Shown here piece after piece: positions 1 through 64,000 of a DNA stretch of 64,000 nucleotides. Source of the stretch: an uncultured Candidatus Saccharibacteria bacterium (GTDB taxonomy: Bacteria; Patescibacteriota; Saccharimonadia; Saccharimonadales; Saccharimonadaceae). The DNA lies in the NCBI GenBank assembly GCA_963543945.1, contig CAUUCN010000001.1:1118-65117 (forward strand), read 5' to 3'. The position numbers were made by a program, and so were the translations under genes. The notes beneath the pieces are model-generated. The model was not told where the DNA came from and did no database searches. It saw nothing but the letters and a program-made list of their open reading frames with translations. Each line of letters opens with the position of its first letter. Within the stretch, counting starts at the first letter, position 1.

Positions 1-2138
1 GTGGTGACATTACTGAGGTCAAAATGAGAAATATCAAGTTGAGGAGTATCTAGATTTTGGAACATATAACTCATATCGGTGAGATTTGCAGTATTGAATG
101 TGCTTGGGAAGGTTACTGGGCCATTAGCATAAGCTTTTGCGAACATATGCGAGGCGTTGGTGACTTTATCGGCTTTAAGATTCGGGATGATGTTGGCTTG
201 TGATAGATATGGTGTATTGGCAAATAGGTGACTGAGATTAAGGGCATTTTTGATATCTAATTTATCAAAATTATTAATAGTTGTGAGCTTAGGGGCATTT
301 TCAAAAAGAGAGCTCATGTCGGTAACATTTGAAGTATTAAAGACGGTTGGTAAGGTGACCGTTTTAAGTTCGGATGCACCTTTAAAGATACCAGCGACTG
401 CGGTAAGTGGTCCAGTTTGCATACTACCAAGGTCGATATTTTTAACCTTACTATTTTCAAACATGTAGGACATATCAGTAATGTTGTTGCCGCCTAGATT
501 ATTATTGTTTAATACGAGTTGATCGGCAGAAGTGTCTTTAAACATCCCAGAAAGATTAGTTGCCGCACTAAAGGTGATTTTGGATAGATCGATATTGCTT
601 GCGTTTGTGGCACCATTAAACATGTTTGAGAAGTCAGTGGTACTAGAAAATGTTGCCTCTGGCATACTAATTGTAGCAGCTTGAGCATTTTTAAACATTC
701 CACTCGCATTTTCAACGTTATTGAAAGTTGCTTTTGGCATAGTAATCGTGGTGGCTTTGGTGTTTTCAAACATTCCACTAGCATTTTCAACGTTATTAAA
801 AGTTGCATTTCCGAGGGTAATGGTGGTGGCGGCGGAATTTTTGAACATATTTTGGGTATTGGTGGTGTTTTCGAAGGTTGAATTACTGAGATTGATTTCT
901 CGTAGTGCCGAATTTTCGAAAATAGATGAGGCGTCTTCCATGTCGGAAATAGTCCAAGTAGAAAGATCGGCAGTCTCAAGGTATTTTGCGTTTTTGAAAA
1001 GATTAGAAATATTTTTGGCATTTGACATGAAAGAGGTGTCATCAATAACGGAAATACCAGAATCTTCGTAAAGTGATTCTATATTTTCAACTTCTGCCTT
1101 TTTCAGATAATTGGTGAATTCATCGGCTTTAAATTTGTTGCTATAATAACCCGTCGTTTTATGAAAGAGGTGTGAAGCATCTTTGACTTTGGAAAAATCG
1201 AGCATGTTACTATCTCGTCCATCATTAAAGGTGAAAGACACATCTCTATTGATATTAGTGAGTCCGGAGAACATATAAGATAGATTTTCTGGGAAGATAA
1301 GCTTGGTGGCAGGTGTCCAAATGCAGTATTTATCCCAAGAGTTACGATATCCGCCAAGATAGACCGGTGCTTCGGAATCTGGAGTGGAAATTAAACTCGT
1401 GCGTTCTGGTGTAATATCGTTACTACATTTATTTTTACCAACTGAAATACTAAGATCAGGGTAATAAGAATTGCTGGTGGTTTTTAAAGGATCGTCAAAA
1501 TAACTTTGATCAGTAATGCCAAGGCCCTTTTTGAGTGCTTTATTTAATTCTGTGCCACTTACGATTTTTCCAGTAGATTCACCTTCTGAAATGAGGGTAA
1601 AAACTAATTTACGTTGATAAGATCCAGCTGGGATGTTGTTACGTAGTGCAAAACCCAAATTAAATTTAAAGTTATCGGCCGCTGTGAGTTGAGTGGTAAC
1701 ATTGCGGATTAGTGCGGGTGACGCAAGGGCTGGAATGTAGTTGTATAGTTTATTGTCAACGGTTTCGGTATTGTAACCATACTGATCATTCATAGCACTA
1801 GACAGATTATTATTGTTGCCATAGACGGAAGTAATCTTAAAACTATTACCCGTAGTACTGACAAGTCCAGTCTCAGCACTGTCGCTACTAAAATAGAGCT
1901 TATAGCCAGTCGAGCTACTGGAGTTGACGGTTAAATCGAGAGTTTTTGTGACCTCAGTTTTAGCCTGGGTACCAGTGTCGGCTTGAATGTTGATATTTGA
2001 TGGAACGGTGATTGAAACAGAATCGGCAAAAGTGTCTTGAGTTTTAATCAAGAAGAACGCAAGGCTAAAAATTAGAGCAAAGCTAATTCTTTGGCCTAGA
2101 CCACAAAAACTTCTTTTGTGTGTGCGTGATTTTTGCAC
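1..2138 (-). CDS. BspA-like leucine-rich-repeat surface protein (DUF285-type repeats), N-terminal 712 codons; C-terminus lies beyond the window edge
   Basis: Hand translation from GTG at 2138 (GGAGGA just upstream) stays open to position 1, so it is absent from the ORF track. Basic plus hydrophobic signal-like N-terminus; many ~25-aa xxxMFxxxxxxxxIxL repeats. First ~300 aa collinear with paralog 2306..5179 (QYGYN, FNLGF, NKCS..ERTS.IS.PDS, YLGGYR.SWD..CIW). Confidence 0.8.
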   Translation of the reverse strand, partial: MQKSRTHKRSFCGLGQRISFALIFSLAFFLIKTQDTFADSVSITVPSNINIQADTGTQAKTEVTKTLDLTVNSSSSTGYKLYFSSDSAETGLVSTTGNSFKITSVYGNNNNLSSAMNDQYGYNTETVDNKLYNYIPALASPALIRNVTTQLTAADNFKFNLGFALRNNIPAGSYQRKLVFTLISEGESTGKIVSGTELNKALKKGLGITDQSYFDDPLKTTSNSYYPDLSISVGKNKCSNDITPERTSLISTPDSEAPVYLGGYRNSWDKYCIWTPATKLIFPENLSYMFSGLTNINRDVSFTFNDGRDSNMLDFSKVKDASHLFHKTTGYYSNKFKADEFTNYLKKAEVENIESLYEDSGISVIDDTSFMSNAKNISNLFKNAKYLETADLSTWTISDMEDASSIFENSALREINLSNSTFENTTNTQNMFKNSAATTITLGNATFNNVENASGMFENTKATTITMPKATFNNVENASGMFKNAQAATISMPEATFSSTTDFSNMFNGATNASNIDLSKITFSAATNLSGMFKDTSADQLVLNNNNLGGNNITDMSYMFENSKVKNIDLGSMQTGPLTAVAGIFKGASELKTVTLPTVFNTSNVTDMSSLFENAPKLTTINNFDKLDIKNALNLSHLFANTPYLSQANIIPNLKADKVTNASHMFAKAYANGPVTFPSTFNTANLTDMSYMFQNLDTPQLDISHFDLSNVT
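693..842. repeat. Two near-identical 75-nt in-frame tandem units inside the BspA-like gene
   Basis: aaacattccact(c/a)gcattttcaacgttatt(g/a)aaagttgc... repeated with period 75 nt; encodes ATFNNVENASGMF(E/K)N...TI(T/S)MP twice. Confidence 0.85.
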
Positions 2139-2202
2139 TTAATCCTCCACTTTAACTTATTTTGACTTTATAGGTCGAAATAAATTTACTCTTAATGCTT
2201 AT

Positions 2203-2211
2203 ATTTTAGCA
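2203..2211 (-). promoter_or_regulatory. Extended -10 promoter (TGcTAAAAT) for the 1..2138 gene
   Basis: Reverse complement of attttagca. The flanking ttagcataaatggaat is also present upstream of the paralog at 5251. Confidence 0.5.
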
Positions 2212-2305
2212 TAAATGGAATGATGAATGGAAGAGCAAAATCGAGGATTTAGAATGTTTTTTATGATGGGTTTTTTCGGATGAAGAATGGAGTCGTTAGG
2301 GGTTA

Positions 2306-5179
2306 TTAGGGTTTTCTAGTGAAGACGCCTGGCTTTCCTGGTTCGTCGATACGAGCATATTCGATACCGTCTGGGGATGGAGTGGTCCCGAGCGCACCCA
2401 CGAGAGCAGTGCATCGATCAAAGATACCTTCGAATTTTGTAACTTTGGTTGTGACGAAGCTATCTGAGGCATATACAGTATTAAGACGGTTGCTATAGTC
2501 GAACATATGAGACATATCTTCGACACTACTGGTATCCCAGCCAGTAAGGTCAATTACCTCGAGATAACTAGACCCAAGAGTATTACTCATAGTTACTACG
2601 TTACTAACATTAAGTCCGGTGAGATCAATAGTACCATCTTGAGTCGTAGTGTAATAAAACATACTCTGCATATTTTTCACATTTGAGGTGTCAAAAGCGA
2701 TTTTGACTGGCGCAAAATCAAAAGTATCGTAAGTAAACATACCTTCCGTATTTTCCACTAATGAGGTGTCCAGTCCGGTGAGATCTAGTCGGGCAATACG
2801 GGTACCAAGTTCACTAAACATATAACCTAGGTCTGTTAATGAATGGGAATTGATTTTTGGGAAGACGATTTGGCCGAGGTAGTGATTCCCCTTGTAAAGA
2901 CCTCGAAGTGAGGCAAGGTATGGAGCCTCAACTGGATGATCCGGCCAAATGATTTGCTGGGCAGAGTACTTATTGTCATCAAGGGTAATTTCATCTGGAT
3001 TTGCTCCACTAAGCATCTCTTCCATGGTGGTGGCGCTATCAAAATTCATGTTGGAAATATCGAGTAATGGAACCTTGAAACCACCAAACATGTCTTTCAT
3101 ATTAGAGATATGATTGGTTTTAAAGGTAGTCGGAACGGTAGTATTTTGGCTAGAGGTGGTTCGATAAAACATATATGAAGCGTCGGTGATATTTTCAGAT
3201 TCAATATGGTGAATAAAATCTTTGATATCAAGCGATATAGTATTCGCAAACATGTGATTGGTGTCGGTAGCGCTAGTCAATTTGATTTTATCACCGTTTT
3301 CTAGCGTAGCAAGACGAATATTATCGGCGAGGAATGAACTAAAATCTGTAACAGCTGCGGTATTAAAGATATTTGGGAGAGTGATTTTTTGTACATTAGG
3401 AAGATTCTTGAACATACTGGCAATATTCTCTAGGGGGCCAGTGGAAATATTATGGAGATCTATTTCGGTAAGATAAGGGCAATCCTGAAACATACTCGAC
3501 ATATCAGTAATATGACTACCACCCATGGGTGCTACATTGAGGGTGAGACCGCTAATTTCGGATTTATAGAACATCTGAGAGAGATTTTCTGCCGAGATGA
3601 GGGATAGTTTTGGTAATTTTAGCGTAAAATAATAGGATCCACTTTCCTTAAAGAAGTTACTAAAGTTAGCTGTATTAGTGAAAGTGGCACTAGATAGATT
3701 GAACTCGTTAAGAGGTGCTTTTTGAAACATAGAGCCTGCGTCGGTAGATTTGGCAAAAGTGGCTTTAGTTAGAAGTATTTTTGAAGATTTGGTATTCATG
3801 AACATGGCGTGAGTGTCAGTGGTTTCACCAAATATTGCATTTGGAAGCTGGATTAGTGAAGAACTTTGGGTGTCCTTGAACATGTTTGCGGTGTTTTTAG
3901 TCTTAGCGAAGGTAGCATTATTTAGGATAGCCTGACCAATCCCACTACCCTCGAACATAGACTGAGTATCTTCGGCTTCGCCAATGATCCAATCGGAAAA
4001 ATTAACTTGATTTAATGATTTCGTATTGCGAAAAGCATAGGCGAGATTTTTGGCACGATTTACGATATTGCCGAATTTCTCAACGGTCTGGACTGTGGAA
4101 TTTTCGAAGATGGATTCAGCACTTTCGATCGGGGAATCTTTGAGATATTCAAAAAATTCTGAAGCTTCGAAGGAGCTGTTGTTATATGCGACAGTATTGT
4201 GGAATAGATGGTCAAGATTTTTGACTTTCTTAAAATTTAGCGTGGATTTACTGCGGCCGTCGGCAAAATTGAAGGAGACATGATAGTCGGTCCCGCCAAG
4301 TCCGGCATACAGATAGGAAAGATCTTCTGGGAAGATTAATTCTGTAGCATTACTCCAAATGCAGATATTATCCCAGCTGCTACGATAGCCACCGAGATAA
4401 ACTTCGGCGTCGGAATCTGGCAGGGAGATAACCGAGGTGCGTTCTTTGGTGATATTATCACTGCATTTATTTCTACCTACGGTAATATTAACCTCTGGCC
4501 ATAAATCGTTCGGGGTAGTGGTAAGCGGGTTATCGAGATAGCTGGCCTCGGTGATGCCGACGGCTTTTTTGATAGCCTTATTAATTTCGATACCATTAAC
4601 TAATTGGATGGAAGCTTGATCTTCGGCTAGGAGGGTAAAAATTAAATTGCGGTGATATTCACCAGGCTGTGCGGAAGATTCGAGTTCGAAGCCGAGGTTG
4701 AATTTGACAGTATCGGCAGCGGTAAGTGGATCTTTGACTTGCTTGATTTTGAGCGGGCTACTAAGGCTTGGGATTTGTTGGTAAATTTGATCGTCAGTGT
4801 CTTTAATATTATAGCCGTACTGGTTATGCATGTCTCTAGAAAGTACATAATTAGATCCGTAGACAGAAGGGATAGAATAGTCGTTCTTAGGGTCGTTGCT
4901 CACTAGTGAACTATCCTCGCTGTCGCTACTAAAAAGTAATTTGTAACCTAATGGGCTATTAGTATTGACGGTAATATTGATGGATTTAGAAAACTCCATT
5001 CTACTTCCAGTCGAAAAATCGGTTTCGACTTTAACCTCGCCAGGCATGCCTAGTGAGGCAGTCGAGGCATGGGTGCATTCGTAATGTAGCAAGCAAAATA
5101 AAGTGCTGACTAAAAAGATTGATAATATATTAAAAACCGACCTACCACTGATGGTATGTCTAATTCCTCGCTTTGACAC
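2306..5179 (-). CDS. BspA-like leucine-rich-repeat surface protein (DUF285-type repeats)
   Basis: 957-aa ORF with N-terminal hydrophobic anchor/signal. Long series of MF-containing ~23-25-aa repeats (TDMSSMFQDCPYLTEIDL, IASMFKNLPNVQKITL). Tandem paralog of 1..2138. Confidence 0.85.
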   Translation of the reverse strand: MSKRGIRHTISGRSVFNILSIFLVSTLFCLLHYECTHASTASLGMPGEVKVETDFSTGSRMEFSKSINITVNTNSPLGYKLLFSSDSEDSSLVSNDPKNDYSIPSVYGSNYVLSRDMHNQYGYNIKDTDDQIYQQIPSLSSPLKIKQVKDPLTAADTVKFNLGFELESSAQPGEYHRNLIFTLLAEDQASIQLVNGIEINKAIKKAVGITEASYLDNPLTTTPNDLWPEVNITVGRNKCSDNITKERTSVISLPDSDAEVYLGGYRSSWDNICIWSNATELIFPEDLSYLYAGLGGTDYHVSFNFADGRSKSTLNFKKVKNLDHLFHNTVAYNNSSFEASEFFEYLKDSPIESAESIFENSTVQTVEKFGNIVNRAKNLAYAFRNTKSLNQVNFSDWIIGEAEDTQSMFEGSGIGQAILNNATFAKTKNTANMFKDTQSSSLIQLPNAIFGETTDTHAMFMNTKSSKILLTKATFAKSTDAGSMFQKAPLNEFNLSSATFTNTANFSNFFKESGSYYFTLKLPKLSLISAENLSQMFYKSEISGLTLNVAPMGGSHITDMSSMFQDCPYLTEIDLHNISTGPLENIASMFKNLPNVQKITLPNIFNTAAVTDFSSFLADNIRLATLENGDKIKLTSATDTNHMFANTISLDIKDFIHHIESENITDASYMFYRTTSSQNTTVPTTFKTNHISNMKDMFGGFKVPLLDISNMNFDSATTMEEMLSGANPDEITLDDNKYSAQQIIWPDHPVEAPYLASLRGLYKGNHYLGQIVFPKINSHSLTDLGYMFSELGTRIARLDLTGLDTSLVENTEGMFTYDTFDFAPVKIAFDTSNVKNMQSMFYYTTTQDGTIDLTGLNVSNVVTMSNTLGSSYLEVIDLTGWDTSSVEDMSHMFDYSNRLNTVYASDSFVTTKVTKFEGIFDRCTALVGALGTTPSPDGIEYARIDEPGKPGVFTRKP

Positions 5180-5250
5180 GGTTTTTTCTCTCCCATTTAT
5201 GTTATTTATCTAGTCCTAATAGATAAATCTATGTTTATACATCTACTTCG

Positions 5251-5259
5251 AGTTTAGCA
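5251..5259 (-). promoter_or_regulatory. Extended -10 promoter (TGcTAAACT) for 2306..5179
   Basis: Reverse complement of agtttagca; shared ttagcataaatggaat context with 2203..2211. Confidence 0.45.
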
Positions 5260-5381
5260 TAAATGGAATAAAGTGGCGAAAGAAAAATGATGTAAAATTT
5301 AATAGATATCGCATAAAATATGAAAATGGCACAAAAAATAAGCACCGGTTTATGGGTGCTTATTTTAGAGAGATTAAGAGC

Positions 5382-6287
5382 TTAGTTGTAGATATTTTCT
5401 ACAGCGATGGATGGGCCCATGGTGGTAGAAATAAAGATACTCTTAATGTATTGACCCTTGATAGAAGCTGGTTTCATTGATTTTAAAGAATCCATGAATA
5501 CGGTAGCATTTTCGTTCAATTGGTCGAGGGTGAAATTGGTTTTACCAACACCGATGTGAACGATAGCTTGCTTGTCGACACGATATTCGACCTTACCAGC
5601 CTTAGATTCCTTGACGGCTTTCTCAATATCGAGAGTGACGGTACCAGCCTTTGGATTTGGCATCAAACCCTTAGGGCCGAGTAAGCGAGCAAACTTACCA
5701 AGTTTTGGCATGTAAGCTGGGGTAGAAATGAGAACGTCGAAATTGATGATTCCCTTTTCGAGTTGCTTGATGAATTCGGCATCTTCAGCGATGTCAGCGC
5801 CGGCAGCCTTAGCTTTCTTACATTCATCTTCTGGAGCGAAGACGGCGACACGAACAGTCTTACCATTACCGTTTGGAAGAACGATGGTGGTGCGAATGTT
5901 TTGGTCAGCTTGGCGTGGGTCGACACCAAGACGGGCGTGAATTTCGATAGTGGCATCGAATTTAGCTGGATTGGTTTCGACAGCAAGCTTGATAGCGTCG
6001 GTGAGGCTGTAAGCCTTGGTCTTGTCGATATTCTTGTAAGCGGCTTGGTATTTTTTACCACGGCGTTCCAAGATTGAACGAGTGACTGGCTTGGCACCCT
6101 TTGGTTTCTCCTCTAGGGCTTCTTGCTTGTGCTCTTCAGCACGAGCTTTGCGCTCTTCTTCAGCTTTAACTTCTTCGAGGTGCTTCTTAGATTTTTTACC
6201 AGATTTGGCAAATTTTTCTTCGGTCTCGACAGTTTCGACTGGAGTTTGGTTTAATTCTTCAGTAGATTTGATTTGTTCTTCTGACAT
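5382..6287 (-). CDS. rplA: 50S ribosomal protein L1 with ~70-aa Lys/Glu-rich N-terminal extension
   Basis: Residues ~73-301 read as bacterial L1 ([28 protein letters not shown]); sits directly downstream of rplK. Confidence 0.9.
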
Positions 6288-6347
6288 TTGATTTCTTTCT
6301 GTGGTATTAACGAGCGAACTCTCCCACGGTTAATTAATTTTAATTAA

Positions 6348-6773
6348 TTATTCGGCGATAGTGACACCCATTGAGCGAGCGGTACCAGCGACGGTTTTGA
6401 TAGCACCTTCAAGATCAACAGCATTCATCTGCTTCATCTTGATGTTAGCGATTTTTTCAAGTTGTTCACGAGTGATAGAGCCAACTTTTTCGGTGTTTGG
6501 ACGACCAGAGCCTTTTTGAAGTTTTAATTCTTCGCGAATTAAATCATCAACTGGCTGACCGAGACAAACCCAATCAAAAGTGCGATCATCGAAAACGCGG
6601 ATGTGAACGATGACGTTCTTGCCGGCGAATTCTTTGGTTTTGTCGTTGAATGGATTAATGAAATCCATCATGTTTAGACCCCATTGACCCAAGGTTGAAC
6701 CAACTGGAGGACCTGCGGTGGCCTTACCACCAGGGATACGTAACTTTAAGTTACCAATTACTTTTTTTGCCAT
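6348..6773 (-). CDS. rplK: 50S ribosomal protein L11
   Basis: 141 aa; GGKATAGPPVGSTLGQWGLN and a C-terminal L11-like domain; canonical rplK-rplA order. Confidence 0.92.
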   Translation of the reverse strand: MAKKVIGNLKLRIPGGKATAGPPVGSTLGQWGLNMMDFINPFNDKTKEFAGKNVIVHIRVFDDRTFDWVCLGQPVDDLIREELKLQKGSGRPNTEKVGSITREQLEKIANIKMKQMNAVDLEGAIKTVAGTARSMGVTIAE

Positions 6774-6840
6774 AATATATTTACTCCTAATTAGAGCGCG
6801 TAACGGATATATTTTAACATATTTCTTTAAAAAATACTAG

Positions 6841-6873
6841 AAAAAAGAAAAAACCACCGATGTCCTGGTGGCT
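6841..6873 (-). terminator. Intrinsic terminator downstream of the HD gene
   Basis: On the minus strand: CCACC...GGTGG hairpin followed by TTTTTCTTTTTT. Confidence 0.55.
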
Positions 6874-6895
6874 TATTTCTAAGGTACGATAAATT

Positions 6896-7714
6896 TTAGG
6901 CACCATGACGAAATTCATGAATTAACTCTCGTCCACGCGCAATTTTTTGTGCGTATTCAGGTGTCATTTCCAGAATTCCCTCATCACATTTGGTTAGCGT
7001 ATCAATGAGTTCCATGGTACGCTTAACGTCTACCTGATTACCGTCATAAAAACTTTCGAGCTCATGCTCAAAATCTTGACGGAAGTTACAAGGAAGACCT
7101 GTTTTCCAATGCACAGTCCTGTTCCAAGTGGTAAGCGGAAGTAGGTGCGCATAGATGACAGCTACGATTTGCTTGATGGTGGACTTGCTAGCAGTGCCGC
7201 GAAGCCAATATTTTGCAATCAAAGCTGAAACCGCCTCGTGATTATAGTAACAAATGTCACCAACTTTGTTGGTAGCGGCGGTGTACTTTTTCCCCACGTC
7301 GTGTAGGACAGCGAGTTGCACGGCTAAGGTGCTACTCAGGCCGGCGTCTACCAAATTGGCAGCCACTAATGCGACGTGATCACGAAGATTTTCGTGATGA
7401 TATTTGGAAGTTTGTGTGCCGATTGGGGCGATAACTTCTTCAATATTATCAGGAATAGCTGCACCGTGGATGAACGGATAGGTATAAAAGAATACACTAT
7501 CACGAACTTCTCGTTCCTGGTAAATATCATTGAAAAGCGCGTCCGGTTGATCGAGAAAATGATAAATTTCCTCAAGGTTGGCCGGTCGATTTTCGCAGAT
7601 AGCTAACAGCATCAGTCGTTGAGTTTCTGGAATATTTTCAAAATCATCGAGACTTGCATCCCAAAGTTTTTGAAGTGAAATTTTTGAAAAATACTTCGTT
7701 AATGTTTTGTTCAT
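6896..7714 (-). CDS. HD/HDIG-domain phosphohydrolase
   Basis: 272 aa; HHENLRDHV ... LAVLHDVGKKY ... NHEAVSA pattern typical of HD-domain metal-dependent phosphohydrolases. Confidence 0.7.
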   Translation of the reverse strand: MNKTLTKYFSKISLQKLWDASLDDFENIPETQRLMLLAICENRPANLEEIYHFLDQPDALFNDIYQEREVRDSVFFYTYPFIHGAAIPDNIEEVIAPIGTQTSKYHHENLRDHVALVAANLVDAGLSSTLAVQLAVLHDVGKKYTAATNKVGDICYYNHEAVSALIAKYWLRGTASKSTIKQIVAVIYAHLLPLTTWNRTVHWKTGLPCNFRQDFEHELESFYDGNQVDVKRTMELIDTLTKCDEGILEMTPEYAQKIARGRELIHEFRHGA

Positions 7715-7755
7715 ATAATCCCCTCCTAAATGTAAAACACCAAAACGACATCTAT

Positions 7756-7784
7756 ATTATAGCATTTTTAAGCATAAAAGTCAA
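7756..7784 (-). promoter_or_regulatory. Sigma70-type promoter TTGACT-17-TATAAT (with TGc extension) for the HD gene
   Basis: Minus-strand read: TTGACTtttatgcttaaaaatgcTATAAT; exact 17-nt spacer. Confidence 0.6.
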
Positions 7785-7799
7785 TGATTAACAGAGGTG

Positions 7800-7832
7800 A
7801 AAAAACAGAGTAGGCTGGATCTACTCTGTTTT
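7800..7832 (-). terminator. Intrinsic terminator after arcC
   Basis: ACAGAGTAG/CTACTCTGT 9-bp stem followed by a T-run on the minus strand. Confidence 0.75.
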
Positions 7833-7852
7833 AGAGTGTTTTAATCGATTAT

Positions 7853-8797
7853 CTATTCACCAATAATTTGGGTACCAGTTTTACCATTTATGGCGTTAAT
7901 GGCGTTCTCTGGATTGGTGATAATACAGGTACGATTTTTGCCACTTGAAACGAAGCTAATACCGGCTTCAATCTTTGGTAGCATGCTACCAGCGGCAAAT
8001 TCACCCTTCGCGATATACTTAAAGGCTTCATCGGCGGTGAGAGTCTTGAGATTTTCCTCATTGTCCTTTTTGAAGTTGATTTTGACATTCTCTACCGCAG
8101 TAAGAATCAAAAGTATGTCCGCATCAATGGTTTCGGCGAGTTTTTCGGCGGCAAAATCCTTATCGATGACAGCTTCAATGCCAACTAGGCGACCGTATTC
8201 GTCGTAATAAACTGGGATACCACCACCGCCGCCAGCGACAATAATGGCGCCATTGCCGAGAGCAATCTCAACGAGCTCGGATTCAATAATCGAAAGTGGC
8301 ATTGGTGAAGGGACCACCTTGCGCCAGCCACGACCAGCATCTTCCTTGACGGTGAAATGACGTTCTTTGCTAAGCTTTTTAGCTTCTTCTTCAGTGTAGA
8401 ATGGGCCGATTGGTTTGCTCGGATTTTTGAAAGCCGGATCGTCCTTAGAAACTAGAACCTGGGTCACGATAGCGGCAATCGGCTTATTGATGCCCTCGGA
8501 TTCGAGCTGATTGCGCATGGCATTCTGTAGCCAATAGCCAATTTGACCTTGAGACATAGCACCAGCGACATCAATTGGCATAGTCGGAGTTTTTTCGGTA
8601 TTGATAGCTTCTTCGTGCAGAATAATATTGCCGATTTGTGGGCCGTTGCCATGCACAATGACTAATTGGTGGCCAGCCGCCACGAGCTTGGCAAGCTCCT
8701 TGGCGGTCTGGTTGGCGACTTCGAGTTGATCTTTGGCGGTTGCTTTGCCATCACGGCTTAAGGCATTTCCACCGAGAGCGACGACGATTTTGGCCAT
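7853..8797 (-). CDS. arcC: Carbamate kinase
   Basis: 314 aa; MAKIVVALGGNAL N-terminus and VIVHGNGPQIG and GGGGIP motifs; last gene of the arc cluster. Confidence 0.92.
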   Translation of the reverse strand: MAKIVVALGGNALSRDGKATAKDQLEVANQTAKELAKLVAAGHQLVIVHGNGPQIGNIILHEEAINTEKTPTMPIDVAGAMSQGQIGYWLQNAMRNQLESEGINKPIAAIVTQVLVSKDDPAFKNPSKPIGPFYTEEEAKKLSKERHFTVKEDAGRGWRKVVPSPMPLSIIESELVEIALGNGAIIVAGGGGGIPVYYDEYGRLVGIEAVIDKDFAAEKLAETIDADILLILTAVENVKINFKKDNEENLKTLTADEAFKYIAKGEFAAGSMLPKIEAGISFVSSGKNRTCIITNPENAINAINGKTGTQIIGE

Positions 8798-8799
8798 GA

Positions 8800-10377
8800 T
8801 TAAATCATCCCCATAACGAAGACGGCGAATAGGCTAATGATAACAAAGGCAACCATTAACGGCATAACGCGTTTGACCCAGGTCTTGTAGGATACGCCAG
8901 AAAGTGTGAGTCCGGCCATCAAGGAAGCGATGGTTGGGGCGATCATATTGAGGAGACCGTTGGCGTTAGCGAAGGCTACTACCATGGTTTCTTTATTACT
9001 GCCGACAAGTTCAGAGACTGGTGCAATGATTGGCATGGAAGCTGCAGCGAGACCAGAGGAAGATGGAATAATAAAGGAAAGTGGAAGGTAGAAAATGTAG
9101 GCTAAGACGCCGACGAGGCCGCCATTGAAATTAGCGAGACCTTTTTCACCCCAGTGAATAATGGTATCTTCGATACCACCAGCGCGCATCACGATGGCGA
9201 CGCCAGCTGCCACGGCGATGATTACGGCGACACTCAAGAGGTCTTCTGATCCCTTAATGAAAGTGTCGGTGATGGAGACGTTTTTCTTGCTAAACTCTTT
9301 GCGGTAAATGAGGGCAATTATCACGGTCGAGATGAGGAAGAGGGTAGAAATTTCATTAAAGTACCAAGTTCCGAGGGCGCCATTGTGATTAACACCAAGA
9401 ACGGTAGAAAGTATTGGAACTCCAGCAAAGAATTCATGCAAGACATCGAAGAAATCGATTTTAAAACCACTCCAAGGGATGAGAGAGATGATCATAATCA
9501 CGAAGGTGACAGCGAAAACTCCCATGATGAGTTGGCGTTTGAAATTGTATTCTGGTACGCTATTAAGATTAATTGGTTTAAAAGTGGAAGCGACGGAAGA
9601 ATCATCGGCGTATTTACCAGCTTTTGCTTTCTTTGCATAATTCATGACGAAAAGAATGGCAAGAACGAGCATGACTACGAGGACGAGCATTTGAATCCAG
9701 AGAATGTTACCGAGTTGAACATCAGCGGTCCTAGCGGCAATGCCAGTAGAGAATGGGTTGACCGTGGAGGCCAAAACACCGACTCCACCACCTAGTACAA
9801 TCATCATTAAGGCAGTCATAGAATTATAGCCAGCAGCCATCATGACTGGAATAATAAGGGCATAAAAGGCGACAGCTTCTTCTTGCATACCATAAGTGGT
9901 ACCACCAATAGCGAATAAGGTCATCAAGATTGGAATAAGGAAAATTTCTTTACCGTTCATCTTCTTGAGAAGACCACCGAGAGCTGCATCGAGAGCACCA
10001 GTTTTCATGGTAATGCCTAGGAAACCACCGAGAATCAAGACAAAGATGATGACATCAAGACGATCAGCCATACCTTTGATTGGTGCCATAAAGACATCCC
10101 AAAGCCCTTGGCGATGGTCGACAGTGGTGACTTCTCCAGTCTCTTCATCTACGATATGTTCGACTTTGTCGATGCGCTGGTAGGTGCCGGCTTCGCGAAT
10201 TTCCTGAGACGGATCATTCGGGCCTTTAATCATGTTATATTTACCGGATGGAATAACCCAGGTTAGGGCTGCCATCAGGCCGATGATCGCAAACAAAACA
10301 GCAAAAGCCGATACCTTCTTGGTATGAGGGGTTTTTTGTTTTGGTTGTTTCTTCACCTTTTGAGGTTTTGCAACCAT
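8800..10377 (-). CDS. Polytopic membrane transporter, YfcC / C4-dicarboxylate-anaerobic-carrier-like (putative arginine/ornithine exchanger of the arc operon)
   Basis: Start moved to ATG 10377 (GAAAGGA Shine-Dalgarno). The first 29 codons of the ORF-track ORF cover a terminator and promoter. Over 10 hydrophobic segments; embedded between arcB and arcC. Confidence 0.75.
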   Translation of the reverse strand: MVAKPQKVKKQPKQKTPHTKKVSAFAVLFAIIGLMAALTWVIPSGKYNMIKGPNDPSQEIREAGTYQRIDKVEHIVDEETGEVTTVDHRQGLWDVFMAPIKGMADRLDVIIFVLILGGFLGITMKTGALDAALGGLLKKMNGKEIFLIPILMTLFAIGGTTYGMQEEAVAFYALIIPVMMAAGYNSMTALMMIVLGGGVGVLASTVNPFSTGIAARTADVQLGNILWIQMLVLVVMLVLAILFVMNYAKKAKAGKYADDSSVASTFKPINLNSVPEYNFKRQLIMGVFAVTFVIMIISLIPWSGFKIDFFDVLHEFFAGVPILSTVLGVNHNGALGTWYFNEISTLFLISTVIIALIYRKEFSKKNVSITDTFIKGSEDLLSVAVIIAVAAGVAIVMRAGGIEDTIIHWGEKGLANFNGGLVGVLAYIFYLPLSFIIPSSSGLAAASMPIIAPVSELVGSNKETMVVAFANANGLLNMIAPTIASLMAGLTLSGVSYKTWVKRVMPLMVAFVIISLFAVFVMGMI

Positions 10378-10422
10378 ATATGTCCTTTCATATAAGTTTG
10401 GTTTATATGAATCAAGTATAGC

Positions 10423-10431
10423 ACTTATGCT
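10423..10431 (-). promoter_or_regulatory. Extended -10 promoter (TGcTATACT) inside the arc cluster
   Basis: Lies between the arcB terminator hairpin and the transporter start. Confidence 0.45.
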
Positions 10432-10440
10432 AAAAAAGAA

Positions 10441-10469
10441 GCAGGGGGTCTGCTTCTTTTTCATTGTGG
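10441..10469 (-). terminator. Hairpin terminator or attenuator between arcB and the transporter gene
   Basis: GAAGCAG-ggggt-CTGCTTC flanked by an A-run and a T-run. Confidence 0.65.
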
Positions 10470-10484
10470 AAAACTGAAATCAGT

Positions 10485-11477
10485 CTAAAGAGTTAAATCC
10501 ATGACTGCTTCAATGGTGTAAACCCGGTTTTCCGCTTGATCAAAGACGACGCTATTCGGACTGTAGAAGACTTCGTCGGAGACTTCCATGGCATCAAGGC
10601 CGTATTGTTCGAGAATTTCCTTACCAATCTTGGTGTTTTTGTCGTGGAAGGCTGGCAAGCAGTGCAAGAAAATAGTATTTTTCTTACGAGTAGCCTGCAT
10701 TAGTTCACGATTAACTTGGTAGGATTTAAGGAGATTAATGCGTTCTTCGAATTTGTCTTCTTCGCCCATAGAAACCCAGACGTCGGTGTAAATGGCATCG
10801 GCATCGGCGACGACTTCGTAAGGATTTTCCACGATTTTGATAGTGGCGCCGGTTTGATATTTTTCAATCAAAACATTGCATTCATCGATAAGCGATTGTT
10901 CTGGGAAGAGTTCTCTAGGGGTACCGATGGAAAAATGAAGACCTAAAAGAGCCGAAGCAATCATTAAGGTGTTAGCGACATTATTACGGCCGTCACCCAC
11001 GTAAGCGAGGTGAGCGCCGCGTAGATAACCTACATGTTCCTTGATAGTCAACATATCGGCAAGGCCTTGAGTTGGGTGGAATTTATCGGTTAGACCATTC
11101 CAGACTGGAACGCCAGCGTATTTGGCAAGTTCTTCGACGGTTTCGTGGGCGAAACCACGGAATTCAATACCGTCAAACATACGACCAAGTACCAGCGCGG
11201 TGTCACGGACAGACTCTTTTTTGCCGAGCTGAATGTCGTCTTTGCCGAGATATTCAGCATGCATGCCGAGATCGCGGGCACCACACACGAAGGCGCAACG
11301 AGTTCTGGTGGAAGCTTTTTCGAAGAGAAGAGCGATGGTCTTCCCTTCGTGGTTTTTATTAGAAACGCCAGTGAGCTTATTGTTTTTGAGTTGTTTGGCA
11401 GTTTCCAGCATAGTCTGAACTTCGCGTGGGGTGAAGTCTTTAAGAGTTAAAAATGAGCGACCTTTAAGATTTAACAT
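10485..11477 (-). CDS. arcB: Ornithine carbamoyltransferase (catabolic)
   Basis: Start at ATG 11477 overlapping the arcA stop (TAATG), with GGGAGGA upstream. STRTR, HPTQ and HCLP motifs. Confidence 0.92.
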
Positions 11478-12712
11478 TAGATTTCCTCCCTGAAAAGTGG
11501 CATAGACATACAACGCGGACCGCCACGGCCACGACCGAGCTCGCTGCCAGCGACTTCGATAACTTTGAGACCAGCCTTGCGTAAGGCTTCATTGGTAACG
11601 TAGTTACGATCGTAGGTAATTACGACGCCTGGAGCGATGGCGAGAGTATTGGAGCCGTCATTCCACTGTTCACGAGCAGCCGCAATTGGGTCACCATTGC
11701 CACATTGGATGAGTTGAACTTTTGATACACCAAGAGATTCAGCTAAGACATTAGTGAGGTCACGACGATGGGTAACTTCGTAGCCAACATGAGTGTTGGA
11801 TTTGTCTAGGACATAAATATCGAGTTCACCACCGGCGGTCATGATTTCTGGATGGACGGAGAATTTGTCGTAATCAATCATGGTAAAGACGGTGTCGAGG
11901 TGCATGAAGGCACGCTTGGCTGGAATCTTAATGGCGAGAACGCGAGTAAATTCGGAGTCATGGAAGAGACGTGAAGCGATACGTTCGATAGCTTCAGCTT
12001 CGGTGCGTTCGGAGATACCAATGGCGACGGTGTGCTTATTCAAGACTAATTCATCACCACCTTCGACGGAGAAGCGATTATTGCGATTGTACCAAACTGG
12101 AATATTTTGGTTGGCAAAACGTGGATGATACTTCAAGATATACTGCATGAAGAGTGATTCGCGACGACGGGCTGGCCAGTGCATCTTATTAATGGTGAGA
12201 CCATTACCGATGGAAGCGGCTGGGTCACGGGTGAAATAAAGATTTGGCATCGGGTCAAGATAGAATGGATAATCATTGACCATGAAATGATGAAGTTGCT
12301 TATTGGTAGGTTCCATATCTTCAACTTCACTCTTTTTAACACCGGCCATAACTTTGCGCACCATGGTGAGTGGGTCGAGAGTCTGAAGATAATTAACGAT
12401 GGCAAAAGTTGAGAAAGTTTCCTCTTGTTTAGAAGCGCGAACCATTTCGACAATGAAGCGATCGCGCACTTCTTCATTGGCGAGAGCTTCGGCGGCGAGT
12501 TGATCGAGGTAAAGTACCTCTACGCCGTTTTCACGCAAGACGTTAGCGAAGGCGTCATGTTCTTCTTGTGCGACCTTTAGGTATGGCACGTCGTCGAAAA
12601 GCATACGGCTCATATATTCGGGAGTGAGAGCCTCGAGTTCTTCGCCTGGACGGTGAAGAAGCACGGTTTTGAGGCGACCAATTTCCGAATTAACTTGGAT
12701 TTGTGGTTCCAT
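11477..12712 (-). CDS. arcA: Arginine deiminase
   Basis: 411 aa; [16 protein letters not shown]-terminus and C-terminal GGPRCMSMP catalytic-Cys motif. Confidence 0.93.
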
Positions 12713-12743
12713 TAGATTCTCCGTTTAAAATTTCTATAAGCTG

Positions 12744-12752
12744 ATTATAGCA
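12744..12752 (-). promoter_or_regulatory. Extended -10 promoter (TGcTATAAT) for the arc operon
   Basis: Located between the nusG terminator and the arcA Shine-Dalgarno (ACGGAGAA). Confidence 0.6.
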
Positions 12753-12798
12753 TAAGCAATTAAAATAAATCAGTCTTGATGAAAATTCAGCCTTAAGG

Positions 12799-12830
12799 AA
12801 AAAATCAGACCCCGAAATGAGTCTGATTTT
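12799..12830 (-). terminator. Intrinsic terminator after nusG
   Basis: TCAGAC/GTCTGA stem with a T-run on the minus strand; separates nusG from the arc operon. Confidence 0.7.
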
Positions 12831-12848
12831 AAGAAGATTTTTATGGAA

Positions 12849-13397
12849 TTAGTCAATTTTTTTAACTTGAAGGGCGTCAAGTTCGACTGGCGTTTCACGA
12901 CCAAACATGGAGACCATGACACGAAGTTTACCCTTGCTGGAGTCGATTTCGGCAATGGTGCCTTCGAAGCCCTTGAATGGTCCATCGGTAATGGCGATAA
13001 CTTCGTTAAGCGCGTAGTTGACGGAATATTTTGGATCCTCTACGCCCATACGTTTCTTGATTTTATTAATTTCCTTTTCGGAAACTGGGGTTGGCTGGGT
13101 GCCGGTGCCGACGAAACCAGTGACGCCTGGGGTATTGCGGATGATATACCAAGTTTCATCAGAGAGGCGCATCTGGACAAGAACGTAACCCTGGAAGATT
13201 TTGCGATCGACGATTTTGCGCTTGCCGTTCTTAATTTCGATTTGTTTTTCTTTTGGTACGATAGCATCGAGGATTTTGCCTTCGAATTCAGCACTATCGA
13301 GACGTTGTTTGATGGATTCGGCGACCTTGTCTTCGTAGCCACTGTAAGTGCTTACGGTGTACCATTGGAGGGTGTCGTCATAACGGTTTACTGCCAT
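12849..13397 (-). CDS. nusG: Transcription termination/antitermination factor NusG
   Basis: 182 aa; WYTVSTYSGYEDKV NGN start and a C-terminal KOW (GPFKGFEGTIAEID); follows secE. Confidence 0.92.
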   Translation of the reverse strand: MAVNRYDDTLQWYTVSTYSGYEDKVAESIKQRLDSAEFEGKILDAIVPKEKQIEIKNGKRKIVDRKIFQGYVLVQMRLSDETWYIIRNTPGVTGFVGTGTQPTPVSEKEINKIKKRMGVEDPKYSVNYALNEVIAITDGPFKGFEGTIAEIDSSKGKLRVMVSMFGRETPVELDALQVKKID

Positions 13398-13418
13398 GTG
13401 ATTTCCTTTTTCTCTTTC

Positions 13419-13895
13419 CTATTTCAATAAGTTATTAAACAATAATGTGAATAATGCGTCAAGTACCATAATCAGCGCGGCGAAGATGACTGTGTATAAA
13501 ATAACCGCGAAGACGAGCTTCCAGGTCATTTTACGGTTTGGCCAGCGTACTTGCTTGAGTTCTTGCCAAGATTCGGCAAGGTAGCGGAAGAAAGCACGAA
13601 TTGGGGTGGTGATGAAAAGCAAGAAACGAATAAGTGGGTTCTTGGATTTTTCACCGGAAGCTTTTTTGGCCTTCTTGGCGGCTAGCTTTTCGGCTTTTTT
13701 CTCTAATTTGGCCAGTTTTTTGGCATTTTTAAGGGACTTTTTGTCGTTGGCTTTTGATTCTGTGATATCCGCGCGGATTTCGGCGTTGTCTTGAATCGGT
13801 TTTTTAGGTTCTGGATTTTTGCCAGAAGCTTTGGTGGTTTGATCTGAATTTTTTGACCCAGATTGACCTGCTTTGATGCGGGTGATGTGCGCCAT
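13419..13895 (-). CDS. secE: Preprotein translocase subunit SecE with long Lys-rich N-terminal extension
   Basis: C-terminal ELKQVRWPNRK plus a single TM helix is the SecE core; position upstream of nusG. Confidence 0.85.
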   Translation of the reverse strand: MAHITRIKAGQSGSKNSDQTTKASGKNPEPKKPIQDNAEIRADITESKANDKKSLKNAKKLAKLEKKAEKLAAKKAKKASGEKSKNPLIRFLLFITTPIRAFFRYLAESWQELKQVRWPNRKMTWKLVFAVILYTVIFAALIMVLDALFTLLFNNLLK

Positions 13896-13981
13896 ATACT
13901 CCTTCCATAAAAAATAGTCTGATAATCAGACTGTCAAGTAGATTGTATCATGTAAAGAGGTTTTTGTAAATGATTCAGGAT

Positions 13982-14006
13982 AAAAAAGACCCCCGACTTC
14001 GGGGGT
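13982..14006 (-). terminator. Intrinsic terminator
   Basis: ACCCCCGA/TCGGGGGT stem followed by a T-run on the minus strand. Confidence 0.7.
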
Positions 14007-14031
14007 GAAAAATTGTGTTGCGTTTTTCTGG

Positions 14032-14562
14032 CTAGGCTTTTTCAGTAGTGATACGATGAACAAAATTAAAATTTTCGCCACTTGTAGTAGTAACGACGTA
14101 AACATCGCCTTTACTGATGGCATCTCTCAGATCGGCAGGGACGCTGTATTCGTTAAAAAGTTCACGAATTTCTGCCCTAGTGATGTGCCGAAGTGATTTG
14201 ACACTAAACTGAAAAGTGCGAAATTTAATGTGATCATTGCGATAGTGCCTGGCATGTTGTTTGGCACATCTGGGCATTACGCTAGTAATGCGGTCAACCG
14301 AAATAGTAGCGTGAATCTCCTTGGGCACTTCGAGTTCTGGCGCATTTTGATCTTGATACCAGGACCTCAGTGTTTGATTAAAATCAGTTAGAGCCTGAAA
14401 GGACGTGTATTCTTTCCACTCGGTGCCGGTTTTTGAAGTTTCAAGCATATCCGACCAACAGAAGCGTAGACTGAAAAGATTGTAGGATTCGTCTAAAACG
14501 TGTAAAACTTCCTTGAAACTGGCTTCGTTCTCTAATTTGCGTTTGTCTAAGAAACCTTCCAT
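14032..14562 (-). CDS. Hypothetical protein
   Basis: 176-aa ORF with GGAGGGG Shine-Dalgarno and an upstream TGcTTTAAT; no family recognised. Confidence 0.6.
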   Translation of the reverse strand: MEGFLDKRKLENEASFKEVLHVLDESYNLFSLRFCWSDMLETSKTGTEWKEYTSFQALTDFNQTLRSWYQDQNAPELEVPKEIHATISVDRITSVMPRCAKQHARHYRNDHIKFRTFQFSVKSLRHITRAEIRELFNEYSVPADLRDAISKGDVYVVTTTSGENFNFVHRITTEKA

Positions 14563-14653
14563 GGTTACCCCTCCTTTTACAACACAATTTTCCTATTAAG
14601 GTACTAAATTGTTTATATTAAAGCATAAAAAGAGGGATTTGACAACTTCTTCT

Positions 14654-15853
14654 CTATTTTTTTGGTGGAAAATAAAGTTTTTGGTCTTTGATTTCTTCGG
14701 GTAAGTAGCTTTTTTGGTGATGAAAATTGGCTTCCCATTTATAATCCTTGCCGTAGCCCAGGTTTTTCATGAGTTTAGTTTCGGGATTGCGAATTTCAAG
14801 CGGGATTGGTAGATGACTAGTGTTTTTAGCGAGAGCTTTGGCGCGAGCCCAGGCGTCATAGCTAGAACGATCTTTTTTAGATTTCGCGAGAGCTACGGCC
14901 ACATGAGATAGGATAATTCCCCCTTCTGGCATACCAACTTTCTCGATGGCGGAAAAGGCGGATTCGGCGAGAGTGAGGGCGCCATTGCCAGCAAGTCCGA
15001 TATCTTCGGAAGCAAAAATTACCATACGACGGGCGATAAATTTGGGATCCTCTCCACCTTCAAGCATACGGGCGAGGTAATAAAGTGTGGCGTCGACATC
15101 GCTACCGCGCATGGATTTAATGAAGGCGGAAATTGTATCGTAGTGACGATCACCGGATTTATCAAAATAGTTGACCTTATTATTGAGAGTTTTGGTGACA
15201 AAATCGAGGGTAAGCTTATTTTTGAGTGAAAGACAGAGCTCGAGATCGCCCAGTGCTGAACGGGCGTCGCCGTGACTGAGGTGTGCGAGAAAGTCGATGA
15301 CTTCGGGATCGATTTTGGCTTTAGGATATTCTTTTTCGATGGCGCGAAGTAGAATGTCTTTGATATCAGAATCTTTTAAGGTAGATAAAATTACTACGCG
15401 ACTACGTGAAATGAGTGCGGGGATGACTTCGAAGCTGGGATTTTCCGTGGTGGCGCCGATGAGGGTGATGAGGCCAGATTCCACATGAGGTAAAAAGGCA
15501 TCCTGTTGAGCTTTATTGAAACGATGAATCTCGTCAATAAAAAGCAGGGTGCGGACTTTAAGATTCCAATTTTGTTTGGCACGTTCGACTACCTGTTCAA
15601 CATCGGATTTATGAGCGGTGACGGCGGAAAGTTCGACGAAATCAGCGTCGAGTTCTTTGGCAATAATGCGAGCCAGGGTGGTTTTGCCGGTACCAGGAGG
15701 GCCCCAAAAAATAAGATTGGTCGGTTCCTTAGATTTGATTAATTCCGTAAGAATTTTGCCTTTGCCGATAATAGTTTTTTGCCCAAAAACCTCGTCGAGA
15801 CTTTGAGGTCGCATACGTTCGGCGAGAGGCTTTCTTAAATCGGTAAATTCCAT
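14654..15853 (-). CDS. rarA: Replication-associated recombination protein A (MgsA/RarA AAA+ ATPase)
   Basis: GPPGTGKTT Walker [12 protein letters not shown] Walker B, and the MgsA C-terminal region ([13 protein letters not shown]). Confidence 0.9.
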
Positions 15854-15911
15854 AGTTCTAGTTTAACACAGAGAGAAAAAATGGTATAATAAGAAAAAAT
15901 AAAGGAGAAAT

Positions 15912-16445
15912 ATGGCTGATTTTAACAAAATCTTGACCCCAGGTGACTACGAAAATGGTGAACTTAATGTCGTCATCGAGATTCCTACTGGCTCAAATCA
16001 CAAAATTGAATGGGACCGCAAAAATGCTTGCTTTATGCTTGACCGTGTCGAACCAATGGCATTTGCAAAGCCTTGTAATTATGGTTTTATTCCTCAAACT
16101 CTCGATGAGGATGGTGATGAACTCGATGTTTTGATGATCACTGATCAGCCTTTGACGACTGGCATTTATATGAAGGCCCGTATTCTTGGCGTAATGAAGT
16201 TTGTTGACTCTGATGAAGTTGATGACAAGATTATTTGTGTGCCAGAAGACGACCGTAATAACGGTGATAAGTACCAAACTTTGGAAGATTTGCCAAAGCA
16301 ATTAATCCGCCAAATCGAATTCCACTTCAATCACTACAAAGATTTGAAAAAGCCAGGTACTACCGAAGTGAAAGGTTTCTTCGGCGCTGAGGAAGCTAAG
16401 GAAGTTGTAAAAGAAGCAATTGCTCGCTGGAACGTTCAAGCTTAA
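15912..16445 (+). CDS. ppa: Inorganic pyrophosphatase (family I)
   Basis: 177 aa; NVVIEIPTGSNHK.EWD, DGDELDVLMI and KFVDSDEVDDKI motifs; AAGGAG Shine-Dalgarno. Confidence 0.9.
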   Translation: MADFNKILTPGDYENGELNVVIEIPTGSNHKIEWDRKNACFMLDRVEPMAFAKPCNYGFIPQTLDEDGDELDVLMITDQPLTTGIYMKARILGVMKFVDSDEVDDKIICVPEDDRNNGDKYQTLEDLPKQLIRQIEFHFNHYKDLKKPGTTEVKGFFGAEEAKEVVKEAIARWNVQA

Positions 16446-16455
16446 TTAATCTTAG

Positions 16456-16490
16456 TAAAAAATAAATCCCTCTGGGGATTTATTTTTATT
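16456..16490. terminator. Bidirectional hairpin terminator
   Basis: AATCCC-tctg-GGGATT flanked by an A-run and a T-run, between convergent genes. Confidence 0.7.
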
Positions 16491-16574
16491 TAAAGGTTAA
16501 TGTAAGAGGTTGGATTTAGTTAAGTCAATAAGATTATAAATATTTGGCTGGTGTAATCTTTTTAGAATAATTAT

Positions 16575-17528
16575 TTAGCGTTCATTAAGGACGCGTTCTT
16601 CGAGATTGCGGCCGAGCGAATTAAGTTTAGTTGGGTTAAAATTCTGATTAAGTGAAATTACGATGTATTTGCGGTCTTGATATTTTGGCAGATCTTTAAA
16701 CTCGAGGATGGAAAATTCACTAAAATACGGGAGAGTGTTTGCAGCAGTTTCGGTTTTTAATTTGGCGGAAGTGTAATCGAAGATAGTGGCTTTATTAATG
16801 CCGGAAATTAAGGCAAAGTGATCGCCGGTAATGAGAAGATGTGCGAAAAATTGATCCCAATCTTCAGACTTAAGATTTTCGGGATTATAAAGAAATTTAA
16901 TTAATTTTAAATATTCGCTTGCAGTGAGGGTGAGGGTATCTCCAGAGATTTTAAGGTCTTCTAAGTCCATTTTGGTGAGAAGATTTTTGATAACCGCATC
17001 GGAAAGTTCGGCGCGCAGGGCATCCTTGCAATTTGGATTTTCGGAAGTGAAAAGTTCATTGAGACAGTCTTTCCTGGAGAGTGCAGTTTGATTTTTAAGA
17101 TTAATTTGGTCGTCGAGATGGAAGCTGCCATCACTAAGGCGGCGGTAATTTTCGTAAGCCACTAGGAGACTAACGAGATTTGGATCGGTAAAAGTTTTAG
17201 TATCGTTAAAGCGACCGACGATATCAGAGTTATTAAGGTCATAAATTAGCACTGATGACTCTTCGGTAGTTCCCTGGTCGCGACGCCAATCGTCGATGAG
17301 GTATTGTAAATCAATACGATGCGGTGCGCGTTTTTCGGTAACTTTAGCAATCTCCGGTTTTTTATTTTCGACTTTTTCAGCAGTGTTTGAAAGGAGTTTA
17401 AGCAAAGAAACTACACCAAAAGCGATGGCAAATACACCAAGAATGGTACCGAGTACGATAAAGAAAATTTTGAGAAAACTAGGTTTACTATTTTTGGCTA
17501 ATTCTTCGAGATTAATTTCGTCTTGCAT
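16575..17528 (-). CDS. Membrane-anchored hypothetical protein
   Basis: 317-aa ORF with a single N-terminal TM helix (FLKIFFIVLGTILGVFAIAFGVVSLL); no catalytic motif recognised. Confidence 0.65.
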   Translation of the reverse strand: MQDEINLEELAKNSKPSFLKIFFIVLGTILGVFAIAFGVVSLLKLLSNTAEKVENKKPEIAKVTEKRAPHRIDLQYLIDDWRRDQGTTEESSVLIYDLNNSDIVGRFNDTKTFTDPNLVSLLVAYENYRRLSDGSFHLDDQINLKNQTALSRKDCLNELFTSENPNCKDALRAELSDAVIKNLLTKMDLEDLKISGDTLTLTASEYLKLIKFLYNPENLKSEDWDQFFAHLLITGDHFALISGINKATIFDYTSAKLKTETAANTLPYFSEFSILEFKDLPKYQDRKYIVISLNQNFNPTKLNSLGRNLEERVLNER

Positions 17529-17562
17529 CTTAAAATTATTTTATCATATTTAGCATATGCGG

Positions 17563-17568
17563 TATAAT
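17563..17568 (+). promoter_or_regulatory. -10 box (TATAAT) 9 nt upstream of the GH97 ATG (near-leaderless)
   Basis: The box lies inside the first codons of the ORF-track ORF, so the start was moved to ATG 17578. Confidence 0.5.
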
Positions 17569-17577
17569 ATTAAGCAT

Positions 17578-19506
17578 ATGGGCTTTTTGAAAGGACTTTT
17601 TAAAAAAGAAGAAGCGAAAGCGAATTCTTTGGTTAACGTGAAATCACCGAGCGGGAGTTTTGTTTTTGAGTTTAGTCTGAAAAATGGTAGTCCGAGCTAT
17701 CGGGTGCTAAAAAATCAAGAAGTATTACTGAGTAACTCTAGATTAGGTTTCGAAATTTATAACGAAAAACCGATTGCGGAAAATTTGGGGGTGGTGAGGA
17801 TTTTGCCAAAATTTAAGGATGAAACTTGGCAAAGTGTAGTGGGGGAAACTTTGGATATTGTGAATAAATATAACGAGACGACTTTTTATCTGGCGGAGCG
17901 CGAAAAAGACGGACGTATCTTTACTTTAAGAGTGCGAGTCTTTGATGAGGGGGTGGCGTTTCGTTATGAGTTCCCACCCCAACCCGGTTTTCAGCGGATG
18001 ATTATTACGAATGAACTAACGGAATTTAATCTGGATATTCATGCGAAAAGTTGGTCGATGCCAGCCTTTACTCTAGCGAGGTCAGAAACGGATTATGAGG
18101 AGCGGACGATTTTTAATTTAACTGGTTCGAGGCAGACACCATTTACCGCAGAACTTCCGAGTGGTAAGATTTTGTCAATTCACGAAGCAGCGCTGATTAA
18201 TTATGGTTCGATGACTTTGGGGCTGAATAAAATCGGTCGACTGGAGGCGAATATTACACCACTCTCAGACGGCATGAAGGCTTATTTGACGCTACCTTTT
18301 GAAACGCCATGGCGGGTAGTAATGGTGGCGGATACTGCAGTGCAACTGACGAAAAATAAGATGATTTTAAGCTTAAATCAAAGCCCGAGAATGAATTTTG
18401 ATTGGGTTACGTCGATTAAATTTCTGGGAATTTGGTGGGCGATGCTGATTGGGGTTTGGAGTTTTACAGCTTCTGAAAGGCAAGGTGCGACTACGGAGCA
18501 TGCGCTGGAATATCTTGATTGGTGTGAAAAGTTAGGTGTTGCGGGACTCTTGATTGAGGGGTGGTCAGACCAAAATTTGGCAAAGAAACTAGATAAAAAG
18601 AAAATTTTGGAGCGTGCTAAACAAAAAAATATTGAAATTGTGGCACAATGTGAGACGGCAAGTCAGATTGATAACTACGAAAAAAATCTAGTTAAGCAAT
18701 TCGATGAATTAGAGGCATTAGGTGTGCGTTATTTGAAATTGGATTATTCAGGTCCGAAGATGTTGATTAAGGGGCGTGAAGAATTTCATCAGTCACAGGC
18801 GGGGGTGTTGCATTTTAGTAACGTCCTGAAGTTAGCGGCACAGAAAAAAATGATGCTAAATGTCCACGAATCGATTAAGGGCACCGGTCTTGAACGAACT
18901 TATCCGAACTTGCTCTGCACAGAGGGGGCAAAGGGGCAGGAATATGAAGGTGGTGGTTTGAATTCTAAACACGCGGTGATTCTACCTTTCACGAGAATGC
19001 TCGCCGGTGGCTTTGATTTTACGCCGGGGATTTTTGATTTAAATAATCCAGCGAAAAAAGTTTATTCCACCCTGGCTAGGCAGTTAGCTTACTATGTGGT
19101 GTTTCATTCTGGAATGCAGATGTTGGCCGACCGTCCAGAATCTTATGAAAAAAATCGGGATGCGCTGTCATTTATCCAAAAAGTACCAGTGAATTTCGAA
19201 ATTGAAGTGCCTTTACTCGGTAAAATTGGTGAATATTATGCGGTAGCCAGGCGCGGGCGAGGGGAGACGGACTGGTATATCGGTGGTATCGTCGATGACA
19301 TGGCGCGTACGATGAAAATTAAGTTAAGTTTCTTGGAAAAAGACGTGAAATATAATGCTTTTGTATTCCGTGATGGCGACATAGCGGATTTTCGCACGAA
19401 CCCAACGGATCTCAAAATCGAGCGTCTAGTGGTGGATGCGGAAGATGAACTGGAAATTCCGGTGGTAGGAATGGGTGGTTTCGCGGTACGATTAATGAAG
19501 GCCTAA
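17578..19506 (+). CDS. Glycoside hydrolase family 97-like (alpha-glucosidase/galactosidase type)
   Basis: N-terminal SPSGSFVFEFSLKNGSPSYRV...SRLGFE, TPWRVVMVAD, GVRYLKLDY and HESIKGTGLERTYPNLLCTEGAKGQEY resemble GH97 blocks; no signal peptide. Confidence 0.65.
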   Translation: MGFLKGLFKKEEAKANSLVNVKSPSGSFVFEFSLKNGSPSYRVLKNQEVLLSNSRLGFEIYNEKPIAENLGVVRILPKFKDETWQSVVGETLDIVNKYNETTFYLAEREKDGRIFTLRVRVFDEGVAFRYEFPPQPGFQRMIITNELTEFNLDIHAKSWSMPAFTLARSETDYEERTIFNLTGSRQTPFTAELPSGKILSIHEAALINYGSMTLGLNKIGRLEANITPLSDGMKAYLTLPFETPWRVVMVADTAVQLTKNKMILSLNQSPRMNFDWVTSIKFLGIWWAMLIGVWSFTASERQGATTEHALEYLDWCEKLGVAGLLIEGWSDQNLAKKLDKKKILERAKQKNIEIVAQCETASQIDNYEKNLVKQFDELEALGVRYLKLDYSGPKMLIKGREEFHQSQAGVLHFSNVLKLAAQKKMMLNVHESIKGTGLERTYPNLLCTEGAKGQEYEGGGLNSKHAVILPFTRMLAGGFDFTPGIFDLNNPAKKVYSTLARQLAYYVVFHSGMQMLADRPESYEKNRDALSFIQKVPVNFEIEVPLLGKIGEYYAVARRGRGETDWYIGGIVDDMARTMKIKLSFLEKDVKYNAFVFRDGDIADFRTNPTDLKIERLVVDAEDELEIPVVGMGGFAVRLMKA

Positions 19507-19991
19507 ACTAATTCGGCGGTGAGAATTAGACGTTCAGTATAATCGTGCCCGGAGATTTTTTCGCCATGGCAGGTCATCAAGGTGATGGTTGGGGTAGATT
19601 TTTTGGTCAAGAGTTTTGACATATTGATGTCGGATTTTTGCTGAATTTTACGAGTTTTGATTTGGTAAGTTTGGTCACCAAAACGGAAAGTATCGCCGAC
19701 TGATAGCTTATTTAGATTCTGAAAAATTGTAGAGGAGTGGCCAATAATAAAATCGTGATTTTGATTGGCGTGATAGACGCCGGCAATGCGTTCTGGTGAA
19801 ATAAGGGTGTTCTCGTCGGTAATTTCGAGGGCACGAATCGGTGAGGTGAGGCTGATTTTGGGAATTTCGAGAATCAAATTAGTGTTGGCCTCTACGGTTT
19901 GGGGTTGGAAGGCTAGAAAAGTAAAAATCAGAAAGAAGCATAAATATAATGCGCCAAAAACACCAAAAATTGATGATTTCTTGATTTTCAT
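19503..19991 (-). CDS. Sortase family transpeptidase
   Basis: N-terminal TM helix, IIGHSS (His), TLMTCHG (TLxTC Cys) and ERLIL (Arg). Confidence 0.85.
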   Translation of the reverse strand: MKIKKSSIFGVFGALYLCFFLIFTFLAFQPQTVEANTNLILEIPKISLTSPIRALEITDENTLISPERIAGVYHANQNHDFIIGHSSTIFQNLNKLSVGDTFRFGDQTYQIKTRKIQQKSDINMSKLLTKKSTPTITLMTCHGEKISGHDYTERLILTAELV

Positions 19992-20100
19992 AATGCTCCC
20001 GTTTATAAGTTTATTTTAGCAAAAGCTTATGCTTAAAACAAGAGTTTTAAAAAGATTAATAAAAGAAAAAACAGGGGCGGACTTCCCTGTTTTATGGAAA

Positions 20101-20559
20101 TTAAATAGAGTCGTAGGGCTCGCGAATTGGGAATGAGATTGAAGTGCCGAATCCGAGGCGAGATTTAATTTTAGCCCCGAGGGCGGAATATTGTTCGCTA
20201 CTATCAACGGTCATCACGACGCTGTCATCGGTAATTACTAGATGATATTTGGCTGGGGTGATATCGATGCTTTGGGCGGAAGTGGCGTTCATGGAGATTA
20301 GAATATTCCCCTTAGTCGGATTTTTGAGACGTGAATTGAGGTAGCCGACGATAAATTTGATAATGTCAGTATAATTTTCGACTTGGTGACGACGACGAAT
20401 CACGTCAAGGTCGAGATTAACACCAATTTTTTCAAGCTTAATTAGATATTCACGATAAATTGGGTCGATGATGTCCGAAAGATACATGAATTTGCGATCA
20501 AAAACACTGGTGTGAACCTTGGTGGCATCAAGAAATTTAGAGATAGATTGCCCTTGCAT
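20101..20559 (-). CDS. Hypothetical protein
   Basis: Start set at the second ATG (TATAAT-6 nt-ATG); no family recognised. Confidence 0.55.
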   Translation of the reverse strand: MQGQSISKFLDATKVHTSVFDRKFMYLSDIIDPIYREYLIKLEKIGVNLDLDVIRRRHQVENYTDIIKFIVGYLNSRLKNPTKGNILISMNATSAQSIDITPAKYHLVITDDSVVMTVDSSEQYSALGAKIKSRLGFGTSISFPIREPYDSI

Positions 20560-20571
20560 AAACATATTATA

Positions 20572-21141
20572 TCATAGACCTGGATTATGTTTTTTAAGCA
20601 TTTCACGGTGTGCGCGGTAATTTGGGTCATGGCTTTCGACTTCTCGCCAAAAAGCCTTGGAGTGGTCGGGATGATTGATGTGGGCGAGTTCGTGAATGAT
20701 TAAATAATCACGTAGAACTTCGGGTACACGCATTAAGCCAATATTCATAGAAATGGTGAACTCGTAGCCGCCGAACAGGGATTTTTTACGACGAGTGCAG
20801 GAGCCCCATCTGGTAGATTGGTGCTTTAAAGTGACGTGGTCATAATGATAACCATAACGCTTCGCGAGATATTCAAGGCGGTAGGGTAAATACTCTTTGG
20901 CTTGTTTCATAAGTAGCTTTTTCTGGGTGTCTCGAGCACGTTGTGTGGCGGGGTCAGCTAAATTTAGACCACGTAAGCGATCTCGCATGGAATCGAGGCT
21001 TTTTTGAATTTGTCGTTCGGAGACAAAGGATGGGACCGACATTTGTAGTCGGCCAGAGGTGGAACGTGAAAAAGAAATGTTTTTAGCTAAGGCGTTGCGG
21101 CGAACAATAATTTCGCCAAATTCAGAATCGGCGAGAATCAT
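20572..21141 (-). CDS. YgjP-like (DUF45) M48-type zinc metallopeptidase
   Basis: HELAHINHPDHSKAFW (HExxH) near the C-terminus; size and layout typical of the family. Confidence 0.75.
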   Translation of the reverse strand: MILADSEFGEIIVRRNALAKNISFSRSTSGRLQMSVPSFVSERQIQKSLDSMRDRLRGLNLADPATQRARDTQKKLLMKQAKEYLPYRLEYLAKRYGYHYDHVTLKHQSTRWGSCTRRKKSLFGGYEFTISMNIGLMRVPEVLRDYLIIHELAHINHPDHSKAFWREVESHDPNYRAHREMLKKHNPGL

Positions 21142-21625
21142 TTTGAAGTTGAGCTAAGACGTGAGAAAGTTGGGTCTCAAAAGTGTGTTTACCAGAGAGG
21201 ATAATCGGTTTTTCAATCTCGGCTGGAGCTTCCATGAGACGGATACGGCGATCATATTCTTCCTTAGCGCGAGCAATCGAGCGGAGCTTGAGCTTCAAAC
21301 GCATCTTGATGGTATTAATATCGGTTTGAATCCAGACGAGGGTCGGCGCATAACCAGAGAGTTTTAATAGTTTGCGTACGGAATTACGCTCATCCTCGGT
21401 ATCGAGACCACCTTCAATCACGATATTTTGACCGGTTTTAGCAATCGCCTCGAGGACGACGTGAATTTGTTTCTCAGTGAAGTCCGCTTCTTCACGCAAG
21501 GCTCGAAGATCGTAGTAAGGAGCTTTGAAACGTTGTGAGAATTTTTCACAAAATGTAGTTTTTCCACTACATGGCGCACCGAATACCAGGATAGCTCGAG
21601 GTCTTGTTTTCTTTTTACCTTCCAT
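21122..21625 (-). CDS. P-loop NTPase/kinase-like protein
   Basis: VFGAPCSGKTT Walker A; 167 aa; overlaps the downstream gene by 20 nt. Confidence 0.65.
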   Translation of the reverse strand: MEGKKKTRPRAILVFGAPCSGKTTFCEKFSQRFKAPYYDLRALREEADFTEKQIHVVLEAIAKTGQNIVIEGGLDTEDERNSVRKLLKLSGYAPTLVWIQTDINTIKMRLKLKLRSIARAKEEYDRRIRLMEAPAEIEKPIILSGKHTFETQLSHVLAQLQNDSRRF

Positions 21626-21676
21626 ATTGGAGATATTATATCATGGAAGTAATTAGGTGAACAAATAATTTAAAAT

Positions 21677-22459
21677 TTAAAGCTGATTTATGAGCTTTGA
21701 TTTTTTACTGATGCGTTTTAATTCGGAATCGAAGGGGCGGTAATAAGATTTCGTGAGGGCGGAAGAATTGGCGAGGAGAATTTGCGATGGAAAATAAAAG
21801 AGCCAACAAATAAAATTAGCCGGTTGATAAAGAAAAATCGGTAGAAAATGTGTGCGTGAGAAAAAAGAGATTAAGACGGTGAGATCGCAGGCGATAAAAA
21901 GCATAAAACCAATAAAATTACAGATGGCGGCACGACGAAAACGGGGAGTTTTGCGCTTTAACCACTGGACGGCCAGACCGAGATTGAGGATGAGTGAGCT
22001 GCCATAGGCGAAGCCGGCGGCATAAATTGTTGGAATTTGATAAAAATGAGTAAAGATAAATAATAAAATAATAAAAAAGCTCCAAGCGATAAAGAATTTG
22101 GGGCTGACATCAGCGTAGCGTGAGGTGTGAAAATATTGGGCAAAACAGAATAAAATAATGCCAAATGGCGAGATATTATCAATAGCCAGTACGACATCGG
22201 CGGCGAAGGTAAAAAGAAGCGCGGCTTTTAAGAGGTAGTCTTTTGGCGCGAAGAAACTAGTGTAGATTAAACAGGTGAGAATAGTGGAGACTTTAACGAA
22301 AGTCGCAAGGGTGAGAAGAAAATCTGGGACGAGGTGACCAAAAATCAAATTTAAAAGGCCGACGAGGAAGAAATAGGCGAACATAATCGACCAAAGTGTC
22401 AGCCAAAAATTGAGGTTAGTGAGAAGTTTGAACCAGAAATTTTGAATCTGAGTTTTCAT
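21677..22459 (-). CDS. Polytopic membrane protein (possibly YhhN/lysoplasmalogenase-like)
   Basis: 260 aa with ~8 hydrophobic segments; family assignment tentative. Confidence 0.6.
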   Translation of the reverse strand: MKTQIQNFWFKLLTNLNFWLTLWSIMFAYFFLVGLLNLIFGHLVPDFLLTLATFVKVSTILTCLIYTSFFAPKDYLLKAALLFTFAADVVLAIDNISPFGIILFCFAQYFHTSRYADVSPKFFIAWSFFIILLFIFTHFYQIPTIYAAGFAYGSSLILNLGLAVQWLKRKTPRFRRAAICNFIGFMLFIACDLTVLISFFSRTHFLPIFLYQPANFICWLFYFPSQILLANSSALTKSYYRPFDSELKRISKKSKLINQL

Positions 22460-22550
22460 GATTGGTTAAATTAAGTATAACCGATTTGAGATAAAAGTTT
22501 AAGTGTTAGAGAAATATAATTGATTTAGAGATTTAAGTGCTAGAGAAATA

Positions 22551-22559
22551 TGTTATAAT
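22551..22559 (+). promoter_or_regulatory. Extended -10 promoter (TGtTATAAT) for tRNA-Trp
   Basis: 11 nt upstream of the tRNA 5' end; preceded by a duplicated tttaagtg(t/c)tagagaaatat segment. Confidence 0.55.
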
Positions 22560-22569
22560 AAAAAAGCCT

Positions 22570-22644
22570 AGGGGCGTAGTACAATGGTTAGTATAGCGGT
22601 CTCCAAAACCGTAGATCATGGTTCGATTCCGTGCGCCCCTGCCA
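22570..22644 (+). tRNA. trnW: tRNA-Trp (anticodon CCA)
   Basis: Hand-folded cloverleaf: acceptor AGGGGCG/CGCCCCT, anticodon loop CTCCAAA, T-loop TTCGATT, encoded 3' CCA. Confidence 0.9.
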
Positions 22645-22647
22645 GAT

Positions 22648-22670
22648 TAGCTCGAGGGAGCTATTTTTTT
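22648..22670 (+). terminator. Intrinsic terminator after tRNA-Trp
   Basis: TAGCTC-gagg-GAGCTA followed by TTTTTTT. Confidence 0.75.
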
Positions 22671-22689
22671 ATGGCAAATTTTTGGCACA

Positions 22690-22719
22690 GAAAAAATCTC
22701 CCATAAGGAGAGGGAGATT
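22690..22719 (-). terminator. Intrinsic terminator after rpmG
   Basis: ATCTCCC/GGGAGAT stem followed by a T-run on the minus strand. Confidence 0.7.
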
Positions 22720-22929
22720 TTAGCGCTTCTTCTCTTTCACTTCGTTACGGCCAAGGTTTTTCTTGGTTTCGGTGAAAACGACGTGCTTGCGAAGAATTGG
22801 ATCGTATTTCTTCAAGCTAAGCTTGTCTGGGGTGTTCATAGTGTTCTTCTTGGTATAGTATGCACGGATACCAGATTCCTCTGAAACGAGACCGACGAGC
22901 TTGCGTTTGGTATTACTCTTTTTTGACAT
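22720..22929 (-). CDS. rpmG: 50S ribosomal protein L33 (Cys-less type) with Lys-rich C-terminal tail
   Basis: Start at ATG 22929 ([10 protein letters not shown]...); [29 protein letters not shown] matches the L33 core. Confidence 0.85.
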
Positions 22930-22976
22930 GATTGGGACTATTTTACCATAAGATATGAAATCTGTAAATAAATGCA

Positions 22977-23255
22977 CTAAAAATCGGGATAGATTTCCTC
23001 GAAATCAATATAGGTATCAGTTTTTTGTTCGACGAGTTCTTCGACGGCCTGAATATTGGCCTCGTGGGGCTCGAGCGCCTTAAAAGGCATAAACTGGGCA
23101 GCCCGGGCAGTGCGAGACATCGGTGGATGATTCGGTAGGTGTGGTGGCTGGAAATTAATGATGTCTTGATATGGGCCAGCCGATTCAGAATCTAACCGTG
23201 AAGGTTTAGATAGATTTGGTTGAGAGGCTCTAATTTGCTGGTTAGATTTAGGCAC
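22977..23255 (-). CDS. YolD-like small protein (partner of Y-family polymerase)
   Basis: GTG 23255 with GGAGGT 4 nt upstream, overlapping the polymerase stop (GTGCCTAA); C-terminal [10 protein letters not shown] motif. Confidence 0.5.
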
Positions 23256-24576
23256 GGTGACCTCCAATCTGTTGATTACGTTCGCGCATGGTGGAACCTT
23301 CGAGGTAGCTAGTGCCGCGCAGAATGGCGTTTTTACCATATTTTTGCTTGATGAGTAGAGTGGCTTGTTCGAGATTTTGATTACGCTTAGCGCGTGTGGC
23401 GATTTTTGGGCTTTCGAAGAGGTCTAATTGCGTGGTTACCTTCTCGGCAGATTTGAGGTGACCGAGGGTGAGATTAAGCTTCTTGACTGGGCGGGTCGAG
23501 TCGAGAATTTGGGTGAAGATTTGTAAAAAATATTCAATAATCAGATTGCTTTCGTCGGTGTATGAAAAAGATTTGGAACCGTGAGCGAAAGGTTTAATAG
23601 GGGTAGAATCGGCCTTTTTATCGTAAGAGAGATGCAGGGTGAGGTTATTAGTCAGTAACTGTTTTTCATGAAGTTCATGACAGAGTTTGTCGGCCATTTC
23701 GATAAGAATATTGCGAAGTTTTTCAAAATAGAGCCCAGTGGCCAGGACTTGGCCAGAACTAATACTGTGATCCTTGCGGCGATAAGATTTAATATCGGCG
23801 ATGGTGGTGGGTTCGATTCCCCAAGCGTGGTCGATAATTAGTTCAGCATTCATGCCGAATTTACGATAAAGTTTTTCAGAGGCGGTGAGGCTAAAGCGCG
23901 CGAGGTCGCCCATAGTATAAATGCCAAAATTGTGAAGAGATTTACTAATCCCGGGACCAATCCGCCAAAAATCGGTGAGAGGCTGGTGTCGCCAGAGTAA
24001 TTTGCGATAAGAGGGCTCATCAAGAGTTGCAATACGCACCCCGTCGAGGTCGGCCGTTTGGTGTTTGGCGAGAATGTCCATGGCAATTTTAGCTAGATAA
24101 AGATTACTACCGAGCCCAGCGGTGGCGGTAATCCCGGTATGGCCCAGAACATCCTTAATGATAGTGCGCGCGAGTTGTTCGGCATCCATCTCATAGGCGC
24201 GAAGATAGCTAGTAATATCAAGAAAAGCCTCATCGACCGAGTAGACATGAATATCTTCCGTGGCGACATAGGCGGCATAAATAGCAAAAATTTCGGAACT
24301 AACTTGAAGATAATCCGCCATGGCAGGTTCGGCAATAATAAAGCTACCACGAGGAACTTTTTCATAAACTTCAAAAAGCCGAGCGCGACCAGATACGCCG
24401 AGGGCTTTTAAGGCTGGTGAAACAGCGAGGCAAATGGTTTTCTCGGTGCGCGATTCGTCGGCGACCACGAGACGAGCGGTCAAGGGGTCGAGTCCACGCT
24501 TGACGCATTCGACAGAAGCGTAAAAAGATTTGAGATCAATCGCCAGATAAGTTCGCTTGGAATTTGCTTGCTCCAT
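23248..24576 (-). CDS. Y-family (DinB/UmuC-like) translesion DNA polymerase
   Basis: YLAIDLKSFYASVE N-terminus, SVDEAFLDIT, and the little-finger region; TATAAT-7 nt-ATG start. Confidence 0.88.
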   Translation of the reverse strand: MEQANSKRTYLAIDLKSFYASVECVKRGLDPLTARLVVADESRTEKTICLAVSPALKALGVSGRARLFEVYEKVPRGSFIIAEPAMADYLQVSSEIFAIYAAYVATEDIHVYSVDEAFLDITSYLRAYEMDAEQLARTIIKDVLGHTGITATAGLGSNLYLAKIAMDILAKHQTADLDGVRIATLDEPSYRKLLWRHQPLTDFWRIGPGISKSLHNFGIYTMGDLARFSLTASEKLYRKFGMNAELIIDHAWGIEPTTIADIKSYRRKDHSISSGQVLATGLYFEKLRNILIEMADKLCHELHEKQLLTNNLTLHLSYDKKADSTPIKPFAHGSKSFSYTDESNLIIEYFLQIFTQILDSTRPVKKLNLTLGHLKSAEKVTTQLDLFESPKIATRAKRNQNLEQATLLIKQKYGKNAILRGTSYLEGSTMRERNQQIGGHRA

Positions 24577-24600
24577 GCTATTTATTATATAAAAAGGCCA

Positions 24601-24627
24601 GAAAAAAGGGCCCCATAACGGGACCCA
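24601..24627 (-). terminator. Intrinsic terminator closing the 26160..24667 operon
   Basis: GGGTCCC...GGGGCCC hairpin plus TTTTTT on the minus strand. Confidence 0.65.
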
Positions 24628-24666
24628 TTTTTGACATTTGTGGGGTTAAAGTGCGTGTAATTTAAT

Positions 24667-25269
24667 TTAAGTTGAAGTTTCGACTGCGGTTTCCGAGAAT
24701 GGCACCGAATCTTTGAGTTTAGTATTTCTCTCTTTGAAGTAATGTTTTACAAATGGAATCAGATGATCCTTCATAAGCTTGAAGTGTAATTCGTGATCAG
24801 CTTCCGTATATTGCGTAAAGTTCATCCGAAATAGCCGGTCAGCATCTTCATATTCCTCCTGAGTAAGAAATTTCTGCTCTAAGGCTAATTTAAAACCATA
24901 TGAACTAAAATATTCTCTACTGATAGATACTTTTTGGTCAAGATTATAGTCGCGTCTAAAATGTATGAGACGACTAAGCAAAGCGGCTTGGTGTTTGAAA
25001 TCCTTATTGCCGAGCTTAGTTAATCCAGTCAGACTAAAGGGGCCGAGCAGGATTTTGGTATGAAGATTGCGAATCGTGCAGCCAGTATGACTGCGGACGC
25101 GTTTACTAAAACTAATCAAATCCTTGTCTGGGTGATACTCCATCTTGATGACCTCCCATTCCTGGATGGCTTCATCGTAAGTATCAGCAACAGATGAAGC
25201 AATGAGACAGCGCTGATATTCCGCAAAAGCCTCATCAAACGGCATCTTCTTAATACGATGGATAAACAT
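24667..25269 (-). CDS. Hypothetical protein (second gene of the A1 operon)
   Basis: 200-aa ORF, 3 nt downstream of 25273..26160; no family recognised. Confidence 0.6.
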   Translation of the reverse strand: MFIHRIKKMPFDEAFAEYQRCLIASSVADTYDEAIQEWEVIKMEYHPDKDLISFSKRVRSHTGCTIRNLHTKILLGPFSLTGLTKLGNKDFKHQAALLSRLIHFRRDYNLDQKVSISREYFSSYGFKLALEQKFLTQEEYEDADRLFRMNFTQYTEADHELHFKLMKDHLIPFVKHYFKERNTKLKDSVPFSETAVETST

Positions 25270-25272
25270 TAA

Positions 25273-26160
25273 TTACATCACCTCCTTCATCGGACTTTTG
25301 TAATACTGGTGAACGAAATCAGACAGGTTTTTGAATTCGTAAGTCTTAGATGCTGATTCAAAGGCGGGCGTTAACTCTATAAAATTGGTAATCATGTAGA
25401 GTTGCTCGTCAAAATCAGGTGTTCGAAATACTTCTTTTGGTAGTACCTGTATAATAGAATCAAGTGGTGGCAGTTGATAATGCTCATCTTCTCGCATAGC
25501 GCGCAAAGCTTTATTGATCATCTCGTGTACTTCACTTGATCGAATTTCGAGTGCCCGGGCAATTTGATTAATTTTCCAGGGTTCATGAATGTCGATACCA
25601 AAAAATAGATCAAGACAATTGAAAAAATCTTCTGGGAAGCGTTTTAAAACTTCCATGACGCGATTGACTTCACGGTCAGAAAGTACGACAAAGTTTTCGT
25701 AAGCTTGATTACTACTGAACAAGGCATCTTTACTGCAGATTAGCTGGCTGGCTTCTGATAGATCATGATAAACCATCTGATAGAGCTTATGCACCGCAAA
25801 GGTGTCTTGAGTATTGGCTGGAGTGAGGCCTTTACGAATGTATCCCTCATCTAGCAAGACCTGCCAGAAACTGCGACGCCATTTAGCATGTTTTTTGCTA
25901 GGAGAAAGTTCATTATAAAAAACCTCTCTAGCCTGTAAAACTAAGACTTCACCAGGTATTTTGGCTTCTTCGTGTGCACGAATTACGTGGCTTAAAAGAC
26001 AATTTTCGTAACTCACGGTGGTGATGCCATATTCGCAGCCGGGTTGATCACGAGACTGACATTCGTCAGCCCAGTGAATGGTGTAGCGGCCAAGCTCTGG
26101 TAAAAGCTCGGCTAGATTACTCTGATTTACTTGCTTACAAACTTGTTCACTAATTAGCAT
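25273..26160 (-). CDS. Family A1: protein with sigma70 region-4-like HTH
   Basis: VLSDREVNRVMEVL...LFFGIDIHEPWKINQIARALEIRSSEVHEMINKALRAMRE resembles sigma70 region 4; EGYIRKG block shared with A3 and A4. Confidence 0.65.
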   Translation of the reverse strand: MLISEQVCKQVNQSNLAELLPELGRYTIHWADECQSRDQPGCEYGITTVSYENCLLSHVIRAHEEAKIPGEVLVLQAREVFYNELSPSKKHAKWRRSFWQVLLDEGYIRKGLTPANTQDTFAVHKLYQMVYHDLSEASQLICSKDALFSSNQAYENFVVLSDREVNRVMEVLKRFPEDFFNCLDLFFGIDIHEPWKINQIARALEIRSSEVHEMINKALRAMREDEHYQLPPLDSIIQVLPKEVFRTPDFDEQLYMITNFIELTPAFESASKTYEFKNLSDFVHQYYKSPMKEVM

Positions 26161-26255
26161 AAAAAATCCCCCTCTTTTTTAAGTTTTCAGTTACCCACAA
26201 ATTGTCAAAAAACGATTTAATTCAGAGAAATCAAAAAATGAACTAAATCTATATA

Positions 26256-26284
26256 ATTCTACCATAAAAAGTATAAAATGTCAA
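26256..26284 (-). promoter_or_regulatory. Sigma70-type promoter TTGACA-17-TAGAAT (TGg extended) for the A1 operon
   Basis: Minus-strand read: TTGACAttttatactttttatggTAGAAT. Confidence 0.65.
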
Positions 26285-26329
26285 AAAAGGTATGGACAAA
26301 TAATATGAGTTATGTTATTATAATGCCAG

Positions 26330-26764
26330 CGCTAGACGAGCTCTTTTATAAACAGGAATGGGAACTTAACCAAGGTTAAGGACGCCTCGCAAGCTGAATT
26401 AACCCAAATACTTATTTTAGCGTCAAGTCACACACTTTGGAGAAGAAGTACATACACTTCGACCTGAAAGACAGATCGAAACGCTAGTAGGCGGAAGCCT
26501 GTGTGAACTCACAGATTTTCGTTGAGAGATTAAGTAGATCTGCTCTAGATGGCACGTCGTTGGTCGAGTGTTTTGAGCTACGTAGCGCAAAAAATAACCG
26601 TATAATAGTTTTTGCCTAAAAAGTAACCCGTTCCCATTCCCTGTTTGCTCTACACCTTACCGTACAGGTAGTACGGAGCCCACCGCTCGCTTAGTAGCGG
26701 AACGTAACTTACCTTCTTGATCACTTCTATGGTCAAGGCTCCCGGCATTGTCGGGAGTTTTTTA
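26330..26764 (+). ncRNA. Candidate novel structured RNA (~435 nt), class unknown
   Basis: Sits in a 700-nt stretch with no ORF of 60 aa or more. TATAAT at 26319-26324 and terminator CTCCCG..CGGGAG plus T7 at 26739-26764. Long-range complements 26350-26365/26630-26646 and 26329-26343/26575-26588, plus at least six local hairpins including a GGAA tetraloop. Confidence 0.55.
26739..26764 (+). terminator. Intrinsic terminator ending the candidate RNA
   Basis: CTCCCG-gcattgt-CGGGAG followed by TTTTTTT. Confidence 0.75.
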
Positions 26765-26891
26765 TTGGCGAGAAATAACGCTTGAGGATGTAAAAATAAC
26801 AGGGGTGTGATAGAATGAGGCTAGAAAGTTAGCTTTGGTTAAAGTACATTGAAAATTAGTGCTTAGATTTATCTCATTGGGGGGTGAAAAA

Positions 26892-27734
26892 ATGAAAGAT
26901 AATGATAAAAATAAGAGAAAAGAATTAGCGGCGAAACAGAAGTTTCATGAAGATATGGTGCTGGGATCGAAATTTATCCAGAACTGGTATTTGTTCCCGA
27001 CAGTGCCAGCGGATGGGGTGGAGTATGCGTATGACGAATTTTTAAGGAGCGTTGCCTTATTTTTACATAGAAGGACCATGGCTTTAGAAATTCAGGATTT
27101 AGGAATTTCCCTATTTGGCGCATCGCGTTACCCATGTTTTGATAATATCTTAGAGCTTGGGCAGCCGGGTTTTTACGGAGTGATTGATAATGTGGCGCGA
27201 ATCGAGAAGCTCACTATAGAAGAGAACAAAGCTTTTGTTGGTAAAATGCGGAAACAGCATCCTATCTATAAAGTAAAAAAATCGGAGCTGGTCTATAAAA
27301 TCGCGGCAGCTAGCGGTGAATTTTATGTAGGTTTGAGCGCCGTAAATCCATCATTTGCTCTGTTATTGAATAAAAAAATTGAGCAAAATAAGAAAGCCAA
27401 CTCAGTCTTAGATAACCTAAATTTAAATCGCATGATACTGGAACGAGAAATCTTTTCAGCGATGAACTTCATGGATCACTATGGTGATATGCGGGGATAT
27501 TATGATGGGGGTGAGGATGATTTTTTCGAGGACGACGAGGATCTCGAGAGGCCCGATGGTGAAGTGAAAGATAAACCAGATAATTTGGGCAGATCTAATA
27601 TTGACGGTCAGAAGCCGACGACATTGGAGATGGATGACTCGAAAAAGAAAGATATCAATCCAGATGGCTCTAAGAAAAATGATAAGCCAAAAGGCAAACC
27701 TAAGGATGGTAAAAAGCGAAAAAAGAAACCATAA
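26892..27734 (+). CDS. Family C1 hypothetical protein with acidic then Lys-rich C-terminal tail
   Basis: Start at ATG 26892 (GGGGGTGA Shine-Dalgarno); IEKL...SELVYKIAAASGEFYVGLSAVNPSF aligns with 27864..28391. Confidence 0.65.
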   Translation: MKDNDKNKRKELAAKQKFHEDMVLGSKFIQNWYLFPTVPADGVEYAYDEFLRSVALFLHRRTMALEIQDLGISLFGASRYPCFDNILELGQPGFYGVIDNVARIEKLTIEENKAFVGKMRKQHPIYKVKKSELVYKIAAASGEFYVGLSAVNPSFALLLNKKIEQNKKANSVLDNLNLNRMILEREIFSAMNFMDHYGDMRGYYDGGEDDFFEDDEDLERPDGEVKDKPDNLGRSNIDGQKPTTLEMDDSKKKDINPDGSKKNDKPKGKPKDGKKRKKKP

Positions 27735-27863
27735 TCTAAGCATTAATGAGAATCCCAGCTTCAACGGCTGGGATTTTTTCATTAAATGTGGTATAATATA
27801 AAGGTTAAGTTTTAAAGTACATTTAGTTTTAGTCGATGACACACGACAGAAAGGTGGGGATAT

Positions 27864-28391
27864 ATGTCGAAAAGACGCGAACGTGAGAAGGCTCAAGAAC
27901 TTCGTGCTGCAGCAAATTTGCGAATTCGCCGGGATTATTCCCTGGTGAGTCGGTGGAGTTTTGAATTTATGGAACCTCATACGGCGATAGATCAGTTTGC
28001 CTTGCTTAAGATGTTCAATGCATTTTACTACGGACATCTGCCGAAATTCGATTTTGAGGAAGAAATTCGCTTGCGCGGAATAAAATCCGATGATGTAAGA
28101 ATTCGCTTGCGTGGAATAGATTCCGATGATGCAAGGAGGCCGAGTGAAATCTTAAATATTCAGTCGATTGAGAAGCTTGATTTGCCGCTTATGAGCAAAG
28201 AGGAGCTGCTGAATATTTTCCGACCGGAAAACTGGAAGGAGATGCAAGAAACTATCGGTGATAGTGAGATTTATCTGGTAACCTCGAAAATGGATAAGTA
28301 TTATCTGATTTCGACGGACGCCAAGCCGATTTTTAAAGATCGGCTGGACCAAATTCATCAAGGCGCCACACTCGCCACATTGGACGAGTAA
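27864..28391 (+). CDS. Family C2 hypothetical protein
   Basis: AGGTGGGGA Shine-Dalgarno; IEKL...SEIYLVTSKMDKYYLISTDAKPIF aligns with C1; contains an in-frame 36-nt duplication. Confidence 0.65.
   Translation: MSKRREREKAQELRAAANLRIRRDYSLVSRWSFEFMEPHTAIDQFALLKMFNAFYYGHLPKFDFEEEIRLRGIKSDDVRIRLRGIDSDDARRPSEILNIQSIEKLDLPLMSKEELLNIFRPENWKEMQETIGDSEIYLVTSKMDKYYLISTDAKPIFKDRLDQIHQGATLATLDE
28065..28136. repeat. In-frame 36-nt tandem duplication (IRLRGI.SDD. x2)
   Basis: attcgcttgcgcggaataaaatccgatgatgtaaga / attcgcttgcgtggaatagattccgatgatgcaagg. Confidence 0.9.
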
Positions 28392-28520
28392 ATATATATA
28401 CTGGCGTAAACGTTGTGGGTGTAGAGTAGCTTGGGTAGGTGACCCGTCTGGCGCTAGATAGAGCGACCGGGGTGACCCGTATCTAGTGTCAGCGAGTCAT
28501 CGTCTAAGTTTTTTCTACGA

Positions 28521-28551
28521 AGAGTTCCTAAAGGATGAGGGGCTCTTTTTT
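28521..28551 (+). terminator. Intrinsic terminator of the C1-C2 transcript
   Basis: AGAGTTCCT/AGGGGCTCT stem (two G-U pairs) followed by TTTTTT. Confidence 0.6.
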
Positions 28552-28567
28552 ATTCTAAATTTGGCAC

Positions 28568-28597
28568 TAAAAAGCCCCTAGATAGGGGCTAGATTTT
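28568..28597. terminator. Bidirectional hairpin terminator
   Basis: AGCCCCTA/TAGGGGCT perfect arms flanked by an A-run and a T-run; overlaps the A2 stop codon. Confidence 0.6.
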
Positions 28598-29257
28598 CGT
28601 TAGATAAGGTTGGATTTTTTTGAGCGCGGACTTGAGGTGGCGATCAGTCTGAGTGAGAAGTAAACCTTCATTGACTGCGGTTTCACGCAAATTATGAATG
28701 TTATCACCTTGCAAGCCGAAGCTAAAATTGACGACGCGATACTCACGTTTGGTCAACTCACGCTGTAAAACCCGCTGAATGTTTTCGAGGTGCTTGAGTT
28801 CTTTCTGACTTCTCTCGAGATCAATACAAATATCTTCCTCATAGAGCTGATTCCAGTCGTGGACGGTGAGAATTTTGGCGCGATCGGTGAGTTGATAATT
28901 ATGAGCCTTTCTGGTGATTCTGGGGTCACGATATTCCAAAATTAAAGGTTCATAGTCGTCGCCGTAAACCGTACGATAGAGATAATACATGCCGATGATT
29001 CTGGAATCGATGTTTCGACAAATTAAGTGATTGTATTCAAAAATTTCCATACAGATCTTGAGCGAATGCGGAATGTTCCGAATGACTCCGGGATGATATT
29101 GCTCCATGTAATAGAGGTAGCGGCAATCCCAGATCAAATGCTCTACGGTTTCATAATTGCGTTCGACATAATTTTTAACATTACCATCAACTAGATGATA
29201 ATAGCCGAGCTGGCTTAAACTGTCGACTTTCCAAGCTTTACTAACTTCATTTTTCAT
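28589..29257 (-). CDS. Family A2: HhH (alpha-CTD-like) plus sigma70 region-4-like protein
   Basis: N-terminal LSQLGYYHLVDGNVKNYVERNYETVEHLIW; C-terminal REYRVVNFSFGLQGDNIHNLRETAVNEGLLLTQTDRHLKSALKKIQ; GGAGGGG Shine-Dalgarno. Confidence 0.7.
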   Translation of the reverse strand: MKNEVSKAWKVDSLSQLGYYHLVDGNVKNYVERNYETVEHLIWDCRYLYYMEQYHPGVIRNIPHSLKICMEIFEYNHLICRNIDSRIIGMYYLYRTVYGDDYEPLILEYRDPRITRKAHNYQLTDRAKILTVHDWNQLYEEDICIDLERSQKELKHLENIQRVLQRELTKREYRVVNFSFGLQGDNIHNLRETAVNEGLLLTQTDRHLKSALKKIQPYLTKI

Positions 29258-29318
29258 TGTCCCCTCCTAAAAAATGTGATGTGAATTAAAGGTACGATAC
29301 GGCGAGGCCGATAAAATA

Positions 29319-29346
29319 ATTATAAACTAAATAATGAGTTTGTCAA
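29319..29346 (-). promoter_or_regulatory. Sigma70-type promoter TTGACA-16-TATAAT for A2
   Basis: Its -35 box is one arm of the inverted repeat TTTGTCAAT-n7-ATTGACAAA shared with the divergent promoter. Confidence 0.6.
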
Positions 29347-29355
29347 TGTTTTAGA

Positions 29356-29384
29356 TTGACAAAATGGGTTAAATATTATAGAAT
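29356..29384 (+). promoter_or_regulatory. Sigma70-type promoter TTGACA-17-TAGAAT for 29467..29976
   Basis: TTGACAaaatgggttaaatattaTAGAAT. Confidence 0.65.
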
Positions 29385-29398
29385 AACAGAGTAGTCAG

Positions 29399-29445
29399 TC
29401 GTAACTGAATAGGTTCTTTAATTTTCTAAGACGTTACGATTTTTT
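29399..29445 (+). promoter_or_regulatory. Terminator-like hairpin in the 5' leader (possible attenuator)
   Basis: TCGTAAC...GTTACGA stem followed by TTTTTT, 20 nt before the Shine-Dalgarno. Confidence 0.4.
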
Positions 29446-29466
29446 CTGTTTGATGGAGGTAGAAAG

Positions 29467-29976
29467 ATGCGAAATGAGGGGTTAAGTAGTGTAATGCCGT
29501 TTACAAACCGAAAATTGGTCGACAAGGTGATTCGCGATGAGGCGATTATCTATGACGTTTGGCGCTTGACGGTGCCAGTTGGCGAAGGCAGAGATGAACG
29601 GCTAAAAAAAGCCGTCAATGCTATGGGGGACTTAAAATTTCAGAAAGCTGAAACGAAAATTTTTTTGCCAGGGGTAATGCTCCAGGGGTATCCTTTAAGA
29701 AATCTGGAAGATTCCAAAGACAAAGCTTTAGGAGGTCCCGCTGTAATGCTGGAATTAGATCTCTTGATGCGAATTGATATTTCGGAAAATGCCAAGAAGT
29801 ATATTTTGAATCGTTTCTTCTATAGGGAGACACGAGATCAATATATGCAAGGTAATGTTTACCTGGGATTCACGAAGGAGAGCAGGATGATTCTGCTGTT
29901 TGACGGAATGATGCATCCTGAATTTGCGGAGGCCGTGGATGATACGGTCGATATGGACTGGGATGAATTGAAGTAA
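29467..29976 (+). CDS. Family C3 (distant) hypothetical protein
   Basis: GGAGGT Shine-Dalgarno; NVYLGFTKESRMILLFDGMMHPEF weakly parallels the C1/C2 C-terminal block. Confidence 0.6.
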   Translation: MRNEGLSSVMPFTNRKLVDKVIRDEAIIYDVWRLTVPVGEGRDERLKKAVNAMGDLKFQKAETKIFLPGVMLQGYPLRNLEDSKDKALGGPAVMLELDLLMRIDISENAKKYILNRFFYRETRDQYMQGNVYLGFTKESRMILLFDGMMHPEFAEAVDDTVDMDWDELK

Positions 29977-29982
29977 CGCATG

Positions 29983-30021
29983 AAAAAAAATAACCCCTCG
30001 TAATGAGGGGTTTATTTTTTT
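29983..30021. terminator. Bidirectional hairpin terminator
   Basis: ACCCCTC-gtaat-GAGGGGT flanked by A8 and T7. Confidence 0.75.
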
Positions 30022-30038
30022 GGAACCAGGTTTTCAGA

Positions 30039-30686
30039 TTAGATTGTGTAAATAATTTTACTAAGTTCAATTTTCTTCAAGATCTCCTTCTCCTGCTTTT
30101 TAGCCTCTGGAATGGTTAGTTTAAATTCTGCAGCGGTTTGCGCTAGGGTGTGAGTCCGGTGTTTATTGAAGCCAAAGCGATAGTCGAAATACTTCATTTC
30201 AGCCGCGGACAGATAGGTGCGAAGATTGGAGCGGAAAGTTTTGAGGGATTTTTTATAAAGAAGCACGTCATTTTCGTAAATTTTATTCCATTCCAGACAG
30301 CTTTGATCGTCTGGGCGGTTCGTTAAACGAAAACGATTGGATTTCTTACAAAATTCCGGTAAAAAACATTCCAGAATGACCGGTTCGTACTTATTGCCGA
30401 GTAACACACGTTTAAGATATTTAAGACCGAAGGAATCGGCGACAAAATCAGTACGGATATAACCTGCAGTATTTAAAGCACTGATGATTTCTGCGAAAAC
30501 TTTCGGGCGATAGGCTTTTAAAGTTTCTGGGTGATACTGCATCATATAGTACAGAAAACGTACGTGCCAAACCAATTGATCCATGGAGAAATAATTTTTC
30601 TCCACGTAACGTTCGGCGCGCTTACTAAGTCCGAGTCCGGAAACGGATTTCAGTGTAGACGCAGGTTTACATTTAGGTTTCTTCAT
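30039..30686 (-). CDS. Family A3: HhH (alpha-CTD-like) plus sigma70 region-4-like protein
   Basis: Start ATG 30686 (GGAGGT Shine-Dalgarno); VSGLGLSKRAERYVEKNYFSMDQLVW; AEMKYFDYRFGFNKHRTHTLAQTAAEFKLTIPEAKKQEKEILKKIE. Confidence 0.7.
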   Translation of the reverse strand: MKKPKCKPASTLKSVSGLGLSKRAERYVEKNYFSMDQLVWHVRFLYYMMQYHPETLKAYRPKVFAEIISALNTAGYIRTDFVADSFGLKYLKRVLLGNKYEPVILECFLPEFCKKSNRFRLTNRPDDQSCLEWNKIYENDVLLYKKSLKTFRSNLRTYLSAAEMKYFDYRFGFNKHRTHTLAQTAAEFKLTIPEAKKQEKEILKKIELSKIIYTI

Positions 30687-30720
30687 AGGCATTACCTCCA
30701 TGAGTGAATCTCGGATGAGA

Positions 30721-31194
30721 TTAGATGAAATGACGATTAATGTTCGGATATTGAAGTCTAGTGGCTAAATAATAACCTCGGGTGAGACTGAGCTTATTAA
30801 ATTTAGCCATATCCAGTAGCATATTGGACATATCATCACTGTAGTGATCGGCATAAAAATAATATTTATGCTGGTTTGTCGTGGTGGCACAGATTAATTC
30901 ATGCTCGACGCCACGACAATACTCTTTGGCTACGCGCTCAAAATGCGTGATGAGGCTAGTGAAAATTTCTTCACCATCCTTGAATCTAGGGTCGCCATAA
31001 ATCAAACCACCCAGGAGACATTTGCCGGAAATAGTTATTTCATGATCTTTAAGATGATGATAAAACCGGCTAAAGTCGATCATGACCTCCTGGCGATTAG
31101 GGTAACCATCCTTTTCTTCGAAAAAGAGTTGCCAATTTTTTAAAATGGCGATACTTTTTGCATGCGTATCGTGATGTATCAGGGGTGGTTTCAT
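30721..31194 (-). CDS. Hypothetical protein (first gene of the A3 operon)
   Basis: Start ATG 31194 (GAGGAGGA Shine-Dalgarno); 157 aa; no family recognised. Confidence 0.6.
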   Translation of the reverse strand: MKPPLIHHDTHAKSIAILKNWQLFFEEKDGYPNRQEVMIDFSRFYHHLKDHEITISGKCLLGGLIYGDPRFKDGEEIFTSLITHFERVAKEYCRGVEHELICATTTNQHKYYFYADHYSDDMSNMLLDMAKFNKLSLTRGYYLATRLQYPNINRHFI

Positions 31195-31278
31195 AATATC
31201 CTCCTCACAAGAAATGCACCTTAAAACATGGTAGGCAGGGTTCCAAAATTTTAAGGTGCGAGTAAAAACTACCTTTAT

Positions 31279-31307
31279 ATTATACAATGCGATAGCTTCT
31301 ATGTCAA
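31279..31307 (-). promoter_or_regulatory. Sigma70-type promoter TTGACA-17-TATAAT
   Basis: Minus-strand read: TTGACAtagaagctatcgcattgTATAAT. Confidence 0.65.
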
Positions 31308-31476
31308 TAAATAACAGGGGTGGAAGTGTTGAAATCGGGCGGAACTAACTAGGTTTCCTGTTCGGTTTTTGTCCCTTGACTTTCTTTTATTTTTATGTCA
31401 AAATATGAATATTGATTCAATAGTGAATCATGCTGGTTGTCCCGAGGGGGATAGTTCTTTGAAAGGAGATATCGGT

Positions 31477-31932
31477 ATGGGTATCAATGAAAATGGCAAT
31501 GAAAACAAAGGCTTGTCGGTCGACGAAAATTGCGACGCGAGGGTCTATCGGATTAAAGATGGACCATATTTATCGGAGCTTTTAGAAGGGTTTAAATTAG
31601 CTCATGATGAAGACTTGCGACCGCGCATTGAATTCCAGGTGGAAAATGGAAAATTCCAGGCGAATAAATGTTATGCGCAGGGAGAAGAGCTTCTTCTGGT
31701 GAAGGATTTTCAAATCCTAGAACTGAAATATTCTGGCCTTTCTTATGATTACGTAAAAGTAATTGGAAGATGTTTGGCTGACTTATCTAGTGCTTGCGAG
31801 GAAAAAGCGGTTTATACTAAGTATAAATTCGATGCGAACTATGATGTCAAAAGACGCACGGGTAGTATTAGCTTTACGAAATATGGCTTAATACGAAACC
31901 GTAATTTAATTAGTAATGCTGGAAATGAATAA
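31477..31932 (+). CDS. Family D1 hypothetical protein
   Basis: Start ATG 31477 (AAGGAG Shine-Dalgarno); IEFQV..., LSYDYVKVIGRC and KFDANYDVKRRTGSISF align with 37549..37929. Confidence 0.65.
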   Translation: MGINENGNENKGLSVDENCDARVYRIKDGPYLSELLEGFKLAHDEDLRPRIEFQVENGKFQANKCYAQGEELLLVKDFQILELKYSGLSYDYVKVIGRCLADLSSACEEKAVYTKYKFDANYDVKRRTGSISFTKYGLIRNRNLISNAGNE

Positions 31933-31960
31933 CTTTGTTTTATTACCTTTTCAATCTTTT

Positions 31961-31989
31961 GACTGCTTAGAGATTAAGCAGTCTTTTTT
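31961..31989 (+). terminator. Intrinsic terminator
   Basis: GACTGCTTA-gagat-TAAGCAGTC followed by TTTTTT. Confidence 0.8.
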
Positions 31990-32106
31990 ATGTGAAAAAT
32001 AAAGATTTCTTACATGGATGGTTTTTATAAAAATAAGTAATATGCTCTATGGTGGGAAATTTTAATAACAGAAAACCCCGCAACGAAAGTAGGTTTTTTA
32101 AACAAG

Positions 32107-32133
32107 AGAAAACCCCGCGATGAGGCGGGGTTT
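32107..32133 (-). terminator. Intrinsic terminator after A4
   Basis: CCCCGC-gatgag-GCGGGG with flanking A and T runs. Confidence 0.7.
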
Positions 32134-32141
32134 CTGAAGAT

Positions 32142-32801
32142 TTAGATGACGTCGAAGAGCTCACAGTCTTTGATATAGAAATAAGCTTTCTTCATCAGGC
32201 CACGGACTTTGCTAATCTTACGATTAAGTTTCAGCGCGGTCTCAGCAGTAGGGTGACACTTACCGTCCTCGAGTGAATACCGAAAACAAATAATCTGGTA
32301 AGTCAACTCGTTAGGTAAAATGTCTCTTAGAATCTGCCGGATTTCCTCACGCTGTTTTTCGGTGAGCGGTATGAAATTTTCATATCTTTGATTACCATAA
32401 ACGTAGTCAGATTGGTCGGAACTTCCCTGTTCCGGATTGATTTCGCAAAAATCTTCGAGATCAGCGGCGCAATTCCAAGCTTGATATTGCTCGGGTTTGG
32501 CCAGTCTACGAAGCCGATTGAGGATAAAATCCTCGGGCTTGATGTCGTGTCGAATGTAGCCGGCACGATCAAAAGCGACGTAGGCATCCCAAAGTGGCTT
32601 CTCGAGATAACTACTGTTCTCTGGGTGATGTTCTCTAAGGTAGGCTTCGTGGCGAACCTTCCAGAGCAGTTCACTCGTGGTGCCAAATTTGTTACTAAGG
32701 TAACTCTCAGTATGCTTACTGAGGCCTAAGTTACAGATGTGGTCAAGCAGGTTAGCAGATTTAACTGTCGTCTTTTCGATGGTGTTAGTTTCATGTTTCA
32801 T
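32142..32801 (-). CDS. Family A4: HhH (alpha-CTD-like) plus sigma70 region-4-like protein
   Basis: ICNLGLSKHTESYLSNKFGTTSELLW; LTYQIICFRYSLEDGKCHPTAETALKLNRKISKVRGLMKKAYFYI; AGGAGGG Shine-Dalgarno. Confidence 0.7.
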   Translation of the reverse strand: MKHETNTIEKTTVKSANLLDHICNLGLSKHTESYLSNKFGTTSELLWKVRHEAYLREHHPENSSYLEKPLWDAYVAFDRAGYIRHDIKPEDFILNRLRRLAKPEQYQAWNCAADLEDFCEINPEQGSSDQSDYVYGNQRYENFIPLTEKQREEIRQILRDILPNELTYQIICFRYSLEDGKCHPTAETALKLNRKISKVRGLMKKAYFYIKDCELFDVI

Positions 32802-32937
32802 ATCTTTACCCTCCTAAAAATAGAAAAATGAAAGACCTTAAACTTTAAATCTTCTTTTAAGGTACTCACTTTTCAGTGTATTGAAACGTCCTTCATACGA
32901 AGAATCGCCAATTAAGTCGGAATGACTTAATCTATGT

Positions 32938-32966
32938 ATTTTAACATAAAAGATTTGAAAAGTCAA
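32938..32966 (-). promoter_or_regulatory. Sigma70-type promoter TTGACT-17-TAAAAT for A4 (leader ~130 nt with several hairpins)
   Basis: Minus-strand read: TTGACTtttcaaatcttttatgtTAAAAT. The leader contains ATTAAGTC/GACTTAAT and ACCTTAAA/TTTAAGGT stems. Confidence 0.55.
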
Positions 32967-33036
32967 TGAAGATAACATCTTAGAAAATGGTTATGTCAAA
33001 AAAGAATAGCTGGTCTTTAATAAGCGTTTTTTTAAA

Positions 33037-33065
33037 AAGAAAAGCCCCCGACTTTGGGGGCTTTC
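33037..33065 (-). terminator. Intrinsic terminator
   Basis: GCCCCC-gacttt-GGGGGC with flanking A and T runs. Confidence 0.7.
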
Positions 33066-33069
33066 TGAA

Positions 33070-33522
33070 TTAATGTGGGATATAGAAATCGGCATAACCG
33101 AGGTCATGCATGGCCTGGATGATTTCCTGAATGGAAACTTTGCCGAGATTACGAATCCTACCCCAATCGATTGAGTCAAGCGATAAAACATCTTGAATGG
33201 TATTGATATTACGATTTCTTAGGCAGTGATAAGGCCTAGGCTTGAGATTCAAGATATCGATACTGGCGTGGCCGGGATCGTTCTTAATCAGGTACTTAGA
33301 AGCCATAGTGGCTGGCTCGCTGGTGCCTTGACTAAGTTTTTGAAGCTCGATTAAGATATGATCACGCGTCTTAATCTCCTCTGTCTGCTGAAGCTTTTTC
33401 AGGGCTAGTTTAAGTGCAGCTTCTTGACGACAGGCGGCGGAAGCGGAGATCGCTTGATGTGCCTCGACGAGGTCACGAAATTTCATCAAATCTGTTCCAT
33501 GGTTAGTAATGTGTTCGGTCAT
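33070..33522 (-). CDS. Family A5: stand-alone RNA polymerase alpha-CTD-like protein
   Basis: Start ATG 33522 (AGGAGGGG Shine-Dalgarno); IDILNLKPRPYHCLRNRNINTIQDVLSL...IRNLGKVSIQEIIQAMHDLGY matches the alpha-CTD double-HhH pattern. Confidence 0.7.
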   Translation of the reverse strand: MTEHITNHGTDLMKFRDLVEAHQAISASAACRQEAALKLALKKLQQTEEIKTRDHILIELQKLSQGTSEPATMASKYLIKNDPGHASIDILNLKPRPYHCLRNRNINTIQDVLSLDSIDWGRIRNLGKVSIQEIIQAMHDLGYADFYIPH

Positions 33523-33577
33523 AGTTCCCCTCCTATGTGTGAAATGTGCAATGTGTATAAAATAATACAATAATTAT

Positions 33578-33606
33578 ATTATAATATATTTTATAATTTA
33601 TGTCAA
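33578..33606 (-). promoter_or_regulatory. Sigma70-type promoter TTGACA-17-TATAAT
   Basis: Minus-strand read: TTGACAtaaattataaaatatatTATAAT. Confidence 0.65.
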
Positions 33607-33665
33607 AGAAAAAACCCCGACGGGAGTCGAGGCTTCATAGATAGAGACAATTCACTAACTTCAGG

Positions 33666-34499
33666 TTAAGTGAAATCTTTTTCTCTATCCGTGAAAATGT
33701 TGGGGAAATACTCTAGGATAAACTTTAGATCAACGATGAAATAATTGGTTGGATTGGCATATTTAGATAACTTGTACCTGTTGATTAATTTACCGCCATT
33801 AACATAGATAGCAGCAAGAATTAGCCATCCTACTGGGGTTTCGTATTCTATGTTCTCGCAAAAAGATTTTTGAACTAATTGCTCAATATCACCGCCAGCT
33901 GGTAAAAAGCTTCTCCGAATAAACTGATCGAAGGTGTAGTCTTGATAATGGAATTCACGTTCAATTTCACTGAGCTTGACGTTATGGATGAAATCGTGTA
34001 GCGATACAGCTTTTGGTAGATCAGCCAGAGTTTTGCCAGAATCTAGACTAAGGTAACGACAGTAGTTAAGACGTATCCAGGGTTTAACGTACTCACTAGG
34101 CTCGATACCAATACTTGACCATTTGTCAGGCGAAGAACTGACGATATCGTCGACAGTGCTTTTAATCGAAAAAAGTTTTATTTTATCGATAAACATGGTG
34201 GGAATAATCCTACTGATTATACTGCGAATTTGTTCTGAGGTAATACCAAGAGTATAAAAGAAGCTGAGTATCTTAAATAGGTTATCTGGATACTCTGCAT
34301 TACTCAAGATATAATCTTCAGATAATTCAAAGGCGGTTTGTACGGAAACGCCATTAATGATCAAGTCATTAATCTCGTCGAGCGAACAAGTCTCGAGATT
34401 ATAATGACGAGCAATTTGGTCCATATCGGCATCTTGTGAATGCAGATATTGTAAATCTACCTTGTCTGATTCGATCTTTTCTTTTCTAAAAATGTTCAT
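33666..34499 (-). CDS. Family B1 hypothetical protein
   Basis: 277 aa; SLDEINDLIINGVSVQTAFELSEDYILSNAEYPDNLFKILSFFY nearly identical to B2; shared C-terminal blocks with B2 and B3. Confidence 0.7.
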   Translation of the reverse strand: MNIFRKEKIESDKVDLQYLHSQDADMDQIARHYNLETCSLDEINDLIINGVSVQTAFELSEDYILSNAEYPDNLFKILSFFYTLGITSEQIRSIISRIIPTMFIDKIKLFSIKSTVDDIVSSSPDKWSSIGIEPSEYVKPWIRLNYCRYLSLDSGKTLADLPKAVSLHDFIHNVKLSEIEREFHYQDYTFDQFIRRSFLPAGGDIEQLVQKSFCENIEYETPVGWLILAAIYVNGGKLINRYKLSKYANPTNYFIVDLKFILEYFPNIFTDREKDFT

Positions 34500-34504
34500 G
34501 ATAC

Positions 34505-34591
34505 CCCCTTTTTAAAGAGCTCGCAAAAATCTGCGCGAGCTAAACTCAAGTTTAACGAATATATTATGGCATTAAGGTTATATTTTGTCAA
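34505..34591. repeat. Promoter plus 5' UTR module, copy 1 (copy 2 at 37273..37361)
   Basis: ttaaagagctcgcaaaaat(c/t)tgcgcgagctaaac..gagtttaacg..tatattatggca....ttgtcaa shared by both copies; includes leader hairpin AGCTCGC/GCGAGCT (34518-34541). Confidence 0.8.
34563..34591 (-). promoter_or_regulatory. Sigma70-type promoter TTGACA-17-CATAAT for B1
   Basis: Exact 17-nt spacer; the motif CTCAAGTGCAAC lies 20 nt upstream of -35 (34612-34623). Confidence 0.6.
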
Positions 34592-34733
34592 TATAACCTC
34601 TGAACTAACATCTCAAGTGCAACACTAACCAATAAAAAGACAATAAGTGTAATGATGGACGAGAATAAATGACTCCTATTCAAATGTTGCAAAGCTACTG
34701 ACCCCTCTAAGAGGATAAAGTATAATATAAGAC

Positions 34734-35771
34734 ATGACAGAGTGTGAGGTAGAAGAATTGATTCAAAAATTCCATGCTATTTTAGAGCCAGATTTTCCAG
34801 AATGGCTGCAGGAGTATATTGAAACACCAGTTTTACAGAAGCAGAAGTATATTAGTACGACTTGCGGAACGATTTATTCAGATTTGTTTGAAAATCAGAG
34901 ATTTTATTCAAGTTTAGATCATGCGGTAGGGGTGGCGTTGATAGTTTGGCACTTTACTCATGACAAAAAACAGACTTTGGCGGGGCTTTTTCATGATATT
35001 GCGACACCAGTTTTTAAGCATTGTGTGGATTTTATGAATGGTGACCACCAAGCGCAGGAATCGACAGAGGATTTGACGACGGAGATGATCGCAGGGTCGC
35101 CGGAAATTAGGCGCTTGCTTAAGTGGGATGGTATTTTAGTTTCCGAGGTAGACAATTATCATTTGTATCCGATTGCAGATAACGATACACCGAAGTTATC
35201 AGCGGATCGTTTGGAATATTCACTGGCGAATATGTTGTTCGCGTATGGGGTGACGGATTTGGCGGAAATTCGTGAAATATATGCGGATATTGTAGTGCAA
35301 TCAGACGAAAATGGAGTGAAAGAATTGGGATTTCAAACGAAAAAAATCGCACGAAAATTTGTTAAACTAACTTCGCAACTATCTATGTTTTATCGCGAGG
35401 ATCGAACGCGCTACTCAATGCAGTTTCTTGCCGATATTTTGAAGAAAATGAGTGAATCTAAAAGGATTTCGGTGGCAGATTTATATCAAATGAAAGAATC
35501 GGAAGTGATTGAAATGATTTTAGCTTCAGATTATGGTGATGCTTTTTTGGCTTGGCAGAAGGCAAAGAAAATAAAGAAGGCAAAGAGTCTTGAGCAATGC
35601 CCGGACGGAGTGTACGTAGTGAACTGCCAGGCGAAAGTGCGCTATATTGATCCGTTATGGCAAGGTGAACGGATGTCGAAAGCTTGTAAAATTGCAAAGG
35701 GTTATATTGAAAAAAATTTGGCCTATAAAATGGAGGGATATCTGTATCTGCCAGGGGTAAAATTAACATAA
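34734..35771 (+). CDS. HD-domain phosphohydrolase
   Basis: SLDHAVGVALIVWHF...LAGLFHDIATPVFKH; TATAAT-7 nt-ATG start. Confidence 0.7.
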   Translation: MTECEVEELIQKFHAILEPDFPEWLQEYIETPVLQKQKYISTTCGTIYSDLFENQRFYSSLDHAVGVALIVWHFTHDKKQTLAGLFHDIATPVFKHCVDFMNGDHQAQESTEDLTTEMIAGSPEIRRLLKWDGILVSEVDNYHLYPIADNDTPKLSADRLEYSLANMLFAYGVTDLAEIREIYADIVVQSDENGVKELGFQTKKIARKFVKLTSQLSMFYREDRTRYSMQFLADILKKMSESKRISVADLYQMKESEVIEMILASDYGDAFLAWQKAKKIKKAKSLEQCPDGVYVVNCQAKVRYIDPLWQGERMSKACKIAKGYIEKNLAYKMEGYLYLPGVKLT

Positions 35772-35806
35772 AAAAGCCCCGACCGTGGTCGAGGCTTGTT
35801 TTTTTT
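35771..35806. terminator. Bidirectional hairpin terminator
   Basis: GCCCCGACC/GGTCGAGGC stem (one mismatch) between A5 and T8. Confidence 0.7.
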
Positions 35807-35811
35807 GGGAA

Positions 35812-36903
35812 TTAGTGAGCTGATTCATTCTCCATGAATTCTTTGGCGAAAATATAGTCTTGCCCAGTATAGTGTGATGGGTCGCCACACTCAAGCAACA
35901 TTTTTCGATTGATTAATTTGCTGCCAGAATCACTGAGATAAGCTAAGACAAGCCAATCGATTGGGTCTTCAGGCTGCATTCTTGCGTAATTAGCTTCTTT
36001 GGCTAATTCTTCAATGTCACCCCAAGCTGGCAGGTAATTACATTTAATGAACTGCTTCATGGTTAGGCCACGGTAATTGACTTTGCTCATAATAAACGGA
36101 AGTCCAGTATGGTGAATGAAATCACGTATAGAGACGGGATCTGGTAGATTAGCTAGAGTTTTCCCAGGCTCTATGTCGAGATAATCATCACAGTGAAGAA
36201 GAATCCAAGGTTTGGTGTATTCTCTAGGTTTAATGCCAATACTAATCCACCTACCAGATGAACCCTCAATGATGTCGTCGATAAGATCAGTAATGTATAG
36301 CAGATTTGATCCATCAATGAATCGCACTGGAATGATTTTGTTAATCATTTTACGAATTTGTCCCGAATCAATACCATGAGCGTAAAAGAAATTGAGTATC
36401 TTAAATAGAGTGTCTGGATACTCCGCACTACTCAAGATGTAATCTTCGGATAAATCAAACGTAGTTTGGACAGAAACACCATTAATGATCAGGTCGTTAA
36501 TCTCATCGAGCGAATAAGGCTCGAAGCCATCGTGAATTACGATTTCATCCATATCCGCACCTAAGGAATACAGGCGGTGTAGGTTTATCTTGCTGCATTC
36601 TACGGGTATTGAGCTGGCAATTTGATTAATATCTAAATGCGCGCCGGCATTTTGGAGTGCTTCAAACTGCTCAATAACGTCTAATGGATGTAAAACTTGA
36701 ACGATTTCTCCCATATCAACACCTGCATCATGTATTTTAGGCCAATACTTGGCCAGAATTTTGTAGGCTGAACTCAATTTTTTCTCATTTTCCGATTCCT
36801 GAATGCATTTTTTTAAGACTGGGAAAATATCATACCAGAATTTTTGATTAAATTTTTCACGGGTGGCTACTACCAATGCTTTTAAGATGCCAATAATATT
36901 CAT
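35812..36903 (-). CDS. Family B2 hypothetical protein
   Basis: Start ATG 36903 (AGGAGGGG Shine-Dalgarno); helical G(A/V)D(M/I)..I repeats; core ~85% nt identity with B1. Confidence 0.7.
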   Translation of the reverse strand: MNIIGILKALVVATREKFNQKFWYDIFPVLKKCIQESENEKKLSSAYKILAKYWPKIHDAGVDMGEIVQVLHPLDVIEQFEALQNAGAHLDINQIASSIPVECSKINLHRLYSLGADMDEIVIHDGFEPYSLDEINDLIINGVSVQTTFDLSEDYILSSAEYPDTLFKILNFFYAHGIDSGQIRKMINKIIPVRFIDGSNLLYITDLIDDIIEGSSGRWISIGIKPREYTKPWILLHCDDYLDIEPGKTLANLPDPVSIRDFIHHTGLPFIMSKVNYRGLTMKQFIKCNYLPAWGDIEELAKEANYARMQPEDPIDWLVLAYLSDSGSKLINRKMLLECGDPSHYTGQDYIFAKEFMENESAH

Positions 36904-36919
36904 TTTACCCCTCCTTGAA

Positions 36920-37264
36920 TTAATCATTGAATAATAAGCCGACGTATTGATACTTATGTGGTGGTTGAGATTTAAAAACATTGTAGTCAAAATCACTAAC
37001 ATCCAGCAGTTCAAAACGATATTTCTGCTTAGCATTAGGATATTTGATCGGGTCTAATTCCTCGAAAAATTCCGCGTACGGACGAACGTAGAGTTGCAGA
37101 TCACCATAAAGCGCCAAATAAACAACGTATCGCTCCCCCTTGTCTGGATTTTTCTTATTTGGCTTAATAGCGACATCGACGAGCAGGTAGGATTCACCCT
37201 CAAAATGATGGTAAATACCGCGAGTTTTACAGCGTGGGTTGTGGACGAATTCTTTTTCTTCCAT
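36920..37264 (-). CDS. DUF1653-like protein
   Basis: GIYHHFEGESYLLVDVA...ERYVVYLALYGD..LYVRPYAEFFEE...YRFELL matches my recollection of the DUF1653 pattern. Confidence 0.6.
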   Translation of the reverse strand: MEEKEFVHNPRCKTRGIYHHFEGESYLLVDVAIKPNKKNPDKGERYVVYLALYGDLQLYVRPYAEFFEELDPIKYPNAKQKYRFELLDVSDFDYNVFKSQPPHKYQYVGLLFND

Positions 37265-37272
37265 AACAATTC

Positions 37273-37361
37273 CCCTTTCTTTTAAAGAGCTCGCAAAAAT
37301 TTGCGCGAGCTAAACATGAGTTTAACGGCTATATTATGGCAGAGTATATGGGGTTTGTCAA
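37273..37361. repeat. Promoter plus 5' UTR module, copy 2
   Basis: See 34505..34591; the leader hairpin here is at 37288-37311. Confidence 0.8.
37333..37361 (-). promoter_or_regulatory. Sigma70-type promoter TTGACA-17-CATAAT for the DUF1653-B2 operon
   Basis: Exact 17-nt spacer; inverted copy of CTCAAGTGCAAC at 37365-37376. Confidence 0.6.
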
Positions 37362-37444
37362 GGTGTTGCACTTGAGGGGGGCGACGGATTCACATCTCGG
37401 CAATTAGCTGAATTTGCGGGATTTGGCAAGCGATGTGGTTTACA

Positions 37445-37473
37445 TTGACACATTAGCATAAGTATGTTAAAAT
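37445..37473 (+). promoter_or_regulatory. Sigma70-type promoter TTGACA-17-TAAAAT for D2
   Basis: TTGACAcattagcataagtatgtTAAAAT; the leader carries an ACCTCG/CGAGGT hairpin plus a U-rich tract (37503-37534). Confidence 0.65.
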
Positions 37474-37548
37474 ATATTGATTAGCATTATCGCTAAGTGG
37501 TTGACCTCGTAACGTATGCCGAGGTGGTTCTTTTACAGGAGGTGTTGT

Positions 37549-37929
37549 ATGCACAGTGAAGTAAGAAACGGTGATTCATTGGCTTTTGAAGTAATGAATG
37601 GACCAAGTAGGGATCGCATTCATATTGCAAACATGTATGCTTTTGATCAAAATATGTCGATTGATCTGGAATTTAAGGTAGTTTTCGCAAAACGGGAAAA
37701 TCCGGCTGGTGGAACGACTCGAGATTTTATGGCATTGAAAAATCTGCAAATCATGGGGGTGATTCACGCTGATCGCACTGGGTATGATTTTAATATTCAG
37801 GGAACTTGCGATGCGGATGTGAAATCTCCGATGAACAAATGTAATGCTTATCGAAATTTTCGTTTTTCGATGGATTACAATGCGAAGCTTCGAACCGGGT
37901 CACTGAGATTAAAGCCAATGAGGTTTTAA
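37549..37929 (+). CDS. Family D2 hypothetical protein
   Basis: Start ATG 37549 (AGGAGG Shine-Dalgarno); LEFKV, GYDFNIQGTC and FSMDYNAKLRTGSLRL align with D1. Confidence 0.65.
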   Translation: MHSEVRNGDSLAFEVMNGPSRDRIHIANMYAFDQNMSIDLEFKVVFAKRENPAGGTTRDFMALKNLQIMGVIHADRTGYDFNIQGTCDADVKSPMNKCNAYRNFRFSMDYNAKLRTGSLRLKPMRF

Positions 37930-38005
37930 GATTAATTCTCGAGTGACTTTTGTAATGCTATGTAATTTTGGATTCTTAAGGATTTTGACTTAGAAAGGTG
38001 GGGAG

Positions 38006-38347
38006 ATGATTAAAAATTACTTATCACATGTCTGCCGAATTTTGGATGACAATGATGAAATACTAACGACATACCAACCAGAAGAAGGGGCGATTGAAAT
38101 TGAGGCAAAAAGTATGCTACGTGAGCATATTGGAGTGGTGCCAATTTTCCAAATTACGTTCTCGAAGATGGTGGGTCTGCCAAGTTATGAAGAGGGGGTG
38201 TTCTATATCGTAAAACCAACTGTGGTGCGGGCGGTCAAGGATCTCGGTCGAACGATTGATGATCTATTTCTGCCAGTGTTTTCAGTTACGGATGACGAGG
38301 GAGCGCTGATTGGTTTTAGAGGGCTAGCTTCTGCACGTGACTTATAA
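38006..38347 (+). CDS. Family E1 hypothetical protein
   Basis: GVFYIVKPTVVRAVKDLGRTIDDLFLPVFSVTDDEGALIGFRGLA aligns with the high-GC gene 47935..48267. Confidence 0.65.
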   Translation: MIKNYLSHVCRILDDNDEILTTYQPEEGAIEIEAKSMLREHIGVVPIFQITFSKMVGLPSYEEGVFYIVKPTVVRAVKDLGRTIDDLFLPVFSVTDDEGALIGFRGLASARDL

Positions 38348-38481
38348 GACATTCACTTTCGGGTTCGGATTTTTCCGGGCCTTTTTTAATGAAAAAATCC
38401 CCGGCGAACCGAGGATTTTTGAGTGATGAAAGAGGATGAGAAAGCGAAGATTAGAAAATTCGATCTTAGGGAATCTGAGAT

Positions 38482-39573
38482 TTAGATTTCTTTCTGATTG
38501 AGGACTTTACCGTATTTGATACGTTTATTTTTCGATAAATCGCATCGATTAAAGAGTTCTATAAGTTTTTCCCGATTAATATTGGTGGCGCCATATTTAA
38601 GCAGGGCAACGCCAATTCGAAGTTTATCATCTGGCGTACAAAATAGGTTGCCATGTTCATATTTTTCAGCCAGTATATCAATCTGACCACCAGACACTAG
38701 GTAATTCTTGGTAAGGAATTTCTCAAAATCGCAACCATATCTAGTGGCAACGTAAACTTGCTGAATATTAAGTAACTCAAGAAACTGATTGATAGTGATC
38801 GTGGGTGGCAACTTTTTGAGATTAGGCTCTATTGATATGAAATCTTGGAAGTTCATATTAACCCAAATTGGTCGATAATCGTCAAGATTGATGCCGAAGA
38901 TGGTCCAATCGAGTGGGTCAGCGGCCATGATACTCTCGTGTATTTTTGGATTGCAGTGGTCTTTAATCCAGGCGGCAATGAGACCGAGTGAAAGATTCTG
39001 CTGATAGAAAAAATAGAGTAGACAGTAAACATTAGCAGGTTTTGGAGATTCCTTGACGAGGAGCTGGTTGGCCATCACGAAAATCGTCGTGAGGTTGACT
39101 CCGAGGACGCGCATTTCGGCGCATTGAACTTCGAGATCATGCTTAGTTTCGATCTTATAGCAGTTCATGGCGATAGTGTCGATATCGACACCGCGTTGCT
39201 GAAATTTTTTGAGGTTTCTCAGGATAAAATCACGACCTTTGATTTGAATTAACTGGTACATTAATTCATAAGAATCGACATGGACCTTAGAGGCTTTGAC
39301 TTTGTCGTAGTGACGCCAGATGTAGCTGGGGCTAAGTAGTTCCCTAACCTCGCTGGAGTTGGCGCCGGCCGCTAAAAGTTCAGACCAGATGGTTTGTGAA
39401 ATTCTATAAACACTGCCACGCTCTGCTTTAGTGCGGGCAAGTGTCATGGCGGCGTAGAGCGCATCATGTAGGTCAAGATAGCGCTTGACATAGGCGGGAG
39501 TACGACAGACTCTGGGCAGTTCCTCGAAACTAGATTCCGCGATTTGAAACATAATTTGGAATTTTTGACTCAT
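38482..39573 (-). CDS. Family B3 hypothetical protein (divergent)
   Basis: Start ATG 39573 (AAAGGGGA Shine-Dalgarno); shares the C-terminal layout with B1/B2 (IWVNMNFQDFISIEP..., NYLVSGGQIDILA, LINREKL). Confidence 0.65.
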   Translation of the reverse strand: MSQKFQIMFQIAESSFEELPRVCRTPAYVKRYLDLHDALYAAMTLARTKAERGSVYRISQTIWSELLAAGANSSEVRELLSPSYIWRHYDKVKASKVHVDSYELMYQLIQIKGRDFILRNLKKFQQRGVDIDTIAMNCYKIETKHDLEVQCAEMRVLGVNLTTIFVMANQLLVKESPKPANVYCLLYFFYQQNLSLGLIAAWIKDHCNPKIHESIMAADPLDWTIFGINLDDYRPIWVNMNFQDFISIEPNLKKLPPTITINQFLELLNIQQVYVATRYGCDFEKFLTKNYLVSGGQIDILAEKYEHGNLFCTPDDKLRIGVALLKYGATNINREKLIELFNRCDLSKNKRIKYGKVLNQKEI

Positions 39574-39627
39574 GTTTTCCCCTTTCATTTTGTAAAAGAA
39601 CGTGTAATAGATACAAAGTTTCCATTT

Positions 39628-39656
39628 ATTATCACATGAGATGCTTATTTTGTCAA
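39628..39656 (-). promoter_or_regulatory. Sigma70-type promoter TTGACA-17-GATAAT for B3
   Basis: Exact 17-nt spacer. Confidence 0.6.
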
Positions 39657-39735
39657 AATAAGCGTAGATGGAGAGCATAAAAGGTGGCTATGATTTTTTG
39701 TGAAGAGGCGGGGTTTATGAAGCATAAGCTTATAG

Positions 39736-39741
39736 TATAAT
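39736..39741 (+). promoter_or_regulatory. -10 box TATAAT 6 nt before ATG 39748 (leaderless-type start)
   Basis: tatagTATAATggaagaATG. Confidence 0.5.
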
Positions 39742-39747
39742 GGAAGA

Positions 39748-41613
39748 ATGAATCATAATTTGGCGCCAAGTGGTTTGGAGAAAGCAGGAGAGCAGGAGGT
39801 AAACGATAGTTACCTGAAGTTGATGCAGGCGCTGAAAGATGTGGAGTTCTTGGGGGAGAAAAAGACGAAAGTCGAAGAAAAACAGGCCGAAAGCGTGAGT
39901 GATTTTAACCTCGAGGGGATTTTGGGTCGCAAGGAAAAATTGCTATCAGATATAGAGAAGGAACATAGTCAAGAATATTTGATCCGAGAGAGGCATGAGA
40001 TTATTTGTGACCGTGACCATATCGAAAACCAGCGAGTGGATGTGGTGGAGAATCTGGAAAATCAGACTTTGGAATACCGCTTTAAGTTACGTGAACCTTT
40101 GACGGAAATTTCAGAATTGGGGCAGAAATTACGTACCGAATCACGCGAAAAAGACGGCGTGGCGGAGCTTAAAAGTGGTACTTCGGTGCGCCTCGGAGAA
40201 ATTATTTATCATGATTTAGAATCGAAGCGTGAATTTCGTTTGTGTGATGCTCTGGTATTTGAGAAAAATGGTGTGAAAGTTTCTTTGGCGGATGCGACTG
40301 CACGTGAACTAGGTGACGGAGTGATTTCTAGGAAACGTAATACTAGTAATCTGGTACGAGCAGCGATCGGTTTGGTGCAAATGGAAGTGCCAAAAGCGAT
40401 GGATGACATGGCGGCGCAGCAAATAATGGATGAAATTTTTAGGCAGGACCTCGGGGTAGAAGATGCTCTAGATGAAGTTTCGGAAGCGGCGGAGCGCGAT
40501 TATAAAATAGCGAGACTGAAGTGGCAGTATAAATTGGATGAACTTAGCCCGGATCAGGTCGATCGCGCGGAAAAATTGACACGCAAAGAGGTTTTTCCGG
40601 GATATTCGACCTTTATAGAATCTGGGAAACATAATGAGTATTTAGCGAAATACGGTGAGGATGTGCGCGCGGTCCATATGTTGAATTCGATGAGTGTGGA
40701 CTCGGTTTATCGGGTGTTAACTACGGGCTTGATGAGTACGACCGAGCGGTTCAGTCGGGGAGTGGTAAAAAATGGAATTTCCTCGGTACTGGATATTGAT
40801 TCTGGGGGTGCGGACAATGTGTTCACTAGGATTATGAATGCGGAGCAGCGCGGTAAAATTCAGAATCATGCGGTGGTATTGAAGCCGGAAATTTTTGACC
40901 GTACCGATTGGTATGCTTATAATGTGGACTCTTATGGTTCGACTAATGAAGCGCACTTTGCCGGGAGGTTGGTACCAGAGGAGATTTTTCAGCGCACCAT
41001 GGGCGATTTAAAACACTATTCGGCAGACAATGAGCAAATGTTTCGTACGGGTATCGGGGTGGATTATATTGAAGCGATAGAAGTGGATGAGCTGGATCGT
41101 GATGAATTACTTGAGGGGCTTCATGAAAAGGGACTCTTCGAGGTAAATGGGCGACCGATTGAGGAAGTGATTGTGGCGCGGGAATTTGACGAGGATGATG
41201 ACGATTGGGGAGACTTTGGAGCTAATTTTGAAGGGGCGGGTGAGTCGGTGGAAGATTTTTTGGCACAGAATTTAAGAAAGCAGGAACGCATGGAGGCGAT
41301 TTATAATGGCGAAGTAAAAGAGGTGAGCCTGGGAGAACTGACGGCGCTCGCGGAATCTTCGGAGGATTTTAATGATATCTTTGTTTCCCTGGCGGAGGCG
41401 ATTATGAGTCAGGGTGGAGGTGAAAAATTGAGAGTGGATCTCGAAACGCATTTAGGTCAGGTGCTGGGGTTGGAAGATTTGGCAAATTTAGCTTCGGGGA
41501 AGTTGCCAAAAGATTTTACGCCGAATGATTTAGGGGTATTCTTGTTTGCGAAAAATCAATTGGGAGTGGATTTTGGCAAAATGTATATGGAAGCGAGAGG
41601 GGTGAGTATATGA
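39748..41613 (+). CDS. Large hypothetical protein (621 aa); central segment with a weak ADP-ribosyltransferase-like pattern
   Basis: Coiled-coil-rich N-terminus; AVHMLNSMSVDSVYRVLTTGLMSTTE...DNVFTRI...NEQMFRTGIGVDYIEAIEV; acidic C-terminal region. The function call is speculative. Confidence 0.7.
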   Translation: MNHNLAPSGLEKAGEQEVNDSYLKLMQALKDVEFLGEKKTKVEEKQAESVSDFNLEGILGRKEKLLSDIEKEHSQEYLIRERHEIICDRDHIENQRVDVVENLENQTLEYRFKLREPLTEISELGQKLRTESREKDGVAELKSGTSVRLGEIIYHDLESKREFRLCDALVFEKNGVKVSLADATARELGDGVISRKRNTSNLVRAAIGLVQMEVPKAMDDMAAQQIMDEIFRQDLGVEDALDEVSEAAERDYKIARLKWQYKLDELSPDQVDRAEKLTRKEVFPGYSTFIESGKHNEYLAKYGEDVRAVHMLNSMSVDSVYRVLTTGLMSTTERFSRGVVKNGISSVLDIDSGGADNVFTRIMNAEQRGKIQNHAVVLKPEIFDRTDWYAYNVDSYGSTNEAHFAGRLVPEEIFQRTMGDLKHYSADNEQMFRTGIGVDYIEAIEVDELDRDELLEGLHEKGLFEVNGRPIEEVIVAREFDEDDDDWGDFGANFEGAGESVEDFLAQNLRKQERMEAIYNGEVKEVSLGELTALAESSEDFNDIFVSLAEAIMSQGGGEKLRVDLETHLGQVLGLEDLANLASGKLPKDFTPNDLGVFLFAKNQLGVDFGKMYMEARGVSI

Positions 41614-42002
41614 GAAGCTTTAGAAATATTATGAAAAATGGGCGTGAACGCGTGGAAAAATTGCCAGGGGCGGTTTATCTGGTGGAATGCGAGACTGATA
41701 AAACAGTGTTAGTAGCGATGCGACTAGAGGTAGTGCGGCGATTTTCTGAGGGGGAGGAATTTATCTCTGTGAAATGGTTTGACACGGTGCGTGAACGAGT
41801 GATGCGCGCGAAAATGGTTTGGCGCGTGGGTGAATGTCTGGCTTTTGAAAGACTGACAGACAATGGGGGTGGAAAATATTATTTCACGCCGTTGACGCTA
41901 GAGAAATATTATAGTGAAGTGAAAGATTTGTTGGTTTCGGGTGAGGATTTTACAAGTGAAGCGGAAATGATTGAGGCGTTCTTGAAGGCCGAGGCAAAAT
42001 AG
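41610..42002 (+). CDS. Hypothetical protein, translationally coupled (ATGA overlap)
   Basis: 130-aa ORF overlapping the stop of 39748..41613 by 4 nt. Confidence 0.65.
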   Translation: MRSFRNIMKNGRERVEKLPGAVYLVECETDKTVLVAMRLEVVRRFSEGEEFISVKWFDTVRERVMRAKMVWRVGECLAFERLTDNGGGKYYFTPLTLEKYYSEVKDLLVSGEDFTSEAEMIEAFLKAEAK

Positions 42003-42029
42003 GGGCGGGATTTGGGTTTTGAAAAAAAT

Positions 42030-42053
42030 AAACTCTCGAAAAATTCGAGAGTT
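42030..42053. terminator. Bidirectional hairpin terminator
   Basis: AAACTCTCGA/TCGAGAGTTT perfect 10-bp arms. Confidence 0.7.
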
Positions 42054-42072
42054 TAGTGAGAAAACAGTAAAT

Positions 42073-43104
42073 CTAGGCGCCAAGCCGATTAAGATTGGTG
42101 GTTTCAATGCGTGGAATGGAAGTAGATTCTGGTGAAATATCCGTGGTGTCAATTTCGGTTTCAGCAAATTGATCGCAAAGTTTAACCAGATATCGACCAC
42201 GCTTCAGGGTGGTGACCCACTTTTCTGGAATACTTTTGAGTCCATAATGAATACCAGCGAGCGAACCAGTGAGAGCGCCGACCGTATCGGTGTCATCGCC
42301 GAGATTAACCGCAGTAAGTACGGCATCTTGGAAGTTGTCAGTGGTCAGAAACGACCAAAGCGCTGCTTCTAGCGTATCGACTACATAGGCGCGAGAAGAG
42401 ATGAACCCCTTGGGATAGCGATAAATCTGATTTTTCAGAATTCGACTATATAGACTACGCTCTTCCGAATCAAACATACTGTAATCGTCTAGCTGGGTTT
42501 TGCGATAAGCTTCCTTGGGATTATCACCGCCTAATAAGTGGCAAACGAAATTAGTGTAAATCAGACAACCCAGCACGCTAATTGGGTGAGCGTGGGTGAG
42601 GGATGAAATATTTTTCACTAATTCGTAACGTTTTTCACCGGTGATTTGGTTGTTGTGACAAACAAAAGCTACTGGCAAGATGCGCATGAGTGATCCATTA
42701 CCGTTATTGGCGTAATGGCTCATACCACATTTGACGGGGTGTCCGCCAGCGAGATAAGTCTCAATCGCGCGTTTGCAGGTGCCGCCAATATCAAAAGTGA
42801 GCTTAGTAGCGGTGAATTCGTCTTGCAAATACCACTTGACAAAATTCTCCATAATGTCGTGATAATGGAAGCGTTTTTGGTCAATCAATGACTGCATCAG
42901 GCAGATGGTCATAGATGTATCGTCAGACCAAGTACCGGCAGGTTGATGATGGGTACCGACAGATAACATTTCGGTGACCGGCATGAGTTCTAGAAAATTT
43001 CGATTCAAAAACTCAATGGGCACCCCTAATGCGTCGCCAATAGCTAAGCCGATAAGGCCAGAACGAACTGCTTGCTTTATATCCTTTTTCTCTAAATGTA
43101 CCAT
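42073..43104 (-). CDS. ADP-ribosylglycohydrolase family protein
   Basis: GLAIGDALGVPIEF, WSDDTSMT and GDDTDTVGALTGSLAG motifs; AGGAGGAG Shine-Dalgarno. Confidence 0.85.
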   Translation of the reverse strand: MVHLEKKDIKQAVRSGLIGLAIGDALGVPIEFLNRNFLELMPVTEMLSVGTHHQPAGTWSDDTSMTICLMQSLIDQKRFHYHDIMENFVKWYLQDEFTATKLTFDIGGTCKRAIETYLAGGHPVKCGMSHYANNGNGSLMRILPVAFVCHNNQITGEKRYELVKNISSLTHAHPISVLGCLIYTNFVCHLLGGDNPKEAYRKTQLDDYSMFDSEERSLYSRILKNQIYRYPKGFISSRAYVVDTLEAALWSFLTTDNFQDAVLTAVNLGDDTDTVGALTGSLAGIHYGLKSIPEKWVTTLKRGRYLVKLCDQFAETEIDTTDISPESTSIPRIETTNLNRLGA

Positions 43105-43206
43105 AGTATCTCCTCCTATCGATTGGGTGATGATGCGGGATTATTTGTGAAATGGGACCAATTTTGGGTCAGATTTTTCACGATTTTTCCGCACCGAGAT
43201 TTATAT

Positions 43207-43235
43207 ATTATAACAATTTTAGAGTGTTTTGTCAA
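43207..43235 (-). promoter_or_regulatory. Sigma70-type promoter TTGACA-17-TATAAT for the glycohydrolase gene
   Basis: Minus-strand read: TTGACAaaacactctaaaattgtTATAAT. Confidence 0.65.
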
Positions 43236-43240
43236 TGAAG

Positions 43241-43274
43241 AAAAAATCCCCGAAGATAGGCTCCGGGGATTTTA
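43241..43274. terminator. Hairpin terminator, copy 1 of a duplicated 37-nt unit
   Basis: aaaaaatccccgaagataggctccggggattttaatg; near-identical copy at 43406..43440. Confidence 0.65.
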
Positions 43275-43345
43275 ATGAAGAGCTTCGACGTGTGTATTTT
43301 CTTGAATGAATAATCGTTTTAGTATTTTTGGTGTATAATTTTAAT

Positions 43346-43397
43346 ATCGAAGTCTCTGCACGGGGTGTAATGCTCCTACCGCAGGGGCTTCCTTTTT
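43346..43397 (+). ncRNA. Candidate small RNA, copy 1 (~52 nt: own -10 box, long hairpin, U-tail)
   Basis: TATAAT at 43334-43339; GAAGTCTCTGC...GCAGGGGCTTC 11-bp stem plus T5; paralog at 46546..46598 with compensatory stem changes. Confidence 0.5.
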
Positions 43398-43405
43398 ATA
43401 TACGA

Positions 43406-43440
43406 TAAAAAATCCCCGAAGATAAGCTTCGGGGATTTTA
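43406..43440. terminator. Hairpin terminator, copy 2 of the duplicated unit
   Basis: ATCCCCGAAG-ataag-CTTCGGGGAT, 10-bp stem; also serves the convergent HD gene. Confidence 0.7.
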
Positions 43441-43457
43441 ATGTGAGGAATTTAATT

Positions 43458-44045
43458 TTAGAGATTTATTGTGATAATACCTCCTAGCTCATCTATAAGA
43501 GTCGCAAGGTGATGCTTGAGTTCTATCGGCACCGGTTTGTTTCTGATGAGACTAAAAACGGTGCGATAATACCAGAGAATATCTTGTTTAGAAGCATTGA
43601 AGCGCTGCCAAATTTCATCGCCAAACTTATCGTAATCTTTTAGAATGTCAGTCAGGTTATGTATTTTATCGGCGGTTGCGACAATGTAGGCCTCAATGTA
43701 GTAGGAATTGCCGAGGCGCTTCAGGTAACTTTCTTTACGTTCTTTCCAGGGAAGTTTGGGCTGACCGGCCGTTTTAGGTTCCGAAACATCTTTGACGATG
43801 TCGGTAATTTCATCACCAAAATCGCGACGCATGTCAGCCTCAGAATAGACAGCTGGATTGACATCTTCAAGTATATCGTGTAGGATCCCAGCGACAATTG
43901 TTGCTTCGTCGTTGGTATATTGACTAATAATCATGCCGACGGCGACAGGGTGGGAAATATATGGAAAATCGGTTCCCTTGCGGTTTTGACCTTGATGGGC
44001 CTTGGCGGCAATTTTAAGTGCGAGATTAATTTTGTCAGTAAACAT
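43458..44045 (-). CDS. RelA/SpoT-type HD-domain hydrolase (small alarmone hydrolase-like)
   Basis: Start ATG 44045; AHQGQNRKGTDFPYISHPVAVGMI...AGILHDILEDV is the (p)ppGpp-hydrolase HD signature; no synthetase domain. Confidence 0.8.
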   Translation of the reverse strand: MFTDKINLALKIAAKAHQGQNRKGTDFPYISHPVAVGMIISQYTNDEATIVAGILHDILEDVNPAVYSEADMRRDFGDEITDIVKDVSEPKTAGQPKLPWKERKESYLKRLGNSYYIEAYIVATADKIHNLTDILKDYDKFGDEIWQRFNASKQDILWYYRTVFSLIRNKPVPIELKHHLATLIDELGGIITINL

Positions 44046-44170
44046 AGATTCACCTAACCTTTCGTAATGTGTGCGGGTGACTGTTTGGTTAAAATTCCTC
44101 AAATTTTAAGGTGCAATAAATTCACCTCTCTCTCGAGAGGTGAAAGTTGTGTAGCAAATTTTTTCGTAAT

Positions 44171-44791
44171 CTAAATATCTTTTACCTCGGGTTCACGATA
44201 CCAGATGATGCCAGATTTTTCAGAGACAGGGATTTCTAAACTTTGCTCTTTAAAATCCTTATAGGTCGAAACGAACCATTTAGTAGGTGATCCAGTGAAA
44301 GTAATAGAAGTGGCAGTAAGCCATGCTAAAAGACCGAACTCATCTGCGTCGGGCATTACACCGATAAAGCGCGTCTTATCACATATGTCTTGGTATGACG
44401 GCCGGTCGGCCTCTTGGATTTTTTGCCAACCGTTGTATTCGAGGATTTCACCCCAGTGTTTGGCATCGAAGCGATGTTCTCCGGGTTTGCGCGGCCCTGG
44501 TTTAGGTAATTTAGGTGAACTACCGCAGTGTTTTTTCATCATCCAGGCCACATAACTAGTACTACGCCGAATGACGAAGCCATTAGAATCAGTAATTAGG
44601 GTGTAAAAATTACCGTCGGATTCCGGCCATTTGGCAAAATCGGGATCAGCGTAAGGATATTCCTCGGCGCCAGTCTCCATGATGAAACGATAGATGTGAC
44701 GATAGATTATGCGAATAATCCGTTTAGGCTGCCAAGCAGCGCAAGATTCTCTTGCGAAAAAATTTGCTACTTTAATCTTAAATGTACTCAT
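44171..44791 (-). CDS. Hypothetical protein
   Basis: 206-aa ORF with GAAGGAGGGG Shine-Dalgarno; no confident family. Confidence 0.6.
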   Translation of the reverse strand: MSTFKIKVANFFARESCAAWQPKRIIRIIYRHIYRFIMETGAEEYPYADPDFAKWPESDGNFYTLITDSNGFVIRRSTSYVAWMMKKHCGSSPKLPKPGPRKPGEHRFDAKHWGEILEYNGWQKIQEADRPSYQDICDKTRFIGVMPDADEFGLLAWLTATSITFTGSPTKWFVSTYKDFKEQSLEIPVSEKSGIIWYREPEVKDI

Positions 44792-44835
44792 GATTCCCCT
44801 CCTTCATGCTGTGTGGGAAAATACCCAATATTTAT

Positions 44836-44864
44836 ATTATACAATGAAGAGTGGGGCGTGTCAA
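44836..44864 (-). promoter_or_regulatory. Sigma70-type promoter TTGACA-17-TATAAT
   Basis: Minus-strand read: TTGACAcgccccactcttcattgTATAAT. Confidence 0.65.
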
Positions 44865-44946
44865 TTTTTGACCCCTGAGTTAACACAGTATATAAATATT
44901 TCGATTAAAATTTAAAGATTCGTAAATATGGTATATTGTAATTAAT

Positions 44947-45603
44947 ATGAATTTAAGGGAAGCTAAAACCTATATCTATATTGATGTTAGTAACATCCGT
45001 CACGCCTGCCTTTGGAGCTGCGGTTTTGTTCTTGATTTTATTAAATTATATAACTATCTTAAAGAGAAATATCCGAATGTTCAGGAAATTCGTTATTATG
45101 AAGGGATATCTTCTAGTGATAGTAAGAAAATGGAACATTTTCGATTTTTGAGTGAAAAAGTTGGATATAAGATTTGCTCACTTTCTAGAAAAAGCTATAT
45201 TGAACCACCAAAGTACGAAAAATATAGATGCGCGAATTGCGGGTCTCTAAATAATATAAAAGTACTTTCGAAAAATGTGAAATTAAAATCGAATATTGAT
45301 GTTTATTTGACATCGGATCTGCTGGAGTGTGTTGCAAGATCAAAGGACCCAATTAATATCATAATCCTTTCTTGTGATGGAGATTATGCCGAAGCAATTA
45401 AGGCAACTCTTCGATTGAGCCCCGATTCTTGTGTAACGGTTTTAGCTACACCAGTAACAGAAATAAATAATTGCCTATCAGTTAGATTAAAACAACTTAG
45501 TCGTGAGCTTGATCGAAGTAATTATAAGTTGTCAAATATAAATAATATTAGAGATTATGTTGCTCAGTCTTTTGAGGGCGGTAAGAATAAATTGAAAAAA
45601 TAA
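44947..45603 (+). CDS. NYN/LabA-like domain protein with an inserted zinc-ribbon-like CxxC pair
   Basis: IYIDVSNIRHA ... IIILSCDGDYAEAIK (NYN acidic motifs); YRCANCGS; TATATT-9 nt-ATG start. Confidence 0.65.
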   Translation: MNLREAKTYIYIDVSNIRHACLWSCGFVLDFIKLYNYLKEKYPNVQEIRYYEGISSSDSKKMEHFRFLSEKVGYKICSLSRKSYIEPPKYEKYRCANCGSLNNIKVLSKNVKLKSNIDVYLTSDLLECVARSKDPINIIILSCDGDYAEAIKATLRLSPDSCVTVLATPVTEINNCLSVRLKQLSRELDRSNYKLSNINNIRDYVAQSFEGGKNKLKK

Positions 45604-45814
45604 TTAAGGATATTTTTAGAATCGAGCAACCCGCCATTTCTGGCGGGTTCTCATGAAGATAGCACCGAAGTGGTATCTCCGACGTTGGAGTTTCTTACTC
45701 CGATGTCTTTATTCTAGCATATATTGAAGAAAAACTCAATCCGAGTTCTAGTTGCATTTTTATAGTGTTATACTCGACGTAAAGCGGAGTAGAGGCTTAT
45801 GATATAATAAAAAT

Positions 45815-46354
45815 ATGGCTCATACTTTGTGTGCTAATAAACATAGTATGTGGAACGGCGATGGAAAAGTTTGCGTCGATGCTTATTCTGTTGAACTTAT
45901 TAAAAAAATATCAGAAGAAAACCCTGATAAGAAATTTGGCGATAAAGATAACGACTATTCCCTATTGGTTGATATTTATGATTCTTGCCCAGAAAAAGAA
46001 CCGGATATATGGCGATGCACGAAATGTCTAAGTCTAGTGATTTTCTTTTCTGATAATGAATATGGAATAGAAAAATGCTATGGTTATGTAGTTGATGAAA
46101 CGGAAAATTTGCCAGATAAAACGTTATATTCAAAATGGGAGGAGTATTTTGTTGAAAATAACGACGCCTTCGAAGAGCATCATGAGAATCTAAAAAATCA
46201 AGGTCTAACGCCATACGAATCATTTGAGAGATTCCATAAGGAATCAGATAAGTTAAACTTCGCATATGTAAGTGACGATAAGCTGAAAATTGTTGTAACA
46301 GATAATAGTTATAATCCAATTCGCCTTTATAAATTAAAATGGAAGACAGAATAA
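45815..46354 (+). CDS. Hypothetical Cys/His-containing protein
   Basis: 179-aa ORF; TATAAT-6 nt-ATG; C..H..C and RCTKC motifs. Confidence 0.6.
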   Translation: MAHTLCANKHSMWNGDGKVCVDAYSVELIKKISEENPDKKFGDKDNDYSLLVDIYDSCPEKEPDIWRCTKCLSLVIFFSDNEYGIEKCYGYVVDETENLPDKTLYSKWEEYFVENNDAFEEHHENLKNQGLTPYESFERFHKESDKLNFAYVSDDKLKIVVTDNSYNPIRLYKLKWKTE

Positions 46355-46477
46355 AGCGTTGATGTTGGAGTTGCAGTCAGTATGGGGGAAGATGCATTGA
46401 TGAATATGCTTATAAGGTCGCCAATAATCTTTGATATTGATTTTTAGATATCGGTAGTGTATTATTGAATTACAGCG

Positions 46478-46511
46478 CCTTGGTCTGGATTCGTTCCCGC
46501 CAAGGTTTTTT
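46478..46511 (+). terminator. Intrinsic terminator
   Basis: CCTTGG...CCAAGG stem followed by TTTTTT. Confidence 0.6.
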
Positions 46512-46545
46512 GATTTAAGATAATTTTATGTGATATAGTGAAAAT

Positions 46546-46598
46546 ATCGAAGTTCTTGCACGGCGCCGAAGGTACCTACCGCAGGAGCTTCTTTTTTT
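46546..46598 (+). ncRNA. Candidate small RNA, copy 2
   Basis: TGaTATAGT at 46531-46539; GAAGTTCTTGC...GCAGGAGCTTC stem plus T7. Conserved AATATCGAAGT, TGCACGG and CCTACCGCAGG blocks; the inner 11 nt differ from copy 1. Confidence 0.5.
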
Positions 46599-46759
46599 GC
46601 ATAAAATAACGATCGTGATACATATAAAAACACAAAGTCAGTTCTCTAGATAGTTTTGGTTAACCGTTTCTGTATATTTTCAACAATTCATTCGCGAGAT
46701 AGCCGAAAGCGTGTGAGTGGTATAATCATAAATAGGATACTAGAAAAGGAATAACTTTT

Positions 46760-47221
46760 ATGGAAAACGCTCCACGAATTAATGGTGAAAAAACGATGAA
46801 TATGGCTACACAACCCAATAGCCCAGATCGAACTGCTAATAAAACCTCAATCGTGAACCGACCATATATCAGAAAAGAAACCATCAATACCGTCGTTGAT
46901 CGTGATGGAAATGATAGCATGAGGATGGAAGAAATGCCAGCTGGAAAATCAGAAGAGCAAATTGAGAGTGAAAGAGTTGGTCGTGTTAAAATTAATGACG
47001 AAATGCAGGCTAGAATGAAGGTGTACTGGGCTGATAAACGAGCAAATGAGCAAAAACAACGTGAAGAACAAGAACGAGTTCGAAAAGAAAAGGCGATGAC
47101 TGAAGCCGAGCATCAAAGGATTCTGCAAGAACAAAGAGAAAAAGTTCAAAATGCATATCATCGAAATACTGAAAATGAACTTAATGAAGAGCAAGATAAT
47201 GAAATGGAAATGGAGATGTAG
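46760..47221 (+). CDS. Highly charged coiled-coil-like hypothetical protein
   Basis: 153-aa ORF; AAAAGGAA Shine-Dalgarno; E/K/R/Q-rich. Confidence 0.6.
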   Translation: MENAPRINGEKTMNMATQPNSPDRTANKTSIVNRPYIRKETINTVVDRDGNDSMRMEEMPAGKSEEQIESERVGRVKINDEMQARMKVYWADKRANEQKQREEQERVRKEKAMTEAEHQRILQEQREKVQNAYHRNTENELNEEQDNEMEMEM

Positions 47222-47224
47222 AAT

Positions 47225-47551
47225 ATGAAAACATTTCGATTGTCTTCAAATGAAATCAAAATTTTAACGGATATGAAGGGTGGCTGTATTGCATCAGATA
47301 GAATTACTGTGGATGGGCAAAAAGTTGGCTACGCTTATCGAGAAGATCCAGATAAGAATTTTTCAAATGATAGTGGATGGAGATTTCTTGCTGGGGATGA
47401 AAGCGAGGAATATCTGAATAATCCTAACAATTTTGACGTATTTGAAATAAGCACTATCTGTAATTACGATCCGAATATTCTAGATATTTTAGACGGGAAA
47501 ATTGGCGAGTCTTATATTAGAGATAGTAATACATTTAAATTAGATTTTTAA
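47225..47551 (+). CDS. DUF2185 / Imm33-like immunity-type protein
   Basis: NDSGWRFLAGDESEEYLNNPNNFDVFEISTICNYDPNILDIL matches my recollection of the DUF2185 signature (DSGW.f..G.E). Confidence 0.6.
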   Translation: MKTFRLSSNEIKILTDMKGGCIASDRITVDGQKVGYAYREDPDKNFSNDSGWRFLAGDESEEYLNNPNNFDVFEISTICNYDPNILDILDGKIGESYIRDSNTFKLDF

Positions 47552-47588
47552 CCTCAGTTCCTAAATATGGTATAATTTGAACTTTTTA

Positions 47589-47759
47589 ATGGAAACAACA
47601 CTGGCGGTATATTGTATTATAGTTGTTTTTTACAAAATAAGCATGTATTATATTGACACTTTTAAGCATATGTTCTATAATATGAGTTATACGCTTGAGA
47701 AAGGCCTAGCCGATCTGAAAGCTTATATGAAAGAACAATTCAGAAATGAAAAGTTCTAG
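47589..47759 (+). CDS. Possible small hydrophobic protein (56 aa); doubtful
   Basis: TATAAT 12 nt upstream; one predicted TM segment (TLAVYCIIVVFYKISMYY). It overlaps the promoter of the next unit, so it may be non-coding. Confidence 0.25.
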   Translation: METTLAVYCIIVVFYKISMYYIDTFKHMFYNMSYTLEKGLADLKAYMKEQFRNEKF

Positions 47760-47934
47760 TACCTTCAAAACGTAGGAATTAACACCAACTTTGATCAAAG
47801 TGGGATACTTATGCAGGAAGCTTTCGTGCGTAGCTACCCCACTTTGCGAAAAGAGAGCTTTGGCTGGGGTTGTTCCGGGATGGTCCCGAACAAAATTTGA
47901 TTTTGCTAGGGCAAAAGCCCGGAGAGGAGTCCAT
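47692..47934 (+). promoter_or_regulatory. Long structured 5' leader of the high-GC gene
   Basis: -10 box TATAAT at ~47675-47680; hairpins GTTCCGGG...CCCGAAC and GGGC-aaaa-GCCC next to the Shine-Dalgarno. The 47864-47929 segment loosely resembles ykkC-type conserved blocks. Confidence 0.35.
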
Positions 47935-48267
47935 ATGAATATAATTAATTTGACGCCCCACACTGTGAACATCTGCACTGAGGATGGAGATATCGAGTGC
48001 TCGTTCAAATCTGAAGGTGTCGCTCGCGCAAGCCAGGTGGCAGTACCTTTCGGTGACGTCAATGGAATCGAGTTGGTCGAGATGCGTTTCGGCCCTACCG
48101 TTGATCTTCCTGACCCTGAGGCAGGTACCGTACTTATTGTATCTGCGATCACCGCAAGTGCCGCTAAGGCGGAAGGTCGTTCTACTGATGACCTGGTGCT
48201 TACAGCGGATACTGTCCGTGACAAGGATGGCCGTATCGTCGGCTGCAGGCGCTTCGCCCGCGTATAA
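47935..48267 (+). CDS. Family E2 hypothetical protein (high-GC copy)
   Basis: Start ATG 47935 (GGAGAGGAG Shine-Dalgarno); MNIINLTPHTV...TVLIVSAITASAAKAEGRSTDDLVLTADTVRDKDGRIVGCRRFA aligns with 38006..38347. Confidence 0.7.
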   Translation: MNIINLTPHTVNICTEDGDIECSFKSEGVARASQVAVPFGDVNGIELVEMRFGPTVDLPDPEAGTVLIVSAITASAAKAEGRSTDDLVLTADTVRDKDGRIVGCRRFARV

Positions 48268-48298
48268 GGGACCATCCCCCCTACCTACGTTATTTTAT

Positions 48299-48332
48299 AA
48301 CCCCGGTCTCTATGGCCGGGGTTTCCATTTTT
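48299..48332 (+). terminator. Intrinsic terminator
   Basis: AACCCCGG/CCGGGGTT stem followed by a T-rich tract. Confidence 0.7.
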
Positions 48333-48345
48333 ATCTTAAAGCATA

Positions 48346-48354
48346 TGCTATAAT
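48346..48354 (+). promoter_or_regulatory. Extended -10 promoter TGcTATAAT, 7 nt before ATG 48362 (leaderless-type)
   Basis: aTGcTATAATatgtaatATG. Confidence 0.55.
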
Positions 48355-48361
48355 ATGTAAT

Positions 48362-49747
48362 ATGAAAGACCCCAATGTGGTAAAAAATGAATCCGAAAAA
48401 GACTCTGATTATGATGCCGATTGGGGTGCTGGTTGGGGTAAAGTAGCGGCGTTAGCTAACAATCCAAATCTTAGTGAAGCATCATCTAAGGAGAATCCAG
48501 AAGATTCCGATGAATATGAGGAATCTGATGACTATGATAACGAAGACGACTACGACGACTATGACGATTACGATAGTGAGGATGATGGTTATGATCGTGA
48601 TGAGGATGCTTATGGTGATTATGATGACGGCTATGATAACTATGATGGCGAAGACGATGATTATGATCATGGCGAGGATGCGTATGGTGATTATGACGAC
48701 GATTATGATGACTATGACGATGATGATGATTACAATAGCTACTATAATGGCGACAACGAGCGCCTAGAGGTAAAAGAAGACGAATTAAAAATTCGAGAAA
48801 TACCTCTACCGGAAAATATCTTAAAAAGATATGATTTTATCGAGAAGTTACCTAGTGGTATTGCTATAATGGGTGGTGTGGCAAGGAGTGTAGCACGCGA
48901 GATTTTGACTGGTGAAAAAGAGCCAATCAGGGATATTGATCTTGTGGAAATTACTGATAATGAAGACGAAAGCACAGTCGACCCAGAGCTTCTCGATGAA
49001 TTAGCACAAACTTATATGCCAGATGATTATGCATTTGGCCATGGAATCGGACTAGACACCTTAGAAGATTATTTCTCTACACGCGACTTCACTATTAATG
49101 AATGCCTTATTAAGGACGGTAAGCTTCTCGTGAGTGAGTTAGCGGAAAATGATTTTAAGGAAAATATTATCAGACCAACTTATTATGAAGCCCCATATGA
49201 CGGAGATAAACTGTCGGGACGGCTTTTCTTGAAAGCGATACTGATGCAGACCGTGATATCGCAAATTTCTGAATCCATACCGTTACTTGAGGATGTTCAT
49301 GTGAATTTTCAATATATTGGCGATTTTGATACGGCAGTATTTCTTAATAAGGCGATGAGTCGCGGGGTAGAAACAGCGGTAAAATTTACAGAGAATCTTG
49401 CTGAATGGGGTGTAGTATACCCAGAATTTGCTGGTAGGCCTATGGCGCTTGCGAAAGATTTACTTACTAATGCATACAATTTTAAATTTAGACCATCTAC
49501 AGATGAAAGATTTCTAGAACCAGAAGAAGGTCGCGACATGAGCGGATTTTTTGTGCCAAAAGCTATGCAAGAATACCATTCATCCGATCCAGCAATAGCC
49601 CGAGCTATAGATGAGTATGATAGTGGCCCAGATTACAGTAATGATGATAATGATGGTGATAATAACGGTGAGCCAGTTTCGGGATATTATACACAGAAAG
49701 ATTACGATGAGATTAATTCGAGTGTGGATAGTCGTGACATAGAATAA
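48362..49747 (+). CDS. Class-II (CCA-adding / poly(A) polymerase-type) nucleotidyltransferase-like protein with N-terminal Asp/Tyr-rich tract
   Basis: Start ATG 48362; the longer ORF-track ORF reads through the upstream gene. GGVARSVAREILTGEKEPIRDIDL and EDYFSTRDFTINECL head-domain motifs; aa 46-132 are almost only D/E/Y/G. Confidence 0.65.
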   Translation: MKDPNVVKNESEKDSDYDADWGAGWGKVAALANNPNLSEASSKENPEDSDEYEESDDYDNEDDYDDYDDYDSEDDGYDRDEDAYGDYDDGYDNYDGEDDDYDHGEDAYGDYDDDYDDYDDDDDYNSYYNGDNERLEVKEDELKIREIPLPENILKRYDFIEKLPSGIAIMGGVARSVAREILTGEKEPIRDIDLVEITDNEDESTVDPELLDELAQTYMPDDYAFGHGIGLDTLEDYFSTRDFTINECLIKDGKLLVSELAENDFKENIIRPTYYEAPYDGDKLSGRLFLKAILMQTVISQISESIPLLEDVHVNFQYIGDFDTAVFLNKAMSRGVETAVKFTENLAEWGVVYPEFAGRPMALAKDLLTNAYNFKFRPSTDERFLEPEEGRDMSGFFVPKAMQEYHSSDPAIARAIDEYDSGPDYSNDDNDGDNNGEPVSGYYTQKDYDEINSSVDSRDIE

Positions 49748-49950
49748 AATCTAAAATTATAGAACTTGTTCTAGTATAATATGTACAAGTAGATCTCCTA
49801 TTTACGTTTGTTGTTATTCTTAAGTATGGATCTACCTATTTTTATTGACAAGATTCCGCCAATATTTGTTACAAAGGTCCTGGATCTTAACGTTGCTTAT
49901 GAAATAAGCCCCGCCGAAGCGAGAGCTTTAATCAAAGAGCATAGGCTGTT

Positions 49951-50808
49951 TTACAAACTGCTTATTTTTTCGATCATCTCTTCTATAGAACGGCGGCTAA
50001 AATTGCGGAACTTGGTTAAATCAGCATTCCTTGCCTCCTCAATTGTATTGATTCCGGCGTGTCTCAGACAGCTATAAGTGCGAGTAGATAAGTTGAGCAC
50101 TTCAATTGGACCGTCGACAGGTGCTGTCCTTCCGTATTTTTGTTCATAATACTCGAGAATTATCTTTGCAACAGATAACCCTCCCTCTGTTGCCAATAAA
50201 CGCGACTGAAGCTCTAATCTGCTCACCATTAGCAATCCCAATTGTCGTTTTATTCTCGGACGCCTAAGTTTTATTTTTGCTTTTGCCAGAATTTGCTTAA
50301 TGTATCCTCTGGTAGAGCAATATTTCTGAGCAATCTCTTCAAGAGACATACGCTCGCAGCCTAATCCGTAGTGAAGCTTTAAAATTGCGTTTTCCTTCTC
50401 AAATAAACTTGAGCAAAGGATACTATAAAGGCAATTTTTCTGATCATCCGTCATTGGATTTTCCCAAAAATGGTTGATTAATTCGGGGCGATTATTAATG
50501 GCAAAATCGACCAGAAAGTACTCTTCGTTGGGAATCTTCGTGCGCAAATCAAACTTGTTGATTAATTCGGAGCGATTATCATTGGCAAAAATATCAACCA
50601 AAAAATATTCCTCGTTGGAAAGCTTCGTGCGTAAACCATGCTTTTCCAATACTTCTTTGATTTCCTTAGCTTTTTTGGGACCGATTCCACGGATACCAGT
50701 GAGATTATCATAGCATGAACAAAGTGCAAGAGATTCGAGCGAATCAAACAGTGTAGTTGCAATAATTTTCTCGATTGACGGGTTACCTAAAAGATTAAGA
50801 TTCATCAT
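49951..50808 (-). CDS. Family A6: HhH plus internal 28-aa duplication plus sigma70 region-4-like plus alpha-CTD-like protein
   Basis: LTGIRGIGPKKAKEIKEVL; ENAILKLHYGLGCERMSLEEIAQKYCSTRGYIKQILAKAKIKLRR; IEVLNLSTRTYSCLRHAGINTIEEARN...FRNFSRRSIEEMIEKI. Confidence 0.75.
   Translation of the reverse strand: MMNLNLLGNPSIEKIIATTLFDSLESLALCSCYDNLTGIRGIGPKKAKEIKEVLEKHGLRTKLSNEEYFLVDIFANDNRSELINKFDLRTKIPNEEYFLVDFAINNRPELINHFWENPMTDDQKNCLYSILCSSLFEKENAILKLHYGLGCERMSLEEIAQKYCSTRGYIKQILAKAKIKLRRPRIKRQLGLLMVSRLELQSRLLATEGGLSVAKIILEYYEQKYGRTAPVDGPIEVLNLSTRTYSCLRHAGINTIEEARNADLTKFRNFSRRSIEEMIEKISSL
50473..50643. repeat. In-frame tandem duplication (84 + 87 nt) inside A6
   Basis: gttgattaattcgg(g/a)gcgattat... 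repeated with period 84 nt; encodes LRTK(L/I).NEEYFLVD...N(D)NR.ELIN.F twice. Confidence 0.85.
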
Positions 50809-50872
50809 GGTTTTTCCTCCTTTAAAAGGTGACCAAATTTTTTAACTACTTTAGATTTAACCTAACTTTTTA

Positions 50873-50901
50873 ATTACAACATAAACGCTTTAAAATGTCA
50901 A
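50873..50901 (-). promoter_or_regulatory. Sigma70-type promoter TTGACA-17-TGTAAT for A6
   Basis: Exact 17-nt spacer; the upstream ~75 nt are homologous to 52861..52937. Confidence 0.6.
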
Positions 50902-50971
50902 TATGTCCGTAATAACTCAGAACCTTTGCAACATAACACGGTAAGATTATTGCCATCAAAAAAGTAGATTC
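50895..50971. repeat. Promoter-upstream module, copy 1 (copy 2 at 52861..52937)
   Basis: atgtcaat(a/c)tgtccgt.a....cag(a/g)acctttgcaa.a.aa..gg.aa.a..ttgcca..aaaaa.tag.ta shared by both copies. Confidence 0.7.
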
Positions 50972-51123
50972 TATACTTGAATTAACATCACTTAATAAAA
51001 GGAGAATCTATCTATAAATATTATACCAGAACAAATCCTGAATTTTTAAAACCCCTGCGGGTAAATGTGAAAAGCCTCCTAGTATGCTTTGCATATAGTC
51101 GTCTGATTCGTCGAAATAAAAAA

Positions 51124-51220
51124 GTATCGCTATGCTTCTTATTTTAATTTTTAAAACCTAAAATTATAGAACAAGTTCTAAATTTTAAATTTTAAAAATA
51201 AAAATAGAGTTCTTCGAACT
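51124..51220. repeat. ~97-nt AT-rich intergenic repeat, copy 1 (copy 2 at 56059..56155; 28-nt partial copy at 49746..49773)
   Basis: cttattttaatttttaaaac.taaaattatagaa.aa.ttctaaattttaa....ttaaaaataaaaatagagttc; contains palindrome TAGAAC-nn-GTTCTA and a terminator hairpin. Confidence 0.8.
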
Positions 51221-51271
51221 AGATATTTCTCTCATGAAGCACGCCTGGCTTCGCGGCTACTCCATTCGTCG

Positions 51272-51300
51272 AAAATAAAAAATAAACCCCTGTGGGTTTT
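51272..51300 (-). terminator. Intrinsic terminator after tRNA-Thr(GGU)
   Basis: AAACCC-acag-GGGTTT plus a T-run on the minus strand. Confidence 0.7.
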
Positions 51301-51320
51301 ATTTTGTTATTTTCTCCTCA

Positions 51321-51395
<75 letters not shown>

Positions 51396-51442
51396 ATATA
51401 AAAATTCCCACATCAATTTGACTGGGGATTTTAATGAACTTA

Positions 51443-51527
51443 TGGTGCTGGAGGTAGGACTCGAACCTACGAAGGTGTAACCCGAGAGATTTACAGTCTC
51501 TTGTCATTGCCGCTAGACTACTCCAGC
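51443..51527 (-). tRNA. trnY: tRNA-Tyr (anticodon GTA), class II with long variable arm
   Basis: Hand fold collinear with bacterial tRNA-Tyr: anticodon loop CTGTAAA, variable arm CGGGTTACACCTTCG, T-loop TTCGAGT, encoded CCA. Confidence 0.9.
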
Positions 51528-51579
51528 TTTTAAAATTCATCCACCTGCTGGCGTGAGCCAAGCCCAGACAGATAGGAAT

Positions 51580-51588
51580 ATTATAGCA
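51580..51588 (-). promoter_or_regulatory. Extended -10 promoter (TGcTATAAT) for the tRNA-Tyr/tRNA-Thr unit
   Basis: Reverse complement of attatagca, ~50 nt upstream of tRNA-Tyr. Confidence 0.5.
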
Positions 51589-51839
51589 AGTTGGGGCGGA
51601 TTTTTCAACAGGTTTCTGGAAAGAAAAGACATGGAAAAATTTCATAGAGCATAGGGGTGTAGTCATGGAATATTGGGTTCATTTTTAAGAAATAAAAAGG
51701 AGCGCTTGTGGGCGCCCCATTTTTGCGCAAAGTTTGCGCGTTTTGCAATTTTTTAGGTTTAAGTTAGGTATTCAGGTTTAGCTTTTGTTTGAAATTGGGT
51801 ATGAGTTTAAGTTATCAGTCGAGTTATTTTTACTTAATT

Positions 51840-52784
51840 TCAATCAAGTTTAGCTATTTTGGGACCGCCGTGGTGATGATAAAAAGAAATAATTTTCTCA
51901 TCCTCCGGAATTTCTACCTCGAATGTGATCGGCCGAAATGTACGGCGGAAGCCACACAAATCATAATAAGGCTTCAGAAGATCAGAAGTGTTTCGAGTGT
52001 CTCCATGGGGATTGCTAGTCATTGCATAGTGTGCTCCGGTGAAAGTCTTGCGGACTACTTCGTTATCTAGCAAATAATCTTTTTCAGAGAGGATTAAATT
52101 TCTTGGCAAATTATCATCGCCAAGGTCCCTAGTATTGTTACGGAGAGCCAGATATTGGTCAATCAATAACGCAAGAGAGCTGCTGGTTTTTTCCAGATCG
52201 AAATTGGGAATGATCGGGATAAAGCCCAGCCAGCCTAAAAGAAATCTTGACGTGAGTAGGAGCGGTCCGCCATATTTGAGCAGTGTATGAAGCGGCTCTT
52301 TAAGGAAAAACCCATAGGTGCAAGGATTCAGGCTGAAGGTTGCATCGAAGTTGTTTTCCATTTTGTGGATGACGATGTCGCCTATACTAATGGAGTGACC
52401 AATTGTGGTGCGGCTGAGGCGTTTAAATTCCTTGTTGCGCCGAACAACAGCCTTTCTCATAGCTGTAACGTAGGTCGGCACATCAAAGCCGAAATTGCTG
52501 TAACAGAGTGCGTAAACTCCGTCACCATCGTGCAAATGATCTAAAATATAGTTAAATGCACTAATTGAGGAATTTTGTACTCCGCAGATTTGGAAGAAAT
52601 CTGCTTTGCCATTGGCTTTGCCATGACGTACTGTGTGAACCCGAGTGGTGGCAGAAATTAGAGCCTTACGCAGAATAGCTGCGCTGACCGAATTGATTAC
52701 CATAAAAACGATAATCCACTGCCATATTCTCGGTAGTTCCGTGAAACCTAAAATTGCAATTGTTTGATAAAAAAATGTACTCAT
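51840..52784 (-). CDS. Membrane-anchored hypothetical protein, possibly alpha/beta-hydrolase-like
   Basis: Start ATG 52784 (AAGGGGG Shine-Dalgarno); two N-terminal hydrophobic segments; TIGHSISIGD resembles a GxSxG nucleophile elbow (tentative). Confidence 0.6.
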   Translation of the reverse strand: MSTFFYQTIAILGFTELPRIWQWIIVFMVINSVSAAILRKALISATTRVHTVRHGKANGKADFFQICGVQNSSISAFNYILDHLHDGDGVYALCYSNFGFDVPTYVTAMRKAVVRRNKEFKRLSRTTIGHSISIGDIVIHKMENNFDATFSLNPCTYGFFLKEPLHTLLKYGGPLLLTSRFLLGWLGFIPIIPNFDLEKTSSSLALLIDQYLALRNNTRDLGDDNLPRNLILSEKDYLLDNEVVRKTFTGAHYAMTSNPHGDTRNTSDLLKPYYDLCGFRRTFRPITFEVEIPEDEKIISFYHHHGGPKIAKLD

Positions 52785-52838
52785 TTTTGACCCCCTTTTC
52801 TTGTGAACATGCAACAAAAATCAAAATGTATCAGAGAT

Positions 52839-52867
52839 ATATTACCACATTTTAATGGTTATGTCAA
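52839..52867 (-). promoter_or_regulatory. Sigma70-type promoter TTGACA-17-TAATAT
   Basis: Exact 17-nt spacer; homologous to the A6 promoter region. Confidence 0.6.
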
Positions 52868-52937
52868 TCTGTCCGTTAAGGTCCAGGACCTTTGCAATAA
52901 AAAGGCAATAAGTCTTGCCAATAAAAATAGGTAGATA
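52861..52937. repeat. Promoter-upstream module, copy 2
   Basis: See 50895..50971. Confidence 0.7.
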
Positions 52938-53033
52938 TTGTTATTATGCTAATATTGATAAATTTTTAAAAAAATATAGAATATAGTTAGATAGATAACT
53001 TTTACTCTACGCACATTAAGAAGGAGGTACATA

Positions 53034-53261
53034 ATGGATGATTCGATGGATATTGCACTACAATCACTACAATATTTGACACTTGGTCTTATCCCAGGTG
53101 GTTTCTATGATGAGGATGATTTTATGCCTTTGTGGCCTTCTGGACTGGAAACTACTGAGGAATACGGAAGTGAGTCACGCGAAAGTGAGTCACGAAAAAG
53201 AAAACGTGATTACGAAGACATCAAAAGAAGATTCTACCACGAAAGTAATCGGACCGAGTAA
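53034..53261 (+). CDS. Small acidic hypothetical protein, possibly the 5' part of a frameshifted gene
   Basis: AAGGAGG Shine-Dalgarno. Protein-like reading continues in other frames up to the terminator at 53488. Contains a 15-nt tandem duplication at 53169..53198. Confidence 0.4.
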   Translation: MDDSMDIALQSLQYLTLGLIPGGFYDEDDFMPLWPSGLETTEEYGSESRESESRKRKRDYEDIKRRFYHESNRTE

Positions 53262-53487
53262 GGATGCTACACCTGAGGTATTATTAATATCAGAGGAGTG
53301 GAAGACCTGAGAGACCGGCTCGAGTCACAGCCTGGTAGTTACATCTCGGATTTTATGGTACATCCCGACTTACATCAAGGATAGTACCGATGCTCTGGTT
53401 GAGCACGAGTTTAACTTTAACCGCGATGATTTGTTTAAGGATATCGATGCCAATGTTATCGTAAGTCGCAATTAATCTCCAAAAAAA

Positions 53488-53514
53488 GAGCCTCGCAGGA
53501 ATGCGGGGCTTTTT
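53488..53514 (+). terminator. Intrinsic terminator
   Basis: AGCCTCGCA-ggaa-TGCGGGGCT followed by TTTTT. Confidence 0.75.
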
Positions 53515-53716
53515 AGTTAAGAAAAATACTTACTATGAGAAGTGTTTTTAATTATAAGTTTATACTTGAAAAAGCATAAACATAAAAGTAATAACTCCAA
53601 TAATGAAACTACCTAAAATAAGATAAATAGTATATGATGAGTGTAATGTGACTTGATGGGAGCTTCAATGAGTTTAAATTAGGGGTGGACATGGGATTAT
53701 AAAACCACTTTATAAT

Positions 53717-54277
53717 ATGAATAAGAAAGATGAGACTAATACTGTGACAGATGAAGTTATTAACGATAATATTATTTATGAGGATTATGGAAATATCTTT
53801 CTTGATGATTTTGTAGATTGTTGGCCAAGAGAAGCATCTCGGGGAGTGATACAATTTTCTGATGGTGATATTTTGGTTTTCTTTAAAGAGCGGGTTGGTC
53901 AATACAAGTTACCTGGAGGTGGTAAGGAAAACAATGAGACTCCGGAGCAGACTTTTATGCGTGAAGCTTATGAGGAAACTGGTTATATGGTAAAAAATAT
54001 ACGCAAGATTGGAGTTGTAAAAGATCAGACGCAAACTTCGCATATATTTATAGCGGAGCCATATGGAGAGGCGCAAGAAATTCACCCCGATGGGGATGAA
54101 ATTAAATTCGATGCCAAATGTTTAAAGATGAACCCAGTGGATGTCTTAAAAAATATGAAAAAGTTTATCATTGAACATAAAGGTTATTCAGATGAAAACT
54201 CGTTGATTCAGTGTTATTTTACTCAAAGAGATTGTAAAATTTTGGAATACGTACTAAATCACAATCTGTTCGCGTGA
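53717..54277 (+). CDS. NUDIX hydrolase
   Basis: Nudix box GGGKENNETPEQTFMREAYEETGY. The exact start is uncertain because TATAAT abuts the first ATG. Confidence 0.8.
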   Translation: MNKKDETNTVTDEVINDNIIYEDYGNIFLDDFVDCWPREASRGVIQFSDGDILVFFKERVGQYKLPGGGKENNETPEQTFMREAYEETGYMVKNIRKIGVVKDQTQTSHIFIAEPYGEAQEIHPDGDEIKFDAKCLKMNPVDVLKNMKKFIIEHKGYSDENSLIQCYFTQRDCKILEYVLNHNLFA

Positions 54278-54302
54278 AATAGTTTTTATGCTCTTCGTGA
54301 AA

Positions 54303-54917
54303 TCAGGCCTTTTTGTAGAGCTTGTATTGATCAGTGCTTCCCTGGTTCTTGATGATAGTGTTGATGGCATCGAGAATTTGCTGGTCGGTTTTAGTATCGC
54401 CAGAACTATATCCGTCGAAAATCTTATCACCGATTACCATAAATGGTACGCCGCGCACGTCCTGGTCTAGGAATTTACCGAAATTCTTCATGAGGGTTTT
54501 ATTATCCTTGTCACTCCAAACTTCGAAAGAATAGATATTAACTTTATTTTTGGTTTCAGCTGGTAGTTTGGAAATGAATTTGGCGAGAGCTTTACAATGT
54601 GGGCAACCGTCACCCCAGAAAATATAAATATTTGATTTGTTACTACCAAGATCGATGTCGGATTCGTGATTAAAGGCGAATTCAGTTCCTTGGGATTGTT
54701 TTGGAGTTGATTGATTGGTATTCTCGGTCTGAGTGGATTCGGTTGATTCATTTAGGCTTGATTCGGCTGACTTGTCTGAGGAGTTTTTATTCATAAGCGG
54801 CATCACAATTACAGCAACGGTTGAAAGAATTGCAAGAATAGCAAGAACGATTAAAGAGGCGAGCTGGGCGCGTTTTTTGTTAGCGGACTGAGTATTTTGA
54901 GGTGTAGAATTTTCCAT
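54303..54917 (-). CDS. Membrane-anchored thioredoxin-fold thiol:disulfide oxidoreductase (DsbA/Bdb-like)
   Basis: N-terminal TM helix; FWGDGCPHCKAL (CPHC); TATAAT-6 nt-ATG start. Confidence 0.8.
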   Translation of the reverse strand: MENSTPQNTQSANKKRAQLASLIVLAILAILSTVAVIVMPLMNKNSSDKSAESSLNESTESTQTENTNQSTPKQSQGTEFAFNHESDIDLGSNKSNIYIFWGDGCPHCKALAKFISKLPAETKNKVNIYSFEVWSDKDNKTLMKNFGKFLDQDVRGVPFMVIGDKIFDGYSSGDTKTDQQILDAINTIIKNQGSTDQYKLYKKA

Positions 54918-55071
54918 AGATTTATTATAACTTTTGGTGGGAAAAATGTAAAAATTTTATTGATTTTGATAATGTTTATGGTAAGATAGAATTTGTGTGT
55001 TTTTAAACGACTCTTTTTTTAAAAGATTTTTCAGGAATTTTTCAGATTTTTGTTACATTTTATTTTGTTTG

Positions 55072-55242
55072 TGCTAATATAGATTCAAGGATGCCATTAT
55101 TGAATAAATTTTGGGAGAGAGATTTATGATAAGTGTGATTTTTGGCGATCCGAGAGGGTCTTTATCATGTGGCTTGACTAACAAAAATGGCACCCTTTTG
55201 TGAAGCAAGCGTAGCTCCGATCGTCAAGGTCGGAGCTTTTTT
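55072..55242 (+). promoter_or_regulatory. Promoter (TGcTAATAT) plus ~150-nt leader with a 25-codon uORF and a terminator hairpin (candidate attenuator or riboswitch)
   Basis: uORF 55126..55203 (GGGAGAGAG Shine-Dalgarno; MISVIFGDPRGSLSCGLTNKNGTLL) ends 10 nt before the AGCTCCGA/TCGGAGCT hairpin plus T6 (55213-55242), which sits just before the AAGGAG of the main ORF. Confidence 0.45.
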
Positions 55243-55264
55243 CTCTTCGAGAAGGAGATGTTTT

Positions 55265-56014
55265 ATGGTGATACATGATTTGTATCCAGAAAAATTAAAG
55301 GTAATGCTTTTAATACACCCAATGTTGGCTTCGAGTGAGCCGATGAGGAGATATTTGGTGGAGAACATCTTGAAAGAAACTAATGAATATCGTTTCATTA
55401 TACCAGATTTATCGGGGCACGGTGAGGCAATGATTGAGGTGTACGTTAGCGCGGCGGAAGAGGCACGGATTTTAACGCAATATTTATTAGAACACGGAGT
55501 GACTAAGATAGATTTGGGTTTTGCGGCATCGCTGGGTGGGGTGGTGTTATTTGAGATATTGAATCGCGGTGAAATTAGATTTAGGCGACTATTTTTCGAG
55601 GGTGTAAGTTTTTATGAAAACTCGAGATTGGGTGGATTTTTAATGACAGAAATAATGCTCATGAAACAGAAGAAAGGTTTAAAAGATCCGAAGTTAGCGG
55701 TAAGGAAAATGTCTAAAATGTTTGGAAGTCAAGCTGGGGTGGTGATGGCGGAGAGATTTTTGAAGATGGATCCTCTGAGTATAAAAAATATTGTGCGGGA
55801 CTGCTCGAATGTGAGACTACCGAAAATGGATACTGAAATGCAAAAGTCTTGCGTATTTTCTTATGGTGAAAAAGATTCAGATTTGAGATTGGCAAAAAGA
55901 AAAATTCCGAAGAAATATCCGGAAGCAAAATTGGTGGTGGATAAGGGATATGGCCATTGCGAGAGAATGGTGAAAGATGCGGCAGGGTATGCAAAGATGG
56001 TAGTATGTAGGTAA
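55265..56014 (+). CDS. Alpha/beta hydrolase fold protein
   Basis: Start ATG 55265 (AAGGAG Shine-Dalgarno); LLIHPMLASS, IIPDLSGHGEA, GFAASLGG nucleophile-elbow-like motif, C-terminal GYGHC. Confidence 0.7.
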   Translation: MVIHDLYPEKLKVMLLIHPMLASSEPMRRYLVENILKETNEYRFIIPDLSGHGEAMIEVYVSAAEEARILTQYLLEHGVTKIDLGFAASLGGVVLFEILNRGEIRFRRLFFEGVSFYENSRLGGFLMTEIMLMKQKKGLKDPKLAVRKMSKMFGSQAGVVMAERFLKMDPLSIKNIVRDCSNVRLPKMDTEMQKSCVFSYGEKDSDLRLAKRKIPKKYPEAKLVVDKGYGHCERMVKDAAGYAKMVVCR

Positions 56015-56058
56015 AGGCGTGTACTAGGGTACACGCGGCCACTCTTAAAAATAAAAAA

Positions 56059-56155
56059 ATATTGCTACGCTACTTATTTTAATTTTTAAAACTTAAAATT
56101 ATAGAATAAATTCTAAATTTTAAGCCTTAAAAATAAAAATAGAGTTCCAAGGAAC
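56059..56155. repeat. ~97-nt AT-rich intergenic repeat, copy 2
   Basis: See 51124..51220; ~88% identity by eye. Confidence 0.8.
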
Positions 56156-56170
56156 TCATTTTTTTATTTT
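56132..56170. terminator. Bidirectional hairpin terminator
   Basis: GAGTTCC-aa-GGAACTC between an A-rich and a T-rich run. Confidence 0.65.
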
Positions 56171-56270
56171 TCATCCGTGGAGCCGCGTGTGCAAAAGCAC
56201 ACTTGCACCACTTCTTCAAATTCTTTGAAAAGTAAACTTTTCACGAATTTTCATCCGTGGAGCCGCGTGT
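56168..56270. repeat. 23-nt direct repeat of the tRNA-Thr(UGU) 3' end plus trailer (56168-56190 and 56248-56270)
   Basis: tttcatccgtggagccgcgtgt occurs twice, 80 nt apart. The distal copy is preceded by a GTGTGC-tttt-GCACAC hairpin on the minus strand. Confidence 0.85.
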
Positions 56271-56333
56271 CGGCTCTGCCCCGACGACCTGCCGCTTACA
56301 AGGCGGCTGCTCTACTAGCTGAGCTAACGCGGC
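56258..56333 (-). tRNA. trnT: tRNA-Thr (anticodon TGT) with non-canonical D-loop and T-loop
   Basis: Hand fold: acceptor GCCGCGT/ACGCGGC, anticodon loop CTTGTAA, encoded CCA. The T-loop is GGCAGAG (not TTCRANY) and the D-loop AGCTAGTA lacks the GG pair. Confidence 0.7.
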
Positions 56334-56358
56334 GATTTGTACTCATATGTACCTTCTT

Positions 56359-56367
56359 ATTTTAGCA
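56359..56367 (-). promoter_or_regulatory. Extended -10 promoter (TGcTAAAAT) for tRNA-Thr(UGU)
   Basis: Reverse complement of attttagca, ~25 nt upstream of the tRNA. Confidence 0.5.
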
Positions 56368-56467
56368 TGAGTTTAAGTTCTTCACAACCGCGAGATGGGT
56401 GAAAATACTAGATCGAATTGATTATTTAAAAAAGAGATAGCTATCCAAGTGGATTCTTTGAATATGC

Positions 56468-57331
56468 CTATTGAATCATCTTGCGGCGACGAGTAGAGGT
56501 GCGGGCGGCTGCAGGACGAGAAACGGCAGTGGCACTAAGTTTGGCATCTTGAATAGTACGTTCAGTGCTGGTTTGGCTGGTGGATCCACTGGATTTAGCG
56601 GTGGGTTTTTTAGCTTTCGGATAAAAAATCTTAGCTGGTCTCGCGGCGCGTACGGGTTTTTTAGCTACCGTGCGTTTTTGCTTCTTAGCGAGTTCCTGTT
56701 TTTTCTTTAATTCATCTTCGGCGACTTGTTGCTCGATTCTGGCGGTGACGATTTGGATATTTTCGGCGTCACCCATATCTTCGTAAATACTGAGAATATG
56801 GCGAAGGGTAGAAATGGAATGATCAAGAGCATAGGCGGATTCAAGTGCCTCGACGGCGGCCTTGCGGTGACCGAGTTTTTCTTCGGATTTAGCGAGTGCG
56901 ATAAAACGAGCTGGCACATCGCCTTCAAGTTTTAGAGCTTGTTGAAAGGCCATACTGGCTTTTTCGTAGGCACCGGTCTCGAGGTAAATTAGGCCGACGT
57001 TATGTAGAGAAGATGGGTTGCTGTCGAGAGACTGGGCGATTTCGAAGCATTCGATGGCTTCGTCGTAATTTTGCGATTTGGCATAGAGAATGCCGAGACG
57101 GTTGTAAGCCGCGGCGTTGGTTTCGTCGAATTTTAAGATAGTAAGCAGAGCTTTTTCGGCGCGAAGAGTTTTGCGTTCTTTCATACTGACTTTGGCGATA
57201 TCCCAAAGTTTTTTCATTTGAGCATCAAAATTCTTGTTTTCTGGAGCCGGTTTTTTGAGCCTGGCTTTGATTTTTGGTTCGAAAAAAATCAGAAAAATTA
57301 CGAAAAGTAAGATGAGGAAAATTCCTAGCAT
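56468..57331 (-). CDS. TPR-repeat protein with N-terminal TM helix and basic C-terminal tail
   Basis: AAYNRLGILYAKSQNYDEAIECFEIAQSLD-type TPR units; TATAAT-7 nt-ATG start. Confidence 0.75.
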   Translation of the reverse strand: MLGIFLILLFVIFLIFFEPKIKARLKKPAPENKNFDAQMKKLWDIAKVSMKERKTLRAEKALLTILKFDETNAAAYNRLGILYAKSQNYDEAIECFEIAQSLDSNPSSLHNVGLIYLETGAYEKASMAFQQALKLEGDVPARFIALAKSEEKLGHRKAAVEALESAYALDHSISTLRHILSIYEDMGDAENIQIVTARIEQQVAEDELKKKQELAKKQKRTVAKKPVRAARPAKIFYPKAKKPTAKSSGSTSQTSTERTIQDAKLSATAVSRPAAARTSTRRRKMIQ

Positions 57332-57447
57332 ATCTTATATTATACATGAAAATGCTTAAAATACCAAAATTTTGAGGAGCGACAGTGGTGGATGAAAGAG
57401 TTTATCGTGCGCAGAATTAGTCTTATGGTGGAAGCAAATATAAGAAC

Positions 57448-58116
57448 TTATAAGAGGTTAGCTACGAGCTGAAGTTTTTTATTGGCGGAAAAATCTGAGG
57501 TGAGATGTTTGGTCTCGATGAGGCCGGAAATTTTCTGGAGGAAGATAGGATTTTTGGTTTTGTAGTAAGATTTTTCGGCTAATTCAATAGTGGTATCGAG
57601 GATTTGATAGAAAAAATTGGGGTTGGTTTTCGGGGTAGATTTAATAATTTCGTCTGCGAGGACGGGGAGATCCTTGGCTCTTACTACAAGTAGTTTTTTG
57701 GCAAGTTCGAAAATTTTGGGGTCGGCTTTGGGTGTGGTTTTTAGGTAATCCTTCTCTTTGAAATAGAAAATCGCGGAACGCGAACGGATGGTGTCGAGTA
57801 AGCGGTTCGGATTTTTGGTAAAAAGTGCGAGATGATAATGATTCTTTGGCTCTTCGAGAGTTTTAAGAAGGGCGGAGGTGGCACTCGGAGTGAGAGTTTC
57901 GGCGTGATTAATGACAACAAAAATATCTGAGGTCTGAATGCTATTTAGATGAGATAAGATTTCGCGAATAGCTTCAACTGGGATCTTATTATTATCTTTT
58001 TCGTCCGGCTCGATGAGATAAGTGGCGCGAATATTAGGATTTTTTTCAAGATTAAAAATTGTGGAAGAATAAGCGGAGGCTAAAGCAGGGATTTCTGAAA
58101 GATTCTCGAAGTACAT
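57448..58116 (-). CDS. holB: DNA polymerase III delta-prime-like clamp-loader subunit (no Walker A)
   Basis: Start ATG 58116 (TACAAT-6 nt-ATG); LTPSATSALLKTLEEPKNHYHLALFT...LLDTIRSRS blocks. Confidence 0.6.
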   Translation of the reverse strand: MYFENLSEIPALASAYSSTIFNLEKNPNIRATYLIEPDEKDNNKIPVEAIREILSHLNSIQTSDIFVVINHAETLTPSATSALLKTLEEPKNHYHLALFTKNPNRLLDTIRSRSAIFYFKEKDYLKTTPKADPKIFELAKKLLVVRAKDLPVLADEIIKSTPKTNPNFFYQILDTTIELAEKSYYKTKNPIFLQKISGLIETKHLTSDFSANKKLQLVANLL

Positions 58117-58131
58117 ACTTCTATTGTAGTC

Positions 58132-58249
58132 TAGTTTAGAAAAAAGCAAAACCCGCTAGAAGTGTTAACTTAGTTTAGGAAAAAGTAAAACTCGCTAGAA
58201 GTGTTAACTTAGTTTAGAAAAAGTAAAACCCGCTAAGGGTGCGGGTTTT
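58132..58249. repeat. Three tandem 39-nt units derived from a terminator
   Basis: tagtttag(g)aaaaag.aaaac.cgctagaagtgttaact x3. Only the last unit keeps a full hairpin (AAAACCCGC-taagggt-GCGGGTTTT), which terminates the rluD-like gene. Confidence 0.85.
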
Positions 58250-58269
58250 ACGATGTATTTTTAAGTATC

Positions 58270-59268
58270 CTATTGATTAAAGATTTGGAATTCTGGTGGG
58301 AGGTCAGTGGTGAAAGTGACACGGCGGCTTTCTGGAATGGTGATTTCAAGTGAAGCGGCATGTAGATAGAGACGGTCGGTGGTGTTTGGTTTGGCTGAAC
58401 CGTAGACACGGTCGCCGACGATTGGGGTGCCGAGGTAATTCATGTGGACGCGAAGTTGATGAGTGCGACCAGTGGTTGGGCGAAGCATGACGAGAGAGTA
58501 AGTCTTCCCTGCCTTGAATTCTTTACCAGAATATTCTGAGTGAGCTTGAATTAGTTTTTGGATTTCTTGAACGTCGGCGAGATTAAACTTCTTGGTGGCT
58601 TTTACTTCGTAGAAAGTTTCGGATTCTTTACCACCAGCTTCCACGACGAAAGTAGTAGGATGTTTGAGGTTGCGTTGGATTGGTAGATTGATGCGCGCTG
58701 CAGGTAATTTTGGTGCGCCTTCGGTGATGGCGTAGTAGGTTTTATGAATTTTACGATCTTGAAATTGTTTACGAAGCAGAGTTTGAGTCTCTGGATTTTT
58801 CGCCAAAATTACTACACCGGAAGTGTCGCGGTCGAGACGATGAACGAGAAGGCCGTAATCTTCGAGGGTTGGCTCTAACGTAACGGCGCCTTTGGCCATA
58901 CTAAGTAAGCCAGCTGGTTTTTCGAGGACAATAACATTATCGTCTTCGTAAATGGTTTTCGGTTTAAGGTTTTCGACAGCGGTAGCCTTGGCGTCAGAAT
59001 CCTTGAGAAAATCTGGAAGATTTAGTTCAATGATATCTTCTTCGTTAATCGCGGTGTTTGGTTTGGTGACTGGAGTTTGATTAACCGTGGCATAACCAGA
59101 TTTAATGAAAGTTTGCAAGGTATTGCGATTATAGTCTGGGTATTTTTCGACCAAAAAGTGATCCAAGCGATGGCGTGGCTTTTTGGTATCGATTTCCTTC
59201 AGGGTGACGTCGCCGTTAATGACGCGTGAAAGTGAAGGTTTGCTAAATTTTTTTCCAGTTCTTAACAT
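58270..59268 (-). CDS. rluD: RluA-family (RluD-like) pseudouridine synthase with S4 domain
   Basis: Start ATG 59268 (CATAAT-7 nt-ATG). The ORF-track N-terminus overlaps the upstream gene. RLDHFLVEKY S4 motif; HRLDRDTSGVVILAKN catalytic motif. Confidence 0.85.
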   Translation of the reverse strand: MLRTGKKFSKPSLSRVINGDVTLKEIDTKKPRHRLDHFLVEKYPDYNRNTLQTFIKSGYATVNQTPVTKPNTAINEEDIIELNLPDFLKDSDAKATAVENLKPKTIYEDDNVIVLEKPAGLLSMAKGAVTLEPTLEDYGLLVHRLDRDTSGVVILAKNPETQTLLRKQFQDRKIHKTYYAITEGAPKLPAARINLPIQRNLKHPTTFVVEAGGKESETFYEVKATKKFNLADVQEIQKLIQAHSEYSGKEFKAGKTYSLVMLRPTTGRTHQLRVHMNYLGTPIVGDRVYGSAKPNTTDRLYLHAASLEITIPESRRVTFTTDLPPEFQIFNQ

Positions 59269-59320
59269 TCTATATATTATGACATAATTTATGGATTTTG
59301 TATAGAGAAAAATCCGGATT

Positions 59321-62300
59321 TTAGTATCTTGGTGCAATCTCACGAGAATAGACCATGTAGGCTTGGCCGCCGCTGAGGGATTGGCGGTAGGCCCAGAAGT
59401 AGGCATCGGCGCGGAGGGTGAAGACTTCGGCAGGGTGGATGGAGCCTTCGGCGTAGTAGGTGCCAGTTGGTCCGGTTTGAAGTGGGTGGGTGCCAGCGCG
59501 GCCGCCACCAGTATGAGAGCCGGCGGTACGGTTTAGGATGAGCTTTCTAGCAAAGACCGGACCGGTGATGGTGAGAGTTTCGTTGCAAGAGAGAGCGTTC
59601 GGATAGTGGTTATCGGAACAGGTGTCGATTTGGTTATCGCCATAATCTTCGTCGAGGATTAGCCAGGCATCGATATTGGTGACGTTGCTGGTGATGTTGA
59701 TTTTCTTGGCAAAGATGAGAACTTGTGGGAAATCATCCACTGCGTTGTAGGTTTCGTGAGCGATATTGATGTTGCGATCGATGGTGAGCGTGCCATCGAC
59801 GTACATGGCGAGGGTGTTCATGAGCTTCTCACCAGTGGTATTGCTTCTCGCGATAAGGTTGCCGCCGCGATCAAACTGATAGAAATTGGCAGTACTGTTC
59901 ATGGCGCTAAGACTGGTATCTCCCTGATGATAGAGCTGGGAGAGGCCGAGATAGTTCTTTGCGGAAGTCTCATTAGAGGTGAGACTTGTGATGGTATTAC
60001 TAGAATTTCGGATGATGGTGTCGCGGAAGCGGGCCTTGAGACGGGCAAGGACGGCGGAACCGATACGGGAGATACCGGATTCACCAGATTTATTATCGTT
60101 CGAAACCGTGAGTGGGCTTAAGGCAATTTGATTACTTGCGGAATCTGCGCCACCATTTGGCAGATTGAAATTGTAATTTTCTTCGTAGCCTTGAATAGCA
60201 CCAGTGCCAAAGCCGTTAACTTTGCCGGCAGCAAGTGCGCTAAATTCCGTCCAAGAACCGAAAAATTTAGTGGAAGCAGATGGGTAGGCGCCGAGACCAG
60301 CACCGACGGCTTTATTGGAAACTGAGGTAATAATGGAGCCATTGGTGTAAATTCCGCCACCGAGAACTTGGAAATTTGGCTTCTTGGCAAGTGTGACGCA
60401 GGAGGCAGCGGAAATATGATATTGATTATTGCCGCCATTCATCGCGGAGCCACTGGTGTTATTTTCAATGGTATTTTCGGCTGAGTCGTGAGAAGCGGCT
60501 GGCCAGATGACAGAGCGGGTGCAATATTTTTTACCAAGGCCAGCGCCAGGGAGATTGTCTGGGATGGTACGTTCGTATAACTCAGTATTATTTTTTTCAC
60601 CGGAAAAATTACCGCTTGTGTTTATGGCTCTTGAAAATTCGTCGACTAGATTACATTGTTCGGTGCCACTACAGATAGTATTACTGGCGCGAGTTTCTTC
60701 TTGAAGCCTAGATTCTGGATAATTCTCATCGACGATCATTTCGTAAATTTTGACGGTTTGATCAGGGCGAGTATGGGTAGCGTATGGGGTTTTAGAAATT
60801 AGTTCATTAGTACGTGGGGTGACGCCGTAATTGGCGCTAATATTGATTTTATTACCGATAAAACCAACACCGCCTTCGGAAGATTCGATATAGCTATGGA
60901 TAGAAGTATTGAAATTATATGGGGTGTAGACAGAGGATTTTTTCTCAAGGTAGGTATCTTGGCCGTCGGAGCGGGTGGAGACGGTATCGTCAATGTATTT
61001 TCTAATATAATAATCTTCTTTTGGCCTACTGCATCCATTAGGGGTTGGCGTACATTTGGAGCCGGGTACAGGTCTCCTTTTTTTGAGATTTGTCTGATGA
61101 CCCCACGAACCCAAACTCCCGCCATCTACAGCACTTTCATAGGAATCATTTTGATAATGGTTGACTTGTTTATTTTCTTTTTCCCAGGTGGTGTATTCAT
61201 GATACCAAGCACGAAGATTGTTATAGCGAATACCTTGAGAAATTACAGTGCCAACTTCCGTGGTGTTCCCAGTCTTGGCGGCAGAATCACAACCGGATTG
61301 ATAATCGAGAAATCCGGGTATTTGGTAGCCAACCGTGAGTTTAGGTGTATTGATTTTATAATAACGAGTATCACAGGAATAGCTAGAAGAGGCTTTTTGG
61401 GTAGGAGAAAGTGCGGTGAATCCATAATCTTCAGCGGTGATACCGCTTCCGGTTATTGGTTTTGCGCTACTATTATTGATAGAGTGAATTTGTCCATCAT
61501 GAACTGGTGAATCACCAAAAAGATAATTATTGTTTCTACCGCCATTCTTTTCGGCGAAAATTTCGAATTGACTAGCCGGTGGAGCCTCGGCGTATTTGAC
61601 TTGCTGATTTTTGGTTTGCCGCCCAACTTGTTGAACTGAAAAACAAAAAGTTTCATAAAATTGCACGCGATCTCCTGGTCTTGCGAGGACGAAGTTTTTT
61701 CCTTTGAGATTTTTCTGCCAAGAATTATGGCCTAAGGAACCAGTGTAAGAATGGTTAATTACGCCAGTATCTGCGCCGGTAGTTCCCTTGTAGTACATAC
61801 CTTCAACTCCAGAAATTTGACTACAAGTGGTGTTGGTAGCTGTGGCTGGGGGTTCAGGTTTGTTTTTATCGTCATCTTCTTCAATAATAGTGTCTCTAGT
61901 GCAGAACCAAGAAAATTCACCGCGATTCCATTTTTCAACTTCAATCGGATCCGGCTTACCATCTCGATCTTCGTAGGTATAATGCCTCCTGACTTCTTTA
62001 TCTTCCTTACGATTGCCTATTCCATGCAAGATGTTATAGTTTGCACTAGATTTATGTTTTAGATAGTTCTTGTAGTATAGAGGCAACGCAGCAGCGCCGG
62101 TAGCTTTTTGGGTGTTTTTATTATAGAAATTATAGACAAAAATATAGACGCCAGAACTTTTGCCACAACCATAAACTTCGTTGTCTCCAGCTTTTAGTTT
62201 TGTAGGAGAGTTATTGGTTGGGTAGGTTGGATCTGTGTTGGTTAAAAAACGTGAATAAGGGATATGGTCACGTTCGTTTTTTGGAATACCCATCTTATCG

Positions 62301-62548
62301 AAGTTATATAATACCCAAGAAACACCGGCATAAGATTTAAACATGCTATAACAAATAGTGCCAGAACAATCGCCATTTTTATCTCCAGTTCCGCCTTCAC
62401 TTTTACCTGGAGCTCCAGGTCTAGTTACGGCATAAATAGGAAGAAATTTGATTAAGGAAAATCCTGCAATAAATAAAAATAGTAGAGCCAATAAGCACCC
62501 TACTTTATGTTTAATTAAGAATTTTTTCTGACCCACGACACGTTTCAT
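59321..62548 (-). CDS. Large secreted or surface hypothetical protein (1075 aa)
   Basis: N-terminal signal/anchor (CLLALLFLFIAGFSLIKFL); Gly/Asn/Thr/Ser-rich; TGcTAAAAT-6 nt-ATG start; no domain recognised. Confidence 0.8.
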   Translation of the reverse strand: MKRVVGQKKFLIKHKVGCLLALLFLFIAGFSLIKFLPIYAVTRPGAPGKSEGGTGDKNGDCSGTICYSMFKSYAGVSWVLYNFDKMGIPKNERDHIPYSRFLTNTDPTYPTNNSPTKLKAGDNEVYGCGKSSGVYIFVYNFYNKNTQKATGAAALPLYYKNYLKHKSSANYNILHGIGNRKEDKEVRRHYTYEDRDGKPDPIEVEKWNRGEFSWFCTRDTIIEEDDDKNKPEPPATATNTTCSQISGVEGMYYKGTTGADTGVINHSYTGSLGHNSWQKNLKGKNFVLARPGDRVQFYETFCFSVQQVGRQTKNQQVKYAEAPPASQFEIFAEKNGGRNNNYLFGDSPVHDGQIHSINNSSAKPITGSGITAEDYGFTALSPTQKASSSYSCDTRYYKINTPKLTVGYQIPGFLDYQSGCDSAAKTGNTTEVGTVISQGIRYNNLRAWYHEYTTWEKENKQVNHYQNDSYESAVDGGSLGSWGHQTNLKKRRPVPGSKCTPTPNGCSRPKEDYYIRKYIDDTVSTRSDGQDTYLEKKSSVYTPYNFNTSIHSYIESSEGGVGFIGNKINISANYGVTPRTNELISKTPYATHTRPDQTVKIYEMIVDENYPESRLQEETRASNTICSGTEQCNLVDEFSRAINTSGNFSGEKNNTELYERTIPDNLPGAGLGKKYCTRSVIWPAASHDSAENTIENNTSGSAMNGGNNQYHISAASCVTLAKKPNFQVLGGGIYTNGSIITSVSNKAVGAGLGAYPSASTKFFGSWTEFSALAAGKVNGFGTGAIQGYEENYNFNLPNGGADSASNQIALSPLTVSNDNKSGESGISRIGSAVLARLKARFRDTIIRNSSNTITSLTSNETSAKNYLGLSQLYHQGDTSLSAMNSTANFYQFDRGGNLIARSNTTGEKLMNTLAMYVDGTLTIDRNINIAHETYNAVDDFPQVLIFAKKINITSNVTNIDAWLILDEDYGDNQIDTCSDNHYPNALSCNETLTITGPVFARKLILNRTAGSHTGGGRAGTHPLQTGPTGTYYAEGSIHPAEVFTLRADAYFWAYRQSLSGGQAYMVYSREIAPRY

Positions 62549-62572
62549 AATTTTATTTTAGCATAAAAAGAA

Positions 62573-62606
62573 TAGAAAAAACCACCTCATTTGGAGATGG
62601 TTTTTA
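62573..62606 (-). terminator. Intrinsic terminator
   Basis: ACCATCTC...GAGGTGGT stem plus T6 on the minus strand. Confidence 0.7.
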
Positions 62607-62637
62607 TATAGAATTTGAAGAAGTGAAGTTTAGAGAA

Positions 62638-63561
62638 TTAGATCGTAGTATTAATGAAATCTGTCATATTAAAATAGAATTCCTGAAGTTTTTTTGCTCT
62701 TTCAGCAATTAGCTTCGGATTATCATCGGTATAAATATTATCGATATAGTGACTATGCTGTGCGACTCTATCCATATTAAAACCAGAGATATATAGCTTT
62801 AGGTCGGGTCTCTCTGGATAATAAAGCTGGATAGGGTCTTTTGTGTGAGCGATATTTTCGTTCCACCAGGTAGCACTTTCTTTGTTGATAAATGAAGTAT
62901 CTCTTGCTTCTTCCCACCATTTTTCATTAAAATACGCATGTTTATGCCAGTATCCATCCATATAATACATGGGTGCATAAATTGCTTTATGGTATTCCCA
63001 GCAGCCTTGCGGATCAAATGTAACTACAATTTCAACTTCTGGCACTAATCCAATTAGTTGCATAATTGATTCATCTGAAACTTTTTTCCGAAATATGATA
63101 TCGTTGTCTGTTGAAAATAATCTTACTCCGGTATTATCCCATGTGAATGGGCCATTTAGGTATGGATTATTCCAATCTTTGAGATTAAAATTACTGGTGA
63201 CAACATTGTTTTCGGTAGAATTATTATTGTCGGAATATTCAACTGCAACGTACCCGAGGCTATTTGCCCAGGCTTTATAGTCAAATTGCCCGTCAGCGAA
63301 ACGCTGATAGAGACGCCAGTTATATTTGTCGAATTGGCGACCTTCAGCAATTAACTGCTGTGCTGGATACTGGTATTTACCAGTATCGTACTGGATATCA
63401 CTTTGAACTTCCTTGTTCGCAGTAGTATCGGTGGAGCTTTGTCCGCTTTGGTTGGCACTGGGCTTCAAACCCAAAACACCAGCATCAGCGGCAAATGCAT
63501 TCACAGTTGATAAAGATAAAACTGCTACAGCCAACATTGCTACAATACTTTTTTTAATCAT
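62638..63561 (-). CDS. Secreted hypothetical protein
   Basis: Signal peptide MIKKSIVAMLAVAVLSLSTVNAFA; Trp/Tyr-rich; no family recognised. Confidence 0.75.
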   Translation of the reverse strand: MIKKSIVAMLAVAVLSLSTVNAFAADAGVLGLKPSANQSGQSSTDTTANKEVQSDIQYDTGKYQYPAQQLIAEGRQFDKYNWRLYQRFADGQFDYKAWANSLGYVAVEYSDNNNSTENNVVTSNFNLKDWNNPYLNGPFTWDNTGVRLFSTDNDIIFRKKVSDESIMQLIGLVPEVEIVVTFDPQGCWEYHKAIYAPMYYMDGYWHKHAYFNEKWWEEARDTSFINKESATWWNENIAHTKDPIQLYYPERPDLKLYISGFNMDRVAQHSHYIDNIYTDDNPKLIAERAKKLQEFYFNMTDFINTTI

Positions 63562-63645
63562 AATTCACCTCTTTCTAAAAAGGGCTATCCTGGTATGACC
63601 AGAATAGCAAGTGTAAGTTATTCGGGGTATACCAAATCTGCCGAC

Positions 63646-63674
63646 ATTATATAACATTTATGGTTATATGTCAA
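63646..63674 (-). promoter_or_regulatory. Sigma70-type promoter TTGACA-17-TATAAT
   Basis: The region 63662-63723 is homologous to the B1 promoter region 34576-34640, including CTCAAGTGCAAC 20 nt upstream of -35. Confidence 0.65.
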
Positions 63675-63786
63675 TCATAATCCTAAGTTAATATCTCAAG
63701 TGCAACCATAAGCACCAAAAAGAGATATTAATTGTTTTTTGGTGTGTTAGTAAAATTGAAGATTTAATGAATGTGATGAGAAGACT

Positions 63787-64000
63787 TTAGTCGGTATATT
63801 CAAATAAAAGTGTACCAAATGTTTGCTCTTTTGAAGCACTGTTTTTGACTGGTACTTCACGTTGAAGAACGAATTCGAGTTTTATAAACTCGTTATTATT
63901 AAATTTTAAAAGATGTGGATAGACTTCGAAGTCAAAATCGAGATAGTCGGCATCAATTAAGACATATTTTTTCTCATTTTTATCGCGAAAAAGATAAACC
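63787..64000 (-). CDS. Hypothetical protein, C-terminal 70 codons (start beyond the window end)
   Basis: Hand translation of the minus strand from 63999 is open to TAA at 63787-63789 (..YLFRDKNEKKYVLIDADYLDFDFEVYPHLLKF..). Confidence 0.5.
   Translation of the reverse strand, partial: VYLFRDKNEKKYVLIDADYLDFDFEVYPHLLKFNNNEFIKLEFVLQREVPVKNSASKEQTFGTLLFEYTD

Follow-up and report, generated by a model that had tools for sequence, protein, structure and literature searches.

A probable clade-specific plasticity zone combining putative transcription regulators with candidate counter-defence genes in an uncultured Saccharibacteria

Saccharibacteria come under attack from their actinomycete hosts, which use Esx effectors against them (PMC13622651). 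Ring nucleases of the Crn4b type, which belong to a family whose catalytic residues have been given roles, are found on phages and plasmids and are presumed to be anti-CRISPR proteins (PMC12830947). Here we describe a block of about 26 kb from an uncultured Candidatus Saccharibacteria bacterium, one reading of which likens it to the anti-defence islands of phages or to acquired interbacterial defence clusters, although the latter carry a recombinase and the block does not.

In the window, a stretch of 64,000 nucleotides, the block is bordered on the left by a Y-family (DinB-like) polymerase gene (23248-24576, minus strand) and on the right by the conserved tRNA-Thr(GGT) and tRNA-Tyr(GTA) genes (51321-51527, minus). 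The polymerase shares 91-95% identity with its counterparts in Saccharibacteria MAGs, and its next best matches, from Clostridia, reach 54%. Together with tRNA-Trp and rpmG it forms the conserved left anchors; on the right, the tRNA-Thr/Tyr pair is joined by genes for a TPR protein, holB and an RluA-family pseudouridine synthase. We mapped 31 ORFs between the polymerase and the tRNA pair, referred to below by their first coordinate, and none received a housekeeping function from Pfam, NCBIfam, PHROGs or PADLOC. An earlier note on this DNA, which had counted about 33 genes with none housekeeping, agrees well with this result. We consider that the block is probably a vertically inherited, clade-specific plasticity zone of an oral Saccharibacteria (Nanosynbacter-like, TM7) epibiont, in which regulators are combined with counter-defence and immunity genes. 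A few lineage-specific families, duplicated in tandem long ago and since diverged, would have built it up together with gene gain, and it would now be held in a fixed order with a few hypervariable slots.

Gene order is common to more than 10 related Saccharibacteria assemblies, with orthologs mostly 71-99% identical at the protein level. From the polymerase through 33666 the order is the same at three of the related loci (L002, L003, L007) and partly so at two others (L001, L008); it extends through the ADP-ribosylglycohydrolase (ARH) gene in L081 and L100, as is likewise seen in L098, L102 and L103, and the right part of the block is retained in L084-L086. The gene at 49951 keeps its position beside tRNA-Thr in relatives, with protein identity down to 44% in L097. 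While the block is kept in close relatives, it is not a conserved core of all of them. L009 lacks 24.6-42 kb, and the polymerase directly adjoins ARH there. The block is missing from the sister-genus locus L024, where the RluA-family, holB and TPR genes, tRNA-Thr, tRNA-Tyr and the polymerase all lie within ~11 kb, with ~6 kb of unrelated genes between tRNA-Tyr and the polymerase.

Partial or complete absence in L009 and L024, along with a position next to tRNA genes, could point to the remnant of a prophage or integrative element, inserted there in the past and by now without its integrase and structural genes. Some genes do have phage relatives (phrog_30542/21731, phrog_21101 and the sigma-like phrog_351), and strong-promoter units are typical of phage early regions. 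Nevertheless, we find such an origin improbable. No integrase, transposase, capsid, tail, conjugation, terminase, replication or relaxase family was matched in the block, megablast against 50,697 phage and 72,556 plasmid records gave no match, and neither family A nor family E (see below) turned up in IMG/VR. Partial tRNA copies (att-like repeats) do not occur elsewhere in the window, neither GC content nor GC skew shows a break, and the same gene order recurs in many species-level genomes. These searches bear out the earlier view that the block carries no recognisable integrase, transposase, capsid/tail or conjugation gene and is not a standard prophage or ICE.

The left two thirds of the block (24.6-42 kb) can be described as a putative array of one- and two-gene units, in which every unit has a strong promoter of the sigma-70 type and a terminator of its own. 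Family A, the leading family of this part, appears to consist of short members of a large family, in which five of seven sampled full-length-matching relatives combine an N-domain, a sigma-70 region 4 HTH and an alpha-CTD. Its three core members lie on the minus strand at 28589-29257 (222 aa; BLASTP, hhalign), 30039-30686 (215 aa) and 32142-32801 (219 aa; BLASTP, hhalign) and are full-length homologues with 28-32% identity. A divergent member of 295 aa with a sigma-region-4-like segment (25273-26160, minus; jackhmmer) joins them at the profile level only (hhalign 89-93%, E 3e-7). Two other minus-strand genes that had been counted in this family share domains merely: 33070-33522 encodes a stand-alone RNA-polymerase alpha-CTD protein of 150 aa (Pfam RNA_pol_A_CTD 3.7e-13, above the gathering score; NCBIfam rpoA C-terminal matches), and 49951-50808 encodes a 285-aa protein with HhH, sigma-70 region 4 and alpha-CTD (Pfam HHH_5 6e-6, Sigma70_r4 3.1e-7, RNA_pol_A_CTD 6.6e-16). 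These two have the alpha-CTD alone in common (BLASTP, Pfam), and 49951 matches the A core in the sigma-region-4 segment only (hhalign 61%). Since the three modules are found in single proteins of relatives, the original grouping is meaningful at the domain level.

An AF2 model of 30039 (pLDDT 77.8) contains two helical domains with a disordered linker between them, the C-terminal one matching sigma domain 4. In Foldseek searches (PDB, BFVD) the top matches were mostly sigma factors, with a TM of 0.74 and an rmsd of 2.1 A for sigma-4 alone, and 16 of 16 matches of its profile to PDB sequences were to sigma region 4 (E 0.0085). The N-domain of the family resembles the helix-hairpin-helix of the alpha-CTD by a mere 1-4 bits. 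An unrestricted HMMER search returned 797 representatives at E <= 1e-3 and 101 at E <= 1e-10, named solely 'hypothetical protein'; the sole organism-labelled member is from Candidatus Saccharibacteria. Among seven sampled relatives that match most of the family-A profile, RNA_pol_A_CTD was present in five and Sigma70_r4 in five, and a fusion of N-domain, sigma-4 and alpha-CTD is situated at a homologous locus (L091, 15377-16423). From this domain content, we infer that family-A proteins act as transcription regulators by binding DNA, RNA polymerase or both. It is tempting to speculate that each of them controls the unrelated gene lying head-to-head with its own, yet this is a guess, because the partner genes already carry housekeeping-type promoters.

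Neither sigma region 2 in family A nor an alpha-NTD was detected, which could also suit effectors or decoys directed against RNA polymerase. Such proteins would imitate the modules through which the beta flap, -35/UP DNA and activators are contacted, re-programming transcription in the host or the epibiont. The expansion of the family in an obligate epibiont lineage fits this view, and its relatives include sigma-4 proteins with up to 10-11 tandem sigma-4 repeats. We doubt this explanation strongly, as no obvious signal peptide is seen when the N-termini are read by eye, and sigma-4 is a generic HTH also used by ordinary DNA-binding regulators.

Returning to the array of units, we scored promoters as matches of at least 11/12 to TTGACA-N16-18-TATAAT, with expectations from Markov simulations. 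The block contains 15 such near-consensus sigma-70 promoters (1.1 +/- 1.1 simulated), at 0.56 per kb compared to 0.08 and 0.24 per kb in the flanks, and 12 of the 15 fall in intergenic DNA, which makes up 21% of the block. Terminator-like hairpins, scanned over 24600-44500, number 33 against 15.7 +/- 4.8 expected. The units had been said to carry both elements, and both are indeed enriched. Among the genes described above, promoters lie at 26284 (11/12) for 25273, 29346 (12/12) for 28589, 33606 (12/12) for 33070 and 50901 (11/12) for 49951. No operator motif common to the units was found.

Six divergent minus/plus gene pairs were seen: 25273/26892, 28589/29467, 30721-30039/31477, 33666/34734, 36920-35812/37549 and 38482/39748. 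The proposal that a minus-strand A or B gene repeatedly diverges from a plus-strand small-protein gene holds for the arrangement, but the plus partner is 345 and 621 aa long in two cases. Directly downstream of 25273, in the same orientation, 24667-25269 (minus) encodes a 200-aa protein with no family match that occurs as two allele classes in relatives (71-72% vs 94-95% identity). A 157-aa protein gene (30721-31194, minus; 12/12 promoter at 31307) lies upstream of 30039 in one unit. Family D, two plus-strand genes for small proteins, was confirmed (BLASTP 1.4e-9, hhalign 97.8%): 31477-31932 (151 aa) and 37549-37929 (126 aa), the latter being the first gene of a D-E unit with an 11/12 promoter at 37445. 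The supposed family C dissolved, as its three plus-strand genes show no relationship by BLASTP, jackhmmer or profile-profile hhalign; none of their pairs is among the best 30 hhalign pairs listed, whose minimum probability is 1%. They encode a 280-aa protein with a highly charged, K/D/E-rich tail (26892-27734), a 175-aa protein with an internal 36-nt tandem duplication at 28055-28126 (27864-28391) and a 169-aa protein with an 11/12 promoter at 29356 (29467-29976). The last slot is variable: identity is 75-93% in most relatives, and the gene is shorter or split in L081/L082, L100/L101 and L001.

Family B was likewise confirmed (BLASTP 3e-86 and 6e-19, hhalign 100%), with all three genes on the minus strand. 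The proteins at 35812-36903 (363 aa) and 38482-39573 (363 aa; 11/12 promoter at 39656) are 21-22% identical, and 33666-34499 is an N-terminally truncated copy (277 aa) with 51% identity to 35812. The AF2 model of 35812 has an all-alpha helical-repeat fold (pLDDT 84.9), and Foldseek matched it to designed or solenoid repeat proteins only (E >= 2e-3). Orthologs range from 46 to 100% identity among 92 database clusters, and the 33666 slot is hypervariable, with full-length versions in L100-L103 (373-375 aa, 37-47% identity) and none in L081. The structural model and these comparisons indicate that family B is probably a fast-diverging alpha-helical repeat protein. Upstream of 35812, in one unit with it, is a gene for a 114-aa DUF1653 protein (36920-37264, minus; Pfam 1.1e-13, phrog_21101; 11/12 promoter at 37361). 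The leader segment at 34510-34571 has a copy at 37280-37341 (90% over 62 nt), and a second duplicated stretch linked to the same event, 264 nt at 75%, lies inside coding parts. The leader copy appears to mark the segmental duplication that gave 33666 from the DUF1653/35812 unit. Promoter and leader duplication, asserted in general terms before, is clear in this one instance; the other resemblances are weaker, at 39624-39661 (71%) and between 43325-43397 and 46525-46597 (73%). Also in this part are a 345-aa protein with a weak HD-domain signature (34734-35771, plus; Pfam HD_4 0.0026, below cut-off; hhalign 53% to 43458 over the HD motif) and two overlapping genes for 621 and 130 aa (39748-42002, plus), kept in L081 and L100 and matched by nothing in Pfam, NCBIfam, PADLOC or PDB.

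Tandem duplication built much of the block, as the earlier note held. Its further claim, that the block is a self-duplicating cassette array, implies ongoing copying of promoter-gene-terminator units, for which one could cite the promoter and terminator of each unit, the leader duplicated at 90% identity and the B copy at 33666, the only slot with copy or length polymorphism among relatives. We regard this as very improbable. The duplications appear to be old, because paralogs in the block are 20-51% identical while most orthologs are 71-99% identical in the same order in more than 10 assemblies. Near-identical copies are absent, unit number is as constant as unit order, no recombination sites, recombinase or repeat boundaries are seen around the units, and family C is not a family. 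Synteny in particular largely refutes ongoing copying and accords with a vertically inherited plasticity zone.

The right third (42-51 kb) and a further gene at 38 kb would encode enzymes that reverse or quench attack signals. Family E, whose two plus-strand members are homologous as first noted (BLASTP 6e-10, hhalign 94%), appears by sequence to be the Crn4 cyclic-oligoadenylate ring nuclease family. The 110-aa product of 47935-48267 is a Crn4b-type homologue that aligns end-to-end with Crn4b (PDB 9R7B, E 2.6e-10; PADLOC Unk_01 4e-25; phrog_30542 8.6e-20) and has intact LTPH and VRD catalytic motifs; a 12/12 promoter at 47653 falls within a doubtful 60-aa ORF upstream of it. Its 113-aa paralog (38006-38347) is degenerate (9R7B E 5e-4; PADLOC Unk_01 1.9e-10): in a pairwise alignment the His is retained, the Thr is gone and the catalytic Arg of VRD is replaced (VTD). 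The ARH gene (42073-43104, minus; Pfam 5.2e-75; 12/12 promoter at 43235) has the ADP-ribosylarginine hydrolase Tri1 as its best NCBIfam match (NF041672, 1.9e-60) and may be called Tri1-like, with a score of 204 bits that is far under the equivalog cut-off of 490. A stand-alone RelA/SpoT-type HD hydrolase (43458-44102, minus; Pfam HD_4 1.5e-19; TIGR00691, N-terminal part only) shares a unit with the 206-aa protein gene that heads it (44171-44791, minus; 12/12 promoter at 44864). An NYN-domain protein (44947-45603, plus; Pfam NYN 5.7e-9; PADLOC NYN) shares a slot with a 179-aa protein (45815-46354, plus), and this slot, 44947-46354, holds ~3.8 kb of other DNA in the near-identical strains L085/L086. 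A gene for a 153-aa charged, coiled-coil-like protein (from 46760, plus) precedes that of an Imm33 immunity protein (47225-47551, plus; Pfam Imm33 2.4e-32), beside which no toxin gene was recognised. Finally, 48362-49747 (plus) encodes a 461-aa protein with an Asp/Tyr-rich low-complexity N-terminal region and 9-nt periodic repeats at 48388-48745.

The candidate quenching set would then comprise the Crn4b-type ring nuclease and its degenerate paralog, the Tri1-like ADP-ribosylhydrolase, the HD hydrolase, the NYN nuclease-fold protein and the orphan Imm33. In the window we saw no toxin, cyclase, CRISPR or CBASS gene that could be a partner of the ring nuclease, ARH, HD or Imm33. The block had earlier been called one of unknown function; this no longer applies to family E, to the sigma-70 region 4 of family A or to the recognisable right third, while about half of the genes are without assignment (the three 'C' genes, family D, 24667, 30721, 39748, 41610, 44171, 45815, 46760 and 48362). 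The families that could be assigned went neither to housekeeping nor to ordinary phage functions.

One could extend this logic to the whole block, so that the small proteins without an assignment would for the most part serve in immunity or anti-defence, countering toxins of the host or of competitors and signalling-based host immunity, with the sigma-4/alpha-CTD proteins as their regulators. Imm33, the ARH, the HD hydrolase and the two Crn4-family genes fit such an arsenal, as do the presumed anti-CRISPR role of Crn4b, the Esx effectors used by hosts against epibionts, and the hypervariable slots and two-class alleles (24667, 29467, 33666/35812). However, none of families A, B and D or the three 'C' genes could be placed in a known immunity or anti-defence family, the recombinase of acquired interbacterial defence clusters is missing, the ring nuclease has no known delivery route into the host, and family-A orthologs are 92-99% identical in relatives, unlike typical arms-race genes. 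An arsenal spanning the entire block is therefore rather unlikely in our view, though less so than the other alternatives.

For the plasticity zone that we favour, the enzymes of the right third suggest a protective, counter-defence role for an epibiont living in a dense biofilm and attached to a hostile host. The block may thus offer a moderately interesting lead on how Saccharibacteria parasites cope with their hosts.

Between the Y-family (DinB-like) polymerase gene (23248-24576, minus strand) and the tRNA-Thr/tRNA-Tyr pair (51321-51527, minus strand) we mapped 31 open reading frames (ORFs), which lie in the ~26 kb block at 24600-51300; genes are named here by their start coordinates. The earlier note had held that no housekeeping gene lies in this block, and neither Pfam, NCBIfam, PHROGs nor PADLOC assigned a housekeeping function to any of the 31 ORFs. 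GC content runs at ~0.35-0.47 all along the window and does not shift where the block begins or ends; GC skew is positive throughout except for a near-zero dip at ~50-52 kb. The housekeeping genes of the flanks (L33, a RarA-like ATPase, holB and an RluA-family pseudouridine synthase) score far under the NCBIfam equivalog cut-offs, as is expected in a deep-branching lineage. Also encoded in the window is a 957-aa protein (2306-5179, minus strand) with PARCEL repeats of the Mbov_0838/Listeria lipoprotein surface type, which is probably a surface protein of the epibiont.

Transcription signals are dense in the block. The sigma-70 consensus is matched at 11/12 or better 15 times, compared to 1.1 ± 1.1 in simulations, and 12 of these sites are intergenic, intergenic DNA making up 21% of the block. 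Such sites are 7 times as dense here as in the left flank and over twice as dense as in the right flank. Terminator-like hairpins number 33 in the scanned interval 24600-44500, compared to 15.7 ± 4.8 expected. These counts strongly confirm the proposal that the units, of which 13 are predicted, carry their own promoters and terminators. The companion proposal, that leaders are duplicated, stands for one clear pair (34510-34571 and 37280-37341, 90% identical).

Several small elements accompany these signals. A bidirectional hairpin terminator occurs in two 95%-identical copies (43241-43277 and 43407-43443) that bracket a putative small RNA between the ADP-ribosylglycohydrolase gene (ARH; 42073-43104, minus strand) and the HD hydrolase gene 43458. 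A short plus-strand element is present in two copies, 73% identical, at 43325-43397 and 46525-46597. By eye, each has an extended -10-like promoter (TGTATAAT and TGATATAGT, respectively) followed by a stable stem-loop and a T-run, with a compensatory change at one stem pair. The two copies fold alike (-22.5 and -19.8 kcal/mol; z -3.9 and -2.9), the opposite strand folds poorly, and Rfam gives no gathering-score match; the two copies could encode small RNAs or be a common leader. Finally, a 60-aa ORF (47577-47759, plus strand) encloses a perfect 12/12 sigma-70 promoter at 47653, placed to drive gene 47935. It is poorly conserved, at 64-84% identity where neighbouring genes reach 97-100% in the same strains, and is probably not a gene.

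The earlier note had recognised no integrase, transposase, capsid/tail or conjugation gene and had set the block apart from a standard prophage or integrative and conjugative element (ICE), and both statements held. Among block proteins, we found no integrase or recombinase family (Pfam, PHROGs, NCBIfam), no transposase or conjugation family, and no Pfam family for the relaxase, type IV secretion or coupling protein of an ICE or integrative mobilisable element. Eleven PHROG families were matched, none of them capsid, tail, terminase or portal, for which Pfam was likewise empty. Megablast against 50,697 phage records and against a plasmid collection returned nothing, and families A and E, two of the five paralog families (A-E) proposed in the block, were not found in IMG/VR. 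No k-mer of at least 13 nt from tRNA-Thr, tRNA-Tyr or tRNA-Trp recurs at the opposite block edge. That the block is a decayed prophage is poorly supported. Nor does it resemble an integron-like array of promoterless cassettes with attC sites: its units have their own near-consensus promoters, there is no IntI-type integrase, and no recombination-site repeat common to the units was found in the block. To the right of the block, a 21-nt direct repeat (56170-56190 and 56250-56270, 80 nt apart) overlaps the 3' end of a tRNA (56261-56333, minus strand) that Rfam calls and ARAGORN missed; the repeat may have arisen by duplication of part of the tRNA or be left over from an att-like site.

Comparison with loci from related Saccharibacteria assemblies (L-numbers) bears on the history of the block. 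Gene order from the polymerase to 33666 is kept in L002, L003 and L007 and partly in L001 and L008; it extends to a 621-aa gene in L081 and to ARH in L100, and the same order is found in L098, L102 and L103. The right end (47.6-59 kb) is retained in L084-L086. In L009, the polymerase directly adjoins ARH, so that 24.6-42 kb is missing there. The sister-genus locus L024 has the same anchors (RluA-family gene, holB, TPR gene, tRNA-Thr, tRNA-Tyr and polymerase) with just ~6 kb between tRNA-Tyr and polymerase, occupied by unrelated genes. In the more distant L088-L095, a 49951-type gene lies a few kb from tRNA-Thr amid different neighbours, with other A- and D-family members near, and in L097 it adjoins tRNA-Thr. 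The polymerase itself is 91-95% identical to those of Candidatus Saccharibacteria/Nanosynbacter MAGs and of the TM7 oral taxon 351 single-cell genome, and its next best matches are from Clostridia (~54% identity). With Clostridia as its closest relatives outside Saccharibacteria, an old horizontal acquisition is suggested. The ORF downstream of the polymerase and overlapping it (22977-23339, minus strand) is 66-86% identical among close relatives, versus 91-95% for the polymerase.

Within this fixed order, conservation is uneven. Family A orthologs are 92-99% identical, much like the polymerase. Some partner genes, on comparison, either form two classes of alleles or have drifted far apart. 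Orthologs of 24667 are either 71-72% or 94-95% identical, those of 29467 75-93% and those of 33666 75-96%, and 35812 spans 46-100% across database clusters. The 33666 slot is hypervariable: it holds a 277-aa truncated copy here and is empty in L081, and in L100-L103 the copy is of full length (373-375 aa, 37-47% identity). An extra DHH gene is present in L100 and L101, and the near-identical strains L085 and L086 carry ~3.8 kb of other DNA in place of the segment with the NYN-domain gene and 45815. Other small-gene families fill the same variable locus in relatives (L009 1543-3148 and L091 16464-16838), as exemplified in both by a ~120-aa protein with the motif DWNK(S/A)H, which indicates that further island-specific families exist that the window does not contain.

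Because the order is kept in relatives, the anchors are kept in L024 and the edges lack tRNA-fragment repeats, the block is an expansion of old date, passed on vertically within a conserved synteny gap, and it is neither an active nor a recently mobile element. The earlier note had instead proposed a self-duplicating cassette array. The duplicated leader could be seen in that light, but an active array is poorly supported. We take the block to be a chromosomal plasticity zone with lineage-specific expansions. Like other plasticity zones and defence-type islands, it is a variable segment between conserved anchors, next to tRNA genes, with non-housekeeping genes, tandem-duplicated paralog families, hypervariable slots, and enzymes for defence, immunity or nucleotide-signal degradation. 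Unlike them, it has no mobility genes, compositional break or sign of recent transfer; its gene order stays the same from species to species within the clade, roughly half of its genes come from families hardly encountered beyond Saccharibacteria, and its strong promoters are unusually dense.

We tested the five proposed paralog families by all-vs-all BLASTP, local jackhmmer and profile-profile hhalign on ortholog alignments. Families B (33666, 35812, 38482), D (31477, 37549) and E (38006, 47935) are real. Family C (26892, 27864, 29467) was rejected as a homologous family, as its members show no relation at any of the three levels. Family A split three ways. Its core (28589, 30039, 32142) is related over full length at 28-32% identity, and 25273 joins it as a divergent member (hhalign 89-93%). 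The proposed kinship did not hold in the same sense for 33070 and 49951, whose sole common domain is the C-terminal domain of the RNA polymerase alpha subunit (alpha-CTD). Gene 49951 has a sigma-region-4 segment in common with the core (hhalign 61%). Comparing profiles of the core and of the alpha-CTD proteins directly gave no link (hhalign 0.6%), and the two are connected solely via fused relatives.

Family B has a confidently predicted all-alpha helical-repeat fold (pLDDT 84.9), for which Foldseek returned only generic or designed helical repeats and a PDB sequence search nothing meaningful. Family D, 39748, 44171, 34734 and 48362 had no significant match among PDB sequences, and loosening the Pfam threshold to E <= 1 for ten proteins without an assignment brought up nothing but noise. 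The searches yielded no assignment for family D, the three proposed family C genes, 24667, 30721, 39748, 41610, 44171, 45815, 46760 and 48362. Two coding repeats were seen in the block: an in-frame 36-nt tandem duplication (28055-28126, 81% identical) within 27864-28391, encoding the repeat IRLRGI(K/D)SDD, and a 9-nt periodic, Asp/Tyr-rich low-complexity repeat (48388-48745, 17 overlapping copies) in the N-terminal half of a 461-aa protein whose gene follows 47935.

Searched against PDB sequences, the family A core profile matched sigma-70 region 4 only (16/16 matches, best E 0.0085). The AF2 model of 30039 (pLDDT 77.8) has two helical domains with a disordered linker between them. Nearly all PDB matches that Foldseek found for this model were sigma factors, as were most of those among viral proteins. 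As whole-protein matches these are weak (E 0.02-0.4, TM ~0.28), while against sigma domain 4 alone the model aligns well, with TM 0.74 and an rmsd of 2.1 Å. Family A resembles ECF-like two-domain sigma factors in a C-terminal domain that matches sigma domain 4 in sequence and predicted fold, and its layout of two helical domains, a flexible linker and ~215 aa recalls theirs. It differs from the sigma-70 family in that no region 2 was detected: Sigma70_r2 has no match in window proteins or in ten family A relatives, the unrelated multidomain protein P0138 excepted, and for this reason we do not file family A among the sigma factors. At the start of the N-terminal domain, the likeness to an alpha-CTD-like helix-hairpin-helix amounts to 1-4 bits only. 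The alpha-CTDs of 33070 and 49951, on the other hand, are bona fide by comparison with RNA polymerase alpha, above the gathering score at 3.7e-13 and 6.6e-16, respectively. The rpoA model matches only their C-terminal 55-110 residues, with no alpha-NTD, and therefore neither is RpoA.

A word-indexed search of 5.8 billion clusters returned only ~30 close family A relatives, while an unrestricted HMMER search of 1.84 billion representatives gave 797 at E <= 1e-3 and 101 at E <= 1e-10. In the sources all are named just 'hypothetical protein', and the single organism-labelled member is from Candidatus Saccharibacteria. We scanned ten relatives against Pfam, and matches to Sigma70_r4 above the Pfam cut-off occur among them. 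Seven of the ten match across most of the profile, and of these five carry RNA_pol_A_CTD, five Sigma70_r4 and four both. At the homologous locus, L091 15377-16423 encodes a 348-aa fusion of the N-domain, sigma-4 and alpha-CTD. Large family A relatives (938-1706 aa; P0124 and P0138 among them) contain sigma region 4 in tandem, repeated up to 10-11 times, which is an unusual architecture. In the literature searched, we found no description of a sigma-4 and alpha-CTD fusion, or of such proteins in Saccharibacteria.

Family A proteins may be transcription regulators, each of which would control its head-to-head partner gene. A rival reading of the same sigma-4 and alpha-CTD domains takes these proteins as effectors directed at RNA polymerase. 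Exact 14-bp palindromes, TAGAACnnGTTCTA, lie on either side of 49951-50808 (49760-49773 and 51167-51180) with similar upstream flanks (TAAAAYCTAAAATTA). We set them aside as an operator or terminal repeat, since the palindrome is not enriched (5 matches at <=2 mismatches, compared to 2.7 expected) and the near-identical strains L084-L086 keep the downstream copy alone.

For family E, the function is suggested by sequence matches. The product of 47935-48267 aligns end to end with the ring nuclease Crn4b (PDB 9R7B; residues 2-107 vs 9-114, E 2.6e-10), and also matches PADLOC Unk_01 (4e-25) and two families from phages, phrog_30542 and phrog_21731. Chi et al. 2025 (PMC12830947) showed that Crn4 (Unk01) acts on cyclic oligoadenylates (cOAs) as a broad-spectrum ring nuclease; in Crn4b, mutation of H17 or R103 abolishes activity, making His and Arg essential, and the enzyme also occurs on phages and plasmids, where it is presumed to be anti-CRISPR (PMC12830947). 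The 47935 product retains the LTPH and VRD motifs (Thr/His and Arg). Its paralog 38006-38347 matches Crn4b more weakly and in part (E 5e-4), with His kept, VTD in place of VRD and Thr lost, so its product is probably catalytically impaired. PADLOC found no cas, CARF or SAVED gene among block proteins and none was seen among twenty flank ORFs scanned; nor were type III CRISPR genes or a cOA-activated effector recognised in the same set. Like the Crn4b of phages and plasmids, 47935 is small and stands alone with the residues needed for cOA cleavage. It differs from known Crn4 systems in residing in a reduced-genome epibiont rather than in a CRISPR locus or phage, and in having a second paralog without the catalytic Arg and Thr.

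Other enzymes and immunity proteins can also be named. Among NCBIfam models, ARH fits that of the Tri1 ADP-ribosylarginine hydrolase best, at 204.5 bits versus an equivalog cut-off of 490, so that no more than family-level membership (ADP_ribosyl_GH) is supported. Gene 43458 encodes a stand-alone RelA/SpoT-type HD hydrolase (HD_4). No RelA/SpoT synthetase toxin, as in a toxSAS or small-alarmone-hydrolase toxin-antitoxin pair, was recognised beside it: its co-oriented neighbour 44171-44791 has no Pfam, PADLOC or PDB match. Gene 44947 encodes an NYN-domain protein, 36920 a DUF1653 protein, and 34734 carries a weak HD signature. Gene 47225 encodes Imm33 (Pfam 2.4e-32, 111 bits vs a cut-off of 25.4); no toxin lies beside it, the upstream 153-aa ORF having no toxin domain, and it is therefore an orphan. 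The block shares the domain families ADP_ribosyl_GH, HD_4 of RelA/SpoT and Imm33 with Tri1 immunity, small alarmone hydrolases and Imm33 orphan immunity, and as in orphan immunity sets its genes stand alone without cognate toxins. It departs from these systems in scores that fall under the equivalog cut-offs and in having no toxin or secretion-system genes adjacent. The window ORFs that we scanned contain no recognisable gene for a cognate toxin, a cyclase or CRISPR.

The ring nuclease, ARH, HD hydrolase and Imm33 could together form a protective set. Such a reading fits the evidence that actinomycete hosts attack Saccharibacteria via Esx effectors (PMC13622651). A rival would extend it to the whole block, as an immunity or anti-defence arsenal; these same genes speak for it, yet they are too few for the block to be called an immunity array. 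One could go further and picture a chromosomal arsenal of an obligate epibiont like a phage anti-defence island, in which Crn4b, a dead cOA-binding paralog, ARH and the alarmone-type hydrolase would blunt the nucleotide-signalling immunity or toxins of the actinomycete host, and the sigma-4/alpha-CTD proteins would act on the epibiont's own or the host's RNA polymerase and not as ordinary operators, but we consider this improbable.

We found no description of the block itself in the literature searched. With its anatomy, homologies and evolutionary history now in hand, the observations of the earlier note prove mostly correct. Its interpretation is half right. Prophage and ICE were rightly set aside, but the block is not self-copying, nor is it mobile, and its function is not wholly unknown, family E, ARH, HD, NYN and Imm33 being assigned to known families and sigma-4/alpha-CTD recognised. 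Saccharibacteria genomes are strongly reduced, and a conserved, heavily promoted non-housekeeping block of ~26 kb is for that reason unlikely to be ballast; one related Saccharibacteria contig is 783 kb. The damage-reversal and immunity genes fit recent evidence of active attack by actinomycete hosts. Our interest rests mainly on two features of this epibiont genome: putative ring nucleases of Crn4 type that lie outside CRISPR loci and phages, one of them perhaps a naturally inactivated paralog, and an undescribed, large and unannotated family combining sigma-70 region 4 and alpha-CTD, which could be a main regulator class where recognisable transcription factors are few.

Follow-up and report, generated by a model that had tools for sequence, protein, structure and literature searches.

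Sigma region 4-like and alpha-CTD-like modules in six Saccharibacteria genes: an undescribed family, probably of regulators of transcription

What could a bacterium gain from extra copies of the modules with which its RNA polymerase (RNAP) recognizes promoters? This question is raised by six genes (A1 to A6) in a 64,000-nucleotide stretch of DNA, referred to here as the window, from an oral Candidatus Nanosynbacter. [quoted passage not shown] The host lineage, Saccharibacteria/TM7, is that of a tiny mouth bacterium with a parasitic lifestyle. As analyzed here, the six conserved genes, built of spare promoter-reading modules, would constitute an undescribed family, probably of transcription regulators.

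Genes and chromosomal context

The six open reading frames that had been listed are all present on the minus strand (Table 1), with a start codon that is uncertain for A5 alone. The A5-A1 cluster is chromosomal, flanked by genes such as those for ribosomal protein L1 and arginine deiminase, and syntenic across around 19 GTDB species representatives. Purifying selection on it is strong (dN/dS 0.03-0.18: A1, 0.18; A2, 0.03; A3, 0.05; A4, 0.08; A5, 0.16). These values, the synteny and the promoters described below establish A1-A5 as real, functional genes, and the idea of a foreign element, implied in the earlier note by the terms host polymerase and island, has to be abandoned for this conserved part of the Nanosynbacter chromosome.

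A1, A2 and the A3 operon each have an ORFan gene as a head-to-head neighbour, and unannotated ORFs form tight two-gene arrangements with A1 (24667-25269, 3 nt away) and A3 (30721-31287, 19 nt away). Family members in another genus have these same ORFan neighbours. Several ORFan families are expanded within the tRNA-bounded region in which these genes lie, which also encodes an ADP-ribosylglycohydrolase, an Imm33 immunity protein and HD and NYN domain proteins. Integrase, Fic and type IV secretion genes adjoin one A6 orthologue. Searches that included PHROGs and PADLOC revealed no phage or defence context for the A1-A6 genes.

The island is indeed rich in TTGACA, with 1.0 per kb versus 0.24-0.49 per kb in its flanks; for intergenic DNA the density is 3.4 per kb. 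This is because it consists of many short transcription units, each with its own correctly oriented, near-consensus TTGACA-17-TATAAT promoter; every A gene is preceded by a near-consensus promoter of the sigma-A type. No common operator motif could be extracted from the intergenic DNA, which varies too little between the genomes at hand.

Table 1. Location and domain composition of A1-A6 (N-domain, N-terminal alpha-CTD-like domain)
Feature	Nucleotides	Strand	Residues	Remarks
A1	25273..26160	-	295 aa	Divergent family member
A1 partial N-domain			~56-132	
A1 sigma region 4-like domain			~149-233	
A1 C-terminal extension			60 aa	
A2	28589..29257	-	222 aa	Short form
A2 N-domain	28955-29236	-	~8-101	Domain HMM, built including window sequences
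A2 sigma region 4-like domain	28598-28846	-	~138-220	Domain HMM, built including window sequences
A3	30039..30701	-	220 aa	Short form
A3 N-domain	30402-30668	-	~12-100	
A3 sigma region 4-like domain	30057-30293	-	~137-215	Preceded by linker
A4	32142..32801	-	219 aa	Short form
A4 N-domain	32502-32765	-	~13-100	
A4 sigma region 4-like domain	32157-32396	-	~136-215	
A5	33070..33570	-	150 or 166 aa	From ATG 33522 or TTG 33570, respectively
A5 alpha-CTD	33106-33270	-	85-139	Pfam RNA_pol_A_CTD, E 3.7e-13
A6	49951..50808	-	285 aa	
A6 HhH	50644-50781	-	10-55	HHH_5, 27.1 bits (cutoff 27), borderline
A6 linker		-	~59-114	28-aa unit in tandem duplication
A6 sigma region 4	50263-50409	-	134-182	Sigma70_r4, E 3.1e-7, 30.2 bits (cutoff 24.1)
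A6 alpha-CTD	49960-50118	-	231-283	RNA_pol_A_CTD, E 6.6e-16

Module composition of the family

Matches to Pfam RNA_pol_A_CTD were significant in A5 and A6, and to Sigma70_r4 in A6, while A1-A4 searched singly gave no Pfam match; NCBIfam returned weak matches for these four (E 0.003-0.03), all at the end of RpoD/SigK models that corresponds to region 4, and a word-indexed search recovered their orthologues alone. A profile of A2-A4 retrieved 176 protein clusters from a library of 1.84 billion proteins, 57 of them at E ≤1e-10, and reached annotated sigma-70 factors at a library-wide E of around 1e-6. Sigma70_r4 was found in 50 of the 79 aligned members, at the position matching the C-termini of A2-A4, so that the region 4 likeness claimed for these proteins is real at the profile level, and a genuine RNA_pol_A_CTD lies on a C-terminal extension in 43 of the 79. 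Named members are annotated as hypothetical proteins. The layout comprises an N-terminal, divergent alpha-CTD-like helix-hairpin-helix (HhH) domain (N-domain), a linker marked by an invariant N..YE motif, also borne by A2, and a region 4 of the primary-sigma type (4.1 plus the 4.2 helix-turn-helix, HTH). Long forms continue into a helical linker followed by one, two or three alpha-CTDs of the canonical kind.

A1-A4 are related over their full length (BLASTP 4e-31 for A2 and 6e-21 for A4, both against A3, and 5e-5; hhalign of the A2-A4 profile with A1, E 1.3e-5 over 145 columns) and, judged from these alignments, are true paralogs. Homologues in Nanosyncoccus are nearest to A4 among the four (L024 protein, 31% identity, E 1.5e-25). 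A1 retains the region 4-like part ascribed to it, with weak matches to RpoD region 4, and also the second half of the N-domain, with whose profile segment alone its N-terminus aligns (E 5e-13); its C-terminal extension contains no alpha-CTD. It is acidic overall (net charge -13), as is its sigma 4 domain; a strongly basic character is seen in A3 (net charge +17) and in the A6 sigma 4 domain.

The description of A5 as a stand-alone alpha-CTD is borne out (49 bits, cutoff 23.8), with a helical linker preceding the domain and NCBIfam models matching at the rpoA linker plus CTD. A5 aligns with the linker and alpha-CTD tail of 34 long-form members (hhalign E 9e-23, 108 columns) and is a free-standing version of that tail module. 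In A6, Pfam recovered the proposed HhH, region 4 and alpha-CTD in one chain, and the same three domains are present in 33 homologues. Alone among the six, its sequence matched solved PDB chains (RNAP alpha, 9e-10; SigA region 4, 2e-5). Its match to the family sigma 4 profile (3.4e-11) is not better than that of genuine sigma factors, and A6 is a separate lineage with a layout analogous to that of the A1-A4 family. Of the six paralogs originally proposed, A1-A4 stand as such by BLASTP and hhalign, and A5 and A6 are tied to them by shared modules, a kinship at module level. Both retain the arginine equivalent to R265 of E. coli and the second hairpin of the alpha-CTD.

The kinship of the N-terminal segment of A2-A4 with the alpha-CTD HhH is supported by hhalign of the N-domain with the family alpha-CTD profile (E 3.5e-9, probability 96%, 62 columns), 20 column shuffles all giving E ≥0.08, and by direct matches of the alpha-CTD HMM to the N-domain in seven members (E 1e-4 to 2e-2). 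The LGLSKR string by which the segment had been described is not literally kept in A2, which reads LGYYHLVDGN, although the domain is. When the A3 N-domain was modelled alone with AlphaFold (pLDDT 89.7), E. coli alpha or alpha-CTD accounted for 5 of its 8 PDB matches, alpha-CTD being the best fold match, with a best target-normalised TM of 0.55, and no sigma domain was among them; on its own, this structural match is not statistically significant (Foldseek E ≥3.2; PDB hmmsearch E 0.79). The domain has gained an extra C-terminal helix (AGYIRHDI..SF....LY). It may have lost DNA binding, since the R265-equivalent arginine is poorly conserved, A2 and A4 lacking it, and an insertion of ~7 residues is located in the second hairpin.

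For the full-length AlphaFold model of A3, the top 50 Foldseek matches in the PDB were sigma factors without exception, and structures of region 4 in isolation superposed on it with a target-normalised TM of 0.75 (2.1 A over 57 residues). The family consensus recognition helix, TRERVRQIE..ALRKL, is of the housekeeping type, and the commonest residue family-wide at every base-contacting 4.2 position is that of sigma-70. The best-conserved sigma 4 positions, L551, E555, V558, F563, G564, I565, A594 and L598 in E. coli numbering, belong to the core and the 4.1/4.2 surface, not to the base-reading residues. In A1-A4 nearly every TTGACA-reading residue of region 4.2 is replaced, and action of these four at -35 boxes, as envisaged for the TTGACA-rich promoters, is unlikely for this reason; it is plausible, from the helix sequence, for relatives in other genomes whose helix is still of the housekeeping type, such as P0041 (VTRERVRQIEAKALRKL). 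The recognition helix differs in each of A1-A4 and is nearly invariant among the 10-18 orthologues of each, as would be anticipated for transcription factor paralogues that differ in specificity; the four helices suggest four distinct targets.

As previously indicated, these are not ordinary sigma factors: Pfam Sigma70_r2 had no match in A1-A6 at E up to 1, and the six proteins are also devoid of sigma region 3 and of the N-terminal domain through which alpha is assembled, and therefore cannot be sigma factors or core-assembled alpha. Pfam, NCBIfam, PHROGs and PADLOC gave domain-level sigma/alpha matches only, and neither these databases nor the literature searched offered a characterised regulator class covering A1-A6. 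The homology to two promoter-recognition modules of RNAP stands, and A1-A4, with A5 and A6 in modular form, probably represent a lineage-specific family centred on Saccharibacteria, which would have been assembled from duplicates of the two modules with which RNAP recognizes the upstream half of a promoter.

Possible modes of action

The most likely mechanism, to which we give about an even chance, is that A1-A6 regulate transcription as free-standing proteins that bind DNA sequence-specifically. The sigma 4 HTH would read a hexamer-like site, and flanking alpha-CTD-type domains would either make contact with RNAP or bind A/T-rich minor groove next to that site, an arrangement seen in the ternary complex of alpha-CTD, sigma 4 and UP/-35 DNA (PDB 3N97). 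The ancestral recognition helix would have been the housekeeping TRERVRQIE type, and where it is retained, competition with the holoenzyme for TTGACA/UP sites should result. Targets of A1-A4 plausibly include the interleaved, divergently transcribed ORFan genes. A5 could provide an alpha-CTD tail in trans or act alone, and A1, which is acidic, may no longer bind DNA but work via protein contacts.

A region 4 detached from the remaining parts of sigma might just as well bind protein, with the beta-flap as its target. The proteins might then modulate RNAP as region 4 mimics or appropriators, with the sigma 4-like domain docking on the flap tip, where it replaces housekeeping region 4 or competes with it, and the alpha-CTD-like domains engaging alpha or sigma, so that promoter preference is retuned without a classical DNA-bound factor. 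The loss of -35-reading residues in A1-A4, the acidity of A1 and the existence of phage factors, T4 gp33 and minimal sigmas, that bind the flap through a single HTH (PMC7824862) are consistent with this, as is conservation concentrated away from base-reading residues, although the conserved positions are also just the hydrophobic core of the fold. We nevertheless consider it rather unlikely: with no AsiA-like remodeller to help, a free domain would need to prevail over a sigma 4 that is tethered, recognition helices fixed within each orthologue group are more easily explained by distinct DNA targets, and the phage or defence context searched for was not found.

The spare alpha-CTD and sigma 4 modules might instead be decoys or guards, absorbing toxins or phage effectors aimed at RNAP surfaces (for example, ADP-ribosyltransferases that modify alpha-CTD) or sensing attack. 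The ADP-ribosylglycohydrolase, Imm33, HD/NYN and expanded ORFan families of the tRNA-bounded region and the setting of one A6 orthologue favour this reading, which we hold improbable given that the PADLOC match is limited to the sigma 4 level of MzaA, the A5-A1 cluster is stable and under purifying, not diversifying, selection, and the N-domain has diverged too far to imitate the surface of the native alpha-CTD. A split sigma factor, for which SigO-RsoA of Bacillus subtilis is a precedent, would need a separately encoded region 2-like partner to direct RNAP to special promoters. The tight pairing of A1 and A3 with unannotated ORFs fits such an arrangement, but neither these neighbours nor the other island ORFs contain Sigma70_r2 (Pfam, E up to 0.01) and the N-terminal half is alpha-CTD-like, not region 2/3-like, its model matching no sigma domain, which makes this similarly improbable. 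Chance resemblance or decaying, functionless fragments, which the absence of individual Pfam matches for A1-A4 and the recovery of orthologues alone by word-indexed search might have suggested, have a negligible probability in view of the numerous profile matches and the confident domain models, and are ruled out by the dN/dS values and the synteny.

Comparison with known systems

The family region 4 is homologous to that of primary (group 1) sigma-70 factors (PF04545) in its 4.1 and 4.2 HTH and shares the RFGL-DG insertion typical of RpoD/SigA. Unlike in primary sigmas, regions 1.2-3 are missing, and therefore also region 2 core binding and -10 recognition, and the base-contacting residues are replaced in A1-A4. 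A sigma 4-type HTH also works without region 2 in T4 gp33 and the single-HTH minimal sigmas of large phages (PMC7824862). Those are phage-encoded beta-flap binders, whereas A1-A6 are chromosomal and carry alpha-CTD-type domains; against these families in PHROGs, only a generic sigma-factor profile was matched. LuxR/GerE/FixJ effector domains are a precedent for ordinary transcription factors that read DNA through a sigma 4-like HTH; Pfam detected no GerE (PF00196) in A1-A6, whose affinity, unlike that branch, is to primary sigma region 4 itself. MzaA, a sigma-70 family member from the MZA anti-phage system (NF041931, PADLOC), has a C-terminal sigma 4 that is matched by that of A6 (E 9e-9 and 3e-6), but over ~60 residues of models 683-726 positions long, and PADLOC detected no other MZA component alongside.

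With respect to RNAP alpha, A5, A6 and the long forms bear bona fide alpha-CTDs with the R265-equivalent arginine, and the N-domain is a divergent relative, distinguished by its hairpin insertion, extra helix and poorly conserved R265 position. Unlike alpha, the family proteins lack the alpha N-terminal domain and for that reason are not assembled into RNAP. They fuse in one polypeptide the two modules that are adjacent on promoter DNA in the 3N97 complex.

Domain content and kinship of the six proteins

[quoted passage not shown] All six are present as described, on the minus strand, and are listed in the table together with other features of the region. The Pfam alpha-CTD model (RNA_pol_A_CTD, PF03118; cutoff 23.8 bits) matches A5 at 3.7e-13 (49.4 bits), in agreement with its designation as a stand-alone domain, and A6 at 6.6e-16 (58.2 bits). 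A6 also carries Sigma70_r4 (PF04545; 30.2 bits, curated cutoff 24.1) and a borderline HHH_5 match, so that its description as a helix-hairpin-helix (HhH), region 4 and alpha-CTD in one chain holds. In a PDB sequence search with A6 as the single query, solved RNA polymerase alpha chains (9e-10) and SigA region 4 (2e-5) were matched, and its N-terminal HhH aligned with the second hairpin of the alpha-CTD entry 1doq (E 0.003). The Pfam comparison proposed in the note thus succeeded for A5 and A6 but returned nothing for A1-A4, for which NCBIfam gave weak matches (E 0.003-0.03), all on the region 4 end of RpoD and SigK models.

Sigma region 2 binds the core enzyme and is responsible for recognition and melting of the -10 element. 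As previously noticed, it is missing from all six proteins (Sigma70_r2, PF04542; Pfam, E up to 1). The N-terminal dimerisation and assembly domain of alpha (RNA_pol_L, RNA_pol_A_bac) was likewise unmatched in A1-A6 in Pfam, and NCBIfam rpoA models were matched solely at their C-terminal 60-110 positions, far below cutoff. The six proteins also differ from HTH regulators of the LuxR/GerE type in that the GerE domain (PF00196) is missing from them (Pfam, E up to 1).

Kinship among the six is narrower than had been proposed. A2, A3 and A4 are clear paralogues (BLASTP 4e-31, 6e-21 and 5e-5) and A1 joins them by profile comparison (hhalign 1.3e-5 over 145 columns), while A5 and A6 have the alpha-CTD alone in common with each other (5e-10) and show no significant similarity to the A2-A4 profile, their kinship being one of modules.

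Features of the island and its surroundings (positions in the window)
Feature	Position	Strand	Size or remark
A1	25273-26160	minus	295 aa
A2	28589-29257	minus	222 aa
A3	30039-30701	minus	220 aa
A4	32142-32801	minus	219 aa
A5	33070-33522 or 33570	minus	150 or 166 aa
A6	49951-50808	minus	285 aa
Linker duplication in A6	50467-50634		A6 residues ~59-114
Bounding tRNA-Trp	22570
Bounding tRNA-Thr/Tyr	51321-51527
ORFan family of 277, 407 and 398 aa	33666-34499, 35812-37035, 38482-39678	all minus	homologue in locus L024, 8636-9730
Conflict-type genes	42073-43104, 43458-44102, 44947-45603, 47225-47551		four genes
Paralogue pair, 187/137 aa	31369-31932/37516-37929
Paralogue pair, 113/158 aa	38006-38347/47791-48267
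Paralogue pair, HD-domain proteins	34734-35771/43458-44102
ORF convergent with A6	47984-49747	plus	587 aa
Neighbouring ORFs in the sigma-domain search	24667-25269, 30721-31287
Inverted TTGACA pair	29341-29361		boxes 9 bp apart
Candidate non-coding RNA	26293-26768	plus	~445 nt

A wider family and its two kinds of module

An exhaustive hmmsearch of 1.84 billion representatives with the three-sequence A2-A4 profile retrieved 176 proteins at E <=1e-3, 57 of them at <=1e-10. This overturned the apparent ORFan status of A3, for which a word-indexed search had given only near-identical orthologues and a frameshifted copy in locus L003 (GCA_015473185.1, BNJV01002344.1). There the same island lies in a public assembly with frameshifts throughout, its gene calls are fragmentary, and one of these fragments was the sole seemingly distant match of that search. 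Pfam recognizes Sigma70_r4 in 50 of the 79 aligned family members (best 9e-19), at about residues 150-203 of the individual proteins and in alignment with the A2-A4 C-termini, and RNA_pol_A_CTD in 43 (best 3.5e-51), at the far C-terminus of long forms of 330-360 aa. According to domain HMMs built from the family, 58 of the approximately 150 matches listed consist of an N-terminal domain (N-domain) and then sigma 4, and in 53 an alpha-CTD follows these two, a few having two or three. One protein, P0190, has sigma 4 and alpha-CTD without the N-domain; its source is probably not a Saccharibacterium, because Agr/LytTR genes are found on the same contig.

In the weakest matches the profile aligns with the sigma 4 part alone. 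Some are annotated as sigma-70 family factors (P0146 from Faecalibacterium, 2.9e-6; P0138; P0147), and this match at E ~1e-6 makes the link between A2-A4 and real sigma region 4 statistically significant. Sigma region 4, in register, also provides the best PDB sequence matches of the profile, which are not significant alone (E >=0.05). The AlphaFold model of A3, built on a shallow alignment, has a mean pLDDT of 64 (~70-88 within its two domains); its top 50 PDB matches are all sigma factors, and isolated sigma 4 domains superpose on it at 2.1-2.3 A over 57 residues. The region-4-like ends reported for A1-A4 are thus borne out by the profile and by the homologues that pass Sigma70_r4 there, and for A3 the proposed structural comparison agrees. 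Tandem sigma region 4-like arrays were observed in three weak matches, P0162, P0138 and P0152 (11 copies in 938 aa, 7 in 721 aa and 5 in 528 aa, respectively), one of which is annotated as a sigma factor.

The N-domain corresponds to the segment LGLSKR..Y..N....LVW, in which a likeness to the alpha-CTD had been seen. It is without Pfam match in every family member, but comparison of its 78-sequence profile with that of the family's C-terminal alpha-CTD gave a probability of 96% and E 3.5e-9 (hhalign) over 62 columns, the whole alpha-CTD, with a single insertion of ~7 residues. As controls, 20 column shuffles gave E >=0.08 and the sigma 4 profile 0.34, and in seven members the N-domain is itself matched by the alpha-CTD HMM (E 1e-4 to 2e-2). 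The AlphaFold model of the N-domain (41 sequences; pLDDT 89.7, pTM 0.77) had eight PDB matches in Foldseek, five of them E. coli RNA polymerase alpha or alpha-CTD, all those at E >=3.2; the best was chain B of 3n97, a complex of alpha-CTD, sigma 4, UP and -35 DNA (target-normalised TM 0.55 over 74 columns). With the N-domain profile, the PDB sequence search gave nothing significant (1doq, E 0.79), its top matches to tau-tubulin kinase being due to a chance resemblance between AGFIRHDI..SF and the kinase HRD loop. Altogether the N-domain appears to be a diverged domain of the alpha-CTD type that has one more helix at its C-terminus, a view that is well supported by the profile-profile comparison and suggestively by the fold. 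The family signature combines L.EL.LS...GR..AY...K...EL..ALD.AG.IR.D....F....LY in this domain with N..YE and then sigma 4; A2-A4 match it in full, and the N-domain of A1 partially.

A5 can be placed within this scheme as a free-standing tail module of the family, since it matches the entire tail of the long forms, that is, the helical linker plus alpha-CTD (E 9e-23 over 108 columns). In A6, the family's sigma 4 profile (3.4e-11) and, of the tail, the alpha-CTD portion (1.9e-16) find a match. A6 is assigned here to a lineage of its own, whose HhH, sigma 4 and alpha-CTD layout is analogous, because it matches neither the tail linker nor the N-domain and its sigma 4 is no closer to the family than that of genuine sigma factors, which score at least as well with the family HMM. 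Its 33 homologues (61-99% identity, with its Pfam domains) are not syntenic: the neighbours of one are an integrase, Fic genes and type IV secretion pilins, and SAM synthetase and queuosine genes flank another. The A6 linker between HhH and sigma 4 contains a 28-aa tandem duplication (LRTKLSNEEYFLVDIFANDNRSELINKF / DLRTKIPNEEYFLVDFAINNRPELINHF); most orthologues have 256-257 aa, a length that would fit one copy of this unit.

Genomic setting, conservation and promoters

The genes lie in an ORFan-rich stretch of 27 kb (the island) bounded by tRNA genes and flanked by ordinary chromosome, with genes for ribosomal protein L1, arginine deiminase, DcuC, MgsA, GH97 and a pseudouridine synthase. Orthologues of A3 with 94-99% identity were found in at least 19 GTDB species representatives, from genomes labelled Candidatus Saccharibacteria, Candidatus Nanosynbacter or TM7 oral taxon 351, and homologues with 28% identity in Candidatus Nanosyncoccus; this range is a lower bound because the genome scan was pattern-limited. 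With HMMs in whose construction the window's own sequences were included, the order A5-A4-A3-A2-A1 was seen to be kept wherever contigs are long enough, and no further copies were detected in the window. Selection is reflected in dN/dS values against orthologues of 0.18 (A1), 0.03 (A2), 0.05 (A3), 0.08 (A4) and 0.16 (A5). Family members named elsewhere are annotated as 'hypothetical protein [Candidatus Saccharibacteria bacterium]'. A phage origin was considered and discarded: the family alignment and the family member P0041 found nothing in pattern-limited scans of IMG/VR, a fold search of BFVD with the N-domain was negative, and PHROGs and PADLOC gave matches at the level of sigma 4 alone (in PHROGs, a generic sigma factor profile for A6 and P0041). 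One A6 orthologue is on a 5.3-kb contig labelled viral, which is without hallmark genes.

A second family of ORFan paralogues (E 3e-86 to 5e-15), unmatched in Pfam and PDB searches, adjoins A5. In Candidatus Nanosyncoccus (L024) a homologue of it directly precedes the member of the alpha-CTD-like/sigma 4 family, which makes this a neighbourhood shared between genera. The island also holds conflict-type genes (an ADP-ribosylglycohydrolase, 5e-75; an HD_4 phosphohydrolase; an NYN nuclease-like protein; an Imm33 immunity protein, 2e-32), for which no cognate toxin was found, and three further small paralogue pairs (187/137 aa, E 1e-9; 113/158 aa, E 6e-10; two HD-domain proteins). The large ORF convergent with A6 has no Pfam match and contains a long low-complexity stretch of acidic character, in which D, Y and E abound (DDYDDYDD...).

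The island had been called TTGACA-rich, and the enrichment is real (1.0 per kb versus 0.24-0.49 in the flanks; 3.4 per kb in intergenic DNA). Every gap expected to hold a promoter, including those upstream of all six genes, contains TTGACA-17-TATAAT in the right orientation, while convergent gaps have none. Judging from these motifs, the richness is the mark of numerous small units, each under a strong promoter of the housekeeping type, and not evidence of a special promoter class. Phylogenetic footprinting resolved no operator among the available genomes, because conservation is about equal in their intergenic and coding DNA. The divergent promoters of A2 and a 169-aa gene bring two TTGACA boxes into inverted orientation (TTGTCAATGTTTTAGATTGACAA), which would be a natural candidate site for a factor reading a -35-like hexamer.

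The 698-bp gap between A1 and a 291-aa gene contains a candidate structured non-coding RNA. Its features are a promoter-like TGGACA-17-TATTAT and a terminal GC hairpin that leads into a U-run; it has no ORF >55 aa and matched nothing in Rfam. Its fold z-score is -2.85, its 5' ~220 nt are almost invariant among 13 distinct orthologous sequences, and a 16-bp long-range helix encloses an insert of variable length; compensatory changes occur at 7 pairs, mostly from one sequence.

Recognition helices and possible function

For the comparison of recognition residues we used E. coli reference sequences and numbering for region 4.2 and the alpha-CTD (R265), the -35-reading residues being R584, E585, R586, R588 and Q589. 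At each base-contacting position of region 4.2, the commonest residue among the 79 members is that of sigma-70 (T583, R584, E585, R586, R588, Q589); the family consensus and P0041 retain TRERVRQ, and some members, P0041 among them, read VTRERVRQIEAKALRKL. The -35-reading residues are replaced in A1 (IRSSEVHEM), A2 (LLLTQTDRH), A3 (LTIPEAKKQ) and A4 (RKISKVRGL), and are not kept in A6 (CSTRGYIKQ). The helices of A1-A4 are unrelated to one another, and each is almost invariant among 10-18 orthologues. A5 and A6 retain the R265-equivalent arginine and the second alpha-CTD hairpin; the arginine is lost in the N-domains of A2 and A4. Net charges are +17 for A3, +7 for the sigma 4 domain of A6 and -13 for A1.

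The data establish the domain make-up, the existence and range of the family, its selection and its synteny; its function is inferred from them. The most economical reading is that the family comprises sequence-specific regulators in which a detached sigma region 4 would be the head that reads DNA, with alpha-CTD-type domains on its flanks. Helices specific to each paralogue imply distinct targets, and the head-to-head arrangement with ORFan genes, along with the same ORFan neighbours in Nanosyncoccus, suggests that these may be local. Saccharibacteria, in which conventional regulators are very few, may have built an expandable regulator family from detached, duplicated promoter-reading modules of the polymerase, a scheme that as a whole we put forward tentatively, as possible rather than probable. 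The proteins would assemble on DNA in the manner of the alpha-CTD/sigma 4/UP/-35 complex, as a copy of it without polymerase; ancestral members could compete with holoenzyme at consensus promoters, derived paralogues such as A1-A4 would have been re-targeted to new sites, and A5, a free alpha-CTD tail, might be a shared partner acting in trans.

Other explanations compete with that of DNA-binding regulators. The proteins might be sigma 4 mimics that bind the polymerase flap, comparable to single-HTH factors such as T4 gp33 and minimal phage sigma, which attach to the beta-flap tip, or decoys for toxins or phage effectors, or they could belong to a split, two-subunit sigma factor of the SigO-RsoA type. 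Against this last alternative, a Pfam search (E up to 0.01) of 20 island ORFs, including immediate neighbours of the family genes, revealed no sigma domain.

The domains are textbook ones; their arrangement appears to define a transcription-factor-like family that is new by the databases and literature searched, as Pfam, NCBIfam, PHROGs, PADLOC and the literature open to search yielded neither the architecture nor the N-domain family; an earlier mention elsewhere is possible. To our knowledge, almost nothing has been charted of how the candidate phyla radiation controls transcription, and its ultra-small epibionts encode few recognisable regulators. Here we have a conserved, multi-copy and unannotated family, apparently built entirely of promoter-recognition domains of RNA polymerase, which could receive a proper domain model and whose mode of action can be tested with standard biochemistry, whichever the outcome. 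If its members bind DNA, they would make gene regulation in oral Saccharibacteria directly accessible and represent a new evolutionary route to transcription factors, in which parts of the polymerase are released to act in trans; if they bind the polymerase instead, this would be the cellular parallel to a phage strategy, the replacement of sigma region 4.

Follow-up and report, generated by a model that had tools for sequence, protein, structure and literature searches.

Bacterial RNAs that are both large and intricately folded are, to our knowledge, rare, and those that have been characterised are nearly all ribozymes or the cores of important ribonucleoproteins. OLE, GOLLD, ROOL, HEARO and the raiA motif are several hundred nucleotides long, possess many conserved helices and have their own promoters and terminators. 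They are also narrow in taxonomic range and lie in variable genome regions, where neighbouring genes are uninformative about function; ROOL and GOLLD in particular often sit in lineage-specific, fast-changing islands. The genomes of Saccharibacteria and other candidate-phyla bacteria are tiny and consist mostly of genes of unknown function, and we know of almost no work on their non-coding RNAs.

The saccharibacterial locus described here resembles OLE and its counterparts in all of the features just listed. Judged from its promoter, its terminator and its pattern of selection, from which we infer expression, it encodes a genuine structured RNA that has its own transcription unit and represents a new family. 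The original prediction of a novel ~435-nt structured RNA, transcribed divergently from the adjacent operon, is thereby supported, with a length of ~437 nt, assignment to the + strand and helices that are preserved among homologues. The best overall explanation, to which we give about even chances, is that the locus is a self-contained gene whose product, a structured RNA of a family not seen before, would serve as a scaffold or decoy. The RNA is under stronger constraint than most of the neighbouring proteins, and strong constraint in organisms that spare little DNA implies a function worth the cost. Because relatives of the clade can be grown in co-culture with host Actinobacteria, and genetic tools exist for related Saccharibacteria, the RNA should be experimentally approachable.

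Locus boundaries and phylogenetic distribution

Within the window, by which we mean the whole 64-kb stretch of DNA analysed, positions 26161-26858 contain no open reading frame (ORF) of at least 60 amino acids on either strand. As had been claimed, this is the longest ORF-free stretch; the one gap that exceeds it (1358-2295) is occupied by a long ORF on the minus strand, which continues past the start of the window. A coding or small-ORF reading of the region was rejected. When TGA is read as a sense codon, the longest ORF reaches no more than 79 codons, frame-breaking indels of 1 and 4 nt occur among homologues, and variable columns are distributed over the codon phases as 34/33/37, with no three-base periodicity.

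All sequence elements listed in the original prediction are present where it placed them. A promoter scan identifies a −35 element (TGGACA, 26293-26298), a 17-nt spacer and an extended −10 element (TG-n-TATTAT, 26313-26321) on the + strand, and this promoter (26293-26321) is invariant among syntenic homologues. A TATAAT box at 26319-26324, back-to-back with the promoter of the divergent operon, had been proposed. The back-to-back arrangement is confirmed, but the −10 element is better placed at TATTAT (26316-26321), with a predicted start near A26328, because the most divergent homologue, L013, keeps TATTAT and the TG but not TATAAT, the remainder of its upstream sequence being different. The opposing promoter, which lies outside the RNA (26284-26256, minus strand), consists of TTGACA-17-TAGAAT with a TG and has 11 of 12 matches. 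It precedes a 295-aa ORF, a 200-aa ORF and a gene for a Y-family DNA polymerase with Pfam IMS domains.

At the other end, the intrinsic terminator proposed at 26739-26764 (+ strand; CTCCCGG-CATTG-TCGGGAG followed by T6) folds as predicted into a 7-bp G+C-rich stem with a 5-nt loop and a U6 tract. Each of the 46 homologues retains the terminator, and two of its pairs have undergone double changes (C-G to G-C and U-A to C-G, nine sequences each); a simple terminator scanner does not list it. The separate promoter that had been noted for the next gene is likewise conserved 3′ of the terminator (TGTGATAGAAT, 26806-26816). It opens a region outside the RNA (26806-26891, + strand) that also holds the leader of this gene, whose ATG is at 26892. 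The predicted primary transcript bounded by promoter and terminator thus spans ~437 nt (26328-26764, + strand), has a G+C content of 45% versus 41% for the window, and is full-length in 46 distinct homologues.

Every one of these homologues comes from a single tight clade of human-oral Saccharibacteria (TM7), of the oral taxon 351 type. Distant homologues were sought with two exact-pattern scans of genomes and metagenomes, which returned the same clade alone plus two chance matches in coding sequence. The RNA had no match in phage and plasmid collections searched with blastn and 0 matches in a pattern scan of viral contigs, and we found no paper that mentions such an RNA or its sequence. In sister genera, whose polymerases are 55-61% identical, the syntenic site measures only 125 nt (~280 nt in one lineage), which leaves no room for the RNA, and nhmmer gives no match within ±8 kb of the polymerase gene. 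Within the scope of these searches the RNA is restricted to one genus-level clade, where it is single copy; the 64-kb window contains no second copy. It sits in a lineage-specific, fast-changing and recombining island that is targeted by insertion sequences (IS).

The 5′ ~260 nt of the RNA are 82-99.6% identical to the window across homologues, versus 65-77% for third codon positions of the neighbouring polymerase gene. Conservation so far above the neutral expectation indicates strong purifying selection on the 5′ domain. So narrow a distribution weakens the statistics behind the structure model and restricts how general any role assigned to the RNA can be.

Structure of the RNA

A model with 13 helices was compared with the variation among the 46 homologues. 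Canonical pairs occupy 97.7% of base-pair cells, compared to 36-42% in slid controls, and double changes occur at 14 pairs (104 cells), compared to 1-8 pairs (1-25 cells). The observed values for pairing and double changes are attained in none of 500 shuffles, a control that overstates significance among related sequences such as these, which all come from one shallow clade and whose compensatory changes represent few independent events. A de novo stem scan also places P4, the terminator and P1 among its top-ranked stems. The original prediction had named helix-breaking substitutions in homologues among the observations that would count against it; instead, pairing is kept, with 14 compensatory pairs, and the helices are maintained by compensatory substitution, as is looked for in a stand-alone structured non-coding RNA.

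Folding energy is similar on both strands (z = −2.96 for the + strand and −2.70 for the minus strand), and therefore energy alone does not assign the strand. The proportion of canonical cells is 97.7% on the + strand versus 87.7% on the minus strand, and G-U wobbles, which would fail to pair on the opposite strand or at the DNA level, make up 10% of paired cells. This asymmetry, together with the promoter and the terminator, supports an RNA encoded on the + strand, the strand to which all coordinates in this section refer.

The conserved core of ~300 nt (26328-26646) is closed by P1 around at least five further helices (P2-P6). The long-range complementarity between 26350-26365 and 26630-26646, noted originally, is real and corresponds to P1. 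Eleven nucleotides are perfectly complementary, a helix length that appears in only 3 of 200 shuffled sequences, and the pairing continues to 16 bp if one C (C26639) is bulged out. The helix is 99.6% paired across homologues and shows one G-C to A-U compensatory pair in addition to wobble changes.

P2 (26366-26379) is a UUAAC-CAAG-GUUAA hairpin that is 98.7% paired with wobble-compatible changes. A longer CTTAACC/GGTTAAG pairing had been proposed at 26365-26380; the hairpin stands but is reduced to five pairs (26366-26370 with 26375-26379), since C26365 is taken by P1. P3 (26393-26421) consists of 6 + 3 bp separated by an internal bulge, is 95% paired, and includes one pair in which both sides have changed (U-A to G-U). 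It is followed by a purine-rich, single-stranded joiner (GGAGAAGAAGUACAUACA, 26439-26456), which includes the recurring motif AAGUACAUACA (26446-26456).

The best-supported helix is P4, found by stem scan and alignment, in which ACACU-U-CGACC (26454-26464) pairs with GGUCG-AGUGU (26562-26571). Both sides have changed in four of its 10 pairs, and 98.5% of its cells are paired. P5 can be drawn in two mutually exclusive ways, both with compensatory changes: its 5′ strands (26470-26477) either form GAUC (26474-26477) with 26537-26540 and GAC (26470-26472) with 26556-26558, or belong to one 9-bp helix of 26469-26477 with 26537-26546. The small hairpin P5a (UGCU-CUAGAU-GGCA, 26541-26554) occurs with three different stem sequences, all of which pair, and has changes on both sides in three of its four pairs.

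P6 (26490-26523) combines an apical hairpin, CUGUG-UGAACU-CACAG (26499-26514), with the stem GGCGGAAG / UUUUCGUU (26490-26497 / 26516-26523). Over 13 pairs it is 99.7% paired, all changes are wobble-compatible, and its richness in G-U pairs further supports the + strand. The CTGTG/CACAG element of the original prediction is present and conserved as this apical hairpin. The overlapping AGGC-GGAA-GCCT sequence (26489-26500), described there as a hairpin with a GNRA-type loop, is also present, but the hairpin is doubtful, as it is broken in one sequence group; the stem at 26490-26497 / 26516-26523 would fit the variation better. Between P5 and P6, the nearly invariant strand GAAACGCUAGUA (26478-26489) faces GAGAGAUUAAGUA (26524-26536), which alignments show to be invariant in all 46 sequences, 28 of which were found with a pattern that does not contain the latter strand. 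The placement of GAA and AGUA by the helices may resemble a loop-E or sarcin-ricin motif.

The second proposed complementarity, between 26329-26343 and 26575-26588, is present and does cross P1. The 5′ leader arm (GCGCU...AGCUC) could pair with the 3′ arm (GAGCU-ACGU-AGCGC), which could also form a local palindromic hairpin. Although 98-99.6% of the cells in this candidate pseudoknot are paired, both arms show hardly any variation and are palindromic within themselves, which makes the pseudoknot indistinguishable from the two local hairpins that RNAalifold prefers. A pseudoknot that ties in the 5′ end of the core is plausible.

The remainder of the RNA is more variable. An A/U-rich insert of 41 nt (26589-26629) measures 71-83 nt in most homologues, which carry several versions of it, and the 27 distinct inserts have weak folds; most contain AAGUACAUACA. 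Alignment and folding define a modular 3′ tail (26660-26737) composed of three hairpins at 26660-26676, 26683-26700 and 26716-26737, all of which had been listed originally and are conserved as hairpins. The tail exists in at least four sequence versions, all hairpin-forming, with identities to the window of 46-100%. Tails are mosaic between strains, and the third hairpin is replaced wholesale. This exchangeable unit is taken to serve mainly 3′-end stability and termination.

Possible functions

We tentatively consider the core of the RNA to act in trans as a protein-binding scaffold or decoy, and not as an antisense RNA, a possibility that falls well short of probable. It derives from a resemblance between the RNA and the leaders of adjacent genes. 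The leader of the downstream 280-aa gene, which is almost invariant whereas its protein is only 43-95% identical between strains, contains a P2-like hairpin (26829-26842) followed directly by AAGUACAU (26842-26849). This hairpin has the same stem as P2, and its pairing is kept through its changes. The pair GGUUAA and AAGUACAU is found also in the leader of the gene after the 280-aa gene. The RNA core would display the UUAAC/GUUAA hairpin and the AAGUACAU(ACA) motif, which adjoin each other at the 5′ end of the mRNA of the neighbouring 280-aa gene. Because hairpin and AAGUACAU are common to both, a factor that recognises the leaders would be expected to bind the RNA as well, and could be titrated or assembled by it.

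Several observations are consistent with the scaffold or decoy. In 42 of the 46 homologues GUACAUAC is located in the joiner, the variable insert or both, and AAGUACAUAC likewise occurs in 42 of 46 RNAs, in one or other of two places that are not homologous. AAGTACAT has only five occurrences in the 64 kb, where 1.75 are expected and 2 of 100 shuffles reach five; three of the five belong to the RNA and to the leaders of the two genes that come next. Conversely, the motif is short, and four homologues do not have the exact 8-mer. Moreover, L013 and a second species, L015, have the RNA but not, in its vicinity, the two genes that bear the motif. The L013 copy is flanked on one side by the divergent polymerase gene and on the other by a convergent gene for an ADP-ribosylglycohydrolase, and the sequence between them can be read as containing one more terminator-like hairpin. 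In both species the usual flanking ORFs are absent and no co-oriented gene follows the RNA, as befits a stand-alone gene. Comparison of the neighbouring proteins with Pfam, NCBIfam, PHROGs and PADLOC gives nothing significant except the polymerase, and PDB sequence searches add only a weak sigma region-4 similarity for the 295-aa protein; the neighbours are all orphans, and no RNA-binding protein was identified among them. An AlphaFold model of a 175-aa neighbour, built from a 10-sequence alignment, has a pLDDT of 51, too low for the model to be of use.

Somewhat less probable is a more ambitious idea, in which ultrasmall epibiotic Saccharibacteria possess a class of large ornate RNA of their own, not seen before, whose pseudoknotted core either works as a machine made of RNA alone or supplies the RNA component of a new ribonucleoprotein. 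If so, one conceivable task would be to reprogram transcription or the fate of RNAs while the cells live as episymbionts. The island around it is rapidly diversifying and is rich in sigma-like and alpha-CTD-like orphan proteins.

It is also conceivable, if unlikely, that the RNA acts by itself in the manner of OLE, ROOL and GOLLD, as a self-assembling architecture or a ribozyme whose core is active or assembles. The RNA is large and multi-helical, has invariant internal loops and a possible pseudoknot, and occupies the kind of island described above; short palindromes (AGCGCU, GAGCUC and GCUACGUAGC) could mediate self-association. However, these palindromes are explained equally well by local hairpins or the pseudoknot, and the RNA has no similarity to the OLE, ROOL and GOLLD families.

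We regard as less likely again a regulator directed at RNA polymerase, which in the manner of 6S RNA or Ms1 would bind the polymerase or a sigma-like protein of the island. The P4-P5-P6 rod does carry a large invariant internal loop, and candidate partners are encoded nearby. In the 295-aa protein, aa 181-225 weakly resemble sigma-70 region 4 (the top three PDB matches are all RpoD region 4, with E values of 0.27-0.5), another island protein has weak SigK region-4 matches, and precomputed Pfam annotation indicates an alpha-CTD-like ORF. Nonetheless, the protein similarities are below significance, the RNA is branched and twice the size of 6S RNA, whose models give no match at E ≤ 10, and in L013 and L015 the RNA is retained but the 295-aa gene is not.

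Equally improbable is an antisense RNA that base-pairs with targets elsewhere in the genome. Such a role would suit an independent transcription unit with long single-stranded stretches, namely the purine-rich joiner and the A/U-rich insert. Yet even the strongest duplexes that it could form with the leaders of the three adjacent transcription units do not surpass those of shuffled controls, which is in keeping with the scaffold or decoy. The reverse complement of the recurring motif is absent from the 64-kb window, and typical base-pairing sRNAs are much smaller than this RNA and much less structured.

Two further readings have very little in their favour. In most genomes the RNA is upstream of and co-oriented with the 280-aa gene and ends in a terminator, as would a cis-acting leader or riboswitch that controls this gene through termination; but the conserved promoter after the terminator is separate, tail versions do not correlate with those of the protein encoded downstream, there is no evident alternative fold that would act as an antiterminator, and the RNA is not a leader, since L013 and L015 have no co-oriented gene downstream of it. 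A DNA-level element (an origin, or a recombination or transfer site) or a decayed gene would suit a recombining, IS-targeted island but is still harder to credit, given the proportion of G-U wobbles, helices that change by compensation, a promoter and terminator exactly at the ends, and the lack of codon periodicity.

Comparison with known RNA families

It is similarly far-fetched to suppose a highly divergent RNase P RNA, tmRNA, SRP RNA or 6S RNA that was missed by covariance models. Candidate-phyla bacteria are divergent, and the RNA is alike to RNase P RNA and tmRNA in its length, its possibly crossing long-range helices and its highly conserved core. We compared the window with all 4227 models of Rfam 15 at gathering thresholds, and positions 26100-26900 and the L013 homologue at E ≤ 10. 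No match was obtained in the window at gathering thresholds, and the search at E ≤ 10 gave nothing relevant in the region or in L013. The only matches fall below threshold and are due to chance, for instance one to SAM-III (17.6 bits) that lies outside the RNA and sRNA matches in L013 that are driven by the terminator. Therefore the models that the original prediction recommended checking, including those for GOLLD, ROOL, OLE, HEARO and raiA, provide no family match. ARAGORN, which also detects permuted tmRNAs, reports no tmRNA or tRNA in the region, and together with Rfam 15 agrees with the earlier statement that RNase P RNA, tmRNA, 6S and SRP cores are not found.

The individual comparisons point the same way. 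The conserved core of RNase P RNA is not found here, nor is there a covariance-model match to it at E ≤ 10. RNase P RNA is universal, whereas this RNA is limited to a clade, with two independent conserved blocks confined to it and no homologue at the syntenic site (±8 kb) of sister genera; a universal RNA would not end at a genus boundary, and a housekeeping identity is thus unlikely. The tRNA-like domain and tag reading frame of tmRNA were not found, and neither the small nor the large bacterial SRP RNA model of Rfam 15 matches. While 6S RNA is a ~180-nt rod with a central bubble, the RNA here is ~437 nt and branched, and has no 6S match at E ≤ 10. Group I and group II introns were likewise rejected: no model matches, and the element is intergenic with its own promoter and terminator.

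OLE, GOLLD, ROOL, HEARO and the raiA motif, which the RNA resembles in general design, belong to Firmicutes or phages and have no Rfam 15 similarity to it, whereas this RNA comes from a single genus-level clade of Saccharibacteria and is without viral matches. As judged by these searches, it is a family not described before and has no detectable relatives; "new" here denotes a new RNA family of this kind and not a demonstrated new mechanism.

With respect to the proposed scaffold or decoy, the nearest parallels are the titrating RNAs. CsrB and RsmZ carry many GGA sites in loops, but this RNA has only two ANGGA sites on its + strand and no CsrA-type GGA enrichment. Its motif occurs once or twice and not in many copies, and Rfam 15 gives no match of the CsrB type or to 6S RNA. 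What the RNA would share with CsrB, RsmZ and 6S RNA is the proposed logic, by which one factor binds both mRNA leaders or promoters and a stable RNA, because the latter presents copies of the motif found in the former.

Coding potential and transcription signals

Homologues, compensatory changes, strand and the lack of an Rfam match bear out the original prediction of a novel, ∼435-nt structured RNA at 26290-26770. We consider it highly probable that this locus is a genuine structured non-coding RNA gene, predicted to be independently transcribed, that represents a new family in one clade of oral Saccharibacteria. All of the sequence elements previously described are present where they were claimed to be. 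As also claimed, 26161-26858 is the longest ORF-free stretch, with no ORF of at least 60 aa on either strand. A rival gap (1358-2295) is nominally longer, yet it is covered by a long minus-strand ORF (1-2140, 345 codons or more, whose start resembles a signal peptide). Because this ORF runs off the window start, it was not listed by the ORF tool and the gap appeared falsely ORF-free. Reading TGA as sense creates no ORF in 26161-26858. Moreover, indels of 1 nt and 4 nt distinguish homologues within the conserved domain, and variable columns are split evenly among codon phases (34, 33 and 37). These indels and the absence of codon-phase bias show that the RNA region is not coding.

A promoter scan places the RNA promoter, TGGACA-17-TATTAT with an upstream TG, at 26293-26321 on the plus strand, back-to-back with a minus-strand promoter for the divergent operon (TTGACA-17-TAGAAT, 26284-26256). 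The TATAAT box proposed earlier does overlap the plus-strand promoter, but the most divergent homologue, L013, retains TG-n-TATTAT and not TATAAT. We therefore shifted the −10 element to 26316-26321, which puts the predicted start near A26328. The intrinsic terminator at 26739-26764 has the expected predicted fold.

In several relatives, an insertion sequence with an rve-type transposase lies between the two divergent promoters (L005, 2801-3769; L010, 1898-2860), and the contigs of L001-L003 and L007 break at the same point, their match ending near window position 26289 (site about 26285-26290). This pattern is suggestive of an insertion hotspot, recurrent or inherited, that parts the RNA gene from the divergent operon and destroys neither. 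The divergent 295-aa gene has a weak SAM-III (SMK box)-like match in its leader (26158-26241, minus strand; 17.6 bits with a threshold of 45, E 0.56), most likely by chance.

Secondary structure model

From RNAalifold predictions and de novo scanning for conserved stems, we obtained a plus-strand model that comprises helices P1 (26350-26365 with 26630-26646), P2 (26366-26379), P3 (26393-26421), P4 (26454-26464 with 26562-26571), P5 and P5a (within 26470-26477 and 26537-26558) and P6 (26490-26523). Three tail hairpins and then the terminator form its 3′ part. P1 was recognized previously as a long-range complementarity; it has an 11-nt perfect core that extends to 16 bp, and a core of this length is matched in 3 of 200 shuffles. 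Fold energy is modestly better than that of shuffled sequences, with z values of −2.96 and −2.70 for the two strands. Since these values are similar, energy alone does not assign the strand.

Among the 46 distinct RNA sequences that remained after removal of duplicates, 97.7% of 4192 pair cells in the alignment are canonical, compared to 36-42% after displacement of partners by 1-3 columns. Two-sided changes, which represent few independent events among these closely related sequences, occur at 14 pairs (104 cells) versus 1-8 pairs (1-25 cells) in these displaced controls. The observed pairing values were reached in none of 500 shuffles. Thus, substitutions preserve the helices, as anticipated for a structured RNA. 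P4 is the best-supported helix, with compensatory changes at four of ten pairs, and covariation is also present in P5a, the second tail hairpin, the terminator and one P1 pair. P5 has two mutually exclusive pairings, with compensation in both. When the same pairs are read on the opposite strand, the canonical fraction falls to 87.7%, since G-U accounts for 10.6% of cells. This asymmetry places the RNA on the plus strand.

Two other elements of the original prediction fare differently. The arms of a candidate pseudoknot (26329-26343 with 26575-26588) are nearly invariant and internally palindromic, and so this pairing is neither supported nor refuted. The proposed GNRA hairpin (26489-26500) shares positions with the following hairpin and is broken in one sequence group; an extended P6 stem fits the variation better.

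Distribution, conservation and genomic context

The 295-aa protein encoded divergently from the RNA has only close relatives (at least 75% identical), and their contigs, almost all metagenomic, provided the first syntenic homologues. A 20-mer taken from the most conserved block has exact matches in 22 species-representative genomes, all of which are Candidatus Saccharibacteria or Nanosynbacter-type assemblies. One of these, a TM7 oral taxon 351 genome obtained from a single cell, has an RNA region with a score identical to that of the window. A gapped pattern from a different block uncovered 28 further true homologues in metagenome contigs and had no match in viral contigs; two additional matches, inside coding sequence, were dismissed as chance. 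No second copy was found in the window, where the RNA is single-copy. The window also holds an intergenic tandem array at 58132-58235 (2.7 copies of the 39-nt unit TAGTTTAGGAAAAAGTAAAACCCGCTAGAAGTGTTAACT, 92% matches).

Homologues of the Y-family polymerase encoded in the divergent operon are bimodal, with 92-93% identity in the clade carrying the RNA and then an abrupt fall to 61% or less. In three sister lineages (polymerase 55-60% identical), 125 nt separate the polymerase gene from the neighbor gene before it (∼280 nt in one), and nhmmer with all filters off found no RNA homologue within ±8 kb. The RNA is therefore part of a lineage-specific island, ∼10 kb in size and made up of orphan genes. 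Judging from these sister loci within ±8 kb, it is absent or unrecognizable beyond one genus-level clade.

In most genomes a co-oriented gene for a 280-aa protein lies downstream of the RNA, but we rejected a role as its leader. The terminator is followed by a separate, conserved promoter for the 280-aa gene, and L013 and L015, another homologous locus, have lost all the usual neighbors except the polymerase. The RNA of L013 is flanked by the polymerase gene, which is divergent, and an ADP-ribosylglycohydrolase gene, which is convergent, and a further terminator-like hairpin, read by eye in the sequence, lies between them. These arrangements argue that the RNA is an independent gene.

The 5′ domain (26328-26588) is 82-99.6% identical to the window, compared to 65-77% for polymerase third codon positions in the same genomes, which points to strong purifying selection. 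There are at least four versions of the 3′ tail (46-100% identity to the window), and their assortment among strains is independent of both the core and the neighbor genes.

Pfam, NCBIfam and PHROGs assign none of the flanking proteins to a family, with the exception of the polymerase two genes away. Identities between strains are 43-95% for the 280-aa protein and 78-99% for the 295-aa protein (window 24667-26160 and 26892-27734 compared), 91-96% for the polymerase and mostly 87-99% for the 175-aa and 222-aa proteins, and the 200-aa protein forms two classes (about 71-73% and 91-100%). These very uneven values form a mosaic, as expected under recombination or diversifying selection. Three minus-strand island ORFs (25273-26160, 28589-29257 and 33070-33570) resemble transcription machinery by weak similarity or annotation. 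The 295-aa protein (25273-26160) has weak sigma-70 region 4 similarity (E 0.27), the 222-aa protein has weak SigK region-4 matches and a 28-29% identical paralogue nearby, and at the equivalent locus L008 one island ORF has an annotated RNA polymerase alpha C-terminal domain. The 175-aa protein (27864-28391) carries an N-terminal arginine-rich stretch, MSKRREREKAQELRAAANLRIRR, as read from its sequence, and a tandem duplication of 12 residues (IRLRGIKSDDVR / IRLRGIDSDDAR) absent from most homologues; the quality of its predicted structure is too poor for use.

Shared motif and possible roles

The 11-mer AAGUACAUACA has two sites, the single-stranded joiner that precedes P4 and the variable insert; 42 of the 46 RNAs carry it at one or both, and when one site is mutated the other usually carries the motif. 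There are five occurrences of AAGTACAT in the 64 kb versus 1.75 expected, a count reached in 2 of 100 shuffles. Three of these five belong to this RNA and to the leaders of the two genes that follow, where the motif lies ∼20 nt in. In the 280-aa leader, the motif is directly 3′ of a hairpin that has the UUAAC/GUUAA stem of P2 and whose pairing is preserved through substitutions. This leader is almost invariant, in contrast to the hypervariable protein encoded after it (43-95% identity between strains). The leaders of the 280-aa (26823-26891) and 175-aa (27804-27863) genes, both almost invariant, have in common GGUUAA followed by AAGUACAUU, which looks like a shared post-transcriptional control element. 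MazF toxins of Bacillus and Staphylococcus cleave at UACAU, a putative link to this element.

Of the roles considered, that of a trans-acting, protein-binding RNA is the likeliest. It would be bound by a protein that also recognizes the neighboring leaders, and would act as a scaffold or decoy for that protein. Favoring this more specific mechanism are the shared motif, the leader hairpin, the sigma- and alpha-CTD-like island proteins, the arginine-rich 175-aa neighbor and the observation that antisense pairing of the RNA with the neighboring leaders is no better than random. Nonetheless, we propose the scaffold or decoy mechanism tentatively, as a minority possibility, because the motif-bearing genes are not near the RNA in L013 and L015 and the exact motif is missing from four RNAs. 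The main alternatives to protein binding are an RNA-only role, in which an ornate RNA would function in a ribozyme-like manner, and a role directed at RNA polymerase.

This RNA should be of real interest to RNA biologists and to researchers of candidate phyla, an interest tempered by how narrowly it is distributed, by the shallow phylogeny from which the covariation is drawn and by the predicted nature of the transcript. For this RNA, Rfam 15 yields no match at curated thresholds or at E ≤ 10. ARAGORN found nothing in the RNA region; at 56261-56333 (minus strand), Rfam identifies a fourth tRNA (52.7 bits) that ARAGORN does not report. The RNA has no match in phage, plasmid and viral collections, and was not found in the literature or by sequence-string search of full texts. 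Although a member of none of these families, it is similar to OLE, ROOL, GOLLD, HEARO and raiA RNAs in size, complexity and genomic setting.
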